Origin: a virus
Taxonomy: Duplodnaviria > Caudoviricetes
IMG/VR virus record: IMGVR_UViG_3300024346_000004
Strand: one strand, 5' to 3'
DNA: 64,000 nucleotides
Shown here: positions 1 through 64,000 of the stretch, piece by piece
Layout of the letters: every line of letters starts with the position of its first letter
Position numbering within the stretch: the first letter of the stretch is position 1
The notes under the pieces: generated by a model
What the model was told of the DNA's origin: nothing
Seen by the model: only the letters and a program-made list of their open reading frames with translations
Database searches by the model: none
Translations under genes and position numbers: made by a program

Positions 1-441
1 ATGCGCCCATCGTCCGAGATTAGGAAACCAGAAATAAGCGATATCACCTACTTGTACTCTTGTTCTTCGCAATTCAATATCTGCTCTACGAATAAAATGT
101 CCTTCTGATTGAGCCCACTTGACAGATACAGTACAGGATCCAGTTCTAGGAAATTCTTTAGGAATATTGATAATTAGGGTATGAGCAGCTTTGATTAATC
201 TATACACAACAAAAGCTTGACACCATGGATTACCTGCACCTAAAAATACTGCTTTAAGATATTGAAGAACCCATTTGCCTCTGTTATTGCCTTCTTCTCT
301 TACATCTAGAACATCATCTCTCATACAATCTTCTGCAGCTTTTTTGGCTACTGGTCCTGGAGTTTTGATAGCTAGGGCAGACACATCATCAAATTTGTCT
401 GTTGATAATAATTTCCATGTAAATTCTGAAATTTTGTTCAT
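1..441 (-). CDS. CHAP-domain amidase/endolysin (3' end runs off window)
   Basis: Not in ORF track. Manual translation from ATG at 441 (ATGA overlap with the upstream gene) is open to position 1: ...DVREEGNNRGKWVLQYL...GNPWCQAFV...VGDIAYFWF...WAH, matching the CHAP catalytic Cys (PWC) and His. Confidence 0.8.
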   Translation of the reverse strand, partial: MNKISEFTWKLLSTDKFDDVSALAIKTPGPVAKKAAEDCMRDDVLDVREEGNNRGKWVLQYLKAVFLGAGNPWCQAFVVYRLIKAAHTLIINIPKEFPRTGSCTVSVKWAQSEGHFIRRADIELRRTRVQVGDIAYFWFPNLGRWAH

Positions 442-647
442 TTTTGCTTTACCTCAACTTTATTAATATTTTTGATTGTATTATCTTTCATGTCTTCGTT
501 TGGTGTAGTTGATAATACTTTGATACCATCTATTTTATCTAAAAACTTCATAAGATCTAAACATTCAGATCCTTGAGTTCCGTGAGGGGTGACTAAGATT
601 TTTCCATCTTTCCCCACAGTAATTTCCAATTCTACTTCTTTACTCAT
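438..647 (-). CDS. DUF2997-family small protein
   Basis: ITVGKDGKI...G.QG.EC motif; adjacent to a DUF1257-like gene, the usual pairing. Confidence 0.65.
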   Translation of the reverse strand: MSKEVELEITVGKDGKILVTPHGTQGSECLDLMKFLDKIDGIKVLSTTPNEDMKDNTIKNINKVEVKQK

Positions 648-1075
648 TAGATTATTTTCCTAACTTTCAATGTCATATCAGTCATTTGTCTCTTTTTAAA
701 CTCTTCTTCAGCGATATTTACTTTGATTTTAAAACCATTCTTTTTTAATACAGCTTCAATAGCTTCTTTTGCATAAGCTTGAATAACTCTAAAATCAATT
801 AATAATCTTTTATCATATTCTGAGCAAATCATGTCATATTTTTTAGATTCTTCGTTCCAGATAAAACCTATATCGTTAGAAGCTCCAGTAAACATAGAAT
901 TGATTTGATCTCTTCCTACGACTATTGTTGCTTTTTCAGGTCTTTGTTTACCCATATAGTCTGTTAAGTGTACAGGGTCATCATGTGTGGAAGCTTCGAA
1001 TCCTAATAATGATAAAGCTTTAAGTAAAATATCTTTATCAACAAAATCACATTCTATTTTTTTATAAGCAGACAT
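647..1075 (-). CDS. DUF1257/Ycf35-family protein
   Basis: MSAY..I...F.D..IL.KAL..LGF...SNDIGFIWN....YDMI...Y pattern. Confidence 0.7.
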   Translation of the reverse strand: MSAYKKIECDFVDKDILLKALSLLGFEASTHDDPVHLTDYMGKQRPEKATIVVGRDQINSMFTGASNDIGFIWNEESKKYDMICSEYDKRLLIDFRVIQAYAKEAIEAVLKKNGFKIKVNIAEEEFKKRQMTDMTLKVRKII

Positions 1076-1077
1076 AA

Positions 1078-1449
1078 TTATCCAAATTTCGGCATAAATT
1101 TTGTTATTGGTCTATGGCAACAAGGGCAGAACCAAAGATTACTTCTTATTTCTATTGGTAAATCTTGTGGTGCTTCTTTTACATCTTCGGTTTTTAGTAG
1201 TTTTTTGCCATCTAAAGTCGGTTCGCCAAGACTATCTAAACCATCTTCTCCAGCAAAGCAATATTTACATCCTAATGCAATCATATTACCTTCGTCAGAT
1301 TTAAAAATACATAAGGTTGTTTTATTATCTACATGTAATCTTGACCAATCAAAATCCTTAGGGAAATATTCAAGTAATTTATTAATTAACTTTTCACCAA
1401 GAATCTTAGGATCTAGGTTTATTTTAGAGTTCATCGTCTGTCTCTTCAT
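1078..1449 (-). CDS. hypothetical protein, possible zinc ribbon
   Basis: Two Cys pairs (CKYC, CPCC); same-strand operon context. Confidence 0.5.
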   Translation of the reverse strand: MKRQTMNSKINLDPKILGEKLINKLLEYFPKDFDWSRLHVDNKTTLCIFKSDEGNMIALGCKYCFAGEDGLDSLGEPTLDGKKLLKTEDVKEAPQDLPIEIRSNLWFCPCCHRPITKFMPKFG

Positions 1450-1723
1450 GATTATATGAATGTTCTATCCATACACTAACATCAGATAAACATTCTCGTA
1501 GCTTCATAATGGTCAGTAGATTCATAGCTTCTGATTGAGTTAAATCTTTTGCAATATTATAAGATTCAATTAGAAGGTCAGTGGAAGTTATTGTGTCATA
1601 TATCAATGAATGGATATCTGCGGAATCAAATGTTTTCAATTGTTGTTTCTTATATAATAATAACTCTTCGTGAGATATTTCTAGTTCATCCATATCAGAT
1701 TTGTACAAAGAAAAAAAGGACAT
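1424..1723 (-). CDS. hypothetical protein (likely true start 1693)
   Basis: ORF track; TACAAA box lies just upstream of the ATG at 1693. Confidence 0.5.
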   Translation of the reverse strand: MSFFSLYKSDMDELEISHEELLLYKKQQLKTFDSADIHSLIYDTITSTDLLIESYNIAKDLTQSEAMNLLTIMKLRECLSDVSVWIEHSYNHEETDDEL

Positions 1724-1729
1724 AAAAAA

Positions 1730-2074
1730 ATGAAGTTCTATAAAACTATATTATTCACTGTTTTACTATTCGCATCCTTAAGTAAATATTCTTATTCACA
1801 AGATATTCCTAAGCCAAAGAAAGAGATCCTAATTAGCATTAATTCAACATATTATAAAAATGCTAAAGAAGTGGTAGAAGGGTTTTTCAAGCAAGCTAAT
1901 ATTAGAAATAAAAGTATTGATTCATCCTTAGAAAAAGTAGATCATAAAAACTTTAGCTTTATCGGTTTTACTGTTGAAGAAACAATGGAATATTTGTCAT
2001 TTAAATATAATATTGTATTTAAGATTCAGTCTATTGGAAAAAATAAAATATATGATGTAGAGGTCAAGAAATGA
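1730..2074 (+). CDS. exported protein, degenerate secretin N0/STN-like domain
   Basis: Sec-type signal peptide (MKFYKTILFTVLLFASL); weak similarity to the next gene (FFKQANIRN vs MFKQAGIKN). Confidence 0.5.
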   Translation: MKFYKTILFTVLLFASLSKYSYSQDIPKPKKEILISINSTYYKNAKEVVEGFFKQANIRNKSIDSSLEKVDHKNFSFIGFTVEETMEYLSFKYNIVFKIQSIGKNKIYDVEVKK

Positions 2075-2562
2075 AAAAACTATTAGCTCTTTTAGCTTGC
2101 TTATGTGCTATTCCATCTTATAGCCAAAATATTACTGTTGATTTAAAAGAAGCACCTATCAGATCAACAATTGAAATGATGTTTAAACAGGCTGGTATTA
2201 AAAATTATGTTATTGATAATTCTGTATCTGGCTTTGTAACATGCACTCTCACAGATATACCATTTGAAAATTCTTTAAAGATAGTGATGAGAGCTTCTAC
2301 AGTTCCTCTTACATATATTAAAGAAAATGATGTATGGATTGTAAAGGCAAGAAGAATTAAAATTGAAGCTAATCCAGATCCAGATTTTGATGCTGGTTTA
2401 TTAATGGCTCAGAAAAATAATTCTATTGCTTGGGAAGTTATTAAGTTTAATCATATCGACCCATTTGATTTACAGAGTATTTTTGGTAATATTTTGTTCA
2501 TCAATCAATTTGGTAGATCTAGAGGGAATGGTAACAACTTTGGTGGTGGTGGTAGAAACTAG
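2071..2562 (+). CDS. exported secretin N-terminal (N0/STN) domain protein without a beta-barrel
   Basis: Signal peptide, then ITVDLKEAPIRSTIEMMFKQAG..YVIDNSVSGFVTCTLTDIPFENSLKIVM as in GspD/PilQ N0; Gly-rich tail. Confidence 0.7.
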   Translation: MKKLLALLACLCAIPSYSQNITVDLKEAPIRSTIEMMFKQAGIKNYVIDNSVSGFVTCTLTDIPFENSLKIVMRASTVPLTYIKENDVWIVKARRIKIEANPDPDFDAGLLMAQKNNSIAWEVIKFNHIDPFDLQSIFGNILFINQFGRSRGNGNNFGGGGRN

Positions 2563-2587
2563 GGTATAATGCACTGAGGTATTAATT

Positions 2588-3112
2588 ATGGGTTTATTTG
2601 ATTTATTCAAGAAGGACGAAGTAGTAGTAGAAACTCCTGACGTTATGACACGACAAGAGGTACTGGATTTCGTTTCAACACATAGAGCTGAAGTGGATTA
2701 TAAGTTTGATCTATTGCTAAAGGACGTAATGGAACAGGTTAAGCGTGTTCCTGTTATGATTGATCCTGCACCAGCTTCTCTAAATCAACAGCAAATCTTA
2801 GATATTATTGTAAATGTTGTTCGCACAGAATCCGTATCCAAGGATGAAATGCTTATGATGAGAGAAGATCTTCTCAAGGCAATGGATGCTAAGATCGCTA
2901 TGTATGATGTTGATGAAGATGCTGAGATGGCTGCGATGATGGATCAGAAGCTTGAACATCTTGAAGTTGTAGCAGAAGATATGGAAGATTCTAAGTTCGC
3001 TAAGGTTTATAATCAAGCTGTAGTAGAGCTCAAGACTATTCCTAATAAGGGTGCAACAGTAGCTTCTGTTCGTAAGTTCTTGATTAATTTTGTAGAACTT
3101 CTCAAGCCTTAA
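2588..3112 (+). CDS. hypothetical helical protein
   Basis: ORF with TATAAT and GAGG upstream and a terminator downstream. Confidence 0.7.
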   Translation: MGLFDLFKKDEVVVETPDVMTRQEVLDFVSTHRAEVDYKFDLLLKDVMEQVKRVPVMIDPAPASLNQQQILDIIVNVVRTESVSKDEMLMMREDLLKAMDAKIAMYDVDEDAEMAAMMDQKLEHLEVVAEDMEDSKFAKVYNQAVVELKTIPNKGATVASVRKFLINFVELLKP

Positions 3113-3120
3113 ACTTTTAC

Positions 3121-3153
3121 AAACCCCTTAGACTATCAAGGTCTAGGGGGTTT
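3121..3153. terminator. intrinsic terminator hairpin
   Basis: aaaccccttagac-loop-gtctagggggttt. Confidence 0.7.
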
Positions 3154-3173
3154 ACTTTATTAAAAATAATAAC

Positions 3174-3713
3174 ATGTTCAAATTTATTTCATTCTATCCA
3201 CAAGTTAATAAAGAAGAAACAATACCTAATAATAATATATTGTGGATGTGTACTTATAAATTACTTGGAGATCAAATTCAGATCCCATTCGAGTTATTAC
3301 ACTTTTTGAATTCTTGTGATTGTCCATTACCTGTAAAGCATTATTTAGAACAAATGGACTATTATGATCTGAATATTGAATTTAACTCTGATTATCAAAA
3401 GCAATATTGTATGTATGATGATGACGATATTATATTAATTGTAAATATCAGAGCTTTACATGTTAACGAAAAGAAACTGAAAATTGACGTTCCATCTACA
3501 TTAGCTACTAAATTACTAACATTGATGAATTTATCAATGGATGGAATTTTACATTCAGAAAAGATGCAAAAGAGAATTCTAACGATGATGGGTGACTCTG
3601 ATGCATCTTTTATATATTCCGATGATGTAATGGAATATTTAGCTTCTTTAGAAGAGCTATGCGAACATTGTATGCTTTATGAATGTAATGTTATGTGGTC
3701 GCAGTCTGAGTAA
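3174..3713 (+). CDS. hypothetical protein, paralog of 43017..43568
   Basis: Colinear similarity, including N-terminal F.P...N[IV]LW and C-terminal L..L[ED].LCxxCxxYExxVM. Confidence 0.65.
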   Translation: MFKFISFYPQVNKEETIPNNNILWMCTYKLLGDQIQIPFELLHFLNSCDCPLPVKHYLEQMDYYDLNIEFNSDYQKQYCMYDDDDIILIVNIRALHVNEKKLKIDVPSTLATKLLTLMNLSMDGILHSEKMQKRILTMMGDSDASFIYSDDVMEYLASLEELCEHCMLYECNVMWSQSE

Positions 3714-4611
3714 GCAAATATCTTTCAGACTCCAAAGCTGCCATACATCCTGAACCTGCTGATGTTATTGCTTGTTTATAATGTTTATCTGCAACATCCC
3801 CGCAAGCAAATAATCCTGGAATATTAGTTTTTGTGTTAACAGTAGAAATATATCCATCAGATTCTACAATGTTAAAATGCTTCACTAATGATGAATTAGG
3901 TATATTTCCAATTGCTACAAAAACACCACTTACTGATAATAATGATTCTTTTTCAAGAACATCATTATGTAGGATCACAGCATTTACTTTATCATCTCCA
4001 ATAATTTGCTTGATTACAGTATTTTCATACACAGTAATATTCTCTGTATTGAAAACCTTATTCACCATAATTTTAGATGCTTTATAGGATGAGGAACGAT
4101 TAATAAGCTGAACAGAAGAACAGATTTTACTAAGATACAAGGCTTCTTCCATAGCAGTATCACCAGCACCCACTACTACTACATTTTTGCCTTTGTAGAA
4201 AAATCCATCACAGGTAGCACAAGATGTAACTCCTCTGCCTAAAAATTCAGACTCTCCAGGCACAGATAACCATTTAGGAGAAGCACCAGTACAAAAAATA
4301 ACAGATTTATATTCTTCAGTAATTCCATCTGATGTTACTAAAAATTTATCACCTTGTTTTTCTAATTCTGAAACATCTTGATAAATCATTCTAGTACCAA
4401 ACCTTAATGCTTGTTGTTCCATTTCATTCATCAAGTCTGGCCCTAAAATCCCATCCTTAAAACCTGGGTAATTTTCTACTTCTGTGGTGTTCATTAATTG
4501 ACCACCTTGCATAAAACCTGTATATAACACTGGACTTAAATTAGCCCTAGAACAATAGATGGCAGCTGTATATCCAGCTGGTCCACTACCAATAATTGCG
4601 ATATTTTCCAT
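3691..4611 (-). CDS. trxB: thioredoxin-disulfide reductase
   Basis: IIGSGPAGYTAA FAD motif, CATCDG redox centre, VVVGAGDTA NADPH motif, GLFACGDV. Confidence 0.96.
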   Translation of the reverse strand: MENIAIIGSGPAGYTAAIYCSRANLSPVLYTGFMQGGQLMNTTEVENYPGFKDGILGPDLMNEMEQQALRFGTRMIYQDVSELEKQGDKFLVTSDGITEEYKSVIFCTGASPKWLSVPGESEFLGRGVTSCATCDGFFYKGKNVVVVGAGDTAMEEALYLSKICSSVQLINRSSSYKASKIMVNKVFNTENITVYENTVIKQIIGDDKVNAVILHNDVLEKESLLSVSGVFVAIGNIPNSSLVKHFNIVESDGYISTVNTKTNIPGLFACGDVADKHYKQAITSAGSGCMAALESERYLLTQTATT

Positions 4612-4618
4612 ACTAAAT

Positions 4619-4627
4619 ATTGTACCA
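4619..4627 (-). promoter_or_regulatory. extended -10 (TG-G-TACAAT) 7 nt before the trxB ATG; leaderless transcript
   Basis: Direct sequence; no SD. Confidence 0.55.
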
Positions 4628-4643
4628 AATTCTTAGCAACAGT

Positions 4644-4668
4644 AGGAAATAATAAGAATAAAGAAGAA
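4644..4668 (+). promoter_or_regulatory. putative phage late promoter AGG-N18-AGAA
   Basis: AGG 34 nt before ATG 4678; motif recurs about 10 times in the window. Confidence 0.65.
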
Positions 4669-4677
4669 CTTTTAGAT

Positions 4678-5118
4678 ATGTGGTATAAAATTGCTCAACA
4701 AAATTTTCAAAATATAGCTGACACAACCTCTCCGACACATGTTTCTGGAGGTGGTAATGCTGGATTTTCTGTCGATTATCCTACAGCACAAAATATTAAA
4801 AAGTCCTTAGATTCACATCAGCCATACCAATTCACTACAACAGATGGTAAAAAATTCTTAGTATTACATGGCAACTATTCTAATGGTGTAGAATATTTTG
4901 ATGTTGGTGGAACTAGTATCGCTGAACAAGATCTAGCACAATGGATGAGAAATAACGGCATGGATCCTACTGTTACACAAATATTAGCTTGTGGAGTAGG
5001 CAATGTTAATCCAGCTACAGGTTTACATCCAGCTATTGATATTACTGGTATAACTAATCTTAGTATCCCTACTACCCCACCAGCCGATACAAATCCAGTT
5101 ATGGTTGGAGTAAGCTAA
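4678..5118 (+). CDS. MWY-leader protein, possible caspase-like (His-Gly/Ala-Cys) peptidase
   Basis: Starts MWYKIAQ; FLVLHG...QILACG dyad pattern. Confidence 0.5.
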   Translation: MWYKIAQQNFQNIADTTSPTHVSGGGNAGFSVDYPTAQNIKKSLDSHQPYQFTTTDGKKFLVLHGNYSNGVEYFDVGGTSIAEQDLAQWMRNNGMDPTVTQILACGVGNVNPATGLHPAIDITGITNLSIPTTPPADTNPVMVGVS

Positions 5119-5798
5119 TGATCGATTACATTACTTTTTATGATAAAAATATTAGAACTTCCAAAAAAGTAAAAGAAATATTCAAATCATTAAGCGAAGA
5201 TCATGATTTCGGACTTGAATTACCAAAATTACCATATTCTCATTCTGCATTAGAGCCTGTTATTGATGCAGCTACAATGAAATTACATCACGACAAACAT
5301 CATAAAAAATATGTAGATAAAATGAATGAGCTTCTTGGTAACAGTGATAAGACTTTAGTTGAATTATTACAAGATCCTAAAGATGTAAAAGATAAAGAAG
5401 CATTTTTAGATAATGCTGGTGGTCATTTTAACCATTCTTATTTCTGGATTACAATGTCCCCTGAAATGAATCAAAAACCATCTGGAAAACTTGCAGATAA
5501 TATTGATAAACAGTTTGGAAGTTTTGATAAGTTTAAAAAAGAATTTATTGAAACGGGAGTCAAGCATTTTGGGTCTGGATGGGTATGGCTTTGTGTTAAT
5601 GATGGTAAATTAAAAATACAAAGTTTTGATAATCAATCTAATCCATACATTGAAAAATGTGGGATTCCTGTTTTGGGATGTGACGTATGGGAACATGCAT
5701 ATTATCTCAAATATCAGAATAATAGAGAGAAATACATTACATCTTGGTTTAAAGTAGTAAATTGGGACTTTATTTCAAAAAAATATAACGGAGAATAA
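5118..5798 (+). CDS. sodA: Mn-type superoxide dismutase with ~30 aa N-terminal extension
   Basis: LPKLPY..ALEP, HHDKHH, NAGGHFNH, GSGWVWL, NQ.NP, DVWEHAYY; GG and Gln residues favour Mn type. Confidence 0.92.
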   Translation: MIDYITFYDKNIRTSKKVKEIFKSLSEDHDFGLELPKLPYSHSALEPVIDAATMKLHHDKHHKKYVDKMNELLGNSDKTLVELLQDPKDVKDKEAFLDNAGGHFNHSYFWITMSPEMNQKPSGKLADNIDKQFGSFDKFKKEFIETGVKHFGSGWVWLCVNDGKLKIQSFDNQSNPYIEKCGIPVLGCDVWEHAYYLKYQNNREKYITSWFKVVNWDFISKKYNGE

Positions 5799-5799
5799 T

Positions 5800-6324
5800 A
5801 TGGATCGTATTGCAACATTAAATAATCTAAACAATGTTATCAATTCTTTAGAATCAAAGGGTAAATATACTTTAGCATCTCAGGTACAAGAAGTATTTGA
5901 AAAAGTAGCTCAAGCAGATATGTCTAGAAAAGATTTTTTATCTAAAGGTGTTAATTGGGCTGCTGGTCTTGGAATGGCCGGTGGTGCTGGGGCTTTAGTT
6001 AAGGACACTATGGACAAAGCTAAGGATAAACAAGATATTCTTAATCAAATGGCAGAACATGGTTATAGATTAGGTATGGGCATGAGAATTAATGTTGCTG
6101 GATCTGGCGTTAGAAATTGGCAAAGATTCCTCAATGACCACTTTGATGGCAGACTAGATGATGATGGACGTTTTGGACAATCTACTATGCTTGTTACTAA
6201 GAACTTCCAAAAAGCTCATGGTATTACTCCAGATGGTGCTGTTGGTCCTGAAACTATGAAAGCAGCATTAAGTCTTCTAGAAGAAAATATGGAAGATTCA
6301 GAAGATCTTCTTGGAATGGAATAA
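5800..6324 (+). CDS. long-leader protein with Tat-like motif and peptidoglycan-binding domain
   Basis: Leader ending EKVAQ; MSRKDFL plus Gly/Ala hydrophobic stretch; VRNWQRFLN...DGRFGQST...FQKAHGITPDGAVGPET (PG_binding_1). Confidence 0.8.
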   Translation: MDRIATLNNLNNVINSLESKGKYTLASQVQEVFEKVAQADMSRKDFLSKGVNWAAGLGMAGGAGALVKDTMDKAKDKQDILNQMAEHGYRLGMGMRINVAGSGVRNWQRFLNDHFDGRLDDDGRFGQSTMLVTKNFQKAHGITPDGAVGPETMKAALSLLEENMEDSEDLLGME

Positions 6325-6326
6325 AG

Positions 6327-6695
6327 ATGAATCTTATTACAAATCTATTAACTTTACATAATCAACTTAAAGTTTATCATTGGCAAACTAGATCTTACGC
6401 TGCTCATATGGCATTTGGTGGAGCTTATGATGCTCTAACATTGCTTATTGATCAATTTATCGAAGTGTTCCAAGGTAAGAATGGTATGTTAAAAGCACAG
6501 AATAACTTTACCATCACTCTTAGAAATCTAAATGGCGATGAAGATGTTACTAAATTCATTGAAGCATTTTTAGATTATCTTATGGGACCTTTAGTAAATG
6601 GTCTAGATACTGCTAAGGATACAGATCTCATGAATATTAGAGATGAAATGTCCGCAGAGCTAAATAAACTGAAATATTTACTTACACTCAGCTAA
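6327..6695 (+). CDS. ferritin/Dps-like four-helix protein (DUF5856-like)
   Basis: QLKVYHWQTRSYAAHMAFG..YD....ID.FIE..QG; NIRDEM...NKLKYLLTL. Confidence 0.8.
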   Translation: MNLITNLLTLHNQLKVYHWQTRSYAAHMAFGGAYDALTLLIDQFIEVFQGKNGMLKAQNNFTITLRNLNGDEDVTKFIEAFLDYLMGPLVNGLDTAKDTDLMNIRDEMSAELNKLKYLLTLS

Positions 6696-6698
6696 AGT

Positions 6699-6722
6699 AA
6701 AGGCCCCATAAAAGGGGCCTTT
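6699..6722. terminator. bidirectional intrinsic terminator
   Basis: aaaggcccc-ataaaa-ggggccttt between convergent genes. Confidence 0.8.
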
Positions 6723-6727
6723 ATTAT

Positions 6728-7108
6728 TTAAAAGTTTCCACAACTTCCACAACCGCTAGAACCTGATGAATCTCCCCCAACGCTAAAAGATTGACCACAG
6801 CCACATCCTTTTTTCATATTAGGATTAGTAACTTTAAATCCATTTTGGTCTTTAATAAAATCAATTTCAGATCCGTTGACTATTTTCATAATATCTGTAT
6901 TGACAACTATTTTGATTTTGTCATCTAAAATAATATCATCAATTTCAGGTACGAATTCTTCTAAGCCTAAATGATACTTATATCCAGCACAACCACCAGC
7001 CGATACACCTAATCTGACACATAATTCCATATCAGGATGTGACTCCATAATAGAAATGATCTCTTCAGATGCTGCTTCGGTAATATTAATTTTTAATTCT
7101 TCTTCCAT
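6728..7108 (-). CDS. iscA: HesB/IscA A-type Fe-S cluster carrier
   Basis: ITEAA, RLGV..GGCAGYKY, NPN...CGCGQSF; extra C-terminal CGSC. Confidence 0.9.
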   Translation of the reverse strand: MEEELKINITEAASEEIISIMESHPDMELCVRLGVSAGGCAGYKYHLGLEEFVPEIDDIILDDKIKIVVNTDIMKIVNGSEIDFIKDQNGFKVTNPNMKKGCGCGQSFSVGGDSSGSSGCGSCGNF

Positions 7109-8366
7109 GCATAAACTCCTGGTATCTAACTACTTCATATTCTTGCAACGAATGACTATAGATATTATCACCAATACAAATAAAACCGATAACATTTGCA
7201 GCTAAAACACTTTCTAAATTAGCTTTACTACATATGACAAAAGGATTCTTCACTGCGCCATATTTTCTTAAAACTAAATATTTTTCTAAATTATTATATT
7301 GTTCCATAAGTGTTTCATTAAGCGTAACTCCTACTTCGAAATTACCACCTAATATATTCAAAACACTATATAAATATTTGATATCAATTTCACTAAAGAA
7401 AAACCAATCAACATCCTTATTATCTAACATTATATTTCTGTATATTGACATACTAGATTTATTACTATATAAATCATTAACTGTATGCTGATTAATCATA
7501 GTAAATTTAGATATAAATTTATAAGGACAAGTTATTTCTTTTCTATCTCTGTTAACTAATGCTTCCCAGTTATGAAGTGTATTAACCGCATCTTCATAAG
7601 TGACATCAAATTCAAGATCTATTAAAGTAGGCTTGATTAATAATCTTTTAAAAGGAGACAATAAGTTAAATTCTTTATTAGAGATACTTATTACTGGTTT
7701 ATTTTTTACATGTAACCAATAGATTAAGTTGTTTGGTAAAGTGATAATCAACTTAGCCTTCTCTGCAAATAAAGCTACACCTTCCGCACTACTGAATTTA
7801 TCCCTCAAATTAATGAAATTAGGGTACTTTATATCATTATATCCCTGATTACCTTGACCGATTAAAATTACTTTGTTATTAGGGAAAAATTCACATACTT
7901 CATTTAAAAATTCTGGCCAATATTTCCATTTATTTTCATCAGGAGTGGAATGATTAGAAGATGGTTGAAATAAAATAAAATCTTCGTAATCTGGTAAATA
8001 TTCATAAGCTCTTGATGAATAATTATATGTGTCTAATAATGATAAATCTTCACCGCCAGATACACTTAATTGAATTGATGTATATTCTCTATCTTGTGGC
8101 AAATTAAAATAAACTTTGTATTCTTTTATTTGTGTTTCTGTTTTCCAAGGAGAACATAGATTTACAAAACTCTGCCAATAAATAGATTCTGCGGGTGTGA
8201 ATAAATAATGCTCACAATTATCAACGAAATCTTGAGCTAAAATAAATTCTTTTAGTTCTGGAAATGGACCTAAAAGAATAATATTTCTAATGTTTCTTCT
8301 TTTAGCATTGGACAGGGAAACAAATACATCTCCCCATCCTCCACCAGTAATACCCCAATTATCCAT
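7086..8366 (-). CDS. GT-B glycosyltransferase, GT9 (heptosyltransferase)-like; paralog of 37780..38985
   Basis: N-terminal GGWGD, ILFQP.S....K.W..W, VILIG, INLRDK...ITLPN. Confidence 0.65.
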   Translation of the reverse strand: MDNWGITGGGWGDVFVSLSNAKRRNIRNIILLGPFPELKEFILAQDFVDNCEHYLFTPAESIYWQSFVNLCSPWKTETQIKEYKVYFNLPQDREYTSIQLSVSGGEDLSLLDTYNYSSRAYEYLPDYEDFILFQPSSNHSTPDENKWKYWPEFLNEVCEFFPNNKVILIGQGNQGYNDIKYPNFINLRDKFSSAEGVALFAEKAKLIITLPNNLIYWLHVKNKPVISISNKEFNLLSPFKRLLIKPTLIDLEFDVTYEDAVNTLHNWEALVNRDRKEITCPYKFISKFTMINQHTVNDLYSNKSSMSIYRNIMLDNKDVDWFFFSEIDIKYLYSVLNILGGNFEVGVTLNETLMEQYNNLEKYLVLRKYGAVKNPFVICSKANLESVLAANVIGFICIGDNIYSHSLQEYEVVRYQEFMHGRRIKN

Positions 8367-9282
8367 TTAAGATTTCTAATTTAGTAGCATGAATTACAGG
8401 ACGAACTAAAGTTAATTTCATAGCTTCATCTCTCATTACTTCATCTGTAAAATCTGCTTCGGACTTTACAGAATCAGTGTGGACAATTAATCTAAATCCC
8501 GCATCCTTGATTAGTTTTTGATATAGATAAAGAAGAGATGCGGATTTATTTTCTAAGACAAAGAAAGCCTTAAGATGAGAAGATAACCATTCTTGACCAC
8601 ATATTCCATCGCTCTTTGTAACAACCCAGTTCTCAGGATGCAAAAGAGCTAAATCATATCTAGTATCTAAAGATTTTACAGATTGGACAGCTGTTTCATC
8701 ATTAGTAGCTTTAATAACAACTTCTCCATTGAAGAAATCAATAATATTTTTAATACTAGACAATGGTTCTGAAATTGATCTCTTGTAAATATCCAAAGCA
8801 GAATCAAGAATGTTTTGTGCTTCTTCTAATTTATTTTCATCTAATAACTCAAGAAGTTTATAATGATCATCTAATCTTCCTGCTAGTGATTTAATATATT
8901 CTTCTACTTCTAATTCAGACATATAAATCATAGGGGATTCAGAATTATTAATTAGCTTAGGCTCTACAACACTAAATTTACATTCTGATTCAATTTGTAT
9001 TCTAAAATATCCCCAAGCTGCATGATCAATATTTAGAAATAATTCATGATGCAGATTACCGTTTTCAGCAAATAAATCTGTAGGAACAATCTGAAATGGG
9101 TTGTGTACATTAGTATCGCAAAGTCCTAGATTTACTGTTAAACCAGCTAATCTTTGTGCAATATGTACGAGATTTTTATTATCGTCAATCCAAGAGTAAA
9201 TACCAGCAGTTAGAGCTTTTTCAGTATCTATGGATTGACTATTCTTTTTCTTGAAGCTTACGCCATTACTAATATTGTTCAT
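8359..9282 (-). CDS. hypothetical protein
   Basis: 307 aa ORF with TATAAT 6 nt upstream of ATG. Confidence 0.7.
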   Translation of the reverse strand: MNNISNGVSFKKKNSQSIDTEKALTAGIYSWIDDNKNLVHIAQRLAGLTVNLGLCDTNVHNPFQIVPTDLFAENGNLHHELFLNIDHAAWGYFRIQIESECKFSVVEPKLINNSESPMIYMSELEVEEYIKSLAGRLDDHYKLLELLDENKLEEAQNILDSALDIYKRSISEPLSSIKNIIDFFNGEVVIKATNDETAVQSVKSLDTRYDLALLHPENWVVTKSDGICGQEWLSSHLKAFFVLENKSASLLYLYQKLIKDAGFRLIVHTDSVKSEADFTDEVMRDEAMKLTLVRPVIHATKLEILNG

Positions 9283-9300
9283 AGATATATTATACAGAGT

Positions 9301-9336
9301 TAAAAAGGAATGAGCAAGGTTAGACTTACCTTGCTC
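9301..9336 (-). terminator. intrinsic terminator closing the putative ncRNA
   Basis: 9-bp stem GAGCAAGGT/ACCTTGCTC (9312-9320/9328-9336) followed on the minus strand by ATTCCTTTTT. Confidence 0.7.
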
Positions 9337-10050
9337 TTATGATCTATTTAATGGGATTACATCACTCGCAAATATGATTTGCCCATTTGTCCACTATTAC
9401 TAGTAAGATCATACAGTGTCCTATTTATACTGGAGGCGGCCCAGTCTAATGTTGGTTTCCTAGTTATATCAGAACGTATACTCAATTGCGATGAATAAGG
9501 TTCTGAATTAAGATTTACACTTTTTTATTTATAGTTCCTGAATGTATTTCTTAAATGTTTCGACAGTCACTGCTTACTTCCAACACGAAACGAGTCTATT
9601 TATGGGTTACTAAATACGCTGATATTGCGATTACATACCCTACTCTACAAGAATGTGCTCGTTTTGTCACTTCTTCACAGAAATATGACACATTCCATGC
9701 CTTTCACTTTCACGAAGTTACCAGGCGTGATTTTGAGATTAATACGACTGTTATATCGTTTCACCTCTAATCATGCATAAAAGCCTTTTGCCGTGTACAT
9801 CAGACCTTTATACTACTCTTACTCTTCAGATTTCGATGTTCGCACAAATTAAGTATGATTGCTGCCACCTTAATTTACATCTTCAATCATAGTTCCACAT
9901 TCTATTGCAAAACCTTAGAGAGATGAGCTTGCTTGAATGACCCTGAGTTGGGCGGGAGCTGTAGAGAATAGCTTTATCCCTTTTTTCACACTCTACTATC
10001 TTACGATGTCAAGCCACCGAGAATCACTTATTCAATTTTCAAAGTACAAC
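9301..10050 (-). ncRNA. putative large structured ncRNA (~740 nt; GOLLD/ROOL size class, family unassigned)
   Basis: No credible ORF in an otherwise gene-dense genome; visibly higher GC; TATAAT upstream; terminator downstream; many perfect helices and GNRA loops (see findings). Confidence 0.7.
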
Positions 10051-10059
10051 ACTATTATA
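10029..10059 (-). promoter_or_regulatory. -10 box TATAAT (10059-10054) followed by boxA-like GTACTTTGAAAATTGAATA (10047-10029)
   Basis: Direct sequence; resembles the rRNA-operon antitermination boxA (GTTCTTTGAAAA type). Confidence 0.55.
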
Positions 10060-10081
10060 CATTATTCTTATTAAAATGCAT

Positions 10082-10429
10082 CTACACTTTTAAATGTTTT
10101 TTGCTATTAACACGAACAATATATTCGCTCCATCGTCTAGCCTCTTCTCCTCCGTACATTTTCCAAATCCAAGCTTCTTTTCTTTCTGGATCTGAAGGTA
10201 TTCTAAATCTATTCTTAGCAGTGTATTCGTGAATATCAATAATATCTGATAACTTCATCATATTTTGCATTGCTAATATTCTAGATAATTCCAACTGTTT
10301 TGAAGAACAATAATTTCTATTATTTCTTCCCCAATCATAACCTTCTTGAGCAATTTTTTGAACATTAGATGGAACAATGAATTTTTCAGATAAATTTTCC
10401 GCTGTTCTATAGAGCTTATTATTGTACAT
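10082..10429 (-). CDS. phage head-associated-like small domain protein
   Basis: P..V...A..G..W...WKMYGGEEARRW resembles the 'AW.LWGGDAG.RW' domain of phage head-morphogenesis regions; starts MYNNKLYRTA; late-type promoter upstream. Confidence 0.55.
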   Translation of the reverse strand: MYNNKLYRTAENLSEKFIVPSNVQKIAQEGYDWGRNNRNYCSSKQLELSRILAMQNMMKLSDIIDIHEYTAKNRFRIPSDPERKEAWIWKMYGGEEARRWSEYIVRVNSKKHLKV

Positions 10430-10438
10430 ATTGTTATT

Positions 10439-10492
10439 TTCTAGAAGAATGTTATATTACCTTTTAAAGGTTCATATATTATTGTAGAAGAA
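10439..10492. promoter_or_regulatory. back-to-back divergent AGG-N17/18-AGAA promoters
   Basis: Minus: AGG 10462-10460, AGAA from 10442 (ATG 10429). Plus: AGG 10468-10470, AGAA 10489 (SD GGAGA, ATG 10526). Confidence 0.65.
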
Positions 10493-10525
10493 ATATTAGA
10501 TTATATTGTTTTTGGAGATTTAGAA

Positions 10526-10828
10526 ATGCTTAATAAATTAGCTTCTATTGCTAACGATTTAGATAATTATGGTATGTACAAGGAAGCGAATGAAATCACT
10601 TCTGTAATGAAGAGACTGTCCGGAATTTTTGATAAAAACGAAGATGTTGATTATCTTGCCATGGCTCATGCACTTAATAATGTTGCTAAAAATGAAGGTT
10701 GGCAAAACTTTAGAGAAAATTATTATGTTGATGGCCAATTCAAAGCTCAACAGTTAGCTAGAGAATTAGAACAAGTAAAAGCAAAAAATCTTTCTGAAGC
10801 GGAAGAAATGCTTAGATCGGAAGAATAA
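10526..10828 (+). CDS. long-leader hypothetical protein
   Basis: LASIANDLDNYGMYKEANEITSVMKRLS leader. Confidence 0.75.
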   Translation: MLNKLASIANDLDNYGMYKEANEITSVMKRLSGIFDKNEDVDYLAMAHALNNVAKNEGWQNFRENYYVDGQFKAQQLARELEQVKAKNLSEAEEMLRSEE

Positions 10829-11416
10829 ATGGCTACTATTGAAGATTTAGCAGATTTAGCATTAGAATTAGATAATAATAGTGCTCATAGATTAGCAGAT
10901 AAAATTACTTTAGCAATGAACAAATTTGCTAATGAAGATTGGGACCATGAATACGATATGGTCAGAAATGAAATGGAAACTGCTAAAAGAGCTATTGAAG
11001 GCATTGAAGATGTAGTGGGCGAAGATGGCGAAGGGAATTTGATGGCTTGGGTACAGTCTAAAATTTCTAATGCTGTTCAAATGCTAAAAGGTGTCTCTGA
11101 TTATTTAGTCAGCGAAGAAACTGTTGGTCAGAAAACAGCTGCTAAAAATGATGGCAAGAAACTAAACAAGCCTTTCAGAACTCCGGGTGGTCCTAAAAAG
11201 TTCTCTGTTTATGTAAAGAACGATAAGGGTAATATCATTAAGGTTAATTTTGGCTCGCCAGACATGGAAATTAAAAGAGACGACCCAGAACGTAGAAAAA
11301 ATTTCAGAGCCAGGCATAATTGTGACAATCCAGGTAAAAAGTGGAAAGCTCGTTGGTGGTCATGTCGCAATTGGGAAGCTGGGAGATCTGTATCTGACAA
11401 TCTTAAGGGTAAATAA
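10829..11416 (+). CDS. long-leader protein with DHE..M/AWVQSKI module and basic C-terminal DUF6321-like domain
   Basis: KLNKPFRTPGGPKKFSVYVKN...VNFG...RRKNFRARHNC...ARWWSC.W, a recurrent domain in large phages. Confidence 0.75.
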   Translation: MATIEDLADLALELDNNSAHRLADKITLAMNKFANEDWDHEYDMVRNEMETAKRAIEGIEDVVGEDGEGNLMAWVQSKISNAVQMLKGVSDYLVSEETVGQKTAAKNDGKKLNKPFRTPGGPKKFSVYVKNDKGNIIKVNFGSPDMEIKRDDPERRKNFRARHNCDNPGKKWKARWWSCRNWEAGRSVSDNLKGK

Positions 11417-12117
11417 TGAGAAAGTTTCATTATTTATATAAAATTACTAACAATATCAATGGTAAATATTATATTGGAAGACATTCAACAGATAATATAA
11501 ATGATGATTATTTTGGGAGTGGCATTGGAATTATCAATGCAATCAATAAATATGGCAAAGAAAATTTCAGTAAAGAAATTTTATATCAATGCGAAACTAC
11601 AGAAGAGCTTTGGGATCTCGAAAGAAAAGTTGTAAATGCTGAAGTTGTAAATGATAAAAATTCCTACAATATGGCATTTGGCGGCGGAAATCATTTGAAA
11701 GAAATGAAACAAAATGATTATAAATCATTTTTAGAACATCAAAGTAATGCCGGTAAAAAAGGCGGTAAAGCTATAATTGAAAAATATGGAAAAGAATGGC
11801 ATGCAAAAGGTGGTGCTAAATCTAGAAGTATTTTAAATGCCAAATTTTTATACCATTTGATAACTCCAAATAATGATGTTATTGAATTGAGTGCATTAAA
11901 TTTACGAACATATTGTGAACAAAATAATCTCAATTATCAAACTCTCATCAGTAATCAAGATAAAACTTTTTCAAAAGGCTCATGTGCAGGGTATTGTTTG
12001 ATTAACATATCTAAGCCTTATGAAAATAAAACAGATAAAAAAGTATATATCCAAAATGCTCTAAACAGACCAAGATATACCTGCCCTATTTGTGATAAAG
12101 ACAATCTTGACGGCTGA
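11416..12117 (+). CDS. GIY-YIG (Seg-like) free-standing homing endonuclease; C-terminal C2H2 finger interrupted by TGA (frame reopens to 12195)
   Basis: YLYKITNNINGKYYIGRHST...Y.GSG...KYGKENF.KEIL...E...YN. Confidence 0.85.
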   Translation: MRKFHYLYKITNNINGKYYIGRHSTDNINDDYFGSGIGIINAINKYGKENFSKEILYQCETTEELWDLERKVVNAEVVNDKNSYNMAFGGGNHLKEMKQNDYKSFLEHQSNAGKKGGKAIIEKYGKEWHAKGGAKSRSILNAKFLYHLITPNNDVIELSALNLRTYCEQNNLNYQTLISNQDKTFSKGSCAGYCLINISKPYENKTDKKVYIQNALNRPRYTCPICDKDNLDG

Positions 12118-12204
12118 AATCTAACCATCCATATGACAGCAAAACATCTATGGACAAAAGAACAAGTTATAAACTTTAAAAATAGTACAAAGTAGAATAT
12201 TTTA

Positions 12205-13011
12205 ATGAATTACAAGCAATACCTTAAACTAGCATCAAATTTAGATAAGACTGGTCAATATAAAAGATCAGATTATATTTTTAACTTGGTTTTATCACAA
12301 ACACAAGATGATGAAGAAAATTACGATGACGAAGATGATTTAGAAGATGATGACAATACTCCTCATGAGATAATTCATCCGACACCTGTATTTTTTAATG
12401 CTGCCACTAATCAACCAGTAATGCATGAAGGAAAATATTTAGCAGCTTTACCTTTTGATCAAGATCTTCCTGAAATAAGAGGAAAAGTTAAAGCTATGAC
12501 TGGTTTAGAAAATCTAACAATTGTCAGAATACCAGTAAATATTTTAATTGTTGAATGGGTGCGTTCAGAATCAGATGCTCGCAAAACTCAAGAATTAGAA
12601 GATGCTTTAGCTTCCGGAATAGAAGATATTGGTGATTTCGGATTCTTGTTAATGATCAATGAAAACATTTTAGATGTCAAAGGTAAAGATTTAGTCTTTT
12701 CTTCTGAATCTGATGCATATGGTTTTGGAAGAGTTATAGCTGAACATTATAAAAGAGCCGGTAGAGAGATGGAAATATCTGTTGCTCCTGTCGCAGTGTC
12801 TTTAATGGATGCAAAAGAAGAAGGAATGTCATTGCCTGAAATGTATGGTGATGATGAATTTATCTTTGTTAGCAATTCATCATTCAAAGCTACTGAAATA
12901 CCAGAAACTATGGCTGATTTGAAAGATGAATTATTCCATTTATCAATGGTAAGAACATATACAGTTGATAGACTACAAAGAGAAAAACTCGGCGACTATG
13001 ATTTTGAATAG
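12205..13011 (+). CDS. long-leader acidic hypothetical protein
   Basis: LKLASNLDKTGQYKRSDYIFNLVLSQ, then a D/E-rich tract. Confidence 0.7.
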   Translation: MNYKQYLKLASNLDKTGQYKRSDYIFNLVLSQTQDDEENYDDEDDLEDDDNTPHEIIHPTPVFFNAATNQPVMHEGKYLAALPFDQDLPEIRGKVKAMTGLENLTIVRIPVNILIVEWVRSESDARKTQELEDALASGIEDIGDFGFLLMINENILDVKGKDLVFSSESDAYGFGRVIAEHYKRAGREMEISVAPVAVSLMDAKEEGMSLPEMYGDDEFIFVSNSSFKATEIPETMADLKDELFHLSMVRTYTVDRLQREKLGDYDFE

Positions 13012-13024
13012 AAAGCATAAATAG

Positions 13025-13050
13025 AAAAGAGGACTGAAAAGTCCTCTTTT
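13025..13050. terminator. bidirectional intrinsic terminator
   Basis: aaaagaggact-gaaa-agtcctctttt. Confidence 0.85.
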
Positions 13051-13051
13051 T

Positions 13052-13561
13052 TTATCTCACCAAATAATAGTCCCAATATTCGCTATCTTTTTCTTTATAT
13101 GAGCACAATAAATGATAAAAAGAATATACAGGCAGGTTAGGTTTAGAAAGTAGTCTCATTCCGCTTTTTTCTAGCGTTTTTCCAGCTTTCTTGATATTAC
13201 AGGATCTACAACAAGTGACAAGATTATCCCAAGTATGATTTCCACCTAAATGCCTGGGATAAACATGGTCTAAAGTTAAATCAATATTTCTAATACCGCA
13301 ATATTGACATGTGTAATTATCTCTGCCATAAATTCCACCTCTACTAACTTTAAAGCTGGTGTTATGTTTACGGCGGACATTGTGTTTTAATCTTATGACA
13401 GAAGGAACTGAGTAGCGATCACCATTACCAGAATAAAAATATTTATGATCCTTATAATGTAATGTTTCTGCTTTGTCATTTATAAGCAATTTAATAGCTC
13501 TAGGCAAATCACAAATATTTAAAGGTTCATAATCCAAATTAAGTAATAATACTCTGTTCAT
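13052..13561 (-). CDS. HNH endonuclease (McrA-like)
   Basis: VLLLN.DYEPL, RDNYTCQYCG, TLDHVYPRHLGG..TWDNLVTCC..CN..K; TTGACA and TACAAT boxes upstream. Confidence 0.92.
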   Translation of the reverse strand: MNRVLLLNLDYEPLNICDLPRAIKLLINDKAETLHYKDHKYFYSGNGDRYSVPSVIRLKHNVRRKHNTSFKVSRGGIYGRDNYTCQYCGIRNIDLTLDHVYPRHLGGNHTWDNLVTCCRSCNIKKAGKTLEKSGMRLLSKPNLPVYSFYHLLCSYKEKDSEYWDYYLVR

Positions 13562-13613
13562 AAAATTCTTTCAGATAGCATATTGTATACCAATATAATG
13601 GCAATGTCAAATA

Positions 13614-13638
13614 AGGTTACAAATAATTTTACATAGAA
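13614..13638 (+). promoter_or_regulatory. putative phage late promoter AGG-N18-AGAA
   Basis: AGG 34 nt before ATG 13648. Confidence 0.65.
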
Positions 13639-13647
13639 AAAATAAGT

Positions 13648-13923
13648 ATGGATACTAATAACTTACTCAATGATTTAAATCATATCATTACATTACTGGA
13701 AAATGATGGAAATATTGTTGTTGCTAATGATTTACAAGATGTATTTGTAAAGATAGCAAAGAAGAAACCAGCAAAGAAAAATAATGTTCCTAATGATCCA
13801 GAACTTTATTCTCGTTGTAAATCAGAAGTAAAGAAGAAATTTAAAATTTGGCCTTCTGCTTATGGATCTGCAGCTTTGGTTCGCCTTTATAAACAAAGAG
13901 GCGGAACTTATAAAAAGAGTTAA
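13648..13923 (+). CDS. long-leader small basic protein (DUF5872-like)
   Basis: Leader ending FVKIAK; P.DPELY...K.EVKKKFK.WPSAY.S..LV..YK.RGG.Y. Confidence 0.7.
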   Translation: MDTNNLLNDLNHIITLLENDGNIVVANDLQDVFVKIAKKKPAKKNNVPNDPELYSRCKSEVKKKFKIWPSAYGSAALVRLYKQRGGTYKKS

Positions 13924-13928
13924 ATATC

Positions 13929-14306
13929 ATGAGTAAATGGATTAAAGTAGATGAAGATACTGAATTCACTAAAGAAGCTGATTTAAAAGATTGGTTTAAA
14001 GAAAAATGGGTAGATGTCTCAAGACCTAAGAAAAAAGGTAAGGGATATGAACCTTGTGGAAGAGGCGATACATCAAAAGGTAAAAAGCCTGTATGTACCC
14101 CTGCTAATAAGGCGAAAAACTTAACAGATAAAGAACGTAAAACTAGAATCCGCCAAAAAAGAAAAAAAGAAAAAGAACCTAATCCTGATAAAAAACCTAA
14201 CACCACCACATATACAGAAAATGCGGGTGGTAAATCTAATGTATCAAATAATCACAATATTAAATTTGTTGGTAGTACGATTGATCTTAACAACGAAAGT
14301 AAATAA
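13929..14306 (+). CDS. small basic protein (L..WFKEKWVD..CGR..P.C.P domain)
   Basis: Domain recurrent in large phages; N-terminus MSKWIKV shared with 15505. Confidence 0.7.
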   Translation: MSKWIKVDEDTEFTKEADLKDWFKEKWVDVSRPKKKGKGYEPCGRGDTSKGKKPVCTPANKAKNLTDKERKTRIRQKRKKEKEPNPDKKPNTTTYTENAGGKSNVSNNHNIKFVGSTIDLNNESK

Positions 14307-14308
14307 TC

Positions 14309-15502
14309 ATGCATCTTGTTTTTAAAAAATTAGCAGAAATTGAAAAGAAGAATTTATTTTCTTATGCAGATTATGTATTTAATAGAATAGCTCAAGTAGA
14401 TGTACCGGAAGAATTAGATGAGATTAGTAATGATATTGATACTGATTTATCTGATAATGAAATTGATCCTATAAAGTTAAATAAAATAAATCAATTAATA
14501 GAAGCTACAAAATTCCATTTATTATCTGTTGGAAATGATGCAAAAACCCCTAAAGGACTAAAATCAGGCTATATTACAGCTATTTTATATCTTGAACCAG
14601 GCGCATCTCAAATTTATAATATGGATGAATTTGATCAATATAAATTAGAGAATAAAAAATCAGGTCTAAGTACAACACAATTATGGGAAAAGTTTAAAAA
14701 AGATAATACACCTCATGCTACTAAAACAACCTGTACACATGCTTCTCCACAATGTTTAAAAGATTGTATTTATCACACAGGTAGAGGCGGGATTGATAAT
14801 GTTCAAGCTAGTAGAGAAATGAAAACTAGCAGAATGTTTCATCCAGCAACAAAAGATTTTTCAAATAAAATATTAGAAGTAGATATTAGAAATTTAATAT
14901 CCCTATGCCATAATCTAAATACAGTATTTGATTTAAATGTAAAGCCAGTAGTTAGGTTAAACGGAACCACTGATATTAACTGGGCTAAAGAAGCAGCACA
15001 TTTACATGAAAAATTTTCTGATGTAACATTCTATGATTATACTAAAGTTCCTAAATTTATGGATATGTATTTAAAAGGCCAAAATCCATATACAGGCAAG
15101 CCATTTAATCCTAACTATCATATGACATTCTCTAGATCTGAATCAAACAAATCACAAGCTCTTAACTTTCTTGAAAGAGGCGGTAATGTAGCTATTGTGT
15201 TTGATCAAATTCCAGATACTTTAACCTATCATGGAAAGACATACAGAGTTGTTAATGGAGATAGACATGACCTTAGATTTCTTGATGATATTGAAGGTGA
15301 AAAAATACCAGGAGAAGGTCTAGTTATTGGATTAAAATATAAAAGACCTATTGGAACAGAACGAAGACAAAAAAGAGTAGATAGACAAAAAGAAATTTCT
15401 CCATTATTTAAAAAGCTAAATATGGAATCCGAAGGTAGTAGTGTGCATGAAGAACCTTTTGTAATTATTACTAATGGAGAAAAGAATGTGGTAATCGGAT
15501 AA
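14309..15502 (+). CDS. Gp88-family protein with long leader
   Basis: ILYLEP, CTHASPQCLKDC..HTGRG, VRLNGTTDI.W, FYDYTK, NYHMTFSRSE, NGD.HDLRFLD. Confidence 0.75.
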   Translation: MHLVFKKLAEIEKKNLFSYADYVFNRIAQVDVPEELDEISNDIDTDLSDNEIDPIKLNKINQLIEATKFHLLSVGNDAKTPKGLKSGYITAILYLEPGASQIYNMDEFDQYKLENKKSGLSTTQLWEKFKKDNTPHATKTTCTHASPQCLKDCIYHTGRGGIDNVQASREMKTSRMFHPATKDFSNKILEVDIRNLISLCHNLNTVFDLNVKPVVRLNGTTDINWAKEAAHLHEKFSDVTFYDYTKVPKFMDMYLKGQNPYTGKPFNPNYHMTFSRSESNKSQALNFLERGGNVAIVFDQIPDTLTYHGKTYRVVNGDRHDLRFLDDIEGEKIPGEGLVIGLKYKRPIGTERRQKRVDRQKEISPLFKKLNMESEGSSVHEEPFVIITNGEKNVVIG

Positions 15503-15504
15503 TT

Positions 15505-15954
15505 ATGAGTAAATGGATTAAAGTTTCACAAGTAAATACTACTTATGCATATTATATAAATACCGCTAAAAAGATGCTTATGTCAGGTGATAAAACTGGA
15601 GCGGATACTGTAATGAATCAAGCCTACGGGGATGCTAGACTAAGCGATCCGGAAAAAGCTTCTATAAAAGCTCAATATGCTAGTATGTTAAATACAAATA
15701 GAGATCTCGGTAACATGAGTAACCTGAGCGCTAATATTAATGTTGATCAAGTAGCTAATGATTTAATTGCTGGTATTGCTAAGAAAAATGGAATTGATTT
15801 GACCTCTCTTACTGATAGAGATCCTAAATATAATATTCTAGTTAGTGGTATTGCTAGAATGAATCCAAAAGATCAAAAAGTTGTGAATTTTGCTAATAAC
15901 AGATTACGACAAATTGTAATGGATAACTGGCAGAAACAAAAGCCTCAACAATAA
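15505..15954 (+). CDS. hypothetical protein with short leader MSKWIKVSQ
   Basis: ORF; last gene of the operon before a terminator. Confidence 0.7.
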   Translation: MSKWIKVSQVNTTYAYYINTAKKMLMSGDKTGADTVMNQAYGDARLSDPEKASIKAQYASMLNTNRDLGNMSNLSANINVDQVANDLIAGIAKKNGIDLTSLTDRDPKYNILVSGIARMNPKDQKVVNFANNRLRQIVMDNWQKQKPQQ

Positions 15955-15957
15955 AAG

Positions 15958-15981
15958 AAAGCCTCCTTTTTAGGAGGCTTT
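15958..15981. terminator. bidirectional intrinsic terminator
   Basis: aaagcctcct-tttt-aggaggcttt. Confidence 0.85.
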
Positions 15982-17639
15982 TATGCTCTCTGGCTAGGGA
16001 ATTTTGCTGAGTCTAATGTAAATGACTTAACTACTGTGGTATTATCTGGAGCATATAAGGATAAGGTTGTTCCATTGATAGCCCATTTACCGAAACCTTG
16101 TGCTCTAGCTGCGTTTAATGCATCTCCCACCGTCTGAGCTGTATTTGATGTAGGAACAGGCTGATTCATATCTAAAGCTACAGGAAGTAAGTCTATTTCA
16201 ATTAAGTTTGAATAAGATTGTCCAGCTCCTTTAAAGACCAAAGATACAGAAGTTGTTCCGCTGGCTAAAGCTGCATTAGGAATATCAAATCTATAAAATC
16301 CTGGAAGAAGATTAGCGTCTAATTCAACAAATCCTCCAGAAACAAAAGCTCCTCCTGTCGTTTGAGAAGCTAAAGTAATATTCTGTAAACTGCTACCTTT
16401 TCTGAGATAAAATGCAGAAAGAGTAGGAGTACTGAATAATAAACCTTTTGATCCTAAATAAATATTGATGCTATAACTTGTTGTTCCCGCAGGTATTTTA
16501 TAAGATGTTGTTACGTTTGAAAATGGTAAATAATTACTGATAGATGATAAACTACTTGAAGATAATGGACCAATATCCGGATTAGCATTTGGCCATGTAA
16601 ATCCGTTCATATCTGTAGCAAAAGCATTGGTTGATGTTCCAGCACTAGTATTGGATAAGTTTGTAGTGGAAGGAGAAACTGGATGTGCGATTGAAAGGCC
16701 ATTTAAGATTCTATATCCTCCATCAATACCCATAGAAGAGTTTAAAGTAACTGAATTTGCACCGGGTACTACTGTCCCTTGTCTACTATGGCCGCCTATG
16801 AATCTATTATAATTTTCTTGTAACTGAGTAGATGACCCAGCCATTGAAGTTCCATTGCCAACAAGAAGATTATTAGTAACTACAACAGGAGTAAGAGAAG
16901 TTCCGCCATATTCGCATCTTATTAATCCACCGTATCCGAAATTCATTACAGTGCAGTTAGTAATTGATCCACCAGAAACTGTAGCTGGTGCTCCGCTACC
17001 ATTCTGAATCATACAAAATGTTGGAAATCCAGGATTATTATAAGCTTTAGCATAACAATTAGTTACAGTAAATGGATTGACGATTGTTGCTCCAGAAGTA
17101 AATGTGATATTTACTGAATATGGTGCATTTATGTTTCCAATATTTTCAAAAATACAATTCTTTACAACTAAATTAGGTCCTGAAGAGCAGTTGCCATTAC
17201 CGATATCTGGGCCTGACCCTATAAAAACACATTTATCAAAAGTACAATTTAAACAGTTTGTAAATCCTATTGTATTTGCGTTATAGACTTCAAACATTAA
17301 TCCTCTAAATGTAAGATTATTTTTATTTGTAGCTGTAAATAATTGACCACTTCCAGCAGAGTTATCACCACTAAGCATATTTGTCAATCTTACTTCGTTT
17401 GCTTGTAATCCTGCGAAATTTAATGCTTTAGGGTCTCCAATAATAAATGTTTCTGACGAATATGTTCCGTTGATTGTAACATTTTCTCTATATGTTCCTG
17501 GAGCGATATAAACTGTGTCTCCGGAAGATACACCAGTAGATCCTAATGCTTTTGTTAATGTTTTCCATGCTAATCCAGCAGTAGAACCTAATCCTGAATT
17601 AGCATCATTTCCATCATTTCTTACATAATAAGTTGCCAT
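15981..17639 (-). CDS. right-handed beta-helix (pectin-lyase-like) tailspike/fibre-like protein 1
   Basis: TYYVRNDGNDANSG...WKTL.KAL...GDTVYIAPGTYRE, repeated NC.F/N ladders; C-terminal module shared with the next two genes. Confidence 0.75.
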   Translation of the reverse strand: MATYYVRNDGNDANSGLGSTAGLAWKTLTKALGSTGVSSGDTVYIAPGTYRENVTINGTYSSETFIIGDPKALNFAGLQANEVRLTNMLSGDNSAGSGQLFTATNKNNLTFRGLMFEVYNANTIGFTNCLNCTFDKCVFIGSGPDIGNGNCSSGPNLVVKNCIFENIGNINAPYSVNITFTSGATIVNPFTVTNCYAKAYNNPGFPTFCMIQNGSGAPATVSGGSITNCTVMNFGYGGLIRCEYGGTSLTPVVVTNNLLVGNGTSMAGSSTQLQENYNRFIGGHSRQGTVVPGANSVTLNSSMGIDGGYRILNGLSIAHPVSPSTTNLSNTSAGTSTNAFATDMNGFTWPNANPDIGPLSSSSLSSISNYLPFSNVTTSYKIPAGTTSYSINIYLGSKGLLFSTPTLSAFYLRKGSSLQNITLASQTTGGAFVSGGFVELDANLLPGFYRFDIPNAALASGTTSVSLVFKGAGQSYSNLIEIDLLPVALDMNQPVPTSNTAQTVGDALNAARAQGFGKWAINGTTLSLYAPDNTTVVKSFTLDSAKFPSQRA

Positions 17640-17649
17640 ATATATATCT

Positions 17650-17673
17650 TTCTAAAATCCAGGGACAGTTCCT
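17650..17673 (-). promoter_or_regulatory. putative phage late promoter AGG-N17-AGAA
   Basis: AGG 34 nt before ATG 17639. Confidence 0.6.
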
Positions 17674-20465
17674 TACAAGCCATATCGATATTTTTTTGCC
17701 ATGTAGTTGTTATATATTTCAATGGCAGATAATCTTTTATTGTATATCAATATTTCTGATATTCTTCCATATAGAAATTCATCAGCAGTTGGGCCCACTG
17801 TATTAGTTACACCAGCACCAATTGAAAATCTCTGCCCTGTATAACTTAAATTTGATGATGTAGCTGTGTGTATTAAAATACCATTAACATATATTAATGG
17901 AGCAGTACCTTGGACATAAGTTTGACATACATTGATCCATGTATTCAATGGTATGTTATAACCCGCATAATAAGTGGGATTATATGAGTTAATTCCTAAA
18001 TTATTTACAGCCAATAAGAAATTGTCATTATTAACGTTTATAAATGATTGCCATTGTGCTGAATTTTGCGTTATTTTAACCCAGATATTATAAGTAAATT
18101 GAGTGAATGTTACATTAGTACCAAATTCACATACACCTATTTGAGACCCATTAAATTGAATAGCTCCACCTGCATCTAATACAAATGTAGGATTATAATA
18201 TAAGATACAATCATAATTGCTATCACTCAAATCATTCCATAAATTGCCAGATCCAGAATAAGAATTTAAATCATATGCTCTTAAATCTAAAATCAAGCCA
18301 TCGGTAGTTTCTGCGAACCCTCTTGATTTTGGATAGTTAGGATTATCAAGTCCTAATGTTTTAATAACTACAGAGCCATCTGAATTATAATATTCTAGAT
18401 TCTTACCATTAATAGCCCACTTACCAAATCCATATGCTCTTGCTGCATTAAAAGCGTCTCCAACAGTTTGATCAACATTTGTAGTAGGAACATCTTGAGT
18501 TAGATCTAATATTTGTGAATCAAAGAATTTATAATTTATATTTACTCTATCATTATTAGCTGTATTCACTACTTGTAACATAGAATTAGAAACACCAGAA
18601 GCTATAACTTCATTAGGCACGTCAAATCTATAAAGCCCCGGCATATTAATTGGATCTACTTCAACAAATCCCCCAGAAACCCATGTTCCTGATACTGTTT
18701 GAGAAGCTAAGGATATAGATGTAGCTGTAAGATTAGGTCTAACATAATAAGCTTTTAAAGTTGCTGTGTTAAAAGTATAACCAGTAGATGCTAAATTAAT
18801 ATATTCAGAATAATTATTAGTATTAGCTTTCATATCTACTGTTTTTGATAATGGACCTAATGTTTTATCCGCAGCATAAGAAGTAGTTTGAACAGCACCT
18901 ATGTCTAAAGATGATGTAGTTGCAGTAAGTGGAAAAGACTGCATTCTGCTAGCTCCTCTACATAATCTGCCGCCGCCTATTTCATTATTTAATCTGAAAT
19001 CTAAATTAGCTGCTGAGACAAAAGGAGATACAGATAGGGCTACATTGTTTTTATCAGTAAATACGGGGTAATTTCCATCATTATGTCTATCAATATTAAC
19101 ATTTATAAAACCATTAGTACATGCAAAAAATGAATTGTTCTGTAAATGATTTGCAGCATTTGACCCAGATCCGTGAAATCTGACAGCAAATCCCGACACA
19201 TTAGAAAAGATATTATTTTCTACTAAAAACCTCCATGCAGATGTTGCATTATAATTAAAAGAGATATCTACAGCATTTCCTGTAATGTTATAAAATGTGT
19301 TGTTGATTACTTTTGTGGCAAAATTATTTGAAAATAAACAGGTGCTTGAATGATTAATAAACAAATTTCCAAATATCGCTTCTGAGTTATTTATACTACC
19401 ACCGCAATTTTTAACTACAGAATTTCTTAAACTTGTAACAGTTCCATTAGATACTGAAGTACAATTTTCAAATGTACAATCATAAATGTGGGAACCTGAT
19501 GGAAAATTAATCGCCACAGCTAAATTTTTAAAATCACAGTTGTAAACATAATTTTCATCTGTAAAATTTGGATTTCCCGCAGCGATAGTACTTAAATTAT
19601 TTTGACCATTAAAAATAATGTTCATCACTGATTGTCGAGCAGAAGCAATAAAAGCTGTACTATTGGCTGCTAATCTAATTTCAGCTTTTCCATTATCTCC
19701 TCTTATATTAAGATAACCAACCATATTAGGAGTAGGAGGGCCAGCAGGAGCGAAACCAGGAATACCAGACCAGTTAAATATTCCTGAACTTCCTTTTAAA
19801 AAATAATAAACTAAACCACCAGCATACGAGTTAGCTATAGCTGTACTGTAATCAACTACAGCACCTCCCATTTTCCCAGTGCCGTTTGTGGATCCTACAG
19901 TTCCACATGCTCTTTCCAAAATTGCTGTAGTGCCTGAAATTGCAGTTATTAAATAAGTTCCTGTGGTAAAATTAACTCCTCCACTTATTTTCACAGAATT
20001 TCCTATCATATTTACAGAAAAAGGGAAAGCTGCTGATTGTATATAGTTTGTATTGGAAACAATTGTTAAATCAGTGTAGGTTCTAGCTGCTGAAGGATTC
20101 TGGGAATAATCTATTGACCATGTTCCTGATGATGCTGAATTAGCTGATGATATGCCTTGTGTGGTAGATATTTTTTGACTATGCCTCGAAACTGATCCGA
20201 CTGAAGCATCAACAGTAGCTGCACCGGCATTGACGGATGTAATTCTATACCAGCCATGTAACCACGTACTGTTGCCAAAAAGATATAAATAATTTCCTAT
20301 ATCAGTTGAGACAAATGTATAATTTGAAGCAGTTACTATAGGTGTAGCGCTAGTGCCGTTTGATGTTGAAAGCGTACTTGTATAACTAGCTGACGCATCA
20401 AAAAAACCACTATTAGCATTATTTCCATTAGACTGTAATTCATAAGCCCCTAATAACCATCCCAT
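17673..20465 (-). CDS. beta-helix tailspike/fibre-like protein 2 with C-terminal LamG/ConA-like lectin domain
   Basis: NCDF/DCTF/NNTFY ladders; shared module; DGLILDL.A...SY.GSG..W.DLS...FNG...W.N.C...YVNG...IYNK.LS..EI..NY. Confidence 0.75.
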   Translation of the reverse strand: MGWLLGAYELQSNGNNANSGFFDASASYTSTLSTSNGTSATPIVTASNYTFVSTDIGNYLYLFGNSTWLHGWYRITSVNAGAATVDASVGSVSRHSQKISTTQGISSANSASSGTWSIDYSQNPSAARTYTDLTIVSNTNYIQSAAFPFSVNMIGNSVKISGGVNFTTGTYLITAISGTTAILERACGTVGSTNGTGKMGGAVVDYSTAIANSYAGGLVYYFLKGSSGIFNWSGIPGFAPAGPPTPNMVGYLNIRGDNGKAEIRLAANSTAFIASARQSVMNIIFNGQNNLSTIAAGNPNFTDENYVYNCDFKNLAVAINFPSGSHIYDCTFENCTSVSNGTVTSLRNSVVKNCGGSINNSEAIFGNLFINHSSTCLFSNNFATKVINNTFYNITGNAVDISFNYNATSAWRFLVENNIFSNVSGFAVRFHGSGSNAANHLQNNSFFACTNGFINVNIDRHNDGNYPVFTDKNNVALSVSPFVSAANLDFRLNNEIGGGRLCRGASRMQSFPLTATTSSLDIGAVQTTSYAADKTLGPLSKTVDMKANTNNYSEYINLASTGYTFNTATLKAYYVRPNLTATSISLASQTVSGTWVSGGFVEVDPINMPGLYRFDVPNEVIASGVSNSMLQVVNTANNDRVNINYKFFDSQILDLTQDVPTTNVDQTVGDAFNAARAYGFGKWAINGKNLEYYNSDGSVVIKTLGLDNPNYPKSRGFAETTDGLILDLRAYDLNSYSGSGNLWNDLSDSNYDCILYYNPTFVLDAGGAIQFNGSQIGVCEFGTNVTFTQFTYNIWVKITQNSAQWQSFINVNNDNFLLAVNNLGINSYNPTYYAGYNIPLNTWINVCQTYVQGTAPLIYVNGILIHTATSSNLSYTGQRFSIGAGVTNTVGPTADEFLYGRISEILIYNKRLSAIEIYNNYMAKKYRYGL

Positions 20466-20499
20466 TAAAATTCACCTCTATTAATATCGATGTCCATTT

Positions 20500-22650
20500 T
20501 TAACTCCTTGATGTTGGGGCTGTCGAAGAATTGAGAGTGAATGATTTAACAACAGTAGTATTATCTGGTCCATAAAGTGATAGATTAGTACCAGATATTA
20601 CCCATTTACCAAACCCTACTGCTCTCATAGCGTTTAAAGAATCTCCTACAGTTCCAGCAGTATTAGATATTGGTACTGTTTGTGTCATATCTATTTGCAT
20701 TGTAGGAGTGAAATTATATGTTATTAAGTGTCTATCAACAGTATTTGTATTTATCACTTCTAATGCTGCAGTTTTTACACCTGAAGCGAATAATGCATTT
20801 GGTGCGTCTATTCTATATAATCCTGGCATATTTACTGGGTCTACTTCTACAAACCCACCAGATGTATACGCTCCATTAACTGTTTGAGATACTAGAGTAA
20901 TATTTACTCTTGATCCACCTTCTCTTACATATGAAGCAGATAATCCAAGAGTATTATAAACGAATCCTTTTGTGTTTAGATAAATATATTCAGATCTCGA
21001 TGTTGTTCCAGCTTTTACCATTATAGATACTTCTGGATTAATGTAAGCTAAAGGGGTGTTTATGCTTTGAACTGCACCAATATCATTATAGCTTGTTGTA
21101 CCTATGTAATTTGAATAAGAACCTGCATTTATAGATTTTACTGCAGCTCCCGCACCAGCTATGTTATTAAGATTAAAATTACCATTATCAGGATCAACCA
21201 ACGGATTTCCAGATAAAATCACAAAAGATGATGTATTTCCAACATATGTATGATTTAAATTTGAAGCACTGTAAAAAGCATTATTAAGCAACAAAGGTAT
21301 GTCAGTGTTGACCCATATCCCATAGCTCACATTATTAACAAAAAGACAATTTTGAACATAATCAGAATGTTGTCCGCCGTTTATCCCAATATATATACCA
21401 TAGGGATTGTTTTTATAAAATGTGCAATTGATTATAGAACCAGCATAATCTGGAAAAGTAACAGGGGTAGAAGAATTATTAGCAAATATACAATTGGCTA
21501 CAGTACCATAAGACATTCCTACACAGGTTGATGTGTTATCATGGAATGTACAATTGTAGACTTTTGTACCTGACGTACCATATACACACTGTCCCGAATT
21601 GTAAGCGAATTCACAAAAAGATACAATAGCATAAAGATTACCTGTAAGCACTGAAGTAAAATTTGTGAACTTGCATTTATGAATAATTATATTGATTGTA
21701 GGATTCCGATTATCTTGTATAGCTGTCACTCCAGTATTTCCAGAGCCATCGAAGGCTATGTTTTCTACATGTAAACCAGTGAGATCTAAACGGAGCATAG
21801 AAACTCCAGTAAAAGCTGTATCTGCCTTGAAAACAGGAGGATTCAGTTTGTCTCCTCTTACGGTACTATATCCTTCTAATCTTTCATATCCTATACCACT
21901 GGCAACTGTGCTTCCACCGACATTTATCAAACCACCCATACTTACATTTCTTGTTGTGGTAGTAAACAAATAGGTTCCAGATTTGATATATGTTTTATTA
22001 CATAAAACCTTAATAGATTGAGCTTTACCTGGACTTGCAAATGCTCCACCAACATATCCGGTAGAAGTTGCTGCAGCTGTTCCAACAGCTCTGTCTAAAG
22101 TAGCTACACCTGCAGATACACTTAGAATATTATAATAACCAGCATTTACAGTACCATCTACAAGGTTAATAATATTTCCTACCCAGTTGCTGCCTATAGT
22201 TATTCCAGAGCCAACAATATTAGAAGTATTTGCTTGTACTATGAATGTACCAGTGTATTCATAGCTATCTTGTTGAGAATAATCTATACCAAAAGTGATA
22301 GAAGATAATGTAGCTGAAGATCCACAACCTAAAGATGTACTAGTTTGTAATGCTGTTGCGATAAATGCTTGTCCGATTGTTCCATTTAAAGTAGCAGCTC
22401 CAGAAGTGACAGAAACTATCCTGTACCATCCTGGAATTGAGTTTGTACCAGATTTAATAAAAACCCAAGATCCAACATCTCCAGCTACAAATGAATATGA
22501 AGCACTTGAAATGATAGGAGAGGCTGTATTAGCACTTGTTATAGATCCATTGGTAATAAAACCAGAAGAGTTGATATCAAACCCACCAGAATTATTTGTA
22601 TCGCTTCCAGTTGTTCTTACTTCAAAATATGTGTAGTTAGATAGGGCCAT
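20500..22650 (-). CDS. beta-helix tailspike/fibre-like protein 3
   Basis: N-terminal half paralogous to protein 2; NCTF/NCIF ladders; shared C-terminal module. Confidence 0.75.
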   Translation of the reverse strand: MALSNYTYFEVRTTGSDTNNSGGFDINSSGFITNGSITSANTASPIISSASYSFVAGDVGSWVFIKSGTNSIPGWYRIVSVTSGAATLNGTIGQAFIATALQTSTSLGCGSSATLSSITFGIDYSQQDSYEYTGTFIVQANTSNIVGSGITIGSNWVGNIINLVDGTVNAGYYNILSVSAGVATLDRAVGTAAATSTGYVGGAFASPGKAQSIKVLCNKTYIKSGTYLFTTTTRNVSMGGLINVGGSTVASGIGYERLEGYSTVRGDKLNPPVFKADTAFTGVSMLRLDLTGLHVENIAFDGSGNTGVTAIQDNRNPTINIIIHKCKFTNFTSVLTGNLYAIVSFCEFAYNSGQCVYGTSGTKVYNCTFHDNTSTCVGMSYGTVANCIFANNSSTPVTFPDYAGSIINCTFYKNNPYGIYIGINGGQHSDYVQNCLFVNNVSYGIWVNTDIPLLLNNAFYSASNLNHTYVGNTSSFVILSGNPLVDPDNGNFNLNNIAGAGAAVKSINAGSYSNYIGTTSYNDIGAVQSINTPLAYINPEVSIMVKAGTTSRSEYIYLNTKGFVYNTLGLSASYVREGGSRVNITLVSQTVNGAYTSGGFVEVDPVNMPGLYRIDAPNALFASGVKTAALEVINTNTVDRHLITYNFTPTMQIDMTQTVPISNTAGTVGDSLNAMRAVGFGKWVISGTNLSLYGPDNTTVVKSFTLNSSTAPTSRS

Positions 22651-22714
22651 AATTATCTCTCAGTTAGATTTATATTTGTAATCTCGATCCTCAAGAATCC
22701 TTTATAATATATGT

Positions 22715-23368
22715 ATGGAAACAGTATTAACAATGTCATCAAACATTAATTATGCTGAAAAAACAATATTTCCCAAGCTAGATGAATTCAAAAATATACC
22801 TTACAGAATAGACATATATATAAGTGGATATGATAAATATTCACTTTTAGAACAACATGAAAACATAAATATATATGCTACAAATTACAATGTTTTTGAT
22901 TTCACAGCTTTAGTGACAAAATATGTTTATGAAAAAATAGATTCTCATTTATTTTTAATTCATGACACAATTAAACTAGGGGATAATTTTTCAACATTAT
23001 TAAGTAAAAAATTACAAGACAATTCACATTTAGAAGCAATAGGATTACAAAAAGGACCCTCTAGAGGAATGGGCTGGTTTAATTGTAAATATCTTCTAAA
23101 TCACAAGAATTTGCCATCATTATTTGGTAACACAAGTAATGATATCAAACAATTAAATCATTTTAAGAAGTTAGCAATACAAAAAGAAAATTTATTATTT
23201 GATTTAGCAGAAAAAAAGACATATTTTCAAGATTATGATCCACAAATACTGGAAGAAGCATCAATGCAAAATAGCTTCAGAAGAACATATTATTTTGATT
23301 CATTAGATCTATATAAATATCAAGCTAACTATACAGGTATTCAACCATCATACAGAATACAGGTTTAA
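22715..23368 (+). CDS. hypothetical protein, possibly GT-A glycosyltransferase-like
   Basis: N.F[DE]FTAL...LFLIHDT motif; TATAAT 6 nt before ATG. Confidence 0.45.
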   Translation: METVLTMSSNINYAEKTIFPKLDEFKNIPYRIDIYISGYDKYSLLEQHENINIYATNYNVFDFTALVTKYVYEKIDSHLFLIHDTIKLGDNFSTLLSKKLQDNSHLEAIGLQKGPSRGMGWFNCKYLLNHKNLPSLFGNTSNDIKQLNHFKKLAIQKENLLFDLAEKKTYFQDYDPQILEEASMQNSFRRTYYFDSLDLYKYQANYTGIQPSYRIQV

Positions 23369-23385
23369 GAAAAAACAATAAAGAA
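23361..23385 (+). promoter_or_regulatory. putative phage late promoter AGG-N18-AGAA
   Basis: AGG 34 nt before ATG 23395. Confidence 0.65.
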
Positions 23386-23394
23386 AATAATATT

Positions 23395-23712
23395 ATGTCC
23401 AAGTATATCAAAAAAAGTAGTAAATTTGAAAAAGTATATAAAGTTGAATTGACAGAGAATTTAGACGATACTTTAAATCAATACGATGAAAAAAATTATT
23501 ATGTAGATCCTGATGGTCAATGGGAAAATGCTATACCTATTTCCAAGTTCAGAAAAACATTAACTGACGAAGAACTTCATTTGCCATCAGCTGTAGATTC
23601 TAATCATATTGTATTTTTTGAAGAAGATGGAGATGTACAGGTAATGAATATGGTTCCTGAACATCATTTAGATTCTTTGCATAACCAGAAATCAAAATAT
23701 ACTAAGAAGTAG
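23395..23712 (+). CDS. hypothetical protein with short leader MSKYIKKS
   Basis: ORF track; late-type promoter. Confidence 0.65.
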   Translation: MSKYIKKSSKFEKVYKVELTENLDDTLNQYDEKNYYVDPDGQWENAIPISKFRKTLTDEELHLPSAVDSNHIVFFEEDGDVQVMNMVPEHHLDSLHNQKSKYTKK

Positions 23713-23745
23713 TGTCGCAAATACTATAGCATGATATAATGCTGT

Positions 23746-24051
23746 ATGGAAATAGAAAAGCTCACTCAGTATTTATATAGCAAAAAATACAAGCTGAAAA
23801 TAAATGAGATAATTTGTATCATCGAAAAATTCTCAAAAGCTAATGATGGTATTTTCGACGATATAAAAATATCTGCTCAAAAGAATCATTCAGTATATAT
23901 ATTTACAGATATGAAACATCTTGATAACAGGTTCTCTGGCATCAATACCCATAATGCTGGTAACTCTGGTGGTGTATTTCCAGCAGCTGTTAATCAATTA
24001 ATCAGGTTTCTAAATAAAGCATATGAATTAAGGACTAAAACCCGCATATAG
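23746..24051 (+). CDS. hypothetical protein
   Basis: TGATATAAT 5 nt before ATG; terminator at its end. Confidence 0.6.
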   Translation: MEIEKLTQYLYSKKYKLKINEIICIIEKFSKANDGIFDDIKISAQKNHSVYIFTDMKHLDNRFSGINTHNAGNSGGVFPAAVNQLIRFLNKAYELRTKTRI

Positions 24052-24061
24052 TGCGGGTTTT
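24037..24061. terminator. bidirectional intrinsic terminator
   Basis: aaaacccgca-tatag-tgcgggtttt. Confidence 0.8.
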
Positions 24062-24063
24062 GT

Positions 24064-24597
24064 CTATTCTGGTGTTACTATTACATTTTGGAATGTAAAG
24101 TTATTATTCATAAGATATTTGAATATTTTGATCTTATCTTTTAAGGTGTATTTCTTTTGTCTTGGATGATGTGATAATACTAATCTTGTATTTCCATCTT
24201 CAGATTCTATTTGCCCATTTAATCCTAAAAATGAAGCTAATGAAAGATTGTTGTATATATCGTCTTCTAGGTATATGTCAGTATCAGTAAATTCACCGGC
24301 AGGGGATGGGGTGAAATCAGCCACTATACTGTCTACAATAAAATCAAGATATTTTGATGCCTTTTTATCATTAGGCAAATACCATTCGATAAAAATCTCA
24401 TGACTCAGAGGCATTATGCTATCTGATTCTACATCTTTGATAACCCATTGAGAGGACTGCACTTCAAGATATATATCCTCAAAAGGTATCATTTCTTCTT
24501 TGAAACAATACCTAGCGATTACCTTAGACGGTAGTATATAATGTTCTTTTTTTAATTCGAACACAAAAGTAGCTTGATTATTATCTGATACTGACAT
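24064..24597 (-). CDS. hypothetical protein
   Basis: ORF track. Confidence 0.6.
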   Translation of the reverse strand: MSVSDNNQATFVFELKKEHYILPSKVIARYCFKEEMIPFEDIYLEVQSSQWVIKDVESDSIMPLSHEIFIEWYLPNDKKASKYLDFIVDSIVADFTPSPAGEFTDTDIYLEDDIYNNLSLASFLGLNGQIESEDGNTRLVLSHHPRQKKYTLKDKIKIFKYLMNNNFTFQNVIVTPE

Positions 24598-24618
24598 ATA
24601 TTTCTCTTATACAATCTT

Positions 24619-25218
24619 TCAAACGCCAAGAACAGATCTATCTATTTTATCTTCAACAAAACATTGTCGAAGAATCTTTATTGCCTTTTGATGATGTGAA
24701 TCTATAGCTTGTCTTGCTATTTTCATTCTAGAAGCAATTTCATCTAATGTTAAACCTTGCACATAATACATATTGATAACATCTTTTTGCTTCTGGTTTA
24801 GGTTTATAGAATATTGATCAATAATATTTCTAAGATCAATATTATTATACGATTCAAATACAGGATGTTGTTCTCTATCATGAAGTTCTGTGATGTCTGT
24901 GTAGGAAGGCTTCTTGATATTCTCATTTGTAAGCTTTGAATGTGGAATTCTAATCAATCCTGTATCTGCTCTTAAATAATGCGAGATAGAGAATGATGCT
25001 TGATTGTAAGCGTGAGTAAGGAATTTTACATCTTTATTATGATTGAATGTTCTATGAGCGTTTAGAATGCCTAATCTTGCCCATTGATATAAATCTTCAT
25101 AATCAAAATGAGTACCAGGCAATTTTCTCATATAATTATTTGCTACTTTATGAGCTAATGCATCGTATTGATGAAGAATTTGTAGTTCACCTGGCTTAAT
25201 GATATCGCTATATTTCAT
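24619..25218 (-). CDS. sigma-70 family RNA polymerase sigma factor (FliA/SigF/SigG-like)
   Basis: Region 2: L..KVA......YEDLYQ....G...A...F......KF.T.A; region 4: LN.KQK.VI..YY..GLTLDEIA..M.IARQ.I. Start moved to ATG 25218 (ATGA overlap). Confidence 0.88.
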   Translation of the reverse strand: MKYSDIIKPGELQILHQYDALAHKVANNYMRKLPGTHFDYEDLYQWARLGILNAHRTFNHNKDVKFLTHAYNQASFSISHYLRADTGLIRIPHSKLTNENIKKPSYTDITELHDREQHPVFESYNNIDLRNIIDQYSINLNQKQKDVINMYYVQGLTLDEIASRMKIARQAIDSHHQKAIKILRQCFVEDKIDRSVLGV

Positions 25219-25844
25219 GTATTTTCTGTCCTCGCATACGATTTCCAAACTTCTAAATCAAATTCAGCAACATTTTTATTGTTTGTTTCGCACCAATGTA
25301 AAAAGATATCTTCCCAATATTTGTATGTAACAGCAATAGTAGGAGTGGATTTGGGTGCTCGATTATCAATATTCTCTTTGATAAATTTTAGAATATGAGT
25401 ATCAAGAATAGCAATGGTATCTTTGTAGTATTTATCGGAATGTAATAAGAAAAATCTACTAGTTTTCATTCCAACTCCAGGTATACATTCAAGTAGCTGT
25501 GGAGTCATTTTATTTAAATTATATTCACGTCCGGAAATATACTTAAAACCAGCATAGATTTTTTTATATTGTCCAAGTTTAGCTTTTTGAATCTCTTCCA
25601 TCAAGATTCCATGTTGGTCAGCACTTTTAATAATCTGAAAAGGAGATACTTGTTCCGGCATCATTAATCTAGCTTTAACAGATAATAGGAACTCATCTAA
25701 TTTGCGAGCCTGTATATAAGCTGTTTTGCCAGCTACTACAATACAGAATAAGATAAATTCTTCCAGTTCAGGTATAGTTCGATTATAATCAGTAATGCTA
25801 TACGGGTTTATCATCCTCATCGTCCTCAATAAAGATGATATCAT
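25215..25844 (-). CDS. HhH DNA glycosylase, 8-oxoguanine glycosylase (Ogg2)-like
   Basis: L.CIPGVGMKTSRFFL (HhH, catalytic Lys), AILDTHILKF (catalytic Asp), Y..[WI]E..F...FDL.VW. Confidence 0.75.
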   Translation of the reverse strand: MISSLLRTMRMINPYSITDYNRTIPELEEFILFCIVVAGKTAYIQARKLDEFLLSVKARLMMPEQVSPFQIIKSADQHGILMEEIQKAKLGQYKKIYAGFKYISGREYNLNKMTPQLLECIPGVGMKTSRFFLLHSDKYYKDTIAILDTHILKFIKENIDNRAPKSTPTIAVTYKYWEDIFLHWCETNNKNVAEFDLEVWKSYARTENT

Positions 25845-26448
25845 TTCTAGTACCTGATATCAAGTCCATTACTGAGAGATCTTCTGACCAATCTACAAAC
25901 TTCTTTTCACATTTAGTAAATTCTGATTCATAATCCAATTCAGGTTGTGGTCTTTTAGTTTCTGTCAAATAATCTGAAATCTCTTCCCAACCACAATTAT
26001 TTTGAATCCAATCTGTCATCTCTTGTTCAGATCTAACAATAGGATCGTCCGTATTTACTGATATAAAAGAATTATAATCATTTTCTTTTCTTTGCTTAAT
26101 ATATAAAATATCTACAACACGAATAGTCCATTCACTACCGTCAGAGAAACATAATACTAAATCTTTCATTAATCTTTTGTTTCTTGCTGCAGTGTAATCT
26201 ATAAAATTCTTCATCCAATCCCCAAAAAGGTTAATTGGGTTCAAGAATTCTTCATCAATACAGTCTAAGAGCCATTTTTCTATCTGTTTTGATGCATTTA
26301 CAAAAACATAATAATATGTATCTGAAACAAAATTTTCATCTTCTGTACTTGACAAAAATTGATGTGTCATTGAAGCTACAACGCTATTAAATGGCATAGA
26401 AAGAATTTTTTCCTGGCCGATAATAATCTTTAAATATTCAGGAGTCAT
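25798..26448 (-). CDS. hypothetical protein
   Basis: ORF track; operon context. Confidence 0.6.
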   Translation of the reverse strand: MTPEYLKIIIGQEKILSMPFNSVVASMTHQFLSSTEDENFVSDTYYYVFVNASKQIEKWLLDCIDEEFLNPINLFGDWMKNFIDYTAARNKRLMKDLVLCFSDGSEWTIRVVDILYIKQRKENDYNSFISVNTDDPIVRSEQEMTDWIQNNCGWEEISDYLTETKRPQPELDYESEFTKCEKKFVDWSEDLSVMDLISGTRNDIIFIEDDEDDKPV

Positions 26449-26746
26449 TCTTATCCTTATTTTCTAATAGCTGTTCAATTCTTTCATAATCTAAAAAATA
26501 CACTTCATCTTCTTTTTCTGTATCTTCGTTGATTTTATTCCATCTAGGACCAATATTTTCAAGATAGCGTTCAGGAACATTACCATTGATCGTAACTTCT
26601 GGGTTGAAACCTGCTGTACCATTAATAAACATTGACACCCATCTGCCCTTTTTCTTTTCTACTAATAAAAGCCATACCGCAAGCATATCTTCAATAGCTT
26701 TTGCTTGTCCTTCAGATACGTTATCAATTACAATATTTAGTTTCAT
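26438..26746 (-). CDS. hypothetical protein
   Basis: ORF track; operon context. Confidence 0.6.
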   Translation of the reverse strand: MKLNIVIDNVSEGQAKAIEDMLAVWLLLVEKKKGRWVSMFINGTAGFNPEVTINGNVPERYLENIGPRWNKINEDTEKEDEVYFLDYERIEQLLENKDKNDS

Positions 26747-26764
26747 ATTTTTAATTTTACAATT

Positions 26765-27928
26765 TTAATTAAACATTCTATCTGGATTACCAAAAGAAAT
26801 ACGCTCAGGTAACATATATTTCTTTTGCATATCAAATGTTTCTAATGGGATATCAAACAAAGATAAATTCATATCTTTTTCTTGAATAGTATGAGTAAAT
26901 CTAATCCCTACGCTAAATGGTTTGCCTTGAATTTCATATGGGATTTTCTTCCAGAGTTCTACAGCTTGATTCATCCAGTAACCGTGATTAGAAGATGAAG
27001 TTACTATTGGAGTAGAGAACTTATAACAACCTTTAGATGGCTTATTTTTCCAAGATAAAAATATATCTAATTTACTAGCGGATAATCTATATTCTGTTAG
27101 GCGATTAAGACCACGACAGATAAGAGCTTCAAAAATAGTATAAGCTCCTTCCATAGATTTCATATTAGGGGGAAGTACGTGAGCATGGCCAATAGTAGCT
27201 GGTATATCTTTATAATGCATGCCGTAATCACAGTCTATATTACCTCTCAACATGTAATACCATCTGGCCCCAACAACACTGCCCCAAGCTTTTTTCAATT
27301 GTATTTCATCTAAAGAACATAAATCTTTTACTGAATAAATAGAAGAATTATTTAATCTCTTCTGCATTCTAGTATTAATACCGGGAAGATCTCTTAGGTT
27401 TAAGTTATATAAATCTTCATAAGATTTCACAATTGTAAATCCATTAGGTTTTTGAAAATCAGATGCAACTTTAGCTAAGAATGTATTATTACTAACTCCA
27501 ATAGAACATGACATACATTCTCCTAGTTCTTTAAAAATATCTGATTTTAATGCTGCTGATATCTTGAAATAATCTGTATCAGACATATCTTCTATATCGC
27601 AAGACATTTCATCAATAGACAATACTTTTACATTACAGAAATGTCTTTTTAAAATGCGGACCAATTTAGTATGCATCTTTACATATTCTAATGGTCTAGC
27701 TTCAACAACATTAAGTAACGGGTATTTTCTTACAGCATCCAGAACACTCATCCCAGATTTAATACCATGAGCTTTAGCTTCATAACTAGCAGCAATAGCA
27801 CAAGTATAATCAGTAAGAATAGGTACTACTATTGTGGGCTGTTTTCTATATTTCTTATTTTGTTGCTGCTCTATAGAAGAATAAAAGCTGTTCATATCAA
27901 TGAACAGCTTTCTTGCGTTGTTAGCCAT
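26765..27928 (-). CDS. dinB: Y-family translesion DNA polymerase (Pol IV/DinB-like)
   Basis: FIDMNSFYSSIEQ, AASYEAKAHGIKSGM, LSIDE, SIGVS.N.FLAKVASD..KPNG, DLPGI. Confidence 0.92.
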   Translation of the reverse strand: MANNARKLFIDMNSFYSSIEQQQNKKYRKQPTIVVPILTDYTCAIAASYEAKAHGIKSGMSVLDAVRKYPLLNVVEARPLEYVKMHTKLVRILKRHFCNVKVLSIDEMSCDIEDMSDTDYFKISAALKSDIFKELGECMSCSIGVSNNTFLAKVASDFQKPNGFTIVKSYEDLYNLNLRDLPGINTRMQKRLNNSSIYSVKDLCSLDEIQLKKAWGSVVGARWYYMLRGNIDCDYGMHYKDIPATIGHAHVLPPNMKSMEGAYTIFEALICRGLNRLTEYRLSASKLDIFLSWKNKPSKGCYKFSTPIVTSSSNHGYWMNQAVELWKKIPYEIQGKPFSVGIRFTHTIQEKDMNLSLFDIPLETFDMQKKYMLPERISFGNPDRMFN

Positions 27929-27942
27929 AAACTATTATAAGG

Positions 27943-28293
27943 CTACATGAACTTTACTGCAAGCCCTTTTTGAAGTAACAATTCATTTACATTTACCCAG
28001 CCATCCGGTCCTTTAACATAAACAATGGCAAGATATCTACCATATTTTTCTTGTTTATCCTTAATAGTTTGAACCATTATAGGTTTATTAAGGAGTAGGT
28101 CGGTTAAGAAAACTTTAGATTCCAGTCCTGCTACTCTTGTTTCACCACGAGTCTCAGGAGCGTTAATACCAGCAAATCTAAAATCCATATCGTAGAAATT
28201 GACACCGAAACCTAAATCAACCTGACAGTGAATTGTGTCTCCATCTACTACTTTTTTTACTATGGCCGAATAATAATAAAGATTATCTGTCAT
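27943..28293 (-). CDS. thermonuclease (SNase-like)
   Basis: VVDGDTI...DLGF...R..GINAPE...KYGRYLA...N..LL..GLA. Confidence 0.9.
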   Translation of the reverse strand: MTDNLYYYSAIVKKVVDGDTIHCQVDLGFGVNFYDMDFRFAGINAPETRGETRVAGLESKVFLTDLLLNKPIMVQTIKDKQEKYGRYLAIVYVKGPDGWVNVNELLLQKGLAVKFM

Positions 28294-28294
28294 A

Positions 28295-28450
28295 CTACAT
28301 TACAGGGGGAGTTGGTGGCTTAACTTCAGTATTACAAGCAAACTGAGATAAACCAACAGCTAAAACACCAAACGTTACAACATAGAAAATAATCTTAAGA
28401 TATTTGTCCATTGATGTCTTTTTAGTATTAAGAGGATCGTACACTCCCAT
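28295..28450 (-). CDS. 51-aa membrane protein or lipoprotein (below ORF-track cutoff)
   Basis: SD AGGAG; MGVYDPLNTKKTSMDKYLKIIFYVVTFGVLAVGLSQFACNTEVKPPTPPVM. Confidence 0.6.
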   Translation of the reverse strand: MGVYDPLNTKKTSMDKYLKIIFYVVTFGVLAVGLSQFACNTEVKPPTPPVM

Positions 28451-28485
28451 TTTCCTACTCCTTTCTATTTGATTTATTTCACTCT

Positions 28486-30102
28486 TTATTGGAGCATATC
28501 GCCACTAACAAGAACCTTATCGGATTCTACAGGCTTATCTACAATAAGAGTCTCTGTTGTCAATACTAGCCCTGCAATTGAAGCTGCATTCTGTAAAGCA
28601 CAACGAGTTACTTTAGCAGGATCGATAATACCAGACTCTAGCATATTAACAATCTTGCCTAGTCTAGCATCTAAACCCTTGCCTTCTTTGCTTTTTAAAA
28701 CATCATTGACAACAACATCTGGACTCATACCAGCGTTAAGGGCAATACGGCGGAGAGGAGCTTCTAATGCTTTCTTGACAATTAGGACTCCGATATTCTC
28801 ATCTTCGTCAGCAAGCTTTAGTCTTAGTTTCTTTGCAGCTCTAAGAAGAGTAACACCGCCACCAGGAACAATGCCTTCTTCAACAGCAGCTCTCGTCGCA
28901 GCCAAAGCATCTTCATAACGATACTTCTTTTCAATCATTTCAGCCTCAGTAGAAGCTCCAACTTTGATTACTGCAACACCACCAGAAAGCTTTGCGATTC
29001 TTCCAGACAAGATTCTATGTTCATAATCAGATTCTACAGATTCAAGAGTAGCCTTGATTTGTAGAATACGATCTTCAATATCTTGTCCACTTCCACCGCC
29101 ATCAACAATAGTAGTAGATTCCTTAGATACTTCAATAAGCTTCGCACTACCTAGATACTCAGAAGTAGCATCGGACAATGTACTTCCCATCTCTGAAGAA
29201 ATAACTTTACCACCTGTCAACGCAGCGAGGTCATATAAATAATCTTTCTTCTGAGCAGCAAATCCAGGTGTTTTAATCGCTACCCATGGCTTCTTACCTT
29301 GATATGCATTAATAACTAATAACTGTAATGCATCACCCTCTACAGATTCAGCAACAATAACAAGAGGACGTTTACCATTAACAATATCTGGAGTCTTTTG
29401 AATAAATTCTACAAGAGCCTTAGCATCATTGATCTTACCATCATGAAGTAATACAAAAGGATCAACATGCTTTGCAGTCATTTTTTCAGGATTATTAACA
29501 AAATGAACTGAGATATATCCCTTGTCAATTTGCATACCTTCTACAAAATCCAAAGTTGTTTCTCTGCCTCTGGATTCTTCGATAGTAATAACACCATCCT
29601 TGCCAACACCTTCCATGGCATCCGCAACAAGATTACCAACTTCAGCTTCATTTCCAGAAATTGTAGCTACGAAATTAATTTCATCTTTATTTTCAATCGG
29701 CTTGGAAATATTTCTAATAATCTCTACTACTGCATCTACGGCCTTATCAATACCACGCTTGAGACTAATTGGATTACCACCAGCAGCAACATATCTTAAG
29801 CCTTCTTTAACTAATGCTTGAGCCAGAACTGTAGCGGTGGTTGTTCCATCCCCTGCTACATCATTAGTCTTGGCAGATACTTGCTTACATAATTGAGCCC
29901 CAAGATCTTCATACGGACATTCAAGGGTGATATTTTTAGCAACTGTAACGCCATCTTTAGTAACGATTGGTCCAGAAGGAGTTTGGATAACAACATTTCT
30001 ACCACGAGGACCAAGGGTACAGGCAACAGATTCTCCAACTATTACAATACCCCGTTCAATTGCTTTACGTGATTCATCACCACTTAGAATCATTTTACTC
30101 AT
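28486..30102 (-). CDS. groEL: chaperonin GroEL (Cpn60)
   Basis: [64 protein letters not shown]; no GGM tail. Confidence 0.97.
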
Positions 30103-30168
30103 AAAATTCCTACCTTTATATTACAAAAACCTGATCGTTTTGTAAATCAAACATTTGGCCTTTTCCTA

Positions 30169-30987
30169 TTGGATTTCAGGACAATCCATAAACCTATGTA
30201 CAAAAAAAATATGATTTCAATAGTTATGGTAACTTACAATAGAGCTCATTTATTAGCTAGATCTTTAGAATTATATCATAGACAACAATACAAAGATTTT
30301 GAATTAATTGTTGTTGATGATGATTCAACTGATGATACCCAAAACTTACTTAAACAGTGGTCAAATTTCTTAGATATCAAAACAATAATCGTAAGAAAAA
30401 AACCTGGATTATGGCGTGATTGTGCAAGAAATATTAATCTTGGAATAAGAGCAGCTAAAAATGACATCATAGTTGCGACACACCCAGAAGTAATACCGGG
30501 TAGTGAAGCTTTAATTAATATATACAATAATATGCAAGATGAAATGTATTTAGCTTGTAAAATATATTACCTTACACAAGAAGAACAAATTAATATTGAT
30601 TCTGTTGACTGGAAAGAAGATACGCTCAATATTAGAAAATTAGATGGTTTTTATAATCCAGAAATAGTATCGGATTATTCCCATATAAAAATGGATCAAC
30701 ATACAGATTGGCAGTCATGGGTATTTGGTGCTATGACTAAAAAAACATGGCGTAGAATCGGTGGAATGACTGAATTTGATGAATGGGGAAGTATTGATAT
30801 GGATTTTCTTTGGAGAAGACATTTATTAAATATTCCTACCAAAACATTATTAGATTCTAGATCAATCTGTATTCATCAAAATCACGATATTGAAGGTAAT
30901 GTAATAACACCGAGGGATATGGATAAAGCAAGAAGTGTGTTACCTAATTATCCATCCCCTCAAGATGCTATACATAAAAATCTATAG
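30169..30987 (+). CDS. family 2 glycosyltransferase (start probably 30211)
   Basis: ISIVMVTYNRA..L, ELIVVDDDSTDDT, NLGIRAA, WG..D.DF..R. Confidence 0.88.
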   Translation: MDFRTIHKPMYKKNMISIVMVTYNRAHLLARSLELYHRQQYKDFELIVVDDDSTDDTQNLLKQWSNFLDIKTIIVRKKPGLWRDCARNINLGIRAAKNDIIVATHPEVIPGSEALINIYNNMQDEMYLACKIYYLTQEEQINIDSVDWKEDTLNIRKLDGFYNPEIVSDYSHIKMDQHTDWQSWVFGAMTKKTWRRIGGMTEFDEWGSIDMDFLWRRHLLNIPTKTLLDSRSICIHQNHDIEGNVITPRDMDKARSVLPNYPSPQDAIHKNL

Positions 30988-31737
30988 TGTTTTAACTAGT
31001 TCTTCATATTGCTTTAATACATGTTGATTTTTACTAATAACCCAGTATGCATCAGTAAAAACAGGCTTGATATATTTACTTAGGCAGAATCTTTCCACTG
31101 CTTTTCTAACATCATTAATCCAAATATCGTCTCCAAACATAACCCCGTCTGGAGCAAGTAATGTGTTATATGCTTGGAGATCATTATAAACATCTTCTTC
31201 TTCGTGGGATGCATCAATGAAGATTAATTCAGAAACAACATCTGCAGCTTTAAAATATCTCGCACCCATTGTTGAAGGCATAGGAAAAGGAATAACCATG
31301 TCTTGAATTCCTTCATGCATCATATTGGCAAGGAATGAATAATAAACACTAGGATATCCATTCTTTAGTTTTAATTCATCATAGCGTTCTTTGTGGAAAT
31401 CAGGGTTAGATACAAAATCATTAAACCAAGAATTGTCAATCACACTTCTTTGATGGGTGAAAAATTCTCTAGCACCTAACCAAGTATCTACACAAGCAAT
31501 CCCACAAAAATGATCCAACTCTTTAGCATACTTAGCCATCACTGAAGCTGATTTGCCCTTCCATGAGCCAGCTTCAATAATTAACGTAGGCTGAACAATC
31601 TTGATCAATGCTTCAAATGTAGCTGTAGTATGAGTCCATCCGGTTACATCATGCTTATACTTTTTATATTGAAATTTTTCATATGGATTCACTAAATGAA
31701 ATAATCTCTCTAAATTCTTAAATTCTTCTTGTGTCAT
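30982..31737 (-). CDS. class I SAM-dependent methyltransferase (Methyltransf_24-like)
   Basis: IIEAGSWKGKSA, CVDTW.G, LIFIDASH....V..D......L...GVMFGDD. Confidence 0.85.
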   Translation of the reverse strand: MTQEEFKNLERLFHLVNPYEKFQYKKYKHDVTGWTHTTATFEALIKIVQPTLIIEAGSWKGKSASVMAKYAKELDHFCGIACVDTWLGAREFFTHQRSVIDNSWFNDFVSNPDFHKERYDELKLKNGYPSVYYSFLANMMHEGIQDMVIPFPMPSTMGARYFKAADVVSELIFIDASHEEEDVYNDLQAYNTLLAPDGVMFGDDIWINDVRKAVERFCLSKYIKPVFTDAYWVISKNQHVLKQYEELVKTL

Positions 31738-31740
31738 ATT

Positions 31741-33012
31741 TTAATCCTTAAATAAATTTATTATATTATTGTATGATGGAGCTTTTGTTACAGAATTTTT
31801 ATTTTCAGAAATAGTTCTTAATGTATACAATAGACCATGATTTACAATAGATGTAGATAAATTATTATATACACCTACTTTTCCTTCGTAAGCTAAAGAA
31901 TGTGCTGTTTGCTTTTCATTAATTAAATAACGTAAAGCTGATTCCCATGTAGCTTGATTGTCACATAAAATACCACCATTGTTCAGCTTATTATATTTGA
32001 CATAAGGCTCAACATTAGAAGCTACATATGGAATACAAAGAGCATTATATTCAGCTAATTTGATCCAGGATTTACATCTATTAAAATTATTATCTAATAA
32101 TGGAGCTAAACCGATATCAAATATAGATAGAATCCAGGGATAAAAAACAAAATCAGCTTGCGGTAATAAGAAAAATCTATCAATAGGTAATTTCCAATGA
32201 TTAGCAATTATATCTAAAGCCAAATCTTTTTCACATTGTAGAGCAAATACAACATTTTCATCAAGCAAAGAATGAACAACACTACTAATGCTAATCAAAT
32301 CATTTTTATGAGTAGCTGACCCTGACCATCCTATACAAACAGTGGAAGAATCATATTTACAGTTACCAGCAAAATCTCTCCAGTTAAACTTTTCTGTAAA
32401 TTCCCAATTCCTAAATTTCAAATCTACATCTACTCCGTTGTAAATTACATGAGGATCTGAATGTGGTAATGCTTCTTTTAAATATTCAGTGCTATAAATA
32501 ACAGCATCTGAATTATCAAAACAATACTTAAAGTTATCAATATTTTGTTTCCCCCAAATAGTGCTAGGATCAAAATAAGGGAATGCGGGAGAATCTTCTT
32601 TTATATCTAGTAAATTATCATCAATATCATAGATCAAAGTAGTGTCATTATAATTACATGTTTTCCTAATAACATCAAATAGCTCTTTATCTACTAATCT
32701 TGATATGATTACATGAGAAGCATCAGCAATTAAATTCAAATCAATTTTAAGATTTTCGGGAGCTAATCTTAAATCTACTTTAATTCCTAAGCTATCTAAA
32801 TACAAAAGAGGAAGCTTGAGTCTATAATGACCACAAGCTCCTTCATCCGTAGATATACCAACGATAGATAAATCTTCATTGTCTTTACTTATATAATCAT
32901 TGATTCTATTATGATTATTAAATTCAAATTTATAATATTTATCAATACTATTTTCTACACTGTAAAATTTATTTGCATACAGCTCTATTTCTTTGCTAAT
33001 AGGTGTTCTCAT
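31741..33012 (-). CDS. GT-B glycosyltransferase (GT4-like)
   Basis: ACGHYRL..P, IYDIDDNL, IGWSGS.TH..DL, DIGLAPL.DN.FN.CKS.IK..EY. Confidence 0.8.
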   Translation of the reverse strand: MRTPISKEIELYANKFYSVENSIDKYYKFEFNNHNRINDYISKDNEDLSIVGISTDEGACGHYRLKLPLLYLDSLGIKVDLRLAPENLKIDLNLIADASHVIISRLVDKELFDVIRKTCNYNDTTLIYDIDDNLLDIKEDSPAFPYFDPSTIWGKQNIDNFKYCFDNSDAVIYSTEYLKEALPHSDPHVIYNGVDVDLKFRNWEFTEKFNWRDFAGNCKYDSSTVCIGWSGSATHKNDLISISSVVHSLLDENVVFALQCEKDLALDIIANHWKLPIDRFFLLPQADFVFYPWILSIFDIGLAPLLDNNFNRCKSWIKLAEYNALCIPYVASNVEPYVKYNKLNNGGILCDNQATWESALRYLINEKQTAHSLAYEGKVGVYNNLSTSIVNHGLLYTLRTISENKNSVTKAPSYNNIINLFKD

Positions 33013-34069
33013 ATACGTTCTCTAAGTTACCAAGGTTCTCGCCAGTAAACCAGCCTGAATGTTGGAGATTACGACAGATACTTAGGTATGTTCTACCTGC
33101 TTCTGTAATAACTCGCCCTTTAGGAGTTATACGTACAAATGGACCATTAATAATTTTGGGCATATTGTTACTCTTGAACTCTAAAGCGATTTCAGAAGTA
33201 AGGAACGGTTCAATCATATATACAACGGTTATTTCTTGCTCATTAATCATGTTAGCAATAGTACGTGAACCTAGTGTTGTATTTTCTCTAAGTAATACGG
33301 TTAGGTATTTACGAGATATAGGGTCTAATCCAACATAAGGGTCTATACGTTCCATTTTCAAGGTTTTTAGCAACATTGATGGGGTTAGATGTTCACCAAA
33401 GACCATGCCTCTAATATCTGATTCAGCAACATCAATAAGATTACGTAACATGCTATATACATTTCTAGCTGTACGTTTACATGTAGATGCCATTTTTAGT
33501 GCAGTGGTATCAGGTAAATCAAGACCATATATCCGCCGACAAGCATTCTTAGCCATACCAGACAATTGTTCATTGTTGTAATCGATAAGATAGCCTTTGT
33601 ATTGAAATCTACCAATCAGAGGACCTTTAATCATTCCACCATGAGTAGTAGCCCCAATAAGAGTAAACTTTGGAATGGATACAGTGATAGGGTTAATTAG
33701 GTTTTTGTCAAGTAATGGGCACTTAAAATCTTCCATTACAGAATATAATGCTTCTTGTACTTTTGGCGGTAATGCATGTATTTCATCAATAAACAATACA
33801 TCATGAGCCCTTACCTTTTTGAGAATATTATAAAAATCTTCCCACGTCTTAATCTTTGTAGCCATGTGTGAATGAAAAGTGACACCTAGCTCCATTGCAA
33901 AAACATTAGCCAAGGTCGTTTTACCAAGTCCAGAAGAACCAAGCAGAAGAATATGTGGTACTGGATTTAATGTCTTTTTATAAGCAGCTATTTTCATCTG
34001 CAAATATTCCTTGACATTATCTTGACCAATAATGTCTTCGAATTTGGTTGGTCTAAAATCTGTGCTCAT
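32996..34069 (-). CDS. ruvB: Holliday junction branch-migration helicase RuvB
   Basis: RPTKFEDIIGQ, Walker A GSSGLGKTT, Walker B LFIDEIH, FTLIGATT, EPFL...TPKGR; start taken at ATG 34069. Confidence 0.92.
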   Translation of the reverse strand: MSTDFRPTKFEDIIGQDNVKEYLQMKIAAYKKTLNPVPHILLLGSSGLGKTTLANVFAMELGVTFHSHMATKIKTWEDFYNILKKVRAHDVLFIDEIHALPPKVQEALYSVMEDFKCPLLDKNLINPITVSIPKFTLIGATTHGGMIKGPLIGRFQYKGYLIDYNNEQLSGMAKNACRRIYGLDLPDTTALKMASTCKRTARNVYSMLRNLIDVAESDIRGMVFGEHLTPSMLLKTLKMERIDPYVGLDPISRKYLTVLLRENTTLGSRTIANMINEQEITVVYMIEPFLTSEIALEFKSNNMPKIINGPFVRITPKGRVITEAGRTYLSICRNLQHSGWFTGENLGNLENVYENTY

Positions 34070-34140
34070 TCTGTCTTCCTTCAATCGTTCTATTCAATAT
34101 AACATAGAGAAGAACAAACTGCAACCCTGTACAAAAAATA

Positions 34141-34932
34141 GTGATGAATAACCTATTATGCTTTGTCTGCTATGGATTAGACGATGCTCTTAAATATGCT
34201 GGATGGACAAATAATCTTTTATCATGCCATAGATATTTTTTATTTATAGGAGATAAAATGCCCAGTAATGAATGGAAAAAAAATACAGATTATGTGAAAT
34301 ATATTAGAAATTTATCCAAGGTAAAAGATTATGAAAATATTTCTCAAAGATATTTTATGTATTTCACAAATTCTCAATATACTAATCTTATCATATGTCA
34401 CAATATAAAAACCACTAATGTAAACGTAATTAAGCAAATGTTTGAAGATGTTTATAAAGCACAAAAACCTATTTCTCAATTTAATATTTTAGGCATTACT
34501 AAAGAATATTTATTATTTAATAGCTCTGAAAATATAAAAATACAATCTTTACAAGAAGAAAAACAATTATCTGAACTTGAGATTGGAATGGAAATACAAA
34601 AAGCAGCTATGGGTAAAGAAGTGGATTTTGAAACTATTTTACAAGCTATTATGGAATTTGTTCTAGTAGATAATATTATGGTTCATCCTAATGTAAATAA
34701 ATATTTTACACAAGCATCTTTAATACAGTCTTACAGCAGAGATAAAAAAGGCGATTATACTGCGGTAATTATGGAAGGCATGGAAATAGATTCGTTTCAT
34801 ACTTACTTAACAAATAACAAAGGTATGTATGTAATGGTCATCAGTAAGAAAGATAGTCCACTAAAATATGAAACAATACCTTATAAAACATTTATTTGTA
34901 AAGATGGATGGAAAATAAATGTTTATTTTTAG
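34141..34932 (+). CDS. hypothetical protein
   Basis: ORF track. Confidence 0.6.
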   Translation: MMNNLLCFVCYGLDDALKYAGWTNNLLSCHRYFLFIGDKMPSNEWKKNTDYVKYIRNLSKVKDYENISQRYFMYFTNSQYTNLIICHNIKTTNVNVIKQMFEDVYKAQKPISQFNILGITKEYLLFNSSENIKIQSLQEEKQLSELEIGMEIQKAAMGKEVDFETILQAIMEFVLVDNIMVHPNVNKYFTQASLIQSYSRDKKGDYTAVIMEGMEIDSFHTYLTNNKGMYVMVISKKDSPLKYETIPYKTFICKDGWKINVYF

Positions 34933-34953
34933 ATTGAGAAAGGGGAGCTCGAT

Positions 34954-35178
34954 TTGAATATTAGTTATATTGCAGCATGTTTTTCTTTGATAGGTATTTG
35001 GTATAACATCAAAAAGAATCCTATTTGCTGGTTCTTATTTATGGTTAGTGATGGTTTGTGGTTTACATATTCCTTGTATACAGGTCAATGGGCTATAACA
35101 TTCACACACACAATGTTCATTATGGTTAATTTCTATGGAATGTATAGCTGGTCCAAAAAGAATCATAAAACAGAATAG
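34954..35178 (+). CDS. short PnuC-like membrane protein
   Basis: Three hydrophobic segments; K....W......D..W...YG.Y.W pattern. Confidence 0.6.
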   Translation: MNISYIAACFSLIGIWYNIKKNPICWFLFMVSDGLWFTYSLYTGQWAITFTHTMFIMVNFYGMYSWSKKNHKTE

Positions 35179-35199
35179 CCTCTATTTCTAGAGGCTATT
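35174..35199. terminator. bidirectional intrinsic terminator
   Basis: aatagcctcta-tttc-tagaggctatt. Confidence 0.8.
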
Positions 35200-35201
35200 T
35201 T

Positions 35202-36602
35202 TTATTCAGGTTCAGCAGTTCCTTCGAAAATTAATCCTTTAGTAAGAGGATATTTTTCAAACCAGGCTTCTAATGCTTTCTTACAGTGTTCAGCATATCT
35301 ATAATGAGCACCAATGCCAGTACGGAGTTCCATTTCATATAAGAATTTATCAGCAGTAGTAGTATGTTCAAAATAATACTTGTGCCCTAAACTTGTGAAA
35401 TAAATGTATTCTGGATGTTCATTCATCATTTCTTTAGCGAATTCTGTAGTAGATTCAAAATTCTTAGATGAGGAATGAATATCATCTACTGCATTATAAT
35501 CAGTAATGTCGCTCTGTTCAGTAGGAATCTGTTCTGTAGCACCATAGAAACCTGAAGGAATCAATGGGCAATATTTAGTTCCTGTTCTGTGGCGATTGAG
35601 GTCACGAATTTCACCAAAACTAATACTGTTCCAAGCAAACTTCACTGACATTCTTTGGACTACAGAACCAAATGGAGAATAACGATTACTACGAGTCTCA
35701 CAAGCTTTTACAATTAGCTCTTCAGGATAATAAAGATCATCAATATCAACATATGTATCATACTCATAGGTGTTGTCTATTTCTGTATATTGGCCAGCTT
35801 CTTTGTTATATTCGATTTCTGACAGAATATATTTTTGAATAGATTCCGTAGGCTTTGTATGTTTCAAAAGTCTAGGAGCGCCAATACTCATCTTGTCAGC
35901 AATTTCTTTACCAATAAGATTTAATTCTTTGAGAGGGTGAGACTGAAGATGAGCAGAAATACCCGCCCATGCTCTTGCGGATTGCATCATCATTACACCT
36001 GTTGATGCAGCTAAAGGAATATAAACTCTAGCACGATCAAAAGCATAATTTCTCTTCATTCTAGCTACAGCCTTCTTATCTTTGTCAGAATCAGAATTAA
36101 GTAATGCAGAAGGAATCTTTGTTTCTTCAGGATGTAATTCAGCTAATCTAGTCCAAGCCTTCAATGCAGTATGATAGTTGTTAAAAGCTTTCTTATTAAA
36201 ATGATTAAAAGAATCTACTAAATGCTCAGGAATACCTAATGTTTCAGCATCAACTAAACCTGATTCATCCATTTTAATGTATCTCGTTGAACATTCCTGC
36301 CCACCAGCAGTAGGAGATAATGTCCAAAGATAATATGCAGCAAATTGTGAAATTTCATCAATAAATAAAGCAATAGGTGTCATGTCCGCTATAGACTGGT
36401 GACCATAATCAAGCATCTTGAAAATTCCATCTACAGACTTATCAAGATTACTAGGATCAATTTTACTTACAATGGAATCAAGGCCTTCATTATTTCTTGA
36501 ATATCTAGCACCTGTAGCGGCTAATAGTTCAGGAGTAAGAGCATGACAGCCTAATTCATCTGCCTTTTGTGTCGGTTTGATTGATACGTATTGAATTTTC
36601 AT
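35202..36602 (-). CDS. thyX: FAD-dependent thymidylate synthase-like, long duplicated-domain form
   Basis: ARYSR, YGHQSIAD, QECSTRYI, AFDRAR..IP, RDLNRHRT, ELRT..GAH..Y; start at ATG 36602. Confidence 0.75.
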   Translation of the reverse strand: MKIQYVSIKPTQKADELGCHALTPELLAATGARYSRNNEGLDSIVSKIDPSNLDKSVDGIFKMLDYGHQSIADMTPIALFIDEISQFAAYYLWTLSPTAGGQECSTRYIKMDESGLVDAETLGIPEHLVDSFNHFNKKAFNNYHTALKAWTRLAELHPEETKIPSALLNSDSDKDKKAVARMKRNYAFDRARVYIPLAASTGVMMMQSARAWAGISAHLQSHPLKELNLIGKEIADKMSIGAPRLLKHTKPTESIQKYILSEIEYNKEAGQYTEIDNTYEYDTYVDIDDLYYPEELIVKACETRSNRYSPFGSVVQRMSVKFAWNSISFGEIRDLNRHRTGTKYCPLIPSGFYGATEQIPTEQSDITDYNAVDDIHSSSKNFESTTEFAKEMMNEHPEYIYFTSLGHKYYFEHTTTADKFLYEMELRTGIGAHYRYAEHCKKALEAWFEKYPLTKGLIFEGTAEPE

Positions 36603-36708
36603 ATTTTTAATATTACCTTGCAAATAGAGCGCCCTTCCCTTTTGTATAGACGGTATTTGCAAGGCTACAAATTATTATACTGCTAATGACTTCAAATATC
36701 AATGAGCA

Positions 36709-36733
36709 AGGAATATAAACATCAAGAAAAGAA
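36709..36733 (+). promoter_or_regulatory. putative phage late promoter AGG-N18-AGAA
   Basis: Upstream of 36773, which has an SD (GAGG). Confidence 0.6.
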
Positions 36734-36772
36734 AATAAGAAATAGCGTACTGATCATAATGAGGTTTATCAG

Positions 36773-37783
36773 ATGAGTGTAGTTTTTTCACAATATAATA
36801 GCATGCTTCAGGCAGAAATTTCTTCTGGAGTAATTACTGGACAATTTGTTTATTTTACATTACCTTGGTGGTCTAGAAGTGATATTAGATCTATCAGAGT
36901 ATGGAACACAACAGGGACAAATATTTCAAGCGGATATAATATTTATTTATTAAGTAATGGTGCTCATTACAGATATTCTTCAACTGAAAATGATCACTTT
37001 AGAGGAATGGCTTTATCTGTTGCAGCTAAATCAGATCAATTGTATACAGGTATAGCTAATTTCAACCCACCAGTATTTATGGAAACAGAATATAATGAGA
37101 ATTATACATATGTGATGATTGATTTAGGAGCATCTAAAACATCTATCAATGTTATGATTGATGTAGTTGGTCAAAAAACATTCGGGGTCAAAACCGATTA
37201 TATGGGTAAAGCACCTCATTATAATGCTAAGGATTATAGAATTCTTATCGGTAAAGCACAATCTGGAGCTGGTGGTACGGGTGGAACAATATATGACGTT
37301 ACTCAGCCTTTGACAAACAGAGGTGGCTTTAATGCATCCCAGGCATCATTCTCAGATGGTAATGATTATATCTATATAGGTTCAAGCGAAAAAATGAACC
37401 ATTGGGATTTTAACCTTACTACACCATCTACCATCAACACAACCTTAACAATGGAATATTGGAACGGTACTACTTGGTCATCATCAAATACATCTCTTGT
37501 TGATAATACTTCTACAGGCAACTCAGATACAATGAAATTCTCTGGTTTAGTAGAAGTAAAAGGAACATGGCAAACAGCTTGGCTTCCTACAATCTTAGAA
37601 GGAACTAGCCCAAGACCATTAGATCCTCTTACAACTTTACATAATAGTATCAACGCTGGAACTATGAGAATGGCTCTTACTCCTCCAAATCCTCCTAGAT
37701 ACTGGGTAAGATTCAAAGTTGGAAGTACTGTAGGAAGCACAATCGTAATAAATCATATTCTTCCTGTAAAAGAATATTATTAA
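36773..37783 (+). CDS. putative virion structural protein (beta-rich)
   Basis: Thr/Gly/Ser-rich; YIYIGS...MEYWNGTTW...RYWVRF; late-type promoter. Confidence 0.55.
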   Translation: MSVVFSQYNSMLQAEISSGVITGQFVYFTLPWWSRSDIRSIRVWNTTGTNISSGYNIYLLSNGAHYRYSSTENDHFRGMALSVAAKSDQLYTGIANFNPPVFMETEYNENYTYVMIDLGASKTSINVMIDVVGQKTFGVKTDYMGKAPHYNAKDYRILIGKAQSGAGGTGGTIYDVTQPLTNRGGFNASQASFSDGNDYIYIGSSEKMNHWDFNLTTPSTINTTLTMEYWNGTTWSSSNTSLVDNTSTGNSDTMKFSGLVEVKGTWQTAWLPTILEGTSPRPLDPLTTLHNSINAGTMRMALTPPNPPRYWVRFKVGSTVGSTIVINHILPVKEYY

Positions 37784-38985
37784 AGAATAATCACCTTATC
37801 ATAATAATCAAATTCAACCTTTTCACAAGCAAATAGAATCTTTTTCTGTTTGCTTGTTTTTTTTATTGATCTTGATTTAGCTCCATAAGATTTTAGATAA
37901 TCCATACTCTTACCTAAAATCATATTATTTCCCACCGATGCAAATGTAGAGCCTTTGGTAGACAAATATCTAGCACTTTCATAAATTATCCATTTTGGTA
38001 CTGATTCATGAAAAAACCATACATCATTTATATATGTGTTAAAAATATCTGATAAATGAAATACCATGTGAGATTTCATTATTTTAGTGTAATCGTTTAA
38101 AGTGATATCTGTAAATTTAGCCACGTACTCTGCTGTAGTAAAATTATGTGGATTAAATGTATTGCCACTTAATATATCTTCTAAATAAGATAATGCTTTT
38201 TCTACAGTATCTCCATGCATAACATTATAAGTGTATTTGGAGTGTGACATTCTAAAAAATGGGTTTCTAGAATTAAAAGAGTCATGATTTAAAGATAGTG
38301 TTGGTGCTTTAATAATCTGACAATAATTATATAAATTATTTGGTACTGTAATTAAACATCTGGAATACTTTACTAGTTCAAAAAAGATCTCAGCACTATC
38401 TATCTCTCCCCTTAAATCCATGAAATTACTTGAAATAGGGGTGTTTTTGTTTTCTCCAATGACAACTATATCTTTTCTGTCTGATATAGCGCTAATGAAT
38501 GAATTCCAATGGGGATAATGACCATCTTGTTTATTAGTATGTAAACTTTGAGGTTGTAAAAGAATAAATTCTAAAGGAAGCGATTTTATTATTTGTTCAG
38601 CTTTATCAATTGATTTTTTAGAAATGTTTACTTTGTCTGGTAATTGTGTTTCGTAATGAACACTAGTCCAGTCTATAAGGCAATTTTTAATATCTTCTAC
38701 ATTACAAAAATCCATCTTATGATCTTTATGTAATTGAGATAAGTGATGTTGTTCATAAATTCTATTAGCTAAGTTTGCTAATATTTTCATGTATTCAGCT
38801 TTATTACTATTATCATAATAATAGCACTTCACTTCTTTAATGAATGATTGCGCTTCTAAAAAATCTTTAATTTCTGGATATGGACCAATATGAATAACTT
38901 TATCAATGTTATTTCTTTTCAATACATCCAAGGAAGCAATTGTATCTCCCCATGCAAATCCTATTAATCCCCACATAATAAGCAT
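37780..38985 (-). CDS. GT9-like glycosyltransferase; paralog of 7086..8366
   Basis: WG...AWGD, GPYPEIKDFLEAQSFI, FILLQPQS, IVVIG, LITVPNNL. Confidence 0.65.
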   Translation of the reverse strand: MLIMWGLIGFAWGDTIASLDVLKRNNIDKVIHIGPYPEIKDFLEAQSFIKEVKCYYYDNSNKAEYMKILANLANRIYEQHHLSQLHKDHKMDFCNVEDIKNCLIDWTSVHYETQLPDKVNISKKSIDKAEQIIKSLPLEFILLQPQSLHTNKQDGHYPHWNSFISAISDRKDIVVIGENKNTPISSNFMDLRGEIDSAEIFFELVKYSRCLITVPNNLYNYCQIIKAPTLSLNHDSFNSRNPFFRMSHSKYTYNVMHGDTVEKALSYLEDILSGNTFNPHNFTTAEYVAKFTDITLNDYTKIMKSHMVFHLSDIFNTYINDVWFFHESVPKWIIYESARYLSTKGSTFASVGNNMILGKSMDYLKSYGAKSRSIKKTSKQKKILFACEKVEFDYYDKVIIL

Positions 38986-38995
38986 TGTAAAAGAA

Positions 38996-39019
38996 AACCC
39001 TCCTTTTTAGGGGAGGGTT
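38996..39019. terminator. intrinsic terminator (after nusG)
   Basis: aaccctcct...gggagggtt. Confidence 0.7.
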
Positions 39020-39024
39020 ATTAT

Positions 39025-39558
39025 TTAATTCTCTCTTGTTACTTGATGATACTCTAGTTCAATAGGTGTATCACGTCCAAAGATTTGAATCATAACTTTC
39101 ATCTTTTGCTTATCTTCAAAAATATCTTCCACTGTTCCCACAAGGTCGATAAATGGTCCTTTGGTGACACGGATTTTATCGTTCTTATGCCATTTGAGCT
39201 TAGGCTTATTTTTCTCTGGATTCATAGCTTCTAGAATAACTTTGATATCAGCATCTTTGATAGGAGTAATTTTATTTGAAGCGGATGATACAAAACTTGC
39301 AACACCCGGTGTAGAACGAACAATATTTTGTGTATCTACATCAAGAATCATGTTAACAAATACATAACCAGGGTATATTTTTTTGTTAACTTGTACTTTC
39401 TTGCCGTTTCTGACTACTACATCAATTTCTTCTGGAGCGACAACCACCTTGAATAGACCACTTAGATTAGCGTGAGCCATTCTCTTTGTTAAGGTAGCAC
39501 ACACTGCTTTCTCTTTTTGAGGTAGAACATGAACAGCGTACCACTTAAAATCTGACAT
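39025..39558 (-). CDS. nusG: transcription termination/antitermination factor NusG
   Basis: KWYAVHV...E..V, IYPGYVFV.M, VR.TPGV..FV, KOW motif RVTKGPF...G.V, V.IQIFGRDTPIEL; start ATG 39558. Confidence 0.93.
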   Translation of the reverse strand: MSDFKWYAVHVLPQKEKAVCATLTKRMAHANLSGLFKVVVAPEEIDVVVRNGKKVQVNKKIYPGYVFVNMILDVDTQNIVRSTPGVASFVSSASNKITPIKDADIKVILEAMNPEKNKPKLKWHKNDKIRVTKGPFIDLVGTVEDIFEDKQKMKVMIQIFGRDTPIELEYHQVTREN

Positions 39559-39559
39559 A

Positions 39560-39868
39560 TTACTTCTTTCTCTTAGGCAACTTATCGGAACTAATCCAGA
39601 CCCAAGCGTGAACATAAGCTCCGTCCTTCATGATGGATACATTAGCATCATCATCAATTAGAACATTTTCTTCAGCGTTGGTGTACTTCTTACGAGCAAC
39701 GGTGATATACTTTTCATTCAATTCATTAGTTTGGTAATTCTTCCAAACAGCAATTGAATCAGCAATGTCCCGCAACGAAGATTTGGATGTGTAGGTAAAT
39801 TCCTTCAAAATAGTGTTAACCTGATTTACCGTAAGGCTAACATAACCACTAACAACATTATTGAGCAT
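39560..39868 (-). CDS. hypothetical protein
   Basis: SD GGAGG; IDDDA.VS...GAYV.AWVW motif. Confidence 0.7.
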   Translation of the reverse strand: MLNNVVSGYVSLTVNQVNTILKEFTYTSKSSLRDIADSIAVWKNYQTNELNEKYITVARKKYTNAEENVLIDDDANVSIMKDGAYVHAWVWISSDKLPKRKK

Positions 39869-39929
39869 TTTGCTCCTCCATGCTATTAATGTACCATGAT
39901 TTCAGGCAATCACAAATTTATTTTTAGAA

Positions 39930-41423
39930 CTATTTTGCGCCTGGGAATTCTGGAGTTGGTCTGTGTAAACCATAGTCTTTGATGAACTTAAATCTCTTGC
40001 CTCTACTCTTAGGCATTCCTCTATAAACTTCATCCCAGTCACTATCATTACCAGTAAGCTTAGATATCTGGTGTAATCGGTCAATAAGTCCACGGTGAGC
40101 GACCATAGTAGGCATAGGTGTTTTCCCTACCTTACCTTTAGCTCTAGCTCCTGCCAAGAATTTAGCTCTAGATCTAATAATTTTAGCAGCAAAATATTCG
40201 TCTAATTCTTGACTTGTAATTTTTTTGGACAACATTGCAATCATGTTGTCTATTTCAATTTTTTCTTGAGGAGTAGAAGTTAGGTTGAGAGGCTTTTGTT
40301 GTATACCTAAAGCGTCTCTGAGAATCATAGTAACCCAGCCTAAACCTGAATTAAACTTAATGTCTGCTAAAGCAATCGCTGTATTAGCTGGAAGTTTAGA
40401 AACACCTAATTCTTGCCAATCAACAAATGCTGCTTTTTCAGCTTCTTCTTTTGTTAATTTAAAGACTGATTTAGGTGGAAAGCCATAAGCTCTGACTAAT
40501 CCATTATAATGTTTTTGTGTAATTCCAAAGTTTGTTTCCCCGCCTGGATCTGTTTTCATGTTAACAGCTCCACCTTCTTGCTTGTTTCTGAAATCTTTGT
40601 AAATTTCATATACTTCTGCGGGATCAGTTTTAAATGGAAGACCTTTATTTTTCTTACTGTCAAATACTAACCAGTGTTTTTTGACTGATTTTCTTTCTCT
40701 GCCTGTTATTTTCCCAGAATCCAAATCTTCCATCATTTTGAGTTTGATTTTTCTTCTAGCTGGCATTTTAGCTTTAGGTCTAGCTATTTCTTTTTTGACA
40801 GGCTGCTTTATTTCTGGTTGTTCGATAATAGGTTGCGGAGCTGCTTGCTCTACTATAGGCTTATCGTACAAAGGATCCTGAACCATTTGCTCAGGTGTAG
40901 TTTCTTTTGGAGTTATTAGTTGTTCTATTTTAATTAAGTTTGAAAGATTTGGATCTTTAGGGTTATTTAGAATAGCAGCTTTAAATGTTTGGCTATCTAA
41001 AACTCCAGTTGCAGATATGCTTTGAGCTCTTTGGAAAACTACAGTAGCATCCACGGTAGCTTGTCCGAAATCATTATCTACATCAAGCCCGGCATTACTA
41101 TTCGCATTTAGATAACTTTGCCACGCTCCAACAGCTGTATGTTTTGCGCCTTTACCAAAAGGTTTGAATTCTGTAATATTATAGTTTTGTAATATTTTTG
41201 CTGGATTTTCTAAATATGTTTGGATTAATTTAGTAGTTGTCCCAGCTACAACACCTGCTAATGTTAGAACTGCAAATAAAGTATTTTTATTATAGTACCA
41301 AGGCTCATTACCAGCTACTTTTGTAAATACATCATGTATTTTTGCAGCTTCTATGAGTTTACCTTGAGATTCTAAATCGCAGCAGATATTATTTAATTCA
41401 AGTAAAAGGGCATACCTATTCAT
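39930..41423 (-). CDS. long-leader lysin: TM segment, PG-binding domain, GH108-type lysozyme
   Basis: Leader ending FTKVAG; TLFAVLTLAGVVAG; VGAWQSYLN...D.DFG..T..A...FQ; EGG.VN...DPGGETNFGIT...D..FNSG. Confidence 0.8.
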   Translation of the reverse strand: MNRYALLLELNNICCDLESQGKLIEAAKIHDVFTKVAGNEPWYYNKNTLFAVLTLAGVVAGTTTKLIQTYLENPAKILQNYNITEFKPFGKGAKHTAVGAWQSYLNANSNAGLDVDNDFGQATVDATVVFQRAQSISATGVLDSQTFKAAILNNPKDPNLSNLIKIEQLITPKETTPEQMVQDPLYDKPIVEQAAPQPIIEQPEIKQPVKKEIARPKAKMPARRKIKLKMMEDLDSGKITGRERKSVKKHWLVFDSKKNKGLPFKTDPAEVYEIYKDFRNKQEGGAVNMKTDPGGETNFGITQKHYNGLVRAYGFPPKSVFKLTKEEAEKAAFVDWQELGVSKLPANTAIALADIKFNSGLGWVTMILRDALGIQQKPLNLTSTPQEKIEIDNMIAMLSKKITSQELDEYFAAKIIRSRAKFLAGARAKGKVGKTPMPTMVAHRGLIDRLHQISKLTGNDSDWDEVYRGMPKSRGKRFKFIKDYGLHRPTPEFPGAK

Positions 41424-41433
41424 GGATATATTT

Positions 41434-41459
41434 TTCTATCTAACAAGGAGGTTTACCCT
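41434..41459 (-). promoter_or_regulatory. putative phage late promoter AGGG-N18-AGAA
   Basis: Begins 35-36 nt before ATG 41423. Confidence 0.6.
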
Positions 41460-41699
41460 TTAGATTTTACGTATTTCATCTAACAAAACATATGCCCCAA
41501 TTAGATTAGAAGCAGAATCATTAATTTGTTGTACTAAACATTTTACTAAAATATATCTTTTTTGTGTATCTTCTTCAGACATAATAAGATTTTCAGCTTT
41601 TAAATCGCTGGCATATTTTTCCATAGCGTACATTGTTACTTTGAATTGTTTCGTAAGTAAATGTAAACTGTCGGTAAATTCTTTTTCTTTATCTTTCAT
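41460..41699 (-). CDS. hypothetical protein
   Basis: ATGA overlap with the upstream GT2 gene. Confidence 0.55.
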   Translation of the reverse strand: MKDKEKEFTDSLHLLTKQFKVTMYAMEKYASDLKAENLIMSEEDTQKRYILVKCLVQQINDSASNLIGAYVLLDEIRKI

Positions 41700-42454
41700 T
41701 CTCTAATATTATGTCCAGGGTATGGATATTTTCTGTCCTTGTATGAAATAAAATATCCTATCTTTTCGTCATTGAAAGGATAATTATATTTTACTGGTCT
41801 GCCATCACTATCCTTGGTAAATCCCCACTTATTATTGTAATATTCTCTTAATTTGGGGAAATATTTTTCTTCGTATGTATCTAATAGTCCATCAATAGAG
41901 TTCATACTAAAACTTCCAATATGTTTATGCTTGAATACAGTCTTAGATGGAACAAGATTTAATTTTTCTAATCTAATCTCAAAATCAGTGTCTTCGTAAT
42001 ATGCTGGATATATATTTTCATCAAACATTCCAACAGTATCTAAGGCATATTGATTATAAATAAAACAAGCAAAATCCCATTCGCTTAATATAATAGGACA
42101 AGTATAATTCCTATGAGCGAATTTTATATAATCATTAAATCCAGTATCTACAAATGCAAAATCATCATTCATAATAATGCAATGATCATATTTGTTCTCA
42201 ATATAAGCAAATGAGATAGTGTCATTCCATGTTCTTGCTAATCCTCTATTTTGTCTATAATCAAAGCATCTAATGTGTTTATATTTACTGGCTAAGGAAT
42301 ATATTTTTTTAGCTATTTCTCGATCTTCTGAATGATTAAATAACAATATTACTACTTCATGAGCTGCATTGTTAGAATTAATAATAGAAGTTACACATGT
42401 TTCTATTACTTCTGGATTACTAAAACAAGGTATACCTACAACAACATTTGCCAT
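41696..42454 (-). CDS. family 2 glycosyltransferase
   Basis: VVVGIP, NRGLARTWN, IIMNDD, VGMFDENIYPAYYEDTDF..R. Confidence 0.85.
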   Translation of the reverse strand: MANVVVGIPCFSNPEVIETCVTSIINSNNAAHEVVILLFNHSEDREIAKKIYSLASKYKHIRCFDYRQNRGLARTWNDTISFAYIENKYDHCIIMNDDFAFVDTGFNDYIKFAHRNYTCPIILSEWDFACFIYNQYALDTVGMFDENIYPAYYEDTDFEIRLEKLNLVPSKTVFKHKHIGSFSMNSIDGLLDTYEEKYFPKLREYYNNKWGFTKDSDGRPVKYNYPFNDEKIGYFISYKDRKYPYPGHNIRE

Positions 42455-42489
42455 AATAAAAATATACAGATTTCTTTTATAATAGGTCT

Positions 42490-43020
42490 ATGGATACTTT
42501 AAAATCATTGTGCGCTGATTTGAATTCTTTTACTGATAAAGATACTGTTCATTGTTATCTAGATGTTTATGATCATCTTTTCTTACCATATAAAGATAAA
42601 GAAATTAATTTCTTGGAGATTGGGACAGATCGTGGTGGAAGTTTGATGTTGTGGGATAAATATTTCCCCAATGCTAATATTTATGGATTAGATATTAAAC
42701 ATCCAGATCTTGAAATTCCATCCAGAGTAAACTTCTATCAATCAGACGCAACGGATTCTAATTGCTTAAATTTATTCCCAGAAAATATTAAATTTGATAT
42801 TGTAATTGAAGATGCATCTCACTTATTAGAACATCAAATCCTTACATATTCGTTCATGAAAAATAGAATGAACAATGGTGGATTATTTATTATTGAAGAT
42901 ATTCAGGAATATGGTATTGCTAAAATGAGAATGCAGCAATATTTTGGTGATTTTGATGTTTATGATCTAAGATATATCAAAAATAGATATGATGATATCT
43001 TATTTGTTTTTAAACATTAA
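42490..43020 (+). CDS. class I SAM-dependent methyltransferase
   Basis: TDK...H.Y...Y, FLEIGT..GGSL..W..YFP...IYGLDI, FDIVIEDASH, GGLFIIEDI. Confidence 0.85.
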   Translation: MDTLKSLCADLNSFTDKDTVHCYLDVYDHLFLPYKDKEINFLEIGTDRGGSLMLWDKYFPNANIYGLDIKHPDLEIPSRVNFYQSDATDSNCLNLFPENIKFDIVIEDASHLLEHQILTYSFMKNRMNNGGLFIIEDIQEYGIAKMRMQQYFGDFDVYDLRYIKNRYDDILFVFKH

Positions 43021-43568
43021 CCTCTTTGCACCATTTCGCACATAACATCAACTTCGTAGTCAGTGCAAATATTACATAGTCTGTCTAGCTGATTTAAAAT
43101 ATTGATAGTAGATTTATTAACCTGCATCTGTTGATCTATTTTTTCTTCGGCTAGCATGATTTTAGATTTTAAGTATTTAGGGTGATAGTTTTTATTCTTG
43201 CTGATTTCCAGTATCCATAATAAAGCTAATATAAGTTCATTTTGCACTTCTACACAAAAATATTGCGATCTAATATCTACTGCATGTAAATCTAATGTGT
43301 AACCAATTAAGTCTGATTCAACAATGATTATTTTCTTAAACAATACATCATCATATTCGTATTCATATTTGATTGGAATGTTGTCAATTATGTCTACCCA
43401 TTGTTTTAGTAGCATTCTATTATCATAGTTCAAGATTGCGTATGACAGACATTCCGATGCATCACTGCTATAATTTGATGGTAAATGTAATGAAGATTTC
43501 CATAACACATTATCAATATTGTATTCATCGGATATTTTAGGTTCAAATTTTAAAATATTGTATGCCAT
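43017..43568 (-). CDS. hypothetical protein, paralog of 3174..3713
   Basis: See paralog; TATAAT 6 nt before ATG. Confidence 0.65.
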   Translation of the reverse strand: MAYNILKFEPKISDEYNIDNVLWKSSLHLPSNYSSDASECLSYAILNYDNRMLLKQWVDIIDNIPIKYEYEYDDVLFKKIIIVESDLIGYTLDLHAVDIRSQYFCVEVQNELILALLWILEISKNKNYHPKYLKSKIMLAEEKIDQQMQVNKSTINILNQLDRLCNICTDYEVDVMCEMVQRG

Positions 43569-43581
43569 AAAACAATTATAA

Positions 43582-43606
43582 AGGTTTCTTAAAATTTTTT
43601 ATAAAA
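43582..43606 (+). promoter_or_regulatory. putative phage late promoter variant AGG-N18-AAAA
   Basis: AGG 34 nt before ATG 43616. Confidence 0.55.
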
Positions 43607-43615
43607 TATATAAAT

Positions 43616-44458
43616 ATGAAAATAATTATTTCTAGTTGCAAATATCATGAATCTGTTGGAAATTTTCACCAAGCAGATATAAATGATAGGGTGTTACAAA
43701 AGATTGCTAAGACCCCTGAAGGCGAACCAATTATTGAAAAGTTAGATTGGGTCAATACTTCGCTCAAACCCAAGGACGTGATAAAAATGGAGTCAGATGT
43801 ATATCCTCCTGATTTCCATGTATTTTCAGATCTGGAAGTACCATCTTATGTATATATGACTCCAGAACAACAAAAATTAATACCTAAACCTGCAAGAGAC
43901 AAAATTTATAAAGAAATAAGAGAAAAAGCTGATGAATATCTTATAGAAGATGATAATGATAAATATATTGTAGATGGTATGAATGGGATATTCTATTTTA
44001 TTTTATCTGTAAATAATAGAAAGAAAAAAATAGAAGTAGAAGATCTTACAGTTATTCCAGGTAACAGAAGAACAAATTTGATGATAGCTTTAGACAGATT
44101 ATATAAGCTTCTAATGCCTTATCAATCTCAAGGATTTTCAATTATAGGATCAGCTAGAAAAACAACATCTTGGCCTATGATTAAAAACATGGTCAAACAA
44201 GGATGGCTTATACCTGTTAGAGGCAAAAGAATAAAAAAAGTTGTCAAAGATGATCAAGGAAGAGTTGTTGATATGAAAACTAGCATGGATGATATTGGGG
44301 ATGAAGAATTACATGAATTTGAATTCCAATTAAATCTTCCATCTGCTCTTCCAGATTATATTCAAAAAGCTGCTGCCGAGGCTTATGAAAAACTTAGTCC
44401 TAAAAAAACTTTTGTTAATAAAGGCATAGATAAGTTGAAAAGTTTTTTTGCAAGATAG
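43616..44458 (+). CDS. long-leader protein, possible GNAT-fold domain
   Basis: Leader ESVGNFHQADINDRVLQKIAK; I.ME..VYP...IEVEDLTV.P..R...AR.TTSWP.I pattern. Confidence 0.5.
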   Translation: MKIIISSCKYHESVGNFHQADINDRVLQKIAKTPEGEPIIEKLDWVNTSLKPKDVIKMESDVYPPDFHVFSDLEVPSYVYMTPEQQKLIPKPARDKIYKEIREKADEYLIEDDNDKYIVDGMNGIFYFILSVNNRKKKIEVEDLTVIPGNRRTNLMIALDRLYKLLMPYQSQGFSIIGSARKTTSWPMIKNMVKQGWLIPVRGKRIKKVVKDDQGRVVDMKTSMDDIGDEELHEFEFQLNLPSALPDYIQKAAAEAYEKLSPKKTFVNKGIDKLKSFFAR

Positions 44459-44494
44459 TAAACTAGTATAAAATAAAATAGTTTAGGAGATATT

Positions 44495-44992
44495 ATGAAT
44501 AGATCATTAGTAAAATTAGTAAAAATAGCTAATTTATTGGATTATAGAGGAATGCACGACGAAGCAGATAAATTGACTCGTGTTGCTGTTAAAATGGCTC
44601 AAAATTTCGATAGTGAATACAGCAAGTATGAAATGCGTACTCAACGAGATCTTGATAAAAGTTTAGAAGATGGATTTGCTGGTGGAAACTATTCAAATGT
44701 ATCATCTTTAGAAAATGACCCGATGTTGAAAAGATATAAAATGGAATATCAACAAGATCCAATGTCAGAGGGCGATCAAGAATTGGAAAATTCAGTTCAA
44801 GATAAACTAACGGTTGCATTATCAGGAACATATTTGGAAGACAGTGTTAAGAGTGGCGATACTTTATATATTTTAGAACCATGGCTTAATGATGAGATGT
44901 CTATTTCTGAAGCTTGTGAAAAATATGAATCTGATTTGAAAGAACAGAGAAATGATTTTGGAGATGATGGTTACGATCCATTAGATGACTAA
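44495..44992 (+). CDS. long-leader acidic hypothetical protein
   Basis: LVKIANLLDYRGMHDEADKLTRVAVKMAQ; SD GGAGA. Confidence 0.75.
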   Translation: MNRSLVKLVKIANLLDYRGMHDEADKLTRVAVKMAQNFDSEYSKYEMRTQRDLDKSLEDGFAGGNYSNVSSLENDPMLKRYKMEYQQDPMSEGDQELENSVQDKLTVALSGTYLEDSVKSGDTLYILEPWLNDEMSISEACEKYESDLKEQRNDFGDDGYDPLDD

Positions 44993-44998
44993 AATAAG

Positions 44999-45024
44999 AA
45001 AACCCCTCTGGAAAGAGGGGTTTT
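44999..45024. terminator. bidirectional intrinsic terminator
   Basis: aaaacccctct-ggaa-agaggggtttt. Confidence 0.85.
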
Positions 45025-45031
45025 TTAGTTA

Positions 45032-45595
45032 TTATTTATCAAAAATAAATTTCTGTTGTCCAGTATTTATGTTATCTAAAGCTTTACTATTATCAAATCC
45101 ATAAAGAAAAATATTTCTCAAAGATCCCAAATCTTTTTTAGATAGTTCAAGCTTTAAAAATTTCACTAAAGCATCAAATCTTTCTTCTAATTCATCTGGT
45201 GTAGAGATTGCGTTATGAAGAGCAAACATACCACTATCCATGCCTAAACTGTAAGCTTCAGGACTAAAACCAAACTTATCATAAAGCAAACCTCTATATG
45301 AGCTATTGTCTACAAAATAGTTTTTAAAGATAACATTTGTGATATAGAAGAATAACAATAATTGATTGTCCATTTCTAAGGATTCAAAATATTCCTTAGC
45401 TTTTTGCTTATATTGCTCTAAAGCTTCTTCTTGACTTTTCAATATTTCTTTATGTTCATCTGAATTTGAATATTCAGTGTAAGAATTATAAGTTTTGCCA
45501 TTAAGCTCAAATGGATTAGAATTATTTGTCACTGGATTATTTGTACTTTCTCGAATTGATTCTTCTTTTCTTAGCTTTATATCATCCCAGTTCAT
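45032..45595 (-). CDS. hypothetical protein
   Basis: ORF track; SYRGLLYDKFGF..EAY..GMDSG motif. Confidence 0.65.
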   Translation of the reverse strand: MNWDDIKLRKEESIRESTNNPVTNNSNPFELNGKTYNSYTEYSNSDEHKEILKSQEEALEQYKQKAKEYFESLEMDNQLLLFFYITNVIFKNYFVDNSSYRGLLYDKFGFSPEAYSLGMDSGMFALHNAISTPDELEERFDALVKFLKLELSKKDLGSLRNIFLYGFDNSKALDNINTGQQKFIFDK

Positions 45596-46352
45596 TATTG
45601 TAAACCTTGCCTGTGAGAGTAGCGTATCTGCCTATTGATAACTGGTAATATTCTGAATCTAACTCACATCCAGCAAATTTTCTATTAAGATTATCACAGG
45701 CTATTAAAGTAGATGCAGTACCAGCGAAAATATCTAATACAACATCACCAGTATTAGTGTATGCGTTAATAAATCTTTCCAGAATCATCACCGGCTTTTG
45801 AGTAGGATGCCAATTACAGTATTCTTTACTTGTAGTATGATTATTCTTTTCCCAAATACATGTAGGAATAGTGCCTTGAGCGTATTCATCACCAGTGCGA
45901 ATATTTATCTTTTGCTTACGTTCTATCCTAATGCTGTCAGAATTAAATAAGAATGTTTTGCCTTTAGAATAACACCAAATATATTCATGCTTTCTTGCAA
46001 AATTAGTCTTAGAACGCCCACCCCAATTATAATGCCAGACAATTTCATTCTGAGGAAGCATGTTAGGCATTTTATTCAAAATATCTAACTTATATTTTAA
46101 AAACGTATCATATTTTAGAGTACCAAAAACGCACATCATTCGGTCAGACTTTAATACTCTTACACATTCCTTAGTCCATTCTTCGCACCAATCTAAATAA
46201 TCTTTTTCTGAAGACCATTGACTATCCCATCCTTTACCACCATCATAACCAATATAATATGGTGGGTCAGTGAGAATAAGGTCAACACTAGAATCAGGAA
46301 GAGATTTTAGGAAAGACATACAATCTTCATTTTTATAATTATGTTGCATCAA
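45582..46352 (-). CDS. beta-class N6-adenine/N4-cytosine DNA methyltransferase
   Basis: DLILTDPPY (motif IV) near N-terminus, HPTQKP, VLDIFAGTAST (motif I) near C-terminus. Confidence 0.92.
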   Translation of the reverse strand: MMQHNYKNEDCMSFLKSLPDSSVDLILTDPPYYIGYDGGKGWDSQWSSEKDYLDWCEEWTKECVRVLKSDRMMCVFGTLKYDTFLKYKLDILNKMPNMLPQNEIVWHYNWGGRSKTNFARKHEYIWCYSKGKTFLFNSDSIRIERKQKINIRTGDEYAQGTIPTCIWEKNNHTTSKEYCNWHPTQKPVMILERFINAYTNTGDVVLDIFAGTASTLIACDNLNRKFAGCELDSEYYQLSIGRYATLTGKVYNNELG

Positions 46353-46357
46353 AATAC

Positions 46358-46894
46358 CTATTTACATTTTACCATAGCTTGAATTGTTTTCTTACTAGTT
46401 TCATTCAATGCTTTTAACTGATTTAAAATATTATTACATTCGTTTTTTACATCAGAATATTCTTGAGTTTCAAACAATGTACACATGCTTTCCAATTTCT
46501 TGATAATAGTATCACGAGAGCAAATACATGTTTTAGGTATTGAATTTATTGATATTTGAGAACATTCAATAACAACTTCATTATGTTGTCCTCTATTTTT
46601 AGATGCAGTGAGATTAAACACATCAAAAGGAGACAATACAGCCCATAATCCGCTTTTTCTAAAATAAACGATTACTACTATACATTTAATCGCTCTAACT
46701 TGATTTATTCCACCTCTACTGTCAAGCTCTAAGTCTGTAGTTTTAACTTCATAAGTATAAGAAGAATTTTTACCCTTATAAATACCATCGCCGTCTTTAG
46801 GGTGACACTTTTCATATTTAGGACCAAGTAATTTAAATAAAACTTCTTGACCTTTTGTACCAGTGGAATTTTGATCGTGCAGTCCGGTTAGCAT
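46358..46894 (-). CDS. PD-(D/E)xK nuclease, possible restriction endonuclease
   Basis: G..GQE...PKDGD...YEVKT; immediately upstream of the MTase. Confidence 0.55.
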   Translation of the reverse strand: MLTGLHDQNSTGTKGQEVLFKLLGPKYEKCHPKDGDGIYKGKNSSYTYEVKTTDLELDSRGGINQVRAIKCIVVIVYFRKSGLWAVLSPFDVFNLTASKNRGQHNEVVIECSQISINSIPKTCICSRDTIIKKLESMCTLFETQEYSDVKNECNNILNQLKALNETSKKTIQAMVKCK

Positions 46895-46904
46895 AATGAA
46901 GCCT

Positions 46905-47489
46905 CTATAGTAAATCTAGATTACAAAAAGATTGACCAGTCCAATAATATTTTCTAAACTCATCAATCTCATCATAATATTTGTGTCTATCAATGTAATA
47001 AATGATTCTAGCATCTTCGCCTAAATCATGCAATACTTTGTTGAAAATTAGTCTACCAGTGCGTCCATTACCATCTATGAAAGGATGAATAATCTCAAAC
47101 ATATGATGTGAAATCCAAGCTGTATCAATTGGGTTTCTAGATTCATCATTCATTAGATTTTTAGTAGTTTTAAACCATGTATCAATCAATCCTGGAAACA
47201 AATATGGTTTTGGACATTCTTCATTGCCTATCCAAACATCTACTGTTCTATATTGACCTGAAGAATTATGATTTTCAAAATAATCTATTCCTTTGGTCAA
47301 GAATCTATGAATATCTAATGGGGTCGATGAATTAATCTCCCATCCATCAGATAATACAAAATTCAAAGCATTCAAATGGTTATCATACATTTGACAACCT
47401 GGTTTAGCTCCATCATAACCTGGCTGCGGATCGATAGCATTTGATTGGACAATAAAAGCGTCTTTCCAACTCTTTGATAAATCTAACAT
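46905..47489 (-). CDS. Fic-domain protein (AMPylase)
   Basis: HPFIDGNGRTGR canonical motif; GQYRT..V.IG. Confidence 0.92.
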   Translation of the reverse strand: MLDLSKSWKDAFIVQSNAIDPQPGYDGAKPGCQMYDNHLNALNFVLSDGWEINSSTPLDIHRFLTKGIDYFENHNSSGQYRTVDVWIGNEECPKPYLFPGLIDTWFKTTKNLMNDESRNPIDTAWISHHMFEIIHPFIDGNGRTGRLIFNKVLHDLGEDARIIYYIDRHKYYDEIDEFRKYYWTGQSFCNLDLL

Positions 47490-47491
47490 AA

Positions 47492-47863
47492 TTAATAAGC
47501 CACTTCTACATCTTCGTCAAAGTAATAATCGCAATGACAATAATCTGAAAAAATCATAAATACATTCATCATCAACGCATAGTCTTCTTTACTGTTACAA
47601 TAGATTGAATATGATTGTAGAACTTTATCATAGCTTACTAAAAAAAAGTTCTTGTCATTCAATGCTACAGTATAGTATGTATTTAGAGAAGCATCAATCT
47701 TAAATGCTTTGAATGTATTGATGCTTTTTTCCAATCTATTCCAATCAATATTCATTCTTATGTGAAAAGGGAATACTGCATGAGAGATACATTTTAAGTG
47801 AAATACCTCTTTTACAGAAATAGATGTCTTGTTAGGTAAATTAAATATTTGTGACAACTTCAT
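47492..47863 (-). CDS. hypothetical protein
   Basis: TGATATAAT upstream; first gene of the Fic/nuclease/MTase run. Confidence 0.6.
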   Translation of the reverse strand: MKLSQIFNLPNKTSISVKEVFHLKCISHAVFPFHIRMNIDWNRLEKSINTFKAFKIDASLNTYYTVALNDKNFFLVSYDKVLQSYSIYCNSKEDYALMMNVFMIFSDYCHCDYYFDEDVEVAY

Positions 47864-47895
47864 GATTAATGACCAATGTATTATATCATAAAAAA

Positions 47896-47923
47896 AAAGG
47901 GGTATATTTTTGTATACCCCTTT
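47896..47923. terminator. intrinsic terminator
   Basis: aaaggggtata...tataccccttt. Confidence 0.75.
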
Positions 47924-47930
47924 GAAAATT

Positions 47931-48566
47931 TTAGACTGTTTCTTCTAAATATTTTTCGTTATAGACAAAATGCTCATCAACTAGAGTGACTTTACCAGTT
48001 TTGATTAGGCGATTATTGATATTCTTCCAAAATTTAGCAATATATGCTGCGTTTTTATTGCCTGAAACTAATCTTTCCTCAGAAGGGATATCATTTAGCA
48101 TTTTATTATTGAATTCTTGCAATAGTTTATCTCTAGAAACCTTTTTCTTTGACTTAATATGATCAAGACTGAAATTCTCTATTCGATCAATTAAATCTCT
48201 CGACCACTTTTTGTTGACAAAGTTTTTGGACTTTGTATTACTATCTAGTTCAGATACTGAATCAAATACAGTTTCTTCTGATAAAACAATTTTATTATCT
48301 GTAAGATTGTCTTCTAATTCAGGTATATCTGAGTCAAGTGTATCTAAGACAAGTTGATGGTAAGTGGTAGTCGATTGAGTATTGATAGTCTCAAGAGCTG
48401 AAAAATCAGTTAGATTGTTCATAATATCTAATCTGGTTGTTAACAATAACGAGAAATCTGATGCTCCTTTAATCTTAGAAGCTGTATCGAAGATAGAAGA
48501 CGTTTCGTTATTACATACGTCTTTAATGTATTCTGATAGTAAAGTTTTTATTTGATGACTTAGCAT
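47931..48566 (-). CDS. hypothetical protein
   Basis: ORF track; SD AAGGA. Confidence 0.6.
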   Translation of the reverse strand: MLSHQIKTLLSEYIKDVCNNETSSIFDTASKIKGASDFSLLLTTRLDIMNNLTDFSALETINTQSTTTYHQLVLDTLDSDIPELEDNLTDNKIVLSEETVFDSVSELDSNTKSKNFVNKKWSRDLIDRIENFSLDHIKSKKKVSRDKLLQEFNNKMLNDIPSEERLVSGNKNAAYIAKFWKNINNRLIKTGKVTLVDEHFVYNEKYLEETV

Positions 48567-48689
48567 ATTTCATAATCCTTTTTTGTATTTGACATCTGAC
48601 CACATTGCATAATCTTTTGATGTATATAAAATACAATCCAATATATCCTTATCTATAGCATTTGTCAATTAGGATTTTTAAAAATTTAC

Positions 48690-48712
48690 AAAAAAATGAA
48701 CCTACAAGAAAT
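48690..48712 (+). repeat. 23-bp direct repeat, copy 1 (22/23 identical to 51227-51249)
   Basis: aaaaaaatgaaccTacaagaaat vs aaaaaaatgaaccGacaagaaat. Confidence 0.7.
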
Positions 48713-48879
48713 TTACATTAGGCATGCTCGTAAGAACTTAAAATCTTATATTGTTCCAGTGTCTTTAATCTGCAAAAAATTTGAAGTTAATCTTTATTTA
48801 ATAATACCATAAAAAAATAAATTGAAAAACACTTATAATAATATTGTCACATAAAGTTTTATAGCTTAAAGGAGCGCAT

Positions 48880-51222
48880 ATGTTTTTTAATAAGAAACTA
48901 CCTACTGATTTTGACCAGGTGCAAGAAAAAGGCAGAGAAATTAGTGAAATTTTTTTCAAGCCAACACAAGAATTACAACCAGATTTCAATTTGATTGATA
49001 AGGTAAACAAAAGCAAATTTGAAGATTTTCAAGCATCTTCATTAGCATCATTTTTTGAAAGACTTGAACTAATCCCTACTGTAGATCTTGGAGATGTAAA
49101 TTTAAAGATCAGAACTACAAATCCATCAGCTCCAATTGATGCTGATTTATGCCAAGTTTGGATGAGAAGAACATACACTAATCCAACAACAGGGCAAACA
49201 ACAGAACAATGGCTTAATTGGGTTCCTAATGACGATGTAGCTAAAAAATATTTTAAGTTTAGTTTGTTTTCTGGAGAAACTCAAACATTTAACTTTGACA
49301 TAAGTACATTTGATGTTGGAAAATATGATAGTTTTAGATTTATTTTCTTTACCAACCATTGGACAGTGCTTGCAGATCAAATGGCAGAAAATGTTTCATT
49401 TGAGATTACTACAAAACAAAAAAGAGTTAAGTCTCCATTTGTAGAAATTTTAGTTGATAAAATTCAAGATCCAGGTTCAGATGGCAAATTACATATTCCC
49501 TATGTAATCAAAATGCCACCTAAGACTTTTACTACTTGGGGTGGATGGTTCTTGTTAGGAAAAGGCGGATCACTGTTTCAGCAGCCTTGGATTGCTTATG
49601 CTAAAAAAAATGGTTCTGATGTTCTTCCTGATGGTGCAACAAAAGTAGCTGATGGCCCAGACCCATATTGGTATTCAGAGGGTGAACTAATATTTGATTA
49701 TCCAAGTGTAAGTGGTATCCACAATTTACAGTTTGGTTTATTTGATTACAATTGGAAACTTCAAAACTGGGTTTGGCCAGGTATTAATATTCAAGTAGGT
49801 GGAGATAGCTGGGTTACAAAATGTCCAGATTCAAAATTACCACCAAGATTAAGAGTTAGTAATGGTCAGTTAGTTAAGCTTGATGGTACACCTTATAATA
49901 TTTACGAAGGCACAACTGGAGCTAATGCAATCACAGCTATAAGAGGCGGTAATTACGGTAACCAATATTTATGGTCAGAGGCACCAGATTATAATAGAAC
50001 TGGATTCTTTAGCTCACTAAAATATCTTGGACATAAGTTCTTGAGATTTTTATTCAATCCAGACAAATATATTGCTGATAAAATTTACAGAAATAGAATT
50101 CAAGACACAATTGGTAAAATGCTTAGTGCTGGCTGCCATGTTATTGTTGGGCCTCAGCATATTCCAACTGGAAATGATTTACATGATAAATCAGAAGGCT
50201 TCTATAAACTCGTTGAATTAATGGCAAATAACTGGAAGGGTTTACCAGTCTGGGTTTGTCTTACAAATGAGCCTAACGATATTGGCGATTGGAGTTTATG
50301 CAAGCCTATTCTTCAGAAAGCAGCAACAATTTATAGGTCTATTGATCCTGACGCTTTTCTCATTTGCCCAACGTCTAAATGGTCAAAAGAAAATACTACC
50401 CCTGAAGCTAATGATTTAATTGATCCCCTATTAGTTGACGCATATGCTTACCATGCTTACAACGGTGCTACAGACGTTATTCCTAACCTTAAACCAATAT
50501 TAGATAAGGGTGTTGCAGTGATTGTTGAAGAATATGGCTGCGGAGATGTTGAATGGCAAAAAGGCATTAACATTGAGATGCAAAAGCTTTCAAAATTATA
50601 TCCAAACCTTATAGCATTTGCTACTTGGGCTTGGACAAGAGCTGGAGAAGATGCTTGTCCAATGGTTGAAGATGGGAATCTTGCTAATGTAAAATTAACT
50701 GCTACAGGCCAGATGCAAGCAAAGGATCTACAAACTTGGGACAGTGGTAATTTTATTAGTGAAGGAAGTGTTGTTCAGCCTACCCCTCAACCAAATCCAC
50801 TACCTACACCATCTCCTGAGCCATCTCCTACACCTCAACCTGTTGATTCAATTTCTAAAACAGAAGTTGATAGCCTATTAGATACAAAGCTTAATCAATC
50901 ATTAACTTTATTAAAAGAAGATTTGAAGATTTATATCAAAGACTCTATAGATGCTTATGATGTTCTTCAAGATGCAGAAACAAAGCAATATTTTGATACT
51001 GCTGTAAGCAATTTAGAGTTAGTAGATATTATTGAAATTGATGCAAAATATACAGACGTAAGTGAAGTATCAGCATTGTCAGGTAAAGAAATTGTTAAGT
51101 TTAGAGCGGAACTATACAACAAGGTTCTTAGTGATTATAAACTTATGCTAAAGGCCCCAACAGTAGCAAAATTATCTGCATATTTGGCCAAGTTTATTGA
51201 ACACATTAAACCACCTGTCTAA
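48880..51222 (+). CDS. multidomain glycoside hydrolase (GH5/clan GH-A-like) with Pro-rich linker and helical C-terminus
   Basis: LRV.NGQLV..DG, VCLTNEP (acid/base), AYAYHAY, VIVEEYG (nucleophile), WAW; PTPQPNPLPTPSPEPSPTPQP linker; SD AAGGAG. Confidence 0.75.
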   Translation: MFFNKKLPTDFDQVQEKGREISEIFFKPTQELQPDFNLIDKVNKSKFEDFQASSLASFFERLELIPTVDLGDVNLKIRTTNPSAPIDADLCQVWMRRTYTNPTTGQTTEQWLNWVPNDDVAKKYFKFSLFSGETQTFNFDISTFDVGKYDSFRFIFFTNHWTVLADQMAENVSFEITTKQKRVKSPFVEILVDKIQDPGSDGKLHIPYVIKMPPKTFTTWGGWFLLGKGGSLFQQPWIAYAKKNGSDVLPDGATKVADGPDPYWYSEGELIFDYPSVSGIHNLQFGLFDYNWKLQNWVWPGINIQVGGDSWVTKCPDSKLPPRLRVSNGQLVKLDGTPYNIYEGTTGANAITAIRGGNYGNQYLWSEAPDYNRTGFFSSLKYLGHKFLRFLFNPDKYIADKIYRNRIQDTIGKMLSAGCHVIVGPQHIPTGNDLHDKSEGFYKLVELMANNWKGLPVWVCLTNEPNDIGDWSLCKPILQKAATIYRSIDPDAFLICPTSKWSKENTTPEANDLIDPLLVDAYAYHAYNGATDVIPNLKPILDKGVAVIVEEYGCGDVEWQKGINIEMQKLSKLYPNLIAFATWAWTRAGEDACPMVEDGNLANVKLTATGQMQAKDLQTWDSGNFISEGSVVQPTPQPNPLPTPSPEPSPTPQPVDSISKTEVDSLLDTKLNQSLTLLKEDLKIYIKDSIDAYDVLQDAETKQYFDTAVSNLELVDIIEIDAKYTDVSEVSALSGKEIVKFRAELYNKVLSDYKLMLKAPTVAKLSAYLAKFIEHIKPPV

Positions 51223-51226
51223 ATGA

Positions 51227-51294
51227 AAAAAAATGAACCGACAAGAAATACTTGTCGGTTCATTAATTCAACTTGTAAGTAATCCTTACAAGTT
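51227..51294. terminator. tandem perfect hairpins (14 bp and 10 bp) between convergent genes; includes repeat copy 2
   Basis: aatgaaccgacaag-aaata-cttgtcggttcatt (51232-51264); aacttgtaag-taatc-cttacaagtt (51270-51294). Confidence 0.75.
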
Positions 51295-51299
51295 CAAAA

Positions 51300-53993
51300 C
51301 TAAAACAATTTCACATTAGGGAAACTTGTCAATACTTCAAATCCCATATTGTCCCAGTGTCTTTCATCTGCAAAAGGTCTAAAGTTAATCCAATATGAGT
51401 TATCTGGTTGCCAAGTTCTTTGTTCACCAATTTCATTATAAGTGTGATAGATCAAGTGAGTATAGTTGACATTGATTTCTTCAAATGGGAAATCAACAGG
51501 TAATGGAGAATCAGCAACTAAATATCCATCTTCTGTAACTACAACTCTGTTCTTTGAAACATATAAATCAAACTTGACTCTTCTATCTAATCCCTGCCAA
51601 GTTCTATTTAAAGGATAATCTCTTCTTTCAACACTTGGTCTAAAGAAAATTTCACCTTCATATTTACCTGAAACAGCATTCATAGTAGATCTATAAATAA
51701 TTGCTCCTGAACGATTAGTGGAATAAACATCCATTAATTTATTTAACGATGCTTTTGATGTTTCTTTAATCCACCAGTTATTAGGATTAAAATCAATGTC
51801 ATCAATCATCTTAAATGTTTCAGGTGTCCATTCATATTCAGCAGCGCCACCAAATTCAGCAAATCTAATCCAGCCAGATTTTGGAGAATAATTTGACTCT
51901 AAATTGAAAGATGGAAACTTATTACCATCAAAAAACTTAGATGATAGCTTGACATTAACATCATTACCATTTTGAACTACAGAGTTAGCTACAAATGTAC
52001 CTACCCTGTATTCAGTGAGATTATTGATGCTTCTATAAGGGGCTGGGTAAGAATAAATACTATGTCTATCAGCAAACTTCACTGGCACTGAATAAGATTT
52101 TCTTGAACCATCAGGATTATAACCAGTGTCAATGTTGATATTATGATGACCAGCACCAATCGCCCATCTAAATAACTTACCAGACTTTGTGTTCATAGCA
52201 ATTTTATCTGCTGCTTTACCTGAATAAACAGTTTCTCCAGCGGGTAATAAAAGTACATCACACCATCTTCTTCCAGAGAAATGCGGGTCAACTTCAAATG
52301 TAACGTGAAGAACTTTACCTCCACTTATATTTGCAGTTTTCTTAGGACTCATTAACATAACACCATTACTTAAGTGAGCCCAACCAGGAACAGGAAGTGA
52401 AGCACCATCATAAATAGTGTCCATAAAGTGAGAACCCATTAAGAACACAGTAGAATGGTTTGTATCTAAATCATCTAAAAAGAAATTCCATTTGTCATTC
52501 TCAAACCATTTTAAAAATAAATGAGCTTCGTTTTTATATTGATTGTTTGGACCAAATCTAAAATCAAATATATCTTGTTTTGTTGGCAATTGAACTATAG
52601 GCTGAAAATTTCTAAAGTTGTCAAAGAAAACTTGCTCTCCAGTTAGAACTCTTTGAAATGTAGTAACCTTATATGGATTAGATTTTGCAACAACATTAGG
52701 TTCATTAGAAGGATCTCCATGACCATTTACTGCTGCATGAATTTCTCCATTTGGCCCACTAGCCCCCGGCCCAATAATTCCATCAATTTTCTGATAAGGA
52801 CCCATTTTATCAAGTGCTTCAACAATAATATTATATGATTGATTGCTTGTTAAACCATTCATTTCAATCATATTAAATCCAGAAGAATATTTGACAGTAT
52901 TTGAATTACCCTCAACATAAGCTCTGTAATCAATAGCACCCGGAACATAATCAAACTTTACAACTACACTGTCGTCATTAGGTTCGTTCCCAGTAATATT
53001 AATAGGAGTAGGAGATAAATCTTTAGGACCAAATGCTGTATTAATTTCAACAATTGGACCTAATGTTTCTTGAACTTTAAATTGATCCCTATTAACTGAA
53101 CCAATTTGATATTTGTATGTCTTACCTGAAACAACATTTGTATCAATATAATATTGAGACCATAATCCAGAACAAACTATGACTCCATCTCTATAGACAT
53201 TGTAAGCATTTGGAGCATCTTGACCCCAAACTTGTTGATCTTGCCATTTGATGAAGTTTCTAGGTCTGCCTCTATTCCATTCAGGACTTACAACATATTT
53301 TCCAGGAGTTGACGGAGGATTTGTTCTCCAGCCAAAGTTGTAATTTGGTGCCCAACTTCCTCTTGCCATACCTAAATTTGATGGTAATGATTCTAATCCA
53401 TATTTATCAACTGCTGTAACTGTATATGTCCAGTGATCTTGATAAATTAATTTACTTACAGTGAATGAGTTGGTCTTTGATGAACCAATTTTATTATCGT
53501 ACCTGTAAATATTATAATAGGTAGCTTCGGGACTTGGTTCCCATTGCAGGATATCAAAAGGGCCATTATCCCAGAAACCAAATGTTCTTAAATTTGTAGG
53601 CGCTTCTGGATTCTTGAGAACTAATAACGGAATAGTAACAGTAGATTTCTCAGACATTTTAAGATATCCGCTTGGTACTAATCCTGCAACATAATAATCC
53701 CATTTTTGCTGATATTTGACGTTTCTATCAATGGTCATATTTTCGTTATTAGTCAATTTTGCAAAAGGTTTATTATAATCAGGCTTAATTCCTTGTTGAA
53801 CTCTGTATATATTATATCGAGTACATTTGGGTATTAAATCCCATTTGAGCTTTACATGATAATTTGACGGAGTGCCTACACAATAACACAATTCCACCTG
53901 CGTTGAGAAATTCTTCACTTGTGGTAGTTTTTGAGCATTTACTCCAGATATTATAATGTACAAGAGACACCATAAAACAATAGCTTTCTTCAT
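51300..53993 (-). CDS. secreted fibronectin type III repeat protein
   Basis: Sec signal peptide; repeated L.W......YN[IV]YR...Y.V.AV...G.ES FN3 units; SD GGAGG. Confidence 0.75.
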   Translation of the reverse strand: MKKAIVLWCLLYIIISGVNAQKLPQVKNFSTQVELCYCVGTPSNYHVKLKWDLIPKCTRYNIYRVQQGIKPDYNKPFAKLTNNENMTIDRNVKYQQKWDYYVAGLVPSGYLKMSEKSTVTIPLLVLKNPEAPTNLRTFGFWDNGPFDILQWEPSPEATYYNIYRYDNKIGSSKTNSFTVSKLIYQDHWTYTVTAVDKYGLESLPSNLGMARGSWAPNYNFGWRTNPPSTPGKYVVSPEWNRGRPRNFIKWQDQQVWGQDAPNAYNVYRDGVIVCSGLWSQYYIDTNVVSGKTYKYQIGSVNRDQFKVQETLGPIVEINTAFGPKDLSPTPINITGNEPNDDSVVVKFDYVPGAIDYRAYVEGNSNTVKYSSGFNMIEMNGLTSNQSYNIIVEALDKMGPYQKIDGIIGPGASGPNGEIHAAVNGHGDPSNEPNVVAKSNPYKVTTFQRVLTGEQVFFDNFRNFQPIVQLPTKQDIFDFRFGPNNQYKNEAHLFLKWFENDKWNFFLDDLDTNHSTVFLMGSHFMDTIYDGASLPVPGWAHLSNGVMLMSPKKTANISGGKVLHVTFEVDPHFSGRRWCDVLLLPAGETVYSGKAADKIAMNTKSGKLFRWAIGAGHHNINIDTGYNPDGSRKSYSVPVKFADRHSIYSYPAPYRSINNLTEYRVGTFVANSVVQNGNDVNVKLSSKFFDGNKFPSFNLESNYSPKSGWIRFAEFGGAAEYEWTPETFKMIDDIDFNPNNWWIKETSKASLNKLMDVYSTNRSGAIIYRSTMNAVSGKYEGEIFFRPSVERRDYPLNRTWQGLDRRVKFDLYVSKNRVVVTEDGYLVADSPLPVDFPFEEINVNYTHLIYHTYNEIGEQRTWQPDNSYWINFRPFADERHWDNMGFEVLTSFPNVKLF

Positions 53994-54074
53994 AACATAC
54001 CTCCCCAGGTTTATTTTTAAGTTGAGAGCTATTGTTTTATTCTTGTTTCACAGGTATACTTCTTTTAGAGGTAC

Positions 54075-54446
54075 GTGATAATGCGATATGATAAGAATCA
54101 ATTTCTTTGGAATTTTCTTTATGTTTGTATGACTAAAAATATTACTTTTAGTGATCAAGATTTTTATAATTTTTCCAAAGCATGCAATATTAAAGTTGAT
54201 ATGAATTATGCTATGGAAAACTTTTTTGATAATGGTGTATCAAAAACAGTAGTTGGGTCTACCTCAACTTTTGTAGCTAGTAAGTCTTTGCTGGGTCCTT
54301 GTTATATCCATCCCCAAGGAACAAATCCCAAAAATATTAAATATAATATTTCAAAGATTATTCACGAACTAAAGCTGTCTCAACAAAAACTAACTACAGA
54401 TGAAAAACTAAAGAAAATTACAGATTACATTGATCTGTTAGGATAA
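54075..54446 (+). CDS. hypothetical protein
   Basis: SD GAGG; terminator downstream. Confidence 0.6.
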   Translation: MIMRYDKNQFLWNFLYVCMTKNITFSDQDFYNFSKACNIKVDMNYAMENFFDNGVSKTVVGSTSTFVASKSLLGPCYIHPQGTNPKNIKYNISKIIHELKLSQQKLTTDEKLKKITDYIDLLG

Positions 54447-54448
54447 AC

Positions 54449-54475
54449 AAAAACCCTCCATAAAGGAGGGTTTTT
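54449..54475. terminator. bidirectional intrinsic terminator
   Basis: aaaaaccctcc-ataaa-ggagggttttt. Confidence 0.85.
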
Positions 54476-54709
54476 TTATAACTTGTCTAATCCTAGATCA
54501 TCATAAACTTCCCAAATTGGCCCAGCATTGTCTAATACTGTTTGATGCAATATAAAATAATCTTCCCAAGAATTAAAAAACACATTTCCCATGCTGTCTA
54601 TAATTTTTTCTTCATTCCGATATATATAATAGTCTTCAGGCCATCTTCTAGATCTAATTTTTAATCCTAAATCTATCATTGGACGAGACATTTGACTAAA
54701 TAATTTCAT
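54476..54709 (-). CDS. divergent DUF2829/Tad2-like small protein
   Basis: From ATG 54709 (SD GGAGA): F......G.KIR...W...YI...WEVY. Confidence 0.45.
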   Translation of the reverse strand: MKLFSQMSRPMIDLGLKIRSRRWPEDYYIYRNEEKIIDSMGNVFFNSWEDYFILHQTVLDNAGPIWEVYDDLGLDKL

Positions 54710-54802
54710 ATTATCTCCCACCAGTACATTATATCTTCTAAAGGTTATATCTTGTATAATTGACAAATAATATCTATAATATTATTGCTTTTAGGTAACT
54801 TT

Positions 54803-57800
54803 ATGTCTCAAATCAAATTCGTCAACACATCTTCAATTGTAAGTATCAAAATAGCAAATATGTATGATTCTATTGGTGATTATTCTTACTCAGATAAATT
54901 TGACAGATATGCGAATTTAATGCTCAAAATCGCACAACAAGAACAAAATGAAGAGACTGAAGATATTATTGAAGAAACACCTGAAAATGAACATGCGCAA
55001 TATATTGTAGACCATCCTTTAGCTGATGAACAATCCTCTAAATTAAAATCTCAAATTAGTGAACAAGATCATGATTTATTTGATGAATTTTATAATGCTT
55101 GGAGCTCAGGAAATACCATCAATGAATCTATCAAACAGCTATATGATCGAGTAAATAAACCGGAAAATAAGAGCCTTGGAAATTATTTAAGGGTTATAGT
55201 TGAAAATGTTATTCAAGCATTCTATAAAATTCCAGACTCATCATTGTATGAATTTACTGATCAATTTCTAAAAGGTAATCTTAAATTTGCTGAAGATGAG
55301 CTTTTATTATCTTTAAGATATTCAAAGCCAGAACAAATTATAAGATTTGACAAACAATATAAAATTGATTCAGCTGTTAAATATTTACCTGATGGTCATG
55401 CTAAAAAACTATTTTCAGAATATTTATATTATCATTCTAATCCAGAAAATTTAGGTCAAATATTTAATGATCTTATGAATCTTTATGATTTAGCTGATTA
55501 TTTTGAAAATTCATCGGAACTTCAAGCTTACTTAAATGATGCGTCTGCATTTGATTCTAAAATTCCTGAAATGAATAAAGAGGAAATTGTAAATTTCAAA
55601 AAAGCTGGATTATCTTTTTTACCTGGAAAAAATAACTACCAAGAACAACTTAACATCCGATGCCAAGATAATAAGATATATTATTTTATAAAAAATATTA
55701 TTTTTTTTAGAGGCATACAAGAACCTGTTCAAATCAGCAACAATGTGTTAGAACGATTGACTGCGCATTATTCTCCTGAACAAGTCAGAGTAATTTTTGA
55801 TAATATTAAAAGTCTAATGAGAGATTCTGATGCAGAACATATCATCAGAATAAATACAATACTTCCATTTGATCAAGCTATCGCTAAGTATAAAGAATTA
55901 CAACATGATGGAACTGAACTAAACCTATATTACAAACAAGTTCTGGGCAAAGATTATGAATTATTTAATTTAGAGCCTGATCAAGTAAACCAGACCCTAT
56001 ATTTAGTTTTGATAGAAGCTGACAAAGAAAAAGCAGAAATATACATAGGATCATTATCTGATCTTTTAAATAATTATGTTAGAAGTGCTATCACAAAATC
56101 TAATGCTAAATATTTCTTGGATTATATTACACAATTTGACAGAGACTATGTTCAACAATATTTAAAAACTTATTATCTTTCTACTTACATCAAATTTCGC
56201 CCTGACAGATTACAAGAAATTCATCCTATTGAGATTCTGAAGCATAATAATCCTGACATTGTTTTAGCCTATCATAAATCTAATCCAGAATTTTCAAGCT
56301 TAAGTGTAGATGATATTGAAAAGTATTCAGAATTTTATAAAAATAATTCAAATGCTGTAGATATTCCATATAAAGATTTAGAACCTCATATTGCAAATAA
56401 GAATGTTCAAAATTATATTTTGTTTGGTTCTACTGACCCTAATAAAGCTAAAATAGCTGACAAGATTTATAAAGCTAACAGTTATAGATCAAGAGAAATC
56501 GCAGCTCGTTTTAAAGACAGTGATATTATCGATATATCTAAGATAGGTTTACTAAATATAAGTAATCCAAGATTTGCACATTTATCATTAACTGAATTAA
56601 ATTTACTTTCTGATAAAGTAAACCATTTTGAGACATTAGAAAGAATTAAATTAGTTAAAGATAGTTTCAAGAATCCTAGAAATACAGCATATCATAACTT
56701 TGAAGAAGGAAGTGCTGATTACAATAAGCTCTTATATATTTTATTTCATAATTATGATCTAAGAGGGCGAAATCCTCAATTGCTTATCAAACTTTTAGAT
56801 CTTCATGCAAAAGATGAAATGATAACAGAATTAGGACTAGATGATGTTAATCATATGATCCGTAATAGGGTTGCTTGTGATTTACCAAATATTAATGTTT
56901 CAGATGCAAAAATACATGTAAGAAATAGAAAAACTATTATACATGATATAGAAGTTAAAGTATACAATAAATACCATACAGCAATTAAAGCACAAAACAC
57001 TGAGATCGCTAAATATCCTATAAATCAAATATTAGATTTCGTAACAAAATATGATAATGCTTTAAATACAGATGAAGATGCTGAAAGTTATTTACCTAAA
57101 GGTGTAACAGCTAATCAAGCTGGTGATGCATTGCAAGCTATAAATGATGGGCATGGTTTATTAATTTATTTAAATAGAGAATCAATGATAAAATTTTATA
57201 AATTAATAATGGATAAAATTATTGGGATTAATCCTGATTATTCTGACTCTACTACTAAACTTATGCCTATATATGCAGCAACAGCTGCTACTGCAGATAT
57301 AAATTATTATTTACCTGATGTCATAACAGAAGATTTTATAAAAGAAATTACAAGTACTCAAATTCCCAATAAATTAAATATAGACTTTTCAAAAGCTGAA
57401 GTAAGGTTAAATTCAAATACACAACTAGAATATGTAAATGAATCTATGGCACTTCTCAGATTATTTAATAAATCATTACCTAATTTTCTTGATAAATTTA
57501 TTATCGCATCAGGAAAAGATTACGGTAAGATATTTAAATTTTCGGAAATGGATGATTATGTTCAAAGTATTGTAATACATTCTGCTGCGCAAAAGTTTGA
57601 CAAAATTGATCCTGGTCCGGGTTTATCTGATTATATCATTCAGCAAATGAATAATAAAAATTTATTTCAACTTGCTAAAGTAGCGAGAATGTGGAATAAA
57701 GAAATAAATATTGCTGATGAAAAAATGAGTATAGCCTCCAAATCTCTCGTGTCTGAATTATCTAAAATGTATGATGTAAGTGAACTCTCTGATTTAATTA

Positions 57801-58549
57801 AAACTTCATCATCATTAATTTTCTTCAGTAAGATTGAAGTGCAAGAACCTAGATTAGCAAAAGAATTTGATAAACATTTTGAATTTTCTGATAAACCGGA
57901 TTTTCATGATCATTTAGGTATGGATGAAAATGATAGATTATTAAAAATGTATCAAAATATAGAAATATTATACAAACATAGAACTAACTTTCCTCAGCCA
58001 GAGTGGTCAGATATTGAAGAAGAATATTACGGATATACAGCTAGATTCTTACACAGAAATGACACAAGAGGTATGTTTATAGGAAATTATGCTGGATGCT
58101 GTCAACATCCAGATAGTTATGCTGCAACTCTTGCATTAGATGGTCAAATATCAGATAAATCTTCGTTCTTTATAATAGAAGATCAAAAAGGTCAAATGAT
58201 CCTGGGTAGTTATGTTTGGGAAGATGATAACGGCAATATCTGTTTTGATAGTTTTGAAACAATTGGAAGCAAATTATTCGGTAGCGTAGAAGCACAAACA
58301 ATAGTTGACAAACTTATTTATGATGTAGCAAAAAAAATGAACACTAATGTTAATTTTGGTTCTCAATCTAGCGGTGCATATAGACCAAGACAATTTAAGA
58401 AAGACACAAAAACACCATTTAAGAATAACGCTAGACCATGGGAAAATCCATACGTAAAAACTATATTAGATTTAAATTCAAAACAAATTAATACTAAGGA
58501 CTTGTATGTAGCTGATTCTGAAAGCCAAATAATTATTATTCAACGATAA
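54803..58549 (+). CDS. large long-leader protein with C-terminal GxxxxCCQH (PcfJ/GNAT-like) domain
   Basis: Leader IKIANMYDSIGDYSYSDKFDRYANLMLKIAQ; C-terminus RFL.RND.RG.FIG.Y.GCCQH...FFII...SYVW...FDSFE; start ATG 54803. Confidence 0.65.
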   Translation: MSQIKFVNTSSIVSIKIANMYDSIGDYSYSDKFDRYANLMLKIAQQEQNEETEDIIEETPENEHAQYIVDHPLADEQSSKLKSQISEQDHDLFDEFYNAWSSGNTINESIKQLYDRVNKPENKSLGNYLRVIVENVIQAFYKIPDSSLYEFTDQFLKGNLKFAEDELLLSLRYSKPEQIIRFDKQYKIDSAVKYLPDGHAKKLFSEYLYYHSNPENLGQIFNDLMNLYDLADYFENSSELQAYLNDASAFDSKIPEMNKEEIVNFKKAGLSFLPGKNNYQEQLNIRCQDNKIYYFIKNIIFFRGIQEPVQISNNVLERLTAHYSPEQVRVIFDNIKSLMRDSDAEHIIRINTILPFDQAIAKYKELQHDGTELNLYYKQVLGKDYELFNLEPDQVNQTLYLVLIEADKEKAEIYIGSLSDLLNNYVRSAITKSNAKYFLDYITQFDRDYVQQYLKTYYLSTYIKFRPDRLQEIHPIEILKHNNPDIVLAYHKSNPEFSSLSVDDIEKYSEFYKNNSNAVDIPYKDLEPHIANKNVQNYILFGSTDPNKAKIADKIYKANSYRSREIAARFKDSDIIDISKIGLLNISNPRFAHLSLTELNLLSDKVNHFETLERIKLVKDSFKNPRNTAYHNFEEGSADYNKLLYILFHNYDLRGRNPQLLIKLLDLHAKDEMITELGLDDVNHMIRNRVACDLPNINVSDAKIHVRNRKTIIHDIEVKVYNKYHTAIKAQNTEIAKYPINQILDFVTKYDNALNTDEDAESYLPKGVTANQAGDALQAINDGHGLLIYLNRESMIKFYKLIMDKIIGINPDYSDSTTKLMPIYAATAATADINYYLPDVITEDFIKEITSTQIPNKLNIDFSKAEVRLNSNTQLEYVNESMALLRLFNKSLPNFLDKFIIASGKDYGKIFKFSEMDDYVQSIVIHSAAQKFDKIDPGPGLSDYIIQQMNNKNLFQLAKVARMWNKEINIADEKMSIASKSLVSELSKMYDVSELSDLIKTSSSLIFFSKIEVQEPRLAKEFDKHFEFSDKPDFHDHLGMDENDRLLKMYQNIEILYKHRTNFPQPEWSDIEEEYYGYTARFLHRNDTRGMFIGNYAGCCQHPDSYAATLALDGQISDKSSFFIIEDQKGQMILGSYVWEDDNGNICFDSFETIGSKLFGSVEAQTIVDKLIYDVAKKMNTNVNFGSQSSGAYRPRQFKKDTKTPFKNNARPWENPYVKTILDLNSKQINTKDLYVADSESQIIIIQR

Positions 58550-58814
58550 TACATTCTGCTTCATCATGTCTTAAAATAATGTAATATCCTCTGATAAGTA
58601 TTTCTATCGGGCCTTTATTATTTATATGTCTCACTATCATAACTATGGTATTTTTAGTAAATCCAAGTTCAGACAATCTATTTCTAAAAGGCCCAACAAC
58701 AGACGTTACTTTATATTCATGACCATCTGTCCCGCAGCATAATTTTGTAGACATATTAGTATATTCTATTTTATTGTGAGCTGTAGACGGTTTAGCAAGA
58801 AGAAAATCAAACAC
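58536..58814 (-). CDS. feoA: FeoA-family SH3-like protein
   Basis: RNRLSELGF.....V......GPIEI.IRG..I.LR..EA..I.V; true start is probably the internal Met (MSTKL). Confidence 0.8.
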   Translation of the reverse strand: MFDFLLAKPSTAHNKIEYTNMSTKLCCGTDGHEYKVTSVVGPFRNRLSELGFTKNTIVMIVRHINNKGPIEILIRGYYIILRHDEAECIIVE

Positions 58815-58862
58815 AGGTCTATAATATCATAATCCTGTAAAATATAGTAGGACAAAACAATT

Positions 58863-61376
58863 ATGTGGTATCAAAAAATAGTAGAAGCTGGTGCGTTAGA
58901 TGAGTTGGCTGGTGGAATGGATACTAGTAAATCACCAGAAGATATATTATGGGAAATACGACATAATTATTCTATTTCAAAATTACCAAATTTTGAACAT
59001 CTTTATAAATATCTTCTTGACTTGATTGACAACAAGTATACGAGTGATTATTTAACATCTGTTATAACACACTTGATTTATATGTATTCGAAAGATGCTG
59101 AAACTGTACATAGAGCTAATAGATTAGTTCCGTTAATGATAAAGAATAATAAAATTTCTCAAAACGAAGAAATGATGTTATTGCCTGACACTTTCTCACA
59201 TATGGGTAGTACATTAGAGACACATAACACTGTATATAATTTCGGATATAATAAACTCTTAGCATACACAAAAGAAGGCATTGATCTTCCAAAGCGTGTT
59301 CGTATATATATAATGATGAATATGGACACACTATCTAGTTCAAGCATGCAACAGAGTGAAGCAAGAACAGAAATTAAAAAATATATTACGGATAAAGATC
59401 CTATGTATGAATTTCTTAATGCTGATAAATATTCTGGAGAACAAATACTTAAAAATATTATTGATAACATACAATCAGATGCTGGTAGGCAACTTTATTA
59501 TGATGTTGTCCAATATTCTGGATTACCTATTGACGATTATTTATATTTATTAGATGAAGCTCACAATGAAAGAGTAATGGATGATCTACCCAAAGTTTAT
59601 GATCTTTTAATAAATGATCAAAAATTTGATAAATATATAGAATATTTAGATAAAAATAAAAATAAATTTAGTCCAGAGCATTTTGAAAATAGATTCGTTG
59701 GTGCTTTCAAATACGGAATGACTTATTTTATGGGTGATTTTTGGTATGAAATATTTAAAAACAATAGACAAATTATAAATGAAAAAATTTATCCTTCTTG
59801 TGAATATTATTACAAACCTTATTTACACAGATTAGGTGTTGGACCGAAAGAAGAAATAATCAAAGAATACATAAAAGCTTCATTGGAAAATAAAGATTTA
59901 GCAAATAGGAAATTTAAAGAAATACCCACAAAAGAAGAAATTGATGCTTATGTGCAAAAAAACTCTGAAAAACTTAATTCATATCAGTCTCAACGAGCTC
60001 AAAATACACAAACTCAAAATACAACACCACAAAGTGCTAATTCTCCTATACTCGATATATTTCAAAAAAATCTACAAAATGGATATATTGAAAAACATGA
60101 TATTACTGGAGAATATGAAAAATTACTAAATGATATTCTAAATTCATTTGGATTCAATTCAGATGATCAAAATATCATAAGTGATATTAAATCAAGATTA
60201 AAGATTTATGTATTTAAAAATTCTGAATTTTATAAAGATTTATTAAATACATCACTTCAAGAATATGGTTTTATCACACCTACATTAATGAACTCTTGTG
60301 GATATTTTGTTCCTAGATTTTCGGATAACAATAATGGTCCTTCAATATTTATCAACGAATTTATATCTGAAGACTATGTAAATAGTGACAATATTATTAA
60401 CAATCTTGGAATAACCAAAGACATGATTAATATGTCTACAGCTGCTCATGAATTAGCCCATTTAGCAGATTATGTTATCAAAGGCGGATCAGAAGTATTC
60501 AGTAATGTAGATCCTAAAACATCCTTAAAAGAAGGCGAAGCATACAATCAATCTAGATTGTATTTATCAGACATTAGAGAAATTGTTGCAAGAGTATATG
60601 GAAATACTTCTTATATGATTGAAATTCTGCATAAAAGAATTGAAGAAATGAGAACATCGGAAATCATTAGAAAAGCTGTTGTAGAAGAATTATCAGATAT
60701 GCTGATGAGTAATGAAGCAAGCTGGTTGAATGCTACTCCTATGGTATCTGAACAAAAACTTCAAGAATGGGCAGAAAAAAGATTTGGACCTTATGAAAAT
60801 TCTGAACAACCTTATACCCAAGCTACTGAAGATTACCTAAAACAAAAACAACTAGCAATTAAATTTTATGAAGAAGCTGGTAAGGTCAATCGAGAAGACA
60901 TAAAAAAAGCTACTATCGAAGAAATACAATCATTAGAAGATCAAGCTGAAATATTAAAAACAAGAGTAAGTGAAGATAGCGAAGAATATAAAAAACTTCA
61001 AGAAGACATCAAAAAGTTAAAATTAAAAATCAGAAATATTGAAGCGGGTGCATTTGATCATGATATTTATACTATCGTTAAATCTGTAGCGTCTTATATA
61101 GCATTTAAAGATATCAAAATAACTAATGAAATAGCTGCTGATCCTAATTATGTTTCTCCAATATCAATTAGAAAAGACCAGATGGCCGCAAATACAACGG
61201 GAGATACAACACCACTTTCAAATCAAGAACTTAAAACTATGAGAGATTTTGATTTAGGACAGGTCGCTCAAGGTACAGAAGGTGGTAAAACTTTAAAAGA
61301 ACCTAAACCTTCATTTATGTCATATGATATCTATAATCCTAAATGGAGAGAAGAATATCCAGACACATTCAAATAA
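58863..61376 (+). CDS. MWY-leader large protein with zincin metallopeptidase (HExxH) domain
   Basis: MWYQKIVEA; GYF...IFIN...TAAHELAHLADY...Y...EIVAR. Confidence 0.7.
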   Translation: MWYQKIVEAGALDELAGGMDTSKSPEDILWEIRHNYSISKLPNFEHLYKYLLDLIDNKYTSDYLTSVITHLIYMYSKDAETVHRANRLVPLMIKNNKISQNEEMMLLPDTFSHMGSTLETHNTVYNFGYNKLLAYTKEGIDLPKRVRIYIMMNMDTLSSSSMQQSEARTEIKKYITDKDPMYEFLNADKYSGEQILKNIIDNIQSDAGRQLYYDVVQYSGLPIDDYLYLLDEAHNERVMDDLPKVYDLLINDQKFDKYIEYLDKNKNKFSPEHFENRFVGAFKYGMTYFMGDFWYEIFKNNRQIINEKIYPSCEYYYKPYLHRLGVGPKEEIIKEYIKASLENKDLANRKFKEIPTKEEIDAYVQKNSEKLNSYQSQRAQNTQTQNTTPQSANSPILDIFQKNLQNGYIEKHDITGEYEKLLNDILNSFGFNSDDQNIISDIKSRLKIYVFKNSEFYKDLLNTSLQEYGFITPTLMNSCGYFVPRFSDNNNGPSIFINEFISEDYVNSDNIINNLGITKDMINMSTAAHELAHLADYVIKGGSEVFSNVDPKTSLKEGEAYNQSRLYLSDIREIVARVYGNTSYMIEILHKRIEEMRTSEIIRKAVVEELSDMLMSNEASWLNATPMVSEQKLQEWAEKRFGPYENSEQPYTQATEDYLKQKQLAIKFYEEAGKVNREDIKKATIEEIQSLEDQAEILKTRVSEDSEEYKKLQEDIKKLKLKIRNIEAGAFDHDIYTIVKSVASYIAFKDIKITNEIAADPNYVSPISIRKDQMAANTTGDTTPLSNQELKTMRDFDLGQVAQGTEGGKTLKEPKPSFMSYDIYNPKWREEYPDTFK

Positions 61377-61379
61377 ATA

Positions 61380-61405
61380 AAAGCCAGAGAATATTCTCTG
61401 GCTTT
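61380..61405. terminator. bidirectional intrinsic terminator
   Basis: aaagccagagaa-ta-ttctctggcttt. Confidence 0.8.
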
Positions 61406-61409
61406 CTTA

Positions 61410-61664
61410 TTATTCGTCAAATATTATCCAATCATCATTAACAATATCTTGAAGGTATGGACAATAAGCTTCAATACCATCCTGAAGATTGATTAAGAAA
61501 AATGTAGCATAATCAATCTCACTGGTATCTACAATAGTTTCATCAAATTCACCCTCATCATCTTGTTTTGTATTACCTAAAGCAATCCAAGATACTTCAT
61601 CCCAGCAAGTTCTACGAGCTTTGTATCCTTGCTTCAAATATTTAAGAGTCTGCACAAATTTCAT
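61410..61664 (-). CDS. DUF2829/Tad2-like anti-defence nucleotide-sponge protein
   Basis: MKF...L..LKQG.KARR..W...Y.P...DI..DDW family pattern; SD GAGGTG. Confidence 0.7.
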   Translation of the reverse strand: MKFVQTLKYLKQGYKARRTCWDEVSWIALGNTKQDDEGEFDETIVDTSEIDYATFFLINLQDGIEAYCPYLQDIVNDDWIIFDE

Positions 61665-61732
61665 ATCTCACCTCTATGTATCTATTATATCATAGAAAGG
61701 TCATAAATGATTATATCTGTAAAAAAAGAACT

Positions 61733-62296
61733 ATGTGGTACAGATACGCAGCAATTACAATTAACAATAAAGAAATTCCAGAAGAAGATTTTTTTAATTC
61801 TTTTTCCAATGTTGCTTCTAATGAAAATGAACAACACTTCTGGATAGTAAATGGTGAGAAATATGCACCACCTAAAAATTATGGTCATCAACATACTTCA
61901 ATGATGTTAAAATTAAAACATGGAATGATGCCAGGTGATGCAGATTTTGAAGAACATCCTATTGAATTTGTAGGGAGAGGCTTAGGACAATTTGCTCAAG
62001 GCGGAACAGTCAGAGTTACTAAAATGATAGATATGGCTGACATAACTATCTATGGCCCAACAAATGATCTCACCCTAAATAATATTATAAAATTTGTTAC
62101 TCCAGATTCAATCAACAAATGGGAAATATTAAATGTACCTAATAATCCGCATGGCAGAGGCTTTGATTCCTTAAAACAATCTATAAACAATCTCTCATTA
62201 CAAAATACCACAAATGTAAAAGAAGATATTAATATTGCCCCTATACAAAGAGTTGATAATACACAATCTTTCTATAAAGGAAGATCAGGAGACTAA
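61733..62296 (+). CDS. MWY-leader hypothetical protein
   Basis: Start inferred at ATG 61733 (MWYRYAA); AGG 35 nt upstream. Confidence 0.7.
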   Translation: MWYRYAAITINNKEIPEEDFFNSFSNVASNENEQHFWIVNGEKYAPPKNYGHQHTSMMLKLKHGMMPGDADFEEHPIEFVGRGLGQFAQGGTVRVTKMIDMADITIYGPTNDLTLNNIIKFVTPDSINKWEILNVPNNPHGRGFDSLKQSINNLSLQNTTNVKEDINIAPIQRVDNTQSFYKGRSGD

Positions 62297-62299
62297 GAT

Positions 62300-62998
62300 A
62301 TGTGGTACAGGACAGCAATTGATTTTGGAAAATTATTTGGTATTGAACAACCACAACAAACAAATACTCCTGAACCTATGGAAAAACCCGGAGTGCCTGA
62401 TGATGTTTTTAGAGAAGTGGTGAGATCAAATATCCCTGATCCAGTAAATCAAATAGATCATTCCAAAGGCGATTATCATTTAATTCTCACTGGAACTGGA
62501 GCTATTCATCAAGGTTCAAGCCATAGCAACTATATAGATAAAATATTAGATCAATCTCGTAAAAGTCTTCGTAATAATCCAGAAATATCAGAAAAATATA
62601 ATATCAGAAACTTGCCAGACAAAGCTTATGGTCCAATGGATTATGCAGAAAGAATAAATTTTGATTCTGGACCTGATCAACCTTTTTTAGCACAAGAAGA
62701 TGCTGTCACTGAAATTCTACATGATTATTTTGACAAAGGTATAAGAATCAGTCACATGGGTTCAATGATGTCTGTAAATTCTGTACACGTTCCAACATAT
62801 ACACAAATGCAAAAGTTATTTGAAATTATTAATTTAATACAACCCGCAAATATAAGATTTAAAATTAATACTGGAAAAGGTTTGTTTGATAGAGTATATA
62901 ATGTAAATAAAGTTGCTGATTTTAAAAATGACATTAAAGATTTTGAAATGAATAGAAAAAAAATACCATCTCTTATGAGTCAATGGAGAGATTATTAA
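62300..62998 (+). CDS. MWY-leader hypothetical protein
   Basis: MWYRTAI; weak similarity to the previous gene (H...G.[VI]R[VI] pattern). Confidence 0.7.
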   Translation: MWYRTAIDFGKLFGIEQPQQTNTPEPMEKPGVPDDVFREVVRSNIPDPVNQIDHSKGDYHLILTGTGAIHQGSSHSNYIDKILDQSRKSLRNNPEISEKYNIRNLPDKAYGPMDYAERINFDSGPDQPFLAQEDAVTEILHDYFDKGIRISHMGSMMSVNSVHVPTYTQMQKLFEIINLIQPANIRFKINTGKGLFDRVYNVNKVADFKNDIKDFEMNRKKIPSLMSQWRDY

Positions 62999-62999
62999 T

Positions 63000-63359
63000 A
63001 TGTGGTATAGAATATCAGCAGACAATATAGATATCAAAAAAACATGGACAAAAACATCAAATAACCAAGAATCAAATGAAGAATGGCTAGAAAGACATAA
63101 AGTAGATAGAGAAGGCGATAAATACGTTTTTTATCATGGCTCTAGATTAGACTTAGAAGAGCTTAGATCAGGCTCTTTATTAGCTACATCTCCACAAGAA
63201 GCTGAAGATTTTGGTAATACTAACTTTTGGAATGATAAAAGAAAAACATTCAAAGTATATAAAGTAGTAGTAAATGCGGATGAAATACACCCAGGATATT
63301 GGGCTAGTCTTGTAAATGATCATCCAGTAGAAATATTATATAAGAAAAGAAATATATAA
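63000..63359 (+). CDS. MWY-leader protein, ADP-ribosyltransferase-like fold
   Basis: MWYRISA; VFYHGS...LATS...A..F...VYKV.V....I. Confidence 0.5.
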   Translation: MWYRISADNIDIKKTWTKTSNNQESNEEWLERHKVDREGDKYVFYHGSRLDLEELRSGSLLATSPQEAEDFGNTNFWNDKRKTFKVYKVVVNADEIHPGYWASLVNDHPVEILYKKRNI

Positions 63360-63360
63360 A

Positions 63361-63588
63361 ATGTGGTATTCATTAGCTGCTAGAACTAAAACATATATCT
63401 ACAATGAAGAAGAAAAAACATTGGCTGAACATTTAGAAGATATATTCCCTTATGCAAATTCGGTAGATATATATTATCTTAAATCAAATGTTCAAAAATT
63501 AGCTATGAATGATGAAGATGTAATTAGAATACTCAGAAAAGCAGATTACGGAGATATTTTTCCTACATATCAAAAAAGATGTAGATAG
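63361..63588 (+). CDS. MWY-leader small protein
   Basis: MWYSLAA. Confidence 0.65.
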   Translation: MWYSLAARTKTYIYNEEEKTLAEHLEDIFPYANSVDIYYLKSNVQKLAMNDEDVIRILRKADYGDIFPTYQKRCR

Positions 63589-63591
63589 TAT

Positions 63592-63990
63592 TTACCACCA
63601 AAGTTCAAACCATAATTTAGAAAGATAGTCTACTGCTTTTCTAACATCATCAGTAAGTTGCTTTCTTTCTTCAATATCAGTAGATTCATAATATTTATTA
63701 GTAGTATAATAGTTTTCAAAAGCACTAATGATGAAATTTAGTTTTTCATTATAAGATTCTACTGTCTCACCAGTAGGGATACCATTATTAACTTCAATAA
63801 ATCTCTTGAGTCTAGGAATAATAAATAATGCCATAGTGCGGTCAATATGCCACGTTTCAGTGTCGTCAAAACCATTCTCAAATCTTTGTTGCTTGTACAT
63901 TTCAAGTGTTGTAGGGTCCTTGCCATAACATTCTTCTGCAACACTGAAATTAATATTCTTAAGACCCTCTGGCTTTATAGATAATTGCAA
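63592..63990 (-). CDS. hypothetical phage protein (start uncertain, may lie beyond the window)
   Basis: GFDD.ETW.ID..MA.FI.PRLK.F...WF.LWW pattern seen in large phages. Confidence 0.6.
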   Translation of the reverse strand: MQLSIKPEGLKNINFSVAEECYGKDPTTLEMYKQQRFENGFDDTETWHIDRTMALFIIPRLKRFIEVNNGIPTGETVESYNEKLNFIISAFENYYTTNKYYESTDIEERKQLTDDVRKAVDYLSKLWFELWW

Positions 63991-64000
63991 GTAGTCTTTT

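Follow-up and report, generated by a model that had tools for sequence, protein, structure and literature searches.

A two-box motif, AGG-N19-GAA (equivalent to AGG-N18-AGAA), was found upstream of genes in a 64,000-nt stretch of phage DNA (the window, by which we mean the whole stretch analysed) and in related jumbo-phage genomes. We put at roughly two in three the probability that it constitutes a class of promoters in this jumbo-phage family, read by a phage SigH-like sigma factor on host core RNA polymerase, with leaderless and leadered layouts and a non-early regulon; as a phage gene switch the class is real yet fairly ordinary. AGG would be its -35 element and GAA its -10 element.

The preliminary description of the window had proposed AGG-N17-19-AGAA at a fixed distance from the ATG. 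The decisive enrichment test was a gap histogram of AGG-Nx-GAA over the upstream zones of six related genomes, including the one that holds the window (G000). One sharp peak at x = 19 appeared in 6/6 genomes, with 54 sites pooled compared to 6.4 expected (p about 2e-31), which upheld the two boxes and replaced the flexible spacing by a rigid AGG-N18-AGAA. A blind scan of the six genomes, covering all 64x64 trinucleotide pairs at 25 gaps, ranked AGG-N19-GAA best. The fixed distance was confirmed by 13 genes with gap 19 and the G of GAA at -12/-13, against about 0.3 in the other cells of the table, and positional enrichment was present for the anchored pattern as first given (8 genes at the true offset versus about 0.6 at other offsets). 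In the neighbourhoods of the SigH-like sigma gene (431 kb, independent loci) promoters were few, and 5/5 gap-19 matches lay 34-35 nt from the ATG; the gap histogram of these neighbourhoods was uninformative because of near-duplicate loci. Several results count against the motif. The signal of G000 alone is small, with 8 gap-19 sites versus about 1 expected, and co-occurrence of AGG and GAA in this genome, given their marginal frequencies, reached 6 versus 2.3 (p = 0.03). A de novo search of upstream regions, to which the preliminary description had looked for the motif, did not return it: our own EM finder (widths 10, 28 and 30) gave TATAAT-like motifs, AT-rich noise and a repeated hairpin element instead. 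K-mer enrichment flagged neither AAGG nor AGAA, and in an unanchored pair test of G000 alone AAG..GAA ranked second and was lost after multiple testing.

The approximate consensus of the class is wAAGGw-N17-AGAAwA. Of the 53 tallied sites, all of which have AGG by construction, 42 had A or G (preferably A) two bases before AGG, and A/T-rich sequence followed it, the fourth base of the -35 box being A in 19 and T in 24. On the -10 side, A was strongly favoured directly 5' of GAA (41/53), the base after GAA was A in 28 and T in 16, and the next two positions were A/T in 48 and 46 sites. That such a motif is something other than a promoter, namely a phage repressor or activator site, the context of translation initiation, or a chance effect helped by A-rich start surroundings, appears highly improbable. 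It would suit this explanation that information content is low outside the six fixed bases and that GAA at -11 to -13 is common ahead of start codons generally (30/235 genes), but for a translation signal an AGG placed 34 nt upstream, precisely 19 nt from the GAA, would be superfluous, and no recurrence would be expected at 45-90 nt upstream of genes that already have a Shine-Dalgarno sequence (SD) of their own. Chance is excluded by the gap histograms, the register table and the blind pair-by-gap scan, and the half-sites are asymmetric, unlike typical dimeric operators.

Eight sites were upheld in the window, three of them, all on the minus strand, being off by one base in spacing. The nine AGG/ATG pairs reported before were found in place, with the AGG of the 41423 gene starting at 41459, 36 nt before its ATG.

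4644..4680, plus strand: canonical leaderless promoter; AGG 4644-4646, GAA 4666-4668, ATG 4678; gap 19, G at -12
13614..13650, plus strand: canonical leaderless promoter; AGG 13614, GAA 13636-13638, ATG 13648
23361..23397, plus strand: canonical leaderless promoter; AGG 23361, GAA 23383-23385, ATG 23395
10427..10462, minus strand: leaderless promoter with a spacer one base short (AGG-N18-GAA); AGG 10462-10460, GAA 10441-10439, ATG 10429; G at -12; taken singly, not as secure as the sites with gap 19
17637..17673, minus strand: leaderless promoter, AGG-N18-GAA; AGG 17673-17671, GAA 17652-17650, ATG 17639; G at -13
41421..41459, minus strand: leaderless promoter, AGG-N20-GAA; AGG 41459-41457, GAA 41436-41434, ATG 41423
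10468..10528, plus strand: canonical promoter with leader; AGG 10468, GAA 10490-10492, SD GGAG, ATG 10526 (58 nt from AGG)
36709..36775, plus strand: canonical promoter with leader; AGG 36709, GAA 36731-36733, SD GAGG, ATG 36773 (64 nt from AGG)

Five of the 13 sites listed previously (43582, 61698, 3139, 22701(-) and 58815) were rejected as non-members. Those at 43582, 61698 and 3139, which had been assigned to an AAAA variant, lack the G and are unsupported, and of the longer-spaced copies 10468 and 36709 proved canonical whereas 22701(-) and 58815 did not. The AGG at 3139 is part of a terminator hairpin (its loop and 3' stem), with no GAA at the required position:

3121..3153, plus strand: intrinsic terminator hairpin, -22.2 kcal/mol, z = -5.3, with a U-rich tract behind it

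The connection to leader-bearing and tail genes drawn in the preliminary description was borne out for leader-bearing proteins and for a tail-fibre-like gene. The motif stands at the head of operons that contain six of the nine leader-bearing genes of the window. The site at 4644 heads the operon 4678-6695 (MWYK protein, superoxide dismutase and leader-bearing peptidoglycan-binding protein), 13614 the operon 13648-15954 (leader-bearing DUF5872 protein and GP88-family protein), and 10468 the leader-bearing genes 10526-12117. The 23395 gene has homologs in the relatives G001 and G006 that have, at the point where the window has the promoter, an N-terminal leader in its place. The gene at 41423(-) encodes a leader-bearing peptidoglycan hydrolase (GH108 and peptidoglycan-binding domain); a search for viral relatives of the 497-aa lysin found none. 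The AGG at 17673(-) shares bases with the stop codon of the gene upstream and precedes a tail-fibre-like gene of 552 aa (15981-17639), which has no family match of its own and adjoins beta-helix and lectin-like genes. Among its distant homologs (31-35% identity) there is no promoter at this place; translation of these genes is coupled to that of a different upstream gene, and footprinting with them failed for that reason.

Comparison with relatives showed boxes that were kept while the spacer between them diverged. This was the case for phoH orthologs in seven relatives and for three window sites compared with G006. The ortholog of the 4678 gene (at 236355 in G006) has AGG-N18-GAAT, likewise 34 nt before ATGTGGTAC, and the MWY genes of G001 and G004 have the same promoter as the 4644 site; the ortholog of the 36773 gene (211534, 39% amino acid identity) has AGGAA-N17-GAA 65 nt before the ATG; and the G006 gene at 80511 (ATGAAAAGGTAT) has gap 20 and G at -13, as at 41423. 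Most orthologous positions in G001 are without the motif, which counts against this reading and indicates a high promoter turnover. A megablast search against deposited phages gave no match. Within the early arm no convincing AGG-N19-GAA site was found, and its promoters are of the type TTGACA-N17-TATACT. Genes that follow the motif are mostly of unassigned function and include phoH, the superoxide dismutase operon, tail-fibre-like and leader-bearing genes and prohead-protease-domain genes. The regulon would consist of non-early genes; many of the encoded proteins have the N-terminal leader or MWY tag in common, and some are of virion type. A late regulon is plausible; the mostly unassigned functions, phoH and the superoxide dismutase operon count against a firm label of 'late/virion'.

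The leaderless placement suggested for many copies was supported. Sites of the leaderless class have the G of GAA 12-13 nt ahead of the ATG, and an SD is present at 0/12 of them, while in the leadered class, with the promoter 45-90 nt upstream, 28/42 sites have an SD, compared to a baseline of 37% over all genes; the leaderless share of sites ranges from about a quarter to about half. TATAAT in G000 peaks at -12 before the ATG and many G001 genes have TGTAYAAT 6-8 nt before the ATG, and therefore leaderless expression is normal in this phage-host system. Because GAA occupies the same register as the TATAAT leaderless promoters of the phage, transcription of the leaderless genes is predicted to begin on the A of the start codon or no more than about 2 nt away from it; messages of the leadered layout would have a normal SD ahead of the start codon. 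The leaderless part might further be a deliberate translational programme, in which late AUG-starting mRNAs for MWY- or leader-tagged cargo would be translated apart from SD-led messages by a route favoured late, e.g. via altered ribosomes or initiation factors, an idea that we regard as unlikely.

Which sigma factor would read the motif was approached from the sigma genes of the window and of its relatives. The preliminary description had named the local sigma gene, given there as 24619-25218, as the local candidate for the reader:

24619..25248, minus strand: local sigma-70-family gene (sigma-2), with Pfam regions 2 and 4

Sigma-2 is a genuine two-domain sigma with region 2 as its best-conserved part, it is encoded in a GroEL operon behind a host-type promoter, as would fit a cascade, and its orthologs occur in G001 and G006, which both have the motif. 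Against the SigH models (TIGR02859 and NF006145-8), however, it shows no specific likeness: it scored 13 bits with TIGR02859, no SigH model was among its 25 best NCBIfam matches, which were led by FliA/WhiG and SigB/F/G together with generic sigma-70, and its best PDB matches were WhiG and FliA. Moreover, it is merely 31-37% identical between genomes of identical motif, and a word-based search found two homologs only, very few for a family-wide motif; alignment of GroEL and sigma-2 retrieved one relative only. The relatives encode three sigma-like genes. One of them, sigma-1, had only SigH among its five best NCBIfam matches in G001 and G006 (top 115-117 bits), with 100-117 bits to the five SigH models over positions 8-194 of 198 and 31 bits for the next specific family. 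As the curated cut-offs are 208-414 bits, sigma-1 is by its sequence SigH-like and not an equivalog, i.e. a distant relative of SigH. The sigma-1 gene of G001 lies at 110929-111624, and sigma-1 is also present in G004 (locus L193, 76% identity). Across 27 viral loci and about 200 metagenome proteins it shows 75-100% conservation, which matches the invariance of the motif. It was not found in the 166-kb record of the window's genome (46% complete), which counts against sigma-1 and in favour of sigma-2; judging from the relatives, its gene probably lies in the unsequenced half. Sigma-1 makes the better candidate, and host core RNA polymerase together with this phage-encoded sigma most likely reads AGG-N19-GAA. 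That sigma-2 does so is fairly unlikely, and it probably reads a different promoter class.

A host alternative sigma, bacterial SigH or a look-alike, could also be the reader, in which case the phage would borrow a stationary-phase regulon of the host and its own SigH-like protein would be a supplement or mimic. The motif is the same as the consensus of bacterial SigH (PMC12456013, PMC8510167), and the use of SD sequences and of TTGACA/TATAAT promoters is in keeping with a host of classical signals. The phage family, though, has retained a highly conserved SigH-like gene of its own, an argument for a factor supplied by the phage, and the nearest cellular homologs of the thioredoxin reductase are mostly from Bacteroidota. 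To our knowledge, SigH is not known from Bacteroidota. We consider a host reader very unlikely. A search by alignment for cellular relatives of sigma-1 in genome contigs found none. As regards the host itself, TrxB gives a weak pointer to Bacteroidota, against which promoter and SD usage speak.

Taken as a promoter class read by a phage SigH-like sigma, the motif would make available a promoter model that can be applied across a large family of jumbo phages, uncultured and from freshwater. Such a model may serve to annotate transcription units and true start codons (61733, for example, would be a better start than that of the longer ORF from 61676) and to sort genes by temporal class, and it corrects the assignment of the reader sigma. 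A SigH-type specificity, otherwise devoted to stationary phase or sporulation in Bacillota, would have been adopted as a phage switch, and the frequent leaderless layout offers a testable clue to translation initiation in these phages and their host. With up to three sigma factors per phage, two further promoter classes are to be expected.

A literature search retrieved no paper describing an AGG-N19-GAA promoter class. The geometry resembles that of SigH promoters, as had been noted before: SigH has a -35 AGGA and a -10 GAAT at a spacer of 17-18 nt (PMC12456013), with boxes given elsewhere as RNAGGAWWW and RNNGAATWW (PMC8510167), and the -35 box, -10 box and spacer of the motif all agree with this in the six genomes (AGG-N19-GAA being AGGN-N18-GAA). 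An AGGA-like -35 and a GAAT-like -10 are shared with the SigH (Spo0H) promoters of Bacillota such as B. subtilis, C. difficile and Sporomusa. The differences are that the fourth -35 base (position +3) is A or T here and A in SigH, which counts against the likeness, that A is favoured before GAA (41/53), that in about a quarter of sites the promoter adjoins the start codon directly, as for leaderless mRNA, that the presumed reader lies below the SigH family cut-offs, and that the motif belongs to a phage genome and not to a sporulation or stationary-phase regulon. Compared to the phage's own TATAAT type of leaderless promoter, with a -10 box about 6-7 nt before the AUG, the register (first -10 base at -12) and the absence of an SD are the same, whereas the -10 box is GAA(W) and a -35 AGG is required, so that a different sigma should be involved. 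Phage sigma factors with their own middle or late promoters are known from SPO1 (gp28 and gp33/34), T4 (gp55) and phiEco32 (gp36); they redirect the host core polymerase to phage-specific promoters, while early genes use host-type promoters. For SPO1, the switch from host sigma-A to phage sigmas has been described (PMC13401047), and sigma factors have also been noted in jumbo phages without an RNA polymerase of their own (PMC7824862). The phage studied here would follow the strategy of SPO1, T4 and phiEco32, with a phage-specific promoter class beside host-type early promoters, but with a SigH-like sigma lineage, other boxes, three sigma-like genes in the relatives, and leaderless and leadered layouts mixed.

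The window (G000:C1:46574-110573) is part of a 165,921-bp IMG/VR virus record, G000, with about 31-33% G+C and a completeness estimate of 46%. Its genes lie on both strands in short operons and encode GroEL, thioredoxin reductase, superoxide dismutase, a GH108 lysin and tail-fibre-like beta-helix and lectin proteins, many products carrying a shared N-terminal leader or an MWY start. Past window position 64 kb follows an early arm whose small genes are preceded by TTGACA-N17-TATACT promoters of the classical kind. The thioredoxin reductase (3691-4611(-)) found its best cellular matches mostly in Bacteroidota (about 50% identity); contrary to these matches, promoter and Shine-Dalgarno (SD) usage in G000 looks unlike that of Bacteroidota.

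All nine AGG/ATG coordinate pairs of the preliminary description were found in place, and its pattern (AGG 33-36 nt and AGAA or AAAA 12-14 nt before the start codon) was enriched, with 8 genes at the true offset and about 0.6 at shifted offsets, a contrast that overstates the enrichment since GAA is frequent 11-13 nt ahead of start codons in general (30/235 genes). The sole other offset peak reflected SD AGGs. Given the marginals, AGG and GAA co-occurred in 6 cases in G000 (2.3 expected), and simple de novo searches of G000 alone did not recover the motif. G000 and five fetched related jumbo-phage records (G001, 316 kb; G006, 358 kb; G004; G003; G002) were then compared by counting AGG-Nx-GAA pairs per x in the upstream zones of each genome. 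The gap histogram showed one sharp peak at x=19 in all six (G000 8, G001 9, G006 17, G004 9, G003 5 and G002 6 sites), which amounts to 54 pooled sites where the background is about 6.4. When every combination of 64x64 trinucleotide pairs and 25 gaps was scanned blind, AGG/GAA/19 came first (p about 2e-31), above a hairpin repeat and a sigma-70 TTG...GTA signal. Tabulation of GAA position against gap gave a single hot spot of 13 genes, with the G at -12/-13 and gap 19, and about 0.3 per remaining cell; in further independent loci (431 kb), 5/5 gap-19 sites lay 34-35 nt from the ATG. Therefore, judging from histogram, scan, position table and independent loci, the motif (consensus roughly wAAGGw-N17-AGAAwA), the rigidity of its spacing and the constant distance from the ATG are real; the variable N17-19 spacing to AGAA proposed initially gives way to a single one, AGG-N18-AGAA (gap 19 to GAA). 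The window contains the following sites.

Proposed promoters of the AGG-N19-GAA type in the window
4644, canonical leaderless promoter
13614, canonical leaderless promoter
23361, canonical leaderless promoter
10462(-), leaderless, spacer one base off
17673(-), leaderless, spacer one base off
41459(-), leaderless, spacer one base off
10468, canonical with leader and SD
36709, canonical with leader and SD

Proposed AAAA-variant sites were dropped for want of the G of GAA, which is replaced by A or T at 43582 and 61698 and missing at 3139, where a strong terminator hairpin (-22 kcal/mol, z = -5.3) includes the AGG in its loop and 3' stem. Among the longer-spaced copies, 10468 and 36709 were retained as canonical, and 22701(-) and 58815 were rejected with no GAA at the right place, 58815 having a TGTAAAAT extended -10 box instead.

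No SD was present at any of the 12 pooled sites 33-37 nt from the start codon, whereas 28 of the 42 sites further upstream (mostly 45-90 nt) had one, the baseline for all genes being 37%. This split would be expected if transcription begins shortly after the GAA box. The TATAAT-type leaderless promoters of the phage have the same register (G of GAA at -12, TATAAT peak at -12), and TGTAYAAT occurs 6-8 nt before many G001 start codons. Many genes likewise have host-type extended -10 boxes (TGnTATAAT or TGTACAAT) 6-8 nt ahead of the ATG (window 9282(-) and 4611(-); G000 -29994 in window coordinates; G001 291435, 292790, 295717(-) and 311124(-)), and therefore leaderless mRNAs from sigma-70-type promoters seem common in this jumbo-phage family.

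Within the window, the motif heads the MWYK/superoxide dismutase/leader-bearing operon, the leader-bearing operons 10526-12117 and 13648-15954, the genes of a tail-fibre-like protein and a leader-bearing lysin, and three units without assigned function. The suggested link to leader-bearing and tail genes applies to 6/9 leader-bearing genes, which lie inside motif-headed operons, and to the tail-fibre-like gene, but the motif also precedes phoH and the superoxide dismutase operon. In relatives it is found before a prohead-protease-domain protein of 1,400 aa, Ig-domain giants and again phoH. The early arm has no convincing site; its single match, upstream of 68420, overlaps a TGTGGTAGAAT box of sigma-70 type. 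The regulon is fairly described as 'non-early'; 'late virion regulon' is at most a plausible label. Many small early genes are preceded by a palindromic repeat, TTAGGCTTGTTTACAAGCCTAA, followed by ACAG...AATAATA (103265, 106234, 108748, 111045 and 112624, past the window end), which was stronger than any other de novo motif of G000. Two further upstream regions, at about 2555-2587 and before phoH (window -36000), have TAGGG(T/A)AT(A/T)(A/T)TGCA(C/G)TGAGG in common, comprising a -10 box and a similar leader.

Before phoH, which lies outside the window, seven relatives keep both AGG and GAA at an unchanged spacing, with a varying spacer. The motif of 36773 is retained in the G006 ortholog (65 nt from the ATG, 64 nt in G000), the MWY gene 4678 has a G006 ortholog with AGG-N18-GAAT 34 nt ahead of the ATG, and an unusual gap of 20 is common to 41423 and G006 80511, which have a similar gene start. 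At many other orthologous positions the motif is missing or replaced by fusion to a leader-coding extension, so motif turnover is high. Homologs of 23395-23712 and 10082-10429 in G001 (306576-307121 and 298044-298457) and G006 carry the shared leader; the G000 copies begin exactly at the would-be leader end, where the leaderless promoter lies. Six proteins start with MWY(K/R/Q/S) (4678, 58863, 61733, 62300, 63000 and 63361), 61733 being the likelier start of the ORF called from 61676, and MWY genes of G001, G004 and G006 have the leaderless AGG-N19-GAA promoter.

The relatives encode three sigma-like factors:

G001 110929-111624 and G006 68634-69344, SigH-like
G001 114792-115355 and G006 64302-64868, ECF-like (extracytoplasmic-function type)
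G001 311147-311722 and G006 219958-220527, orthologs of the sigma-70-family gene in the window, 24619-25248(-)

The window gene had been proposed as reader of the motif. Its product, of 209 aa if read from TTG or 199 aa if read from ATG at 25218, contains regions 2 and 4 and best matches generic sigma-70, FliA/WhiG and SigB/F/G, with 13 bits on the SigH model; its G001 and G006 orthologs are only 31-37% identical, and a word-based search gave just two homologs. For the SigH-like factor, the five best NCBIfam hits were all SigH models at 100-117 bits, under their curated cut-offs, the next specific family scoring 31 bits. It is 75-100% identical across 27 viral loci, G004 contributing one, and some 200 metagenome proteins, a level of conservation that matches the invariance of the motif. 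From these scores, this conservation and the divergence of the local sigma, the SigH-like factor is likely the reader and the local sigma unlikely to be. For G000 we infer this from the relatives: no SigH-like gene was found in the 46% complete record, which lacks the region expected to hold it by synteny with G001. As three factors are encoded, two further promoter classes should exist. The ECF-like gene, present in G001, G004 and G006, itself lies behind a TATAAT leaderless promoter. A 151-aa early-arm protein (78551-79006) with a weak sigma-70 region 4 match (19 bits, below cut-off) may represent a small HTH regulator or a fragment of a sigma.

Phage sigma factors that redirect the host polymerase are textbook knowledge, and jumbo phages with sigma factors have been noted (PMC7824862). 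No publication describing a SigH-type set of promoters or a SigH-like sigma in phages came up in a literature search, and in a phage sigma-factor survey sigH figures only among the bacterial members of a mixed clade. SigH promoters have a -35 AGGA and a -10 GAAT separated by 17-18 nt (PMC12456013), with boxes RNAGGAWWW and RNNGAATWW (PMC8510167); as the preliminary description had recognised, the phage motif matches them in both boxes and spacing.

Follow-up and report, generated by a model that had tools for sequence, protein, structure and literature searches.

A portable six- to seven-residue MWY tag at the N-termini of unrelated proteins in phage G-like jumbo phages, a candidate signal for head loading

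Results

Genes with MWY starts in the window

The window, a 64,000-nucleotide stretch of a 165.9-kb contig (~46% of a genome; 246 ORFs by our own ORF calls), stems from an uncultured giant freshwater phage that is kin of Bacillus phage G. Six of its genes encode proteins that start with Met-Trp-Tyr (Table 1), and all ten positions at which the original prediction had placed these and related N-terminal peptides indeed yield the peptides claimed. Gene A finds no family match in Pfam or PHROG, and its orthologue in a 358-kb relative (G004, 436 ORFs) starts MWYRYSQ. In the body of gene B, an invariant HExxH is followed 26 residues later by a Glu. Its seven full-length homologues (61-82% identical) start MWYQK without exception, and the G004 homologue, of 914 aa, starts MWYSRIIESA. 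The start of gene C is an internal ATG of ORF 61676-62296, a choice supported by the orthologue in another relative, L009, which begins directly at MWYRYAA. Orthologues of gene D start MWYRTAI in G004 (78% identical) and MWYKHAI in L009, and that of gene F starts MWYRESG in G004. In the alignment of gene E, the tag is followed by an indel-rich linker and a conserved body (ETNEEW..YVFYHGSR, an ART-PolyVal-like region); nine of ten homologues (P0011-P0020) have the MWY start, while the only PHROG match is weak (phrog_21376, positions 520-590, E 0.005).

Table 1. Window genes with MWY tags, related short starts and long leaders
Feature	Coordinates	Strand	Length (aa)	N-terminal peptide and remarks
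MWY gene A	4678..5118	+	146	MWYKIAQ (bases 4678-4698)
MWY gene B	58863..61376	+	837	MWYQKIVEAG; shifted register (K at residue 5)
MWY gene C	61733..62296	+	187	MWYRYAA; first of tandem array
MWY gene D	62300..62998	+	232	MWYRTAI
MWY gene E	63000..63359	+	119	MWYRISA
MWY gene F	63361..63588	+	75	MWYSLAA
Minimal-leader gene	23395..23712	+	105	MSKYIKKSS, then KFEKVY
Possible minimal-leader gene	15505..15954	+	149	MSKWIKVSQ; K-V-S-Q fits core
MSKWIKVDE gene	13929..14306	+	125	MSKWIKVDED; matches phrog_23735
MYNNKLYRTAE gene	10082..10429	-	115	QKIAQ at residues 25-29
Long helical leader, example	5800..6324	+		leader ends FEKVAQ
Further long-leader genes	10526, 10829, 12205, 13648, 14309, 39930 (-), 44495, 54785

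The original prediction had judged six MWY starts very unlikely by chance and proposed a count of N-terminal tripeptides. This count places MWY far above the expectation from composition, with 8 of the 246 contig ORFs against 0.15 expected (Poisson P = 6e-12) and 15 of 436 in G004 against 0.22 (P = 1e-22), where it is the commonest N-terminal tripeptide. Internally, MWY occurs once in the contig ORFs, at the 61733 start, and never in those of G004. At the DNA level, ATGTGGTAY is present seven times in the window, six of these at the MWY gene starts, and ten times in the contig, as compared to zero for a reversed-pattern control. Neither the eight MWY genes nor 14 long-leader genes fall in a GATC-free block at 127-160 kb of the contig that holds 30% of the ORFs (P = 0.054 for MWY alone, 3e-4 for both combined).

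Conservation at the protein level

Whether the peptide or the RNA is conserved had been posed as a question from the outset, and synonymous variation answers it at the protein level. The Ala at residue 6 is encoded by all four codons (GCT/GCA/GCC/GCG) and the Lys or Arg at residue 4 by six (AAA/AAG/AGA/AGG/CGA/CGT), and Tyr at residue 3 is changed to Phe in two genes. A nucleotide-level element, either a translation initiation enhancer or a transcription start to which the peptide is incidental, may be read from the invariance of ATGTGGTA and from the use of TAC for 33 of 95 Tyr codons (a raw count, in a genome of ~31% GC). The invariance is however required for Met-Trp and the first two bases of Tyr, and conservation downstream of it tracks the amino acids. 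Furthermore, the DNA upstream of tagged genes differs without any conservation, array genes abut or overlap, several tagged genes share bases with the gene before them, and MSWY and MMWY variants keep the peptide while the DNA register moves. We hence give a nucleotide element hardly any credence.

A portable tag on diverse bodies

The tag is carried by unrelated proteins. Across related jumbo-phage contigs, 97 distinct ORFs starting with MWY or MWF have bodies that fall into at least 36 families without BLAST relationship, and within one tagged family the order is tag, indel-rich linker and conserved body. BLASTP among the six window proteins detects no similarity outside the tag (all E > 0.1), congruent with the earlier observation that the four tandem genes at 61733-63588, which abut each other, have mutually dissimilar bodies. 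Tagged bodies include NUDIX, ART-PolyVal and PcfJ-like domains by profile match, and a P-loop kinase as read from its sequence; in relatives, an MWYKLAQ protein of 361 aa reaches 41.6 bits for ART-PolyVal (PF18760), above the Pfam gathering cut-off of 31.2. ART domains are known in polyvalent proteins that, by the account of PMC5512222 given in PMC7824862, are inferred to be injected along with the DNA of the phage, and the ART Alt of T4 is packaged and processed (PMC9026906).

Tag form and the long leader

The consensus is M-W-Y-[KR]-x-[AS], with a shifted register, MWY-x-[KR]-...-A, also occurring; among 69 unbiased tags, only 45 have both K/R in position 4 and A/S/T in position 6. The tag spans 6-7 residues and is followed by a polar linker or directly by an enzyme domain. 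It shares with the long helical leader, of 35 residues, the core [KR]-hydrophobic-[AS]-[QSG], in which the long leaders end exactly, with variable linkers thereafter. At one and the same junction, moreover, orthologues carry either a long leader or a minimal one: the 23395 gene starts MSKYIKKSS, its homologues MFKKAS or MFKKTS followed by KFEKVY, and its G004 orthologue carries a full long leader ending ...HNLFMKQAS, followed by EFDKDY.

The related forms proposed alongside the MWY starts thus held in part. MSKYIKKSS behaves as a true minimal leader, and MSKWIKVSQ (15505) fits the core, its membership in the tag family being uncertain. On the other hand, MSKWIKVDE (13929) is probably not a member, with Asp where Ala or Ser is expected and a G004 orthologue starting MEIKRIVE, and the MYNNKLYRTA protein more likely has a leader of ~29 residues than a short tag, considering the position of its QKIAQ.

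Head module and protease-scaffold fusion of relatives

The head module finds no match on the window's own contig, which covers ~46% of the genome, and all protease and scaffold evidence is therefore drawn from relatives with a median protein identity of 49%. Judged by homology, the clade shares its head module with Bacillus phage G, an assignment new to this work: the major capsid protein, portal and protease of G004 are homologues of gp27, gp14 and gp19 of phage G, and the clade's major capsid protein is 47.5% identical to that of phage G. The protease domain, with invariant His and Ser, was modelled at pLDDT 94 and matches T4 gp21 (Z 10.1, rmsd 2.5 Å over 129 residues) and herpes assemblins (Z 7-9). 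It continues into a long scaffold (1100 or more residues) as a single fusion protein, and the N-terminal regions of the protease hold a conserved ...[KR]TAS ~30 residues in. MY[KR]VAKGG is the start of the fusion itself among the closest relatives.

The tag is linked to this module. The G-like protease is encoded by each of the seven contigs above 250 kb in which MWYK.AQ genuinely starts a gene, and MWY tags are seen only in genomes with a G-like head module where this is checkable. Among head modules with a protease of at least 60% identity, most encode a small MWY protein immediately upstream of the portal. Both the confinement and the tagged head-operon gene weigh against a sorting signal to some other destination, be it membrane, secretion or a phage compartment within the cell, and against a peptide that contacts a hub protein outside the head. 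Many sorting systems can make use of short N-terminal motifs, and the tagged proteins are tied to the virion through sequence data; within its 6-7 residues, however, the tag has no hydrophobic core (7-8 residues or more), twin arginine or lipobox Cys as expected of Sec, Tat or lipoprotein signals. We consider such a destination highly improbable.

A degradation signal that times host-takeover enzymes, through a ClpX-type N-terminal degron or a ClpS N-degron exposed by Met removal, is only marginally less improbable. W-Y-K-I loosely resembles the ClpX 'N-motif 1' (polar-T/hydrophobic-hydrophobic-basic-hydrophobic). Methionine aminopeptidase does not remove Met before Trp, and a ClpS degron would thus not be exposed. 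In favor of a degron, these phages have ClpP, its gene lying just past the window end (contig positions 117825-118424), and phage G encodes both ClpP and ClpX (PMC12484599). Degradation nevertheless leaves unexplained the tag on a conserved head-operon gene, the swap with the helical leader and the motif shared with the scaffold.

The core motif in the scaffold

In the protease-scaffold fusion, [KR][ILVMFYT][AS][QSG] is enriched 4.7-6.5-fold over residue shuffles in six genomes, with permuted motifs, the capsid protein and the terminase all at background. Over 112 fusions drawn from 50%-identity clusters, which are not independent samples since the phages are related, 844 occurrences stand against 203 expected, approximately fourfold. 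An unbiased scan returned K.AS (410 against 86) as the top-enriched non-cysteine pattern recurring in most fusions (89/112), other orderings of K, A and S reaching 53-201. We interpret the enriched motif as a putative cleavage site of the protease.

The expectation that the tag ends like the long leader was borne out for the [KR]-x-A core common to both. The strict scaffold core is however matched by only 19 of the 69 unbiased short tags (28%), and the residue after Ala differs, with Q/I/A/V preferred in tags and S/Q/G in scaffold sites. In addition, the scaffold sites, only weakly hydrophobic at P5/P4, lack an equivalent of W-Y, the best-conserved pair of the tag. This pattern may hint at an uncleaved docking tag, which would bind a head component (capsid interior, portal or scaffold) and stay on the mature protein, the scaffold K-x-A-S repeats being binding motifs: invariance holds for W-Y and a basic residue rather than for the residue after Ala, a repeated binding motif suits the scaffold enrichment equally well as cut sites, and some tags lie two residues ahead of the first strand of a folded domain, e.g. 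MWYKLAQ-PKIMYIMRGPSGAGKST, where cutting could be difficult. Within the capsid-targeting sequence (CTS) of T4, too, the determinants for targeting can be separated from those for processing (PMC9026906). Cleavage is on the other hand favored by the [KR]TAS of the protease, positioned as expected for self-processing, by the long leaders that end exactly in the motif ahead of variable linkers, and by the characteristic trimming of scaffolds and leaders by proteases of this fold. Permanent docking is unlikely in our judgement.

Discussion

We favor, with a probability of roughly 55%, that MWY-[KR]-x-[AS] is a head-loading and processing tag, analogous to the T4 CTS, of a jumbo-phage clade with phage G-like heads. 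During prohead assembly, the tag would dock its protein onto an internal core built of the protease-scaffold fusion, with the invariant Trp-Tyr supplying affinity. The basic-x-Ala part resembles the predicted cut sites of the gp21/assemblin-fold protease in the scaffold and the long helical leader, and, if herpesvirus assemblin is taken as the guide, the cut would come after Ala. The released enzymes (ADP-ribosyltransferase-like, NUDIX, kinase, a putative metallopeptidase and many unknowns) would remain in the head and enter the host together with the DNA, and the tandem array at 61733-63588 would represent a variable 'internal protein' locus as in T-even phages. The notion of two labels for one head machine, as put forward in the original prediction, accordingly gains from the portability of the tag, the shared [KR]-x-A core, the tagged head-module gene and the exchange of leaders, and loses from the limited reach of the strict core and the departure of MSKWIKVDE.

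In a bolder form, for which we would offer somewhat short of even odds, a clade-wide portable peptide of six residues, the shortest capsid-loading tag known, fills the head with exchangeable enzymes; the fusion would act as carrier that reads the tag as a pseudo-substrate, and dialects would co-evolve with the protease (MWYKxA in the freshwater phages, [ML]KRL[IK]KK[AS] in phage G). Our literature search found no paper that describes the MWY tag. If it works as proposed, the tag marks which of hundreds of unknown genes are delivered with the DNA, thereby giving a ready candidate list of first-strike takeover and anti-defence enzymes; the T4 capsid-targeting principle would also hold in a lineage of heads unrelated to that of T4, where the tag is shorter and protease and scaffold form one fusion, and a six-residue handle would be at hand for loading foreign proteins into large capsids. 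A direct test of the idea is within reach in phage G, which is in culture and has a parallel tag of its own.

The closest parallel is the CTS of T4 (IPI-III, Alt), 10-19 residues removed by the prohead protease gp21 (PMC9026906). Both are short N-terminal peptides common to unrelated, fast-evolving proteins. In each case the tagged proteins include an ADP-ribosyltransferase, tagged genes can form variable loci, and the protease fold is the same (Z 10.1 to gp21 for the relatives' protease); the CTS has its targeting determinants N-terminally and its processing determinants at the C-terminal end, a layout that we propose for the MWY tag as well. However, the two lack sequence similarity: MKTYQEFIAE ends in Glu, with cutting after L/I-x-Glu, and MWYKxA in Ala. 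Without Glu at the predicted P1, the tag would be CTS-like in working rather than a CTS homologue. It is also, at 6-7 residues, shorter than any described CTS, coexists with a second, helical leader, and belongs to a phage G-type head whose capsid protein (284 aa) lacks a delta domain and whose protease forms one chain with the scaffold, in a system known here from sequence.

In the phiKZ-like giant phages, prohead protease sites conform to (S/A/G)-x-Glu, and the long propeptides do not resemble one another. Their gp21-like proteases, such as SPN3US gp245 and phiKZ gp175 (PMC10052503, PMC7411985), similarly trim many head and ejection proteins of jumbo phages at a short consensus; they differ in having no single shared six-residue tag and in belonging to an unrelated phage lineage.

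The putative alanine-serine cleavage has parallels beyond these phages. Herpesvirus assemblin maturation and release sites follow (V/L/I)-x-Ala|Ser. Assemblin shares the protease fold (Z 7-9) and the joining of protease and scaffold in one polypeptide, and its scissile bond between Ala and Ser compares to the K-x-A-S repeats here; here, in contrast, P3 is basic and P2 hydrophobic, and the sites in herpesviruses let protease and scaffold free themselves instead of tagging cargo. The N-terminal leaders of ribosomal protein L27 and of the staphylococcal phage 80alpha capsid and scaffold proteins are cut by the host protease Prp. They are likewise very short, contain an aromatic pair, are cut between Ala and Ser and are common to unrelated proteins, but Prp is a host cysteine protease mainly of Firmicutes, and its leaders are not loading tags and show no sequence match. 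Finally, ART-PolyVal, named for the polyvalent proteins, and the Pfam-listed PcfJ-like domain both occur among the tagged bodies, and according to Iyer et al. (PMC5512222) polyvalent proteins are inferred to be delivered together with the DNA. Whereas polyvalent proteins unite such domains in one giant multidomain chain, the phages described here distribute them over separate small genes, each bearing a tag of its own.

A short N-terminal tag on unrelated proteins

All ten peptides that the original prediction had assigned to a short N-terminal leader (MWY-[KR]-x-[AS]) and its related forms are present at the coordinates given there. ATGTGGTAY occurs seven times in the window, six of these being the gene starts listed in that prediction, and ten times in the whole contig, with no hit for the reversed-pattern control. 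Congruent with the claim that such starts exceed chance, a simple longest-ORF gene call gave MWY at the start of eight of the 246 contig ORFs, where 0.15 would be expected (P = 6e-12). In G004, a 358-kb relative phage genome (89% complete), MWY is the commonest N-terminal tripeptide (15 of 436 ORFs against 0.22 expected, P = 1e-22), and it is essentially absent inside the ORFs of both. The orthologue in the relative L009 begins at MWYRYAA, in favor of the internal ATG at 61733 as the gene start. A scan of IMG/VR with MWYK[ILVMF]AQ recovered 39 stretches, all but four of them true ORF starts; the contigs concerned range from 27 to 47% GC and reach 479 kb. MWYYRDMNF was rejected as a tag, as it lacks both a basic residue at position 4 and an Ala.

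The contig, G004, IMG/VR contigs and relatives from metagenomes together yielded 97 distinct ORFs that begin with MWY or MWF. Beyond the tag, the six MWY proteins of the window are mutually unrelated (the original prediction had noted this for the four in tandem), and the 97 tagged proteins comprise 36 body families without BLAST relationship. In the alignment of gene E and its homologues, the conserved tag is followed by an indel-rich, variable linker of up to ~20 residues and then by a conserved body. The window array holds four tagged genes, that of L009 seven (five abutting or overlapping), and that of G004 a different five. The tag is missing from the G004 orthologue of one contig protein, MWYRKAS, whose gene lies outside the window.

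The conservation is at the level of protein rather than RNA, a distinction on which the proposed leader depended: K/R at residue 4 is encoded by six codons and Ala at residue 6 by all four, Tyr is TAT or TAC, and Phe replaces it twice among the 97 ORFs. Moreover, DNA upstream of the tagged genes is unconserved, array genes abut or overlap the preceding gene, and MSWY... and MMWY... variants keep the peptide with the DNA shifted. Thus, despite the recurrent ATGTGGTAY, a purely nucleotide-level element encoding MWY is very unlikely. In the 69 ORFs left once those retrieved by the search pattern itself were set aside, the consensus has K/R at residue 4 (74%) after M-W-Y, A/S/T at residue 6 (81%) and then Q/I/A/V. 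Both positions agree in 45 of these 69 tags, and 14 more fit with the register shifted by one, such as MWYQKIVEAG of the 837-aa window protein and MWYNRTILAA.

Coordinates of features in the window, its contig and relatives, with the G004 head operon in gene order
Feature	Coordinates	Strand	Remarks
Gene with MSKYIKKSS leader	window 23395		
1254-aa ORF	window 54785-58549	+	called from TTG start
837-aa MWY gene	window 58863-61376	+	
Tad2/DUF2829-like gene	window 61410-61664	-	flanked by the 837-aa MWY gene and the tandem array
Tandem tagged array	window 61733-63588		
Gene E	window 63000-63359	+	
Further Tad2/DUF2829-like copies	contig 112-114 kb		past window end
GATC-free block	contig 127226-159791		~32 kb, past window end
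MWYYRDMNF start	contig 160739		rejected as tag
G002 portal-adjacent small gene	L076:6942-7418	+	
G004 head operon, 1			large terminase, then seven ORFs without family match
G004 head operon, 2			175-aa MWY protein
G004 head operon, 3	L053:8118-10499	-	portal, 793 aa
G004 head operon, 4			1379-aa protein; residues 52-243, head maturation protease
G004 head operon, 5			562-aa scaffold-like protein and 217-aa ORF
G004 head operon, 6			284-aa major capsid protein
Phage G tag region	NC_023719.1, 3280-93999		L069, L080

Products of the tagged genes

The MWY proteins of the window match no Pfam family, and scans of them with Pfam and PHROG gave essentially nothing; for gene E there is a weak match to the ART region of a PHROG profile of 1664 residues. 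Tagged proteins of relatives include a NUDIX hydrolase, a PcfJ-like protein, one of 361 aa whose ART-PolyVal domain scores 41.6 bits (cut-off 31.2) and, as read from its sequence, a probable P-loop kinase. In T4, the ART protein Alt is packaged and processed (PMC9026906), and polyvalent proteins, in which ART and related domains occur, are inferred by Iyer et al. (PMC5512222, as cited in PMC7824862) to be injected with the phage DNA. In the 837-aa protein there is an invariant HExxH and, 26 residues after it, a Glu, features that suggest a putative metallopeptidase. The predicted fold of this region (mean pLDDT 53) was too poor for a structure search, a PDB sequence search with the profile gave nothing useful, and a locus search of viral contigs with the protein or its alignment found no relatives. 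Megablast against phage records gave no match. The position of the neighboring Tad2/DUF2829-like gene is conserved in L009-L011.

Head module and protease in relatives

The 165.9-kb linear IMG/VR record (~31% GC), of which the window spans bases 46574-110573, represents ~46% of a genome according to CheckV, and no head module was found on it. The missing parts are supplied by G004, in which 124 of the 246 contig ORFs, about half, have homologues (median identity 49%); the head evidence for the tag is thus drawn from relatives. Identity to proteins of the cultured Bacillus phage G is 47.5-49% for the G004 capsid protein (gp27), 28% for the portal (gp14) and 38% for the protease (gp19). The portal ends in a DUF559/MTES_1575 restriction-endonuclease-like domain (residues ~706-777).

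Among 80 IMG/VR loci, the upstream neighbor of the portal is a small tagged gene in most non-redundant parsable head modules, as it is in most modules with a protease at least 60% identical (starts include MWYRKVV, MWYKQVL, MWYRIAQ, MWYRLSQ, MSWYRLAK and MMWYRLAQ). The longest ORF of the G002 equivalent reads ...KVWYRLSQ; with GTG as start codon it would begin (M)WYRLSQ and regain the tag. A G-like protease is encoded in all seven contigs above 250 kb with a genuine MWYK.AQ start.

Pfam Peptidase_S77 and Gp23 searches of six genomes gave no match, the controls being equally silent, and a PDB sequence search with the protease domain gave nothing useful. The domain, modeled from an alignment of 60 sequences (pLDDT 94.3), most resembles T4 gp21 in fold (Z 10.1, rmsd 2.5 Å over 129 residues), followed by herpesvirus assemblins (Z 7-9); its invariant residues include His87 and Ser138. 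Four cysteines, at positions 148, 151, 162 and 203 of the first alignment row, are also invariant and probably form a zinc-binding insert within the gp21/assemblin-fold domain; CPxC zinc ribbons recur in the scaffold tails. A complex prediction of the protease domain with the tagged ART-like cargo scored 0.05 against a mark of 0.32, which speaks neither way on binding.

A motif common to both leaders and the scaffold

The observation that KIAQ occurs in both leaders generalizes: a core, [KR][ILVMFYT][AS][QSG], defined from leaders alone, forms the end of the ~35-residue helical long leader (...FEKVAQ, ...MKKIAQ) as well as of MWYKIAQ. The window gene at 23395 begins MSKYIKKSS↓KFEKVY (arrow, junction), its homologues MFKKAS↓KFEKVY or MFKKTS↓KFEKVY, and its G004 orthologue has a full helical leader ending ...LFMKQAS↓EFDKDY; an aromatic residue, K, x, A/S/T and S are always retained. 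In this family, long and short leaders thus appear interchangeable. The related forms were partly upheld: MSKYIKK by this exchange and MSKWIKVSQ by its fit to the core, whereas MSKWIKVDE does not fit. MYNNKLYRTA is probably not a short leader, since QKIAQ at residues 25-29 makes a mid-length leader likelier. The 1254-aa ORF probably starts at the Met of MSQIKFVNTSS..., as its L009 orthologue starts MSHIKFSKIAS...; its leader would then end ...LMLKIAQ at ~residue 45.

The two G004 proteins most enriched for internal core copies, of 436, are the protease-scaffold fusion and its 344-aa neighbor, both encoded in the head operon. Across six genomes, copies in the fusion number 7-18, whereas residue shuffles give 1.5-2.8 (P <= 0.0004 each) and permuted motifs 0-4; the core is absent from capsid protein and terminase. 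Exhaustive profile searching yielded 2,826 protease-domain homologues; among the best 150 representatives (50% identity clusters), 112 are fusions 900 residues or longer, with 844 core copies against 203 expected (median z 4.5; 72% individually significant). In an unbiased gapped-tetrapeptide scan of the scaffold parts, K.AS reached 410 against 86 and was present twice or more in 89 of the 112 proteins; only the cysteine motifs and a repeat, TEKQL/E.QL, ranked above it, and R.AS and K.AQ were likewise high. A local-composition artefact was rejected, as other K/A/S orderings gave 53-201 against 410. The second repeat, (I)TEKQL/E.QL (residues beyond 300, P0021-P0170), numbers 327, where 36 would be expected, and 76 of the 112 fusions have two or more copies. 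Most fusions of the clade nearest G004 carry ...[KR]TAS ~30 residues from the N-terminus, and those of the closest relatives begin MY[KR]VAKGG.

Cleavage sites in T4 gp22 and herpes scaffolds are likewise a short motif repeated through the scaffold, and assemblins cut Ala↓Ser. From these parallels, a protease specificity of [KR]-x-Ala↓[S/Q/G] is probable.

A number of phage G proteins share an N-terminal tag of their own, [ML]-K-R-L-[IK]-K-K-[AS] with variants: gp5, 9, 10, 12, 13, 17, 20, 38, 53, 56, 57, 111, 117, 126 and 141, including two ART-like proteins (..KLMHGTS, ..ELYHHTS) and gp13, the small gene immediately upstream of portal gp14. Its protease gp19 has FPVKIAG, LVKTAA and VVKIAP N-terminal to the catalytic domain. 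The text on phage G particle proteomics does not name the tagged products.

Functional interpretation

We favor, at a probability of roughly 0.55, the tag as a functional analogue of the T4 capsid targeting sequence, with packaging and cleavage putative. The original comparison with T4 gains from the core shared with the protease-scaffold and from the tagged gene in the head operon, but only 28% of tags match the scaffold core strictly; the residue after Ala differs between tags and scaffold, and W-Y has no counterpart in scaffold sites. Alternatively, the tag may dock without ever being cut, K-x-A-S being a repeated binding motif; this chief rival, which would likewise tie the tag to head assembly, we consider unlikely. 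Less likely still, in light of the portal-adjacent tagged genes, are a degron and an address for another destination.

As a targeting sequence, W-Y would act as N-terminal recognition element and the following basic-x-Ala as processing element, similar to T4, where targeting residues 4 and 7 are separate from processing residues 8 and 10 (PMC9026906). The tandem array would then be a variable internal-protein locus. No clear shared promoter was seen by eye upstream of the tagged genes. A weak clue to timing may lie in the GATC-free block, with 4 GATC sites against 45-120 per other 30-kb stretch, which holds 30% of the contig ORFs and none of the eight MWY or 14 long-leader genes (P = 0.054 for MWY alone, 3e-4 combined).

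Our literature search found no paper describing the tag or containing MWYKLAQ, MWYKIAQ or MWYRLAQ, matches to 'mwyk' and 'mwyr' were unrelated, and such leaders go unmentioned in a 2026 jumbo-phage review and a 2021 comparative paper. The principle is already known from T4 and phiKZ-like phages; in contrast to these, the tag described here has a different sequence and is shorter, and it is found with a phage-G-type head, a protease-scaffold fusion and two coexisting leader classes, features that together set it apart.

Follow-up and report, generated by a model that had tools for sequence, protein, structure and literature searches.

The window, a stretch of 64,000 nucleotides of phage DNA, encodes ten proteins that begin with a similar N-terminal leader, together with proteins that start with a much shorter tag. 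The phage is an uncultured jumbo relative of Bacillus phage G and is not phiKZ- or T4-like; the capsid protein of this lineage is 47.5% identical to phage G gp27. All ten open reading frames listed in a preliminary description of the window were present and each begins with the leader quoted there, with the 1,248-aa protein correctly starting at ATG 54803 and not at TTG 54785. The tagged genes are given below, with E values from leave-one-out profiles unless a profile of 105 leaders is named.

4678..4698, + strand: minimal tag MWYKIAQ, starting the 146-aa protein 4678-5118; [KR]-x-A-Q end as in the leaders, without the hairpin
5800..5913, + strand: 38-aa leader ending EKVAQ, on the 174-aa protein 5800-6324 (hydrophobic Gly/Ala-rich stretch, then PG_binding_1); E 1e-8
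10526..10624, + strand: 33-aa leader ending KRLSG, on the 100-aa protein 10526-10828; E 7e-10; promoter-like TAAAGGTT 60 nt 5' of the gene
10829..10933, + strand: 35-aa leader ending NKFAN, on the 195-aa protein 10829-11416, whose orthologue in the relative G002 is 80% identical and also has the leader; E 0.013
12205..12300, + strand: 32-aa leader ending LVLSQ, without K/R-x-A and followed by a strongly acidic linker, on the 268-aa protein 12205-13011; E 0.07 (105-leader profile, 1e-5)
13648..13761, + strand: 38-aa leader ending VKIAK, on the 91-aa protein 13648-13923 (small basic DUF5872 domain); E 9e-7
14309..14395, + strand: 29-aa leader ending NRIAQ, on the 397-aa GP88-family protein 14309-15502
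23395..23421, + strand: nine-residue tag MSKYIKKSS, starting the 105-aa protein 23395-23712
41310..41423, - strand: 38-aa leader ending TKVAG, on the 497-aa protein 39930-41423 (hydrophobic segment, PG_binding_1, GH108 lysozyme, in this order); E 8e-7
43616..43711, + strand: divergent 32-aa leader ending QKIAK, on the 280-aa protein 43616-44458; promoter-like TAAAGGTT 36 nt 5' of the gene
44495..44602, + strand: 36-aa leader ending VKMAQ, on the 165-aa protein 44495-44992; E 7e-10
54803..54937, + strand: long 45-aa leader ending LKIAQ, with a 3-residue insertion in helix B, on the 1,248-aa orphan 54803-58549; E 0.004 (105-leader profile, 8e-7); promoter-like TAAAGGTT 63 nt 5' of the gene
58863, 62300, 63000 and 63361, probably also an internal Met of 61676: other MWY starts

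A profile of the ten leaders, run against all six frames of the window, matched those ten only (next ORF at E 0.03). With leave-one-out profiles, eight of the ten ranked first among non-training ORFs, at E values of 1e-8 to 1e-10 (5800, 10526, 44495), about 1e-6 to 1e-7 (13648 and 41423, the latter on the minus strand) or 0.004 to 0.07 (54803, 10829, 12205). These profiles missed 14309 (rank 5) and 43616 (rank 12). The 105-leader profile recovered 43616 (E 1.6e-5) and still missed 14309, which is shortened and degenerate and the weakest of the ten. These outcomes indicate, on sequence grounds, eight solid leaders, one (43616) that belongs through the larger profile alone and one degenerate copy (14309). 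The likeness lies at the protein level and is not a DNA repeat: leader DNA is only 23-76% identical pairwise, and in most leader pairs about 1/3 to 1/2 of the identical residues are encoded by differing codons.

Further copies in the genome and its relatives

The record of this genome is a 165,921-bp fragment (46%; G000). It contains at least 16 leader copies including the ten of the window, and 19 and 22 copies were found by a loose scan (E <= 0.01) in the relatives G001 and G002 (316 and 358 kb, 88-89% complete, about 50% protein identity); about one protein in twenty is tagged. The additional copies in the fragment are as follows.

N-terminal hairpins: 20350 (+), 161796-162449 (-), 163343 (+), 164101-164529 (-), 164557-164904 (-); cut copy, 165565-165921 (-)
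C-terminal hairpins: 210-aa protein 164926-165558 (-); 213-aa protein 2101-2742 (-)

The leader had been expected at N-termini only. This does not strictly hold, since among 43 hairpins in the three genomes 37 are N-terminal, three C-terminal and three internal or cut. Some of the C-terminal and internal hairpins have no [KR]-x-[AS] site, and some proteins hold two copies. The occurrence of such copies, some of them siteless, and the lack of K/R-x-A in leader 12205 speak against a propeptide. A profile search at E <= 1e-3 retrieved 1,228 cluster representatives, some of which are cellular TPR proteins. The hairpin matched nothing in phage G or among 50,697 GenBank phage records, and no published description of the leader was found in the literature.

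A predicted hairpin that resembles a TPR repeat

The abrupt end of similarity noted in the preliminary description was borne out by an alignment of 73 leaders, in which the information content is 1.1-5.4 bits over columns 1-38 (nearly all >2) and <1 bit over columns 39-50. Every leader has K/R at position 35 (100%), and at position 37 84% have A and 14% have S. AlphaFold placed helices at residues 3-19 and 23-38, with pLDDT >90 at residues 1-35 and disorder past 38. The leader is thus predicted to be a self-contained helix-turn-helix hairpin of about 38 residues.

We found no curated family that covers the leader. By sequence it is closest to one TPR_10 repeat, and the hairpin core L-N-x-I-A-N-x-L-D-x-x-G-x-Y-x-E-A can be read as a single unit of TPR_10/TPR_12 (PF13374, PF13424). 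The leader differs from these in being single-copy and never a tandem array, in falling under Pfam thresholds and in standing terminally on phage orphan proteins. In TPR_10 repeats, small and hydrophobic residues at these helix positions have a structural role, and helix A of the hairpin also contains K-I-A-N, so that some of the '[IVL]-A' conservation can be explained by structure, with no need of a protease. The likeness to TPR_10 also counts against a propeptide, as do the lack of a cultured phage with the hairpin and the derivation of the head module from relatives of about 50% identity.

We considered the possibility that the hairpin is an uncleaved, TPR-like docking or oligomerisation module that gathers proteins on a common partner in the infected cell rather than in the capsid, its [IVL]-A end serving helix packing. 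TPR_10/TPR_12 arrays make up 37 of the best 150 matches of the leader profile, and among sub-threshold Pfam matches TPR_10 is the most frequent (13 of 73 leaders, best E 0.004). Nearly all surface positions are conserved, in structure the leader lies closest to generic dimerising or binding hairpins, and siteless C-terminal copies and two-copy proteins exist. Yet a module of this kind would leave several properties of the end motif, set out below, unexplained, and we regard it as rather unlikely.

The end motif and a candidate head protease

The leaders end in [KR]-x-[AS], and related motifs are found where there is no hairpin. [KR]xA[QSK] was observed 23 times at protein positions 1-10 and 28 times at positions 26-35, against 7.8 expected in each case, and MWY starts 33 of 934 proteins (0.6 expected), the minimal tag having the form MWY[KR]xA. 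The end motif thus appears to act as a stand-alone linear signal. Six-residue N-terminal tags with the same tetrapeptide are too short to fold, and an uncleaved docking module does not explain them. Nor does it explain the exact alignment of a short tag with a hairpin end on a homologous body: the 105-aa protein 23395-23712 has a hairpin in G001 and G002 and only MSKYIKKSS in the window, which aligns, at the site, with the leader ends FMKQAS (G002) and FIKVAN (G001). Another body is hairpin-tagged in G002 and has no hairpin in the fragment. Three states are found among homologous bodies: hairpin, short tag or no tag.

The head module is visible only in G001 and G002, because the record of the present genome is a fragment that does not include it. 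When 934 proteins were ranked by motif density in an unbiased way, three head-module orthologue pairs came out on top, with many site positions conserved between orthologues: the protease polyprotein (11 sites vs 2.4 expected, shuffle p 0.0004 in each genome), a 344/335-aa protein and a 562/533-aa protein adjoining the capsid gene (5 sites vs 0.9 expected for each of the latter two). In the relatives, the capsid protein, the adjacent 217-aa protein and the terminase have zero motif sites. The polyprotein gene (1,379 aa) lies between the portal and capsid genes. Residues 30-300 are folded (pLDDT 90), with T4 gp21 and herpesvirus proteases as best PDB matches (probability ~1.0), so that the N-terminal domain has the T4 gp21/herpesvirus assemblin fold. 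His and Ser (DVSMG) are invariant in this domain, and it is directly followed by [KR]-[KIV]-[IV]-A-[QSNH] in homologues 27-50% identical; in phage G gp19, EKVAS and LKIAS come after it. These findings suggest that [KR]-x-[AS] marks likely cutting sites of the phage head protease. Both the density peak in head-module proteins and the motif after the protease domain in distant homologues would be left unexplained by an uncleaved docking module.

The leader could instead be a handling tag or pro-domain for phage proteostasis (GroEL, DnaK/DnaJ, ClpXP) that sets folding, timing or turnover and not location. The window encodes GroEL (28486-30102) and the fragment encodes ClpX and ClpP; any of these might also read a terminal tag. 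The N-terminus of the T4 capsid protein reportedly directs proteins to GroEL (Snyder and Tarkowski 2005, cited in PMC10052503). Phage G encodes ClpXP too, and both ClpX and ClpP have been detected in its particle proteome (PMC12484599). However, known degrons and chaperonin-binding segments differ from the hairpin, for which a stable fold is predicted; the motif enrichment favours head-module proteins and the assemblin-fold protease over ClpP; and the ClpP gene lies among metabolic genes, away from the portal and capsid genes. A role in proteostasis seems distinctly improbable to us.

Proposed capsid loading and comparison with known systems

Since the tag ends at a motif that marks likely head-protease sites, it is probably a label for capsid loading. 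We favour, if only by a little over even, a propeptide that targets proteins to the capsid and is cut off by the prohead protease. For the leader proteins we infer the virion location, cleavage, cut position, docking step and partner. The hairpin would dock the attached protein onto a conserved component within the assembling prohead, candidates being a part of the protease polyprotein that resembles a scaffold, two head-module proteins (562 and 344 aa) and the major capsid protein, which has 284 aa and is very conserved. The gp21/assemblin-fold protease would then cut at the end of helix B, at hydrophobic(P5)-x-[KR](P3)-x-[AS](P1), immediately before a disordered, often acidic linker, and release the cargo within the head, to be ejected with the DNA. 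Proteins needing trimming alone would have only the site, in a tag of six to nine residues (MWY[KR]xA, MSK[WY]IK), and those with a C-terminal hairpin without site would remain tagged. The earlier proposal of a portable head-sorting tag cut at K/R-x-A/S thus gains indirect support from the motif at extreme N-termini, the head-module ranking, the position after the protease, the gp21/assemblin fold, the G002 gene context and the gain and loss of tags, but not in its restriction to N-termini.

Directly 3' of the large terminase gene of G002, inside the head module, come a hairpin gene and a short-tag gene. The promoter-like element [AT]AAGG[AT]T stands before 5 of 15 leader genes and 12 of 204 others in the fragment (Fisher p 0.003), and is also found 5' of a beta-helix fibre gene and of the G002 protease gene. 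The cargo bodies comprise two PG-binding/lysozyme proteins with hydrophobic segments, a small basic domain, acidic zinc-ribbon proteins and many orphans, types plausible for ejected proteins. The two endolysin-like cargos have SAR-like hydrophobic segments and could act from the cytoplasm or membrane, not the capsid; these cargos, and GroEL, ClpX and ClpP as alternative tag readers, speak against a propeptide.

The tag might also send proteins to a different part of the virion (portal, tail or baseplate) or be an ejection signal used at infection and not for loading, with cleavage optional. This would fit the element common to leader genes and the fibre gene, the uncleavable C-terminal hairpin retained by proteins of ~900-1,000 aa, and the two cell-wall enzymes with a membrane segment, which resemble trans-envelope ejection proteins. 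Yet prohead proteases work within the head, as established for T4, HK97 and SPN3US (PMC10052503), the motif clusters in head-module proteins and a hairpin gene sits in the head module, and we hold such a role to be very unlikely.

A capsid-loading propeptide has a close counterpart in the T4 CTS/gp21 propeptides (IPI-III, Alt), where unrelated proteins carry an N-terminal leader that stops at the prohead-protease consensus and the site is also dense in scaffold/core proteins; the two proteases share a fold (gp21, PDB 5jbl, a top structural match). The T4 CTS, however, has ~10-19 residues and no defined fold, whereas here there is a conserved 38-residue helix-turn-helix; T4 cuts after Glu (L/I-x-E), and the cut here would follow Ala/Ser, with K/R at P3. 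The present phage differs also in its ~20 tagged proteins per genome and in the minimal MWY tag on ~3.5% of the proteome. Loading and cleavage are demonstrated in T4; here we infer both. In the phiKZ-like phages and SPN3US (gp175, gp245), likewise jumbo phages with many head and ejection proteins processed, N-terminal propeptides with several motif copies are lost and the protease self-cleaves (PMC10052503). Those propeptides are not one common folded module and their motif ends in Glu, and the present phage is of the phage G lineage.

The protease fold also matches the EBV, HSV, KSHV, HCMV and PrV proteases (sequence identity 9-19%). As in herpesvirus assemblin, P1 would be Ala, P1' small or polar, and a self-release site past the protease domain would precede a fused scaffold-like C-terminal part. 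The assemblin consensus is (V/L/I)-x-A↓S, so that P3 is V/L/I there and putatively K/R here. For the docking step, the nearest mechanistic analogue, set alongside by description, may be the C-terminal coat-binding helix-turn-helix of the P22 scaffolding protein, which as a fusion suffices to bring a foreign protein into the procapsid; by analogy the hairpin might bind the capsid protein. This element and the helix-and-hook of the 80alpha scaffold are likewise two-helix elements of ~40 residues, the second helix of which has conserved basic residues. In P22 the element is C-terminal, confined to one protein and not removed, whereas the hairpin is mostly N-terminal and on many proteins. In 80alpha, the capsid protein, scaffold and ribosomal protein L27 have a common Prp-cleaved leader, cut at F↓A, the scaffold copy of which is needed for assembly (PMC5744158). 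There too, one short N-terminal motif on non-homologous phage proteins is cut beside Ala, but the leader has 13-14 residues, the protease is a host cysteine protease and few proteins are tagged.

A conserved two-helix leader on unrelated proteins

The preliminary description had listed ten open reading frames of the window as starting with a common leader (at 5800, 10526, 10829, 12205, 13648, 14309, 41423 on the minus strand, 43616, 44495 and 54803), and all ten were present with the starts it quoted. A profile of the ten leaders, run against all six frames of the window, matched those ten alone, the runner-up frame having an E-value of 0.03. With leave-one-out profiles, 8 of the 10 leaders ranked first among the non-training frames (five with E below 1e-6), and those at 14309 and 43616 were missed; a larger profile recovered 43616 (E 1.6e-5) and still missed 14309. 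The parent IMG/VR record, G000 (165,921 bp, CheckV completeness 46%; G+C content of the window 31-33%), contains six further N-terminal copies (one at 20350, the other five clustered at 161.8-165.9 kb) as well as two proteins with the hairpin at their C-terminus. Since the leaders are only 23-76% identical in DNA and, in most pairs, use different codons at about one-third to one-half of the identical residues, their likeness lies at the protein level, which rules out a DNA repeat or a recent gene conversion as its origin.

Alignment of 73 leaders gave the consensus MNKRQI-ASLNKIANELDN-GLY-EAN--T-VM-[KR]-[ILV]-[AS]-Q. Positions 1-38 mostly carry 2-5 bits each, including those on the polar surface, and the information drops below 1 bit from position 39 on. 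Position 35 is K or R in all leaders and position 37 is A in 84% and S in 14%. AlphaFold2, applied to this alignment, predicted a helix (3-19), a turn and a second helix (23-38), with pLDDT above 90 for residues 1-35 and disorder beyond the hairpin. No family spanning the leader was found in Pfam (empty at E 0.01) or PHROG, a fold search with the hairpin model returned generic helical hairpins only, all with E above 2, and a literature search found no published description of the leader.

A profile scan had been expected to yield many matches, all of them N-terminal. Among 1.84 billion cluster representatives, 1,228 were matched at E <= 1e-3; of the best 150 of these, 90 have a single copy at residues 1-40, but 37 are long cellular TPR_10/TPR_12 arrays, aligned to the leader core only. 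In two related IMG/VR contigs that are 88-89% complete, G001 (316 kb) and G002 (358 kb), 19 and 22 copies were found at E <= 0.01. The expected abundance was therefore observed, though with TPR arrays among the matches, and the N-terminal position is the rule rather than exclusive: in the three genomes 37 of 43 hairpins are N-terminal, 3 are C-terminal and 3 are internal or cut. The C-terminal hairpins, which lack the [KR]-x-A-Q end, occur on small proteins and on tandem paralogues of about 900-1,000 residues, encoded as follows:

G001 34141-42563, three genes
G002 74637-80511

These large proteins, in which Pfam found nothing and which have no known domain, each close with a hairpin devoid of the cut motif (...KLADKFTNILRKYNV). 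They may represent cargo that keeps its tag permanently, or else a binding partner for the leaders.

Judged by sequence, the nearest relative of the leader is a single TPR_10 repeat, the most frequent sub-threshold Pfam match (13 of 73 leaders, best E 0.004). It does not qualify as a TPR_10/TPR_12 member, because its score stays below the curated Pfam threshold and because it occurs as one copy per protein (rarely two, far apart) and never as a tandem array of three or more repeats. The kinship might suggest that the leader is an uncleaved TPR-like docking module, an explanation that we regard as unlikely.

The end motif and its occurrence without the hairpin

Within the first 60 residues of the proteins, the motif [KR]xA[QSK] has two peaks of enrichment, at positions 1-10 and at 26-35, and no others. 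The peak at positions 1-10 is due to minimal tags, N-termini of six to nine residues. MWY starts are found in 33 of the 934 proteins (3.5%) of G000, G001 and G002, against 0.6 expected, mostly as MWY[KR]x[AS], so that this six-residue tag has its end motif in common with the leader. Six are in the window:

4678
58863
62300
63000
63361
probably the internal Met of 61676

A third class of starts, MSK[WY]IK, occurs in the window at 13929, 15505 and 23395, and MKRLIKK[AS] starts are found in the head module of phage G (L063; gp13, gp17, gp38). Both are compatible with the pattern hydrophobic-x-K-x-[AS].

Which tag a body carries varies between genomes. The protein encoded at 23395-23712 of the window has MSKYIKKSS only, whereas its homologues in G002 and G001 carry the full hairpin; another body has the hairpin in G002 and lacks it in G000. 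When aligned to the hairpin end, the short tag matches it position by position (YIKKSS, FMKQAS, FIKVAN). This gain and loss of tags on homologous bodies demonstrates that the hairpin is a separable, portable part. In phage G, where the hairpin profile had no match, the head module combines a protease with MKRLIKK[AS]-type starts. Because short tags occur without the hairpin, including in phage G, the putative cut site seems to be the more ancient part, to which the uncultured metagenomic clade would have added the hairpin.

A predicted assemblin-fold protease in the head module of relatives

G002 is syntenic with the window (median protein identity 50%), and 248 of its 395 open reading frames have a match in G001. 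These relatives encode a major capsid protein of 284 aa (PHROG major head protein, E 5e-68), whose G001 and G002 versions are 98% identical. Metagenomes contain over 1,000 relatives of this capsid protein, on contigs of up to 421 kb. Its closest cultured relative is gp27 of Bacillus phage G, with 47.5% identity over the full length.

Between their portal and capsid genes, the relatives encode a protein of 1,379 aa. Its residues 52-242 match the PHROG head maturation protease (E 4e-20), and the predicted fold of residues 30-300 (pLDDT 90.4) has T4 gp21 (5jbl) and the herpesvirus proteases of EBV, HSV, KSHV, HCMV and PrV as best PDB matches, with a probability of ~1.0. By sequence, the domain had no PDB match. 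A His, the Ser of DVSMG and NxNGDxF are invariant in 20 aligned homologues, the most distant of them with 27% identity. After the domain, distant homologues have [KR]-[KIV]-[IV]-A-[QSNH] and close ones [IV]-[KR]-[LIV]-A-Q-x-A-G. In phage G, the homologue of this protease is gp19 (E 3e-59), in which FPVKIAG and LVKTAA precede the domain, and EKVAS and LKIAS follow it. The gp21/assemblin-fold protease and the head module were found in G001 and G002, and not in the window's own record, a 46%-complete fragment. The T4 protease and capsid families (Pfam Peptidase_S77 and Gp23) had no match in G000 or the relatives. Nor was the HK97-type protease Peptidase_S78 (PF04586) matched in any of G000-G003, with the cutoff relaxed to E 10 for the relatives.

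Three of the protease homologues (P0228, P0262, P0263) are about 380 aa longer and have a LAGLIDADG-type domain (PF14528) inside the protease region; their head protease genes probably harbour an intein. An intein-like insert is also present in a gyrase B/topoisomerase II subunit gene of G000 (L002, 3-2018, minus strand), a gene truncated by the contig end.

The preliminary description had suggested looking for K/R-x-A sites in the major capsid and scaffold proteins and in the prohead protease. When the 934 proteins of the three genomes were ordered by their density of [KR][IVLMTFY]A[QSKNEDG], the first six places went to three orthologue pairs of the G001/G002 head module:

Motif sites in head-module proteins (G001/G002)
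1,379/1,405-aa protein: 11 sites, 2.4 expected
344/335-aa protein: 5 sites, 0.9 expected, four of them inside 45 residues
562/533-aa protein, adjoining the capsid gene: 5 sites, 0.9 expected

For these counts, composition-preserving shuffles gave p values from 0.0004 to 0.003, and many sites are at the same position in both orthologues. No site was found in the capsid protein, its 217-aa neighbour or the terminase. In the relatives, such sites are thus concentrated in the protease polyprotein and two further head-module proteins, and absent from the capsid protein.

Another protease gene, ClpP (G000 117825-118424), was rejected as prohead protease, since its neighbours are metabolic genes and it has a ClpX gene (G000 16579-17955) as partner. 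The phage also encodes a GroEL (window 28486-30102). Phage G likewise encodes ClpXP, and both proteins are reported in its particle proteome (PMC12484599). That the leader is a tag for the phage GroEL or ClpXP, as the presence of these genes could suggest, appears rather improbable to us beside an end motif that recurs in the head module.

Cargo, gene context and a proposed loading mechanism

In the window the same leader precedes unrelated bodies: PG_binding_1, GH108, DUF5872, GP88 and orphans. Two are cell-wall proteins (PG_binding_1; PG_binding_1 with GH108) with a Gly/Ala-rich hydrophobic segment straight after the leader, and the DUF5872 cargo is a small basic domain. The cargo as a whole further comprises a GP88-family protein, acidic zinc-ribbon proteins and many orphans; for ten further bodies, from G001 and G002, Pfam found nothing. 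Several of the small cargos are built from the leader, an acidic linker and a single or double CxxC...CxxC zinc-ribbon motif:

G000 163343-163729
G001 30861-31352
G002 149918-151291

These types of cargo fit ejected proteins. The two lysin-like bodies would fit membrane-tethered endolysins equally well, which argues against an exclusive capsid role. Phage G has no homologue of the GP88-family cargo or of the 1,248-aa cargo, so its virion proteome is uninformative on both; the published proteomics used a fully tryptic search, and the multi-omics paper contains no analysis of processing (PMC12484599).

In G002, the genes of a short-tag protein (MSENIRIAQ) and of a hairpin protein directly follow the large terminase gene, and an MWY protein gene lies between them and the portal gene. 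A promoter-like [AT]AAGG[AT]T is present 36-65 nt upstream of 5 of 15 leader genes and 12 of 204 others in G000 (Fisher p 0.003), and also upstream of a beta-helix fibre gene, the G002 protease gene and several MWY genes. This hints that leader genes may be co-regulated with structural genes. The shared motif upstream of a fibre gene might also suit an address to another virion part, or an ejection signal; with a hairpin gene in the head module of G002, we give these possibilities little credence. Fibre/depolymerase-like proteins (Laminin_G_3, right-handed beta-helix, GH5 cellulase) are encoded at 17673-22650 and 48880-51222 of the window, surrounded by genes for replication and chaperones, which shows that the structural genes of this genome are dispersed.

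On balance we lean towards the leader being a capsid-loading propeptide: the hairpin would dock the attached cargo inside the prohead, and the assemblin-fold protease would cut where helix B ends, at hydrophobic-x-[KR]-x-[AS]. A complex prediction with capsid protein, protease domain and hairpin scored 0.00, below the mark, and speaks neither for nor against binding. A bolder version, which we put forward only tentatively, is that the hairpin is a transferable address label of general use, a folded single-repeat module docking on a near-invariant inner-capsid component, whereby a widespread phage-G-like jumbo clade would load at least 20 fast-evolving proteins per particle, released by an assemblin-like protease with an Ala/Ser specificity similar to that of herpesviruses. 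It would amount to a programmable system for packaging proteins that exists in nature, with the address (hairpin) separable from a six-residue part meaning 'cut here'.

Known head-targeting propeptides are the T4 CTS, those of phiKZ/SPN3US and the 80alpha Prp leader (PMC10052503, PMC5744158), and protease-scaffold fusions that cut themselves and their neighbours at a short consensus are established for T4, lambda, phiKZ and SPN3US (PMC10052503). As in T4, the same N-terminal leader precedes unrelated bodies and a predicted gp21/assemblin-fold protease belongs to the head module (G001 and G002); motif statistics in the relatives suggest that here, too, the leader end is the protease consensus, recurring in scaffold/core proteins and protease. 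In contrast with cleavage after Glu (L/I-x-E in T4, S/A/G-x-E in phiKZ), the leaders end with [KR]-x-[AS]. Herpesvirus assemblin cuts after Ala before Ser. In form only, the leader resembles the C-terminal coat-binding helix-turn-helix of P22 gp8, a hairpin of some 40 residues whose second helix has conserved basic residues.

What would be new, as far as sequences can tell, is a folded, highly conserved address module, split from a minimal cleavage tag, with a putative Ala/Ser specificity, in the phage G lineage. The two functions are merged in the T4 tag. A cut after Ala/Ser would be the first specificity for a head protease of the phage G type, closer to herpesvirus assemblin than to T4/phiKZ. 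How phages choose the proteins carried into the cell is known for few models only (T4, P22, phiKZ/SPN3US), and a simple sequence rule would predict, from metagenomes, the packaged and ejected proteins of a large, abundant, uncultured clade. Should the hairpin prove sufficient for loading by itself, it would be a candidate tag with which to fill capsid-like particles with chosen proteins.

GenBank phages, searched with DNA and protein, had no match to the window DNA, a 142-aa leader protein, a 42-aa leader or an 897-aa fn3-containing protein (51300-53993, minus strand); none of them carries the hairpin, and no cultured member came to light. The 897-aa protein has a signal-peptide-like N-terminus and is 80% identical to its G002 orthologue, well in excess of the 50% median. 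Two small neighbouring genes (1730-2074 and 2071-2562) encode N-terminal signal peptides ending in SQ, and 9283-10081 is the sole long gene-free stretch of the window.

Follow-up and report, generated by a model that had tools for sequence, protein, structure and literature searches.

The RNA gene and its neighbourhood

The window analysed here is a stretch of 64,000 nt (G000:C1:46574-110573) from an IMG/VR virus record of 166 kb, estimated by CheckV to be 46% complete, whose relatives are contigs of 316-379 kb from lake and river metagenomes, going by the record names. Its largest ORF-free gap, 799 nt at 9283-10081 (the runners-up measure 313 and 269 nt), lies between a hypothetical gene of 307 aa downstream (8359..9282, minus strand) and a 115-aa gene without a family match upstream (10082..10429, minus strand). 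On the minus strand at 9301..10047 the gap carries a gene for a large ornate RNA of ~748 nt, present once in the record, for which alignment, covariation, homology to Rfam GOLLDs and a tree point to descent from GOLLD. A sequence-only reading had singled out this gap for its lack of ORFs and its raised GC content, and both hold (36.8% GC against 31.7% for the window). The folding z-score (20 shuffles) was -3.0 for the minus strand and -2.5 for the plus strand; since both strands fold similarly, folding energy leaves the strand undecided, and the minus strand was assigned because of the promoter, the terminal U-run and homology.

Both borders proposed from the sequence, a TATAAT box and a terminator, are present. 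The -10 box (10054..10059, minus strand) suggests a dedicated sigma70-type promoter, its position is conserved across homologues, and transcription may be inferred to start at ~10047. The -35 element of the window promoter is poor, and the promoter scanner did not list it, but a perfect one (TTGACA-16/17-TATAAT) occupies the same position in six homologues (L014, L063, L065, L083, L061 and L051). The first transcribed nucleotides (10037..10047, minus strand) contain a boxA-like leader motif, possibly a NusB/S10 site for rRNA-type antitermination and help in folding. It matches the boxA consensus (PMC5725501) with at most two mismatches in 20 of 24 members, the mean being 1.9 compared with 3.5 in shuffles. 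We put the chance that the motif is genuine at about even, because it lies at the inferred start or at most 4 nt from it and departs from one fixed consensus position (position 3, which is A in all members). At the other end, the hairpin and U-run at 9301..9336 (minus strand) correspond to the last stem of GOLLD, P27, here lengthened to 8-9 bp; all eight of eight pairs covary, the terminator scanner reported a match, and P27 probably also serves as an intrinsic terminator. In phage phiCbK and in the divergent homologue L113 (see below), a terminator-like hairpin is separate and lies downstream of P27.

The flanking genes vary among homologous loci. Small genes of 115-138 aa, apparently of the same type as the 115-aa gene, precede the RNA in many of them, but such a gene is not obligatory, and several loci carry other inserted genes. 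Nor is the 307-aa gene an obligatory neighbour, as the RNA lies ~18 kb from it in the sister phage G003 and was not found in the flank examined at three loci of the 307-aa protein (L052, L054 and L058). The nearest tRNA gene in the record is ~82 kb from the RNA gene, and 49 loci of 2-12 kb yielded no free-standing tRNA, the sole call being the tRNA embedded in the G003 orthologue.

Several further features of the region were observed. Small proteins that contain short basic domains rich in Trp and Cys are encoded in a cluster (window 10082-10429 and 10526-14306) that is syntenic with the RNA in G001, G002 and G003. For one of them, of 195 aa, 73 viral relatives were found; this RNA is missing within 6 kb of most, and the neighbourhoods of the 73 added no RNA copies to those already known. 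A GIY-YIG endonuclease gene (11416-12117) is absent or replaced in near-identical strains, marking a hot spot for mobile elements: L003 is without the gene, L004 has a NUMOD-type gene and L006 has an IS605 TnpB gene nearby. On the downstream side, a group of redox and iron genes at 3691-7108 (thioredoxin reductase, Fe/Mn superoxide dismutase, DUF5856 and an Fe-S scaffold protein, assigned by sequence and by Pfam of homologues) keeps its order across the clade. Outside the window, several GC-enriched ORF-free gaps of 300-680 nt surround five tRNA genes (G000:C1:138822-157390) and may hold more RNAs.

Homologues, covariation and fold

With the downstream 307-aa protein as bait, ~70 loci were gathered, and iterated nhmmer searches located the RNA in nearly all those having enough upstream DNA. 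The upstream 115-aa protein, used in the same way, returned near-identical strains only, and a blastn comparison of GenBank phages with the window RNA, L067 and L113 gave no significant match. After removal of near-copies, the alignment contained 24 sequences of 736-814 nt with a mean identity of ~61%; L088 is a 25th member. RNAalifold gave 106 pairs, 61 of them with double changes, and pseudoknots added by a helix scan raised the model to 139 pairs, in which 98.8% of cells were paired and 72 pairs showed double (compensatory) changes, counts that lean upward since the structure was derived from the same alignment on which it was scored. Controls with slid partners had ~41% of cells paired and 9-21 double-change pairs, and none of 500 shuffles reached the observed value. 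L113 provided an independent check, with both 5' pseudoknot loops changed jointly with their partners. The homologues conserve base pairs rather than an ORF: internal ORFs of at least 45 aa were at unrelated positions and strands or missing in the alignment, which has many indels. Comparative analysis thus confirms the structured RNA of ~740 nt that had been proposed, and with it a non-coding RNA gene at 9301-10047 in a jumbo phage from a lake.

The 13 helices listed in the sequence-only reading are all complementary, and 11 of them also occur in the comparative model; compensatory changes were counted for most, and 9699-9702/9723-9726, 9351-9355/9382-9386 and the subgroup-specific 9469-9475/9500-9506 were judged by eye. 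Two were not supported: the loop 9961-9967 pairs in homologues with 9642-9648 instead of forming 9961-9966/9991-9996, and 9854-9861/9884-9891 lacks conservation, in contrast to 9878-9881/9835-9838 in the same place.

The elements that follow are all on the minus strand and are given from the 5' end of the RNA. The first hairpin (10004..10019) presents a loop, 10014-10009, that pairs with 9936-9931 to form the 5' pseudoknot, of 6 bp, two with double changes and 100% paired; this loop pairing is entirely changed yet kept in L113, L231 and L232. The loop of the second hairpin (9954..9980), 9967-9961, finds its partner in 9648-9642, immediately ahead of the tRNA relic described below; this helix is 99.4% paired with one double change in the family, and L113 has a different complementary sequence pair. 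The rest of the 5' domain (9699..9953) consists of P3, a multibranch at 9928-9815, a long hairpin at 9813-9775 (8 of 12 pairs covary) and the hairpins 9773-9728 and 9726-9699, and segments of it match the GOLLDs of L131 and phiCbK by HMM. Two of its loops can form a kissing interaction (9711..9795; 9795-9792 with 9714-9711, 4 bp), whose first three pairs are present in 23 of 24 rows, the exception being misaligned by one column, and whose fourth is GC in 17, UA in 4 and AU, GU and GA in one each. Judged from its position before P13, this interaction probably corresponds to the L10-L12 bridge, which is intermolecular in solved GOLLDs, with the qualification that P numbers in the 5' domain are mapped by position only and that intra- and intermolecular contacts read alike in sequence.

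The 3' core comprises P13-P17 and P22-P27 with four pseudoknots, all of its helices being at least 96% paired and most double-changed, and its stems follow the order of the Rfam GOLLD alignments. P13 and P14 (9650..9696), the latter with a loop that has no canonical conserved A-run, are followed by the P15 pseudoknot (9588..9664; 9664-9658 with 9594-9588), which occupies the same place in the Rfam alignments of L113, L124 and L131. The crossing of helices here had been put forward as a candidate pseudoknot, and the homologues bear it out, with seven pairs, three of them double-changed, and 100% of cells paired. P16 (9449..9586; 9586-9580 with 9455-9449) has four of seven pairs double-changed and encloses a remodelled domain, and the P17 pseudoknot (9413..9573; 9573-9568 with 9418-9413) has four of six and is 100% paired. 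The P22 region with the L22-J17/22 pseudoknot (9419..9445) shows one double change. In the P23 multibranch (9339..9412), which includes a GUAA hairpin and P26, six of the seven P23 pairs are double-changed. Finally, the L27-J24/26 pseudoknot (9322..9392; 9392-9389 with 9325-9322) is 100% paired, with one pair CG in 13 and UA in 11. Both the L22-J17/22 and L27-J24/26 pseudoknots have been described in the solved env-38 GOLLD (PMC12286853). Readings of the hairpin 9469-9506 as a group II domain 5 and of a group I P7 were considered and rejected, neither being conserved across homologues by eye.

Descent from GOLLD and remodelling of the 3' half

Rfam, at gathering cut-offs and at E up to 10, gave no match in the window and only short chance matches in nine homologous loci. 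Thus none of the families named beforehand (GOLLD, ROOL, OLE, HEARO, RNase P, tmRNA and group I/II introns) was found in the stretch at E up to 10; ARAGORN called nothing there either, and the GOLLD model RF02032 (gathering cut-off 150 bits) had no match in G000-G002. However, blastn of G003 led to the divergent copy L113, which lies beside the same protein cluster as the window RNA and matches across the whole GOLLD model at 127.9 bits (E 1e-33), below the cut-off. When the conserved 3' motif (P22 and L22-J17/22) was turned into a search pattern, viral contigs yielded L131 and L124, genome contigs yielded L231 and L232, and all four exceed the cut-off (162.6, 200.3, 156.4 and 152.6 bits respectively; the phiCbK GOLLD, as a control, scored 165.3 bits). 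An HMM of the 24 family sequences alone recognized L113 (E 3e-64), L131 (3e-12 and 3e-8), L124 (1e-5) and the phiCbK GOLLD (4e-4) but not ROOL, and the window RNA by itself matched L113 with E 3e-27. Two covariance models of the family, R1 from its first 91 positions (5') and R2 from its last 152 (3'), placed the likeness in both halves: R1 found L113 (45 bits), L232 (41), L231 (35) and L131 (20) with 5' ends in register, and R2 found the P23 multibranch region in five GOLLD loci at 54-88 bits with 3' ends in register, with a weak match of 12.6 bits to the phiCbK GOLLD. The reverse test gave a weaker result: an HMM of three or four reference GOLLDs missed the window copy in G000 and found most other family members.

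In the tree, the window-RNA family formed one clade (100/100) with L113 adjacent, long branches leaving the deeper order unsure. One further pattern scan returned the known copy only, and a motif search of a gapped partial copy of the published GOLLD alignment gave no match, which is not evidence that the variant is absent there. Weak secondary matches in G003 (C1:49092-49228 and 60283-60397; 15 bits with the GOLLD model, 23 bits with R2) are probably due to chance.

The sequence-only reading had offered three affiliations, namely GOLLD-like, ROOL-like or a new class. GOLLD proved right: the RNA is almost certainly a GOLLD-derived structured RNA, judging from these homologies. ROOL was excluded, as RF03087 had no match in G000-G003 (the L. 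salivarius control scored 130.4 bits) and neither the family HMM nor R1 and R2 had a significant match on ROOL. The two RNAs are alike in being large, multi-pseudoknotted phage RNAs with a variable linker and two short motifs similar by eye, the hint on which kinship had been considered, but the ends of ROOL pair in a long closing stem. The new class was unsupported, and on the comparative evidence the RNA is a strongly remodelled GOLLD derivative that Rfam misses. We file it as a GOLLD-derived variant and not as a canonical member because the conserved P18-P21 are missing.

The likenesses to GOLLD are extensive. Both RNAs are phage-encoded and ~740-810 nt long, and both have P13-P17 and P22-P27 in order, the P15, P17, L22-J17/22 and L27-J24/26 pseudoknots and a tRNA slot in J13/15; the 5' domain is homologous to those of the GOLLDs L131, L231 and L232. 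The window RNA differs from GOLLD in its AU-rich domain, its lost bridge motifs, a new pairing to the loop of the P26 extension, a degenerate tRNA, a longer, terminator-like P27, its own promoter and its escape from the Rfam model. It also lies away from tRNA arrays, in or near which GOLLDs are frequently, if not universally, located.

The nearest relative in the tree, L113/L130 of the sister jumbo phage G003 (IMGVR_UViG_3300032116_000001), occupies the same site by the same protein cluster and shares the type of 5' domain and the pseudoknots, the latter with compensatory changes. Unlike the window RNA, L113 keeps canonical P18-P21, the J13/15 GC and a GCAA loop 20; its embedded tRNA is still callable, as tRNA-Arg(UCU), and the RNA is 46% GC. 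Its 5' and 3' flanks are apparently longer: ~180 nt of extra structured-looking sequence precede the first hairpin (L113:1230-1415) and ~200 nt follow P27 and end in the separate terminator-like hairpin (L113:2265-2475), each a possible additional RNA module.

In place of P18-P21, the window RNA has an AU-rich variable domain (9456..9567, minus strand) with two hairpins, the second of which (9469-9506) carries the loop 9491-9485. Across the family this domain is 72-142 nt long, has 22-33% GC and one or two hairpins per member, and is unalignable between subgroups; the same region in L113 has 133 nt and 45% GC. The span from P17 to P22 is 145-150 nt in six reference GOLLDs compared with 84-124 in most family members, two values of 24 (184 and 234) being left out as likely pattern artefacts. 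In the solved env-38 GOLLD, the L14 A-run, the J13/15 GC and GNRA loop 3 form bridges B6, B7 and B1, and the P21 loops form B8 and B9, which join the half-shells (PMC12286853). The A-run is described there as highly conserved in GOLLD, and the six reference GOLLDs have it together with the GC in J13/15 and a GCAA loop 20. By contrast, the L14 A-run (B6) and the L20-J13/15 kissing loop (B7) are absent in all 25 family members; the conserved GNRA loop 3 is lost as well. Some members retain a GNRA loop on P24.

A loop-loop pairing appears to have been gained by this lineage. The proposed lineage-specific kissing loop (9366..9491, minus strand) joins 9491-9486 of the variable domain to 9371-9366 in the loop of the P26 extension, which in reference GOLLDs is mostly of a plain GCAA type. 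Its equivalent has at least five Watson-Crick pairs in 25 of 25 members, and in five of six comparisons the pairing is longer within a subgroup than across subgroups. It occurs in three sequence states, each one clade, indicating about two independent changes, and per-sequence shuffle p values are mostly 0.03-0.14.

The slot in J13/15 has changed as well. Canonical GOLLDs and L113 have an Rfam-detectable tRNA there, which ARAGORN calls tRNA-Arg(UCU) in L113. Homologues of the window RNA have elements of 57-110 nt in the slot, most folding as a cloverleaf with a tRNA D-arm signature, but neither Rfam nor ARAGORN detected a tRNA in the slot among family members, and the anticodon-like loops are only 3-7 nt long and variable. 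In the window RNA, slot homology marks a relic of 38 nt (9603..9640, minus strand) with an acceptor-like stem and one small hairpin; its subgroup has lost the D and T arms while the remainder of the RNA is intact.

Some observations on the other GOLLDs may be added. Just upstream of the canonical GOLLD of L124, which lies in a tRNA array, is a hammerhead-like Rfam match of 24 bits (cut-off 34; L124:7268-7324, minus strand). A divergent permuted tmRNA gene (L230:716-1034) adjoins the phiCbK GOLLD; the phiCbK record annotates neither, listing just the embedded tRNA-Gly. L231 and L232, canonical GOLLDs with embedded tRNAs and the 5' domain type of the window-RNA family, come from two Verrucomicrobiota MAGs, where their contigs are short and could be prophage or mis-binned phage DNA.

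Proposed working of the RNA and its meaning

Comparison of the homologues shows the fold, with five or more long-range pseudoknots, and a homology to GOLLD that covers both halves, as well as the loss of canonical P18-P21 and the decay of the tRNA. The best explanation of the whole, to which we give a probability of about 0.7, is that GOLLD gave rise to a phage RNA that is transcribed independently, acts in trans and has an altered assembly. A sigma70-type host polymerase would produce the RNA abundantly, possibly aided by Nus factors at the boxA-like leader, transcription would end at P27 and the RNA would fold into the GOLLD core. Copies would then join via the 5' kissing loop and the pairing of the variable domain with the P26 extension, the latter replacing the L20-J13/15 bridge. 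The solved GOLLDs are a 14-mer (env-38; PMC12286853) and 10- and 12-mers (Streptococcus agalactiae; reviewed in PMC12990946). A canonical closed 10-14-mer is not expected here because the donors or receptors of B1, B6, B7, B8 and B9 are missing or unconserved, and an altered oligomer, which could be an open ring, a half-shell or something smaller, is likely in view of these sequences. Through its conserved core surfaces, the RNA could be a multivalent scaffold for binding or sequestering host translation machinery in lytic growth, and a GOLLD ribosome pull-down has been cited (PMC12286853). This is favoured over tRNA storage because the tRNA is dispensable in this lineage; as the actual function, however, it is a tentative and rather unlikely proposal. 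That the lineage has given up the closed cage altogether, with the closing module and its partner loops lost, loop 20 rewired and the tRNA decayed in an RNA that is still conserved throughout a clade of lake jumbo phages, has in our estimate somewhat less than an even chance.

The losses in the 3' half could also be those of an ordinary divergent GOLLD in which other sequences supply equivalent contacts and the cage closes as usual, if perhaps with another number of copies. Solved GOLLDs do vary in copy number and helix content, and the S. agalactiae RNA without P9, P11a-c and P21b is still a 12-mer (PMC12990946). Moreover, the variable domain retains a hairpin or two in every family member, and part of the family keeps a GNRA loop on P24. 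Such an account is nevertheless unlikely, as the L14 A-run and the J13/15 GC were lost along with their receptors in 25 of 25 members, and the variable domain has a twofold range of length and is unalignable across subgroups.

The location of the gene bears on a different proposal. The prohead RNA of phi29 multimerises via kissing loops, is much smaller and is bound to the packaging motor. It is mentioned in PMC12990946 and is unrelated to the window RNA, which could resemble it in working principle only, as a multimeric scaffold for head morphogenesis or a packaged RNA. The distance of ~82 kb to the nearest tRNA gene would fit such a virion role, as would the same divergent cluster of small basic proteins beside the RNA in G000, G001, G002 and G003, and GOLLD expression increases during lysis (PMC12286853). 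But the neighbouring genes yielded no terminase, portal or capsid gene, canonical GOLLDs lie among tRNAs, which points to translation, and related phages are expected to be syntenic even without functional linkage, so we consider this role quite unlikely.

It is more doubtful again that the RNA works through the relic in its linker, as a tRNA-mimic carrier or decoy that shields tRNA pools from host anticodon nucleases or is processed out of the RNA. The cloverleaf and D-arm signature in most members, the real tRNAs of canonical GOLLDs and a proposed storage role (PMC12990946) speak for it, but no member is detected as a tRNA by Rfam or ARAGORN, the short anticodon-like loops vary, and the window subgroup dispenses with D and T arms with the other parts intact. 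Scarcely credible is an unrelated new class of RNA sharing only short motifs with GOLLD: Rfam is silent on the window and its close homologues and R2 matches the phiCbK GOLLD weakly, but several Rfam-positive GOLLDs match the window-RNA family collinearly in both halves, the syntenic orthologue L113 is intermediate, and the four 3' pseudoknots follow one another as they do in GOLLD.

To our knowledge, GOLLD belongs to a small number of natural RNAs that assemble into cages without protein, and the main proposals for the use of these cages are that they encapsulate cargo or store the embedded tRNA. The GOLLD-derived clade described here amounts to a natural mutant, with most 3' bridges gone, the tRNA degraded and the remainder under strong pairing constraint, and the sister phage G003 retains the complete version at the same locus, so that comparing the two can show directly which features matter. 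A whole GOLLD lineage is missed by the Rfam model, and the family is thus wider than catalogued. If the closed cage has indeed been abandoned, the function of GOLLD would need neither a closed cage nor tRNA storage, and the RNA would represent a new RNA-only quaternary architecture.
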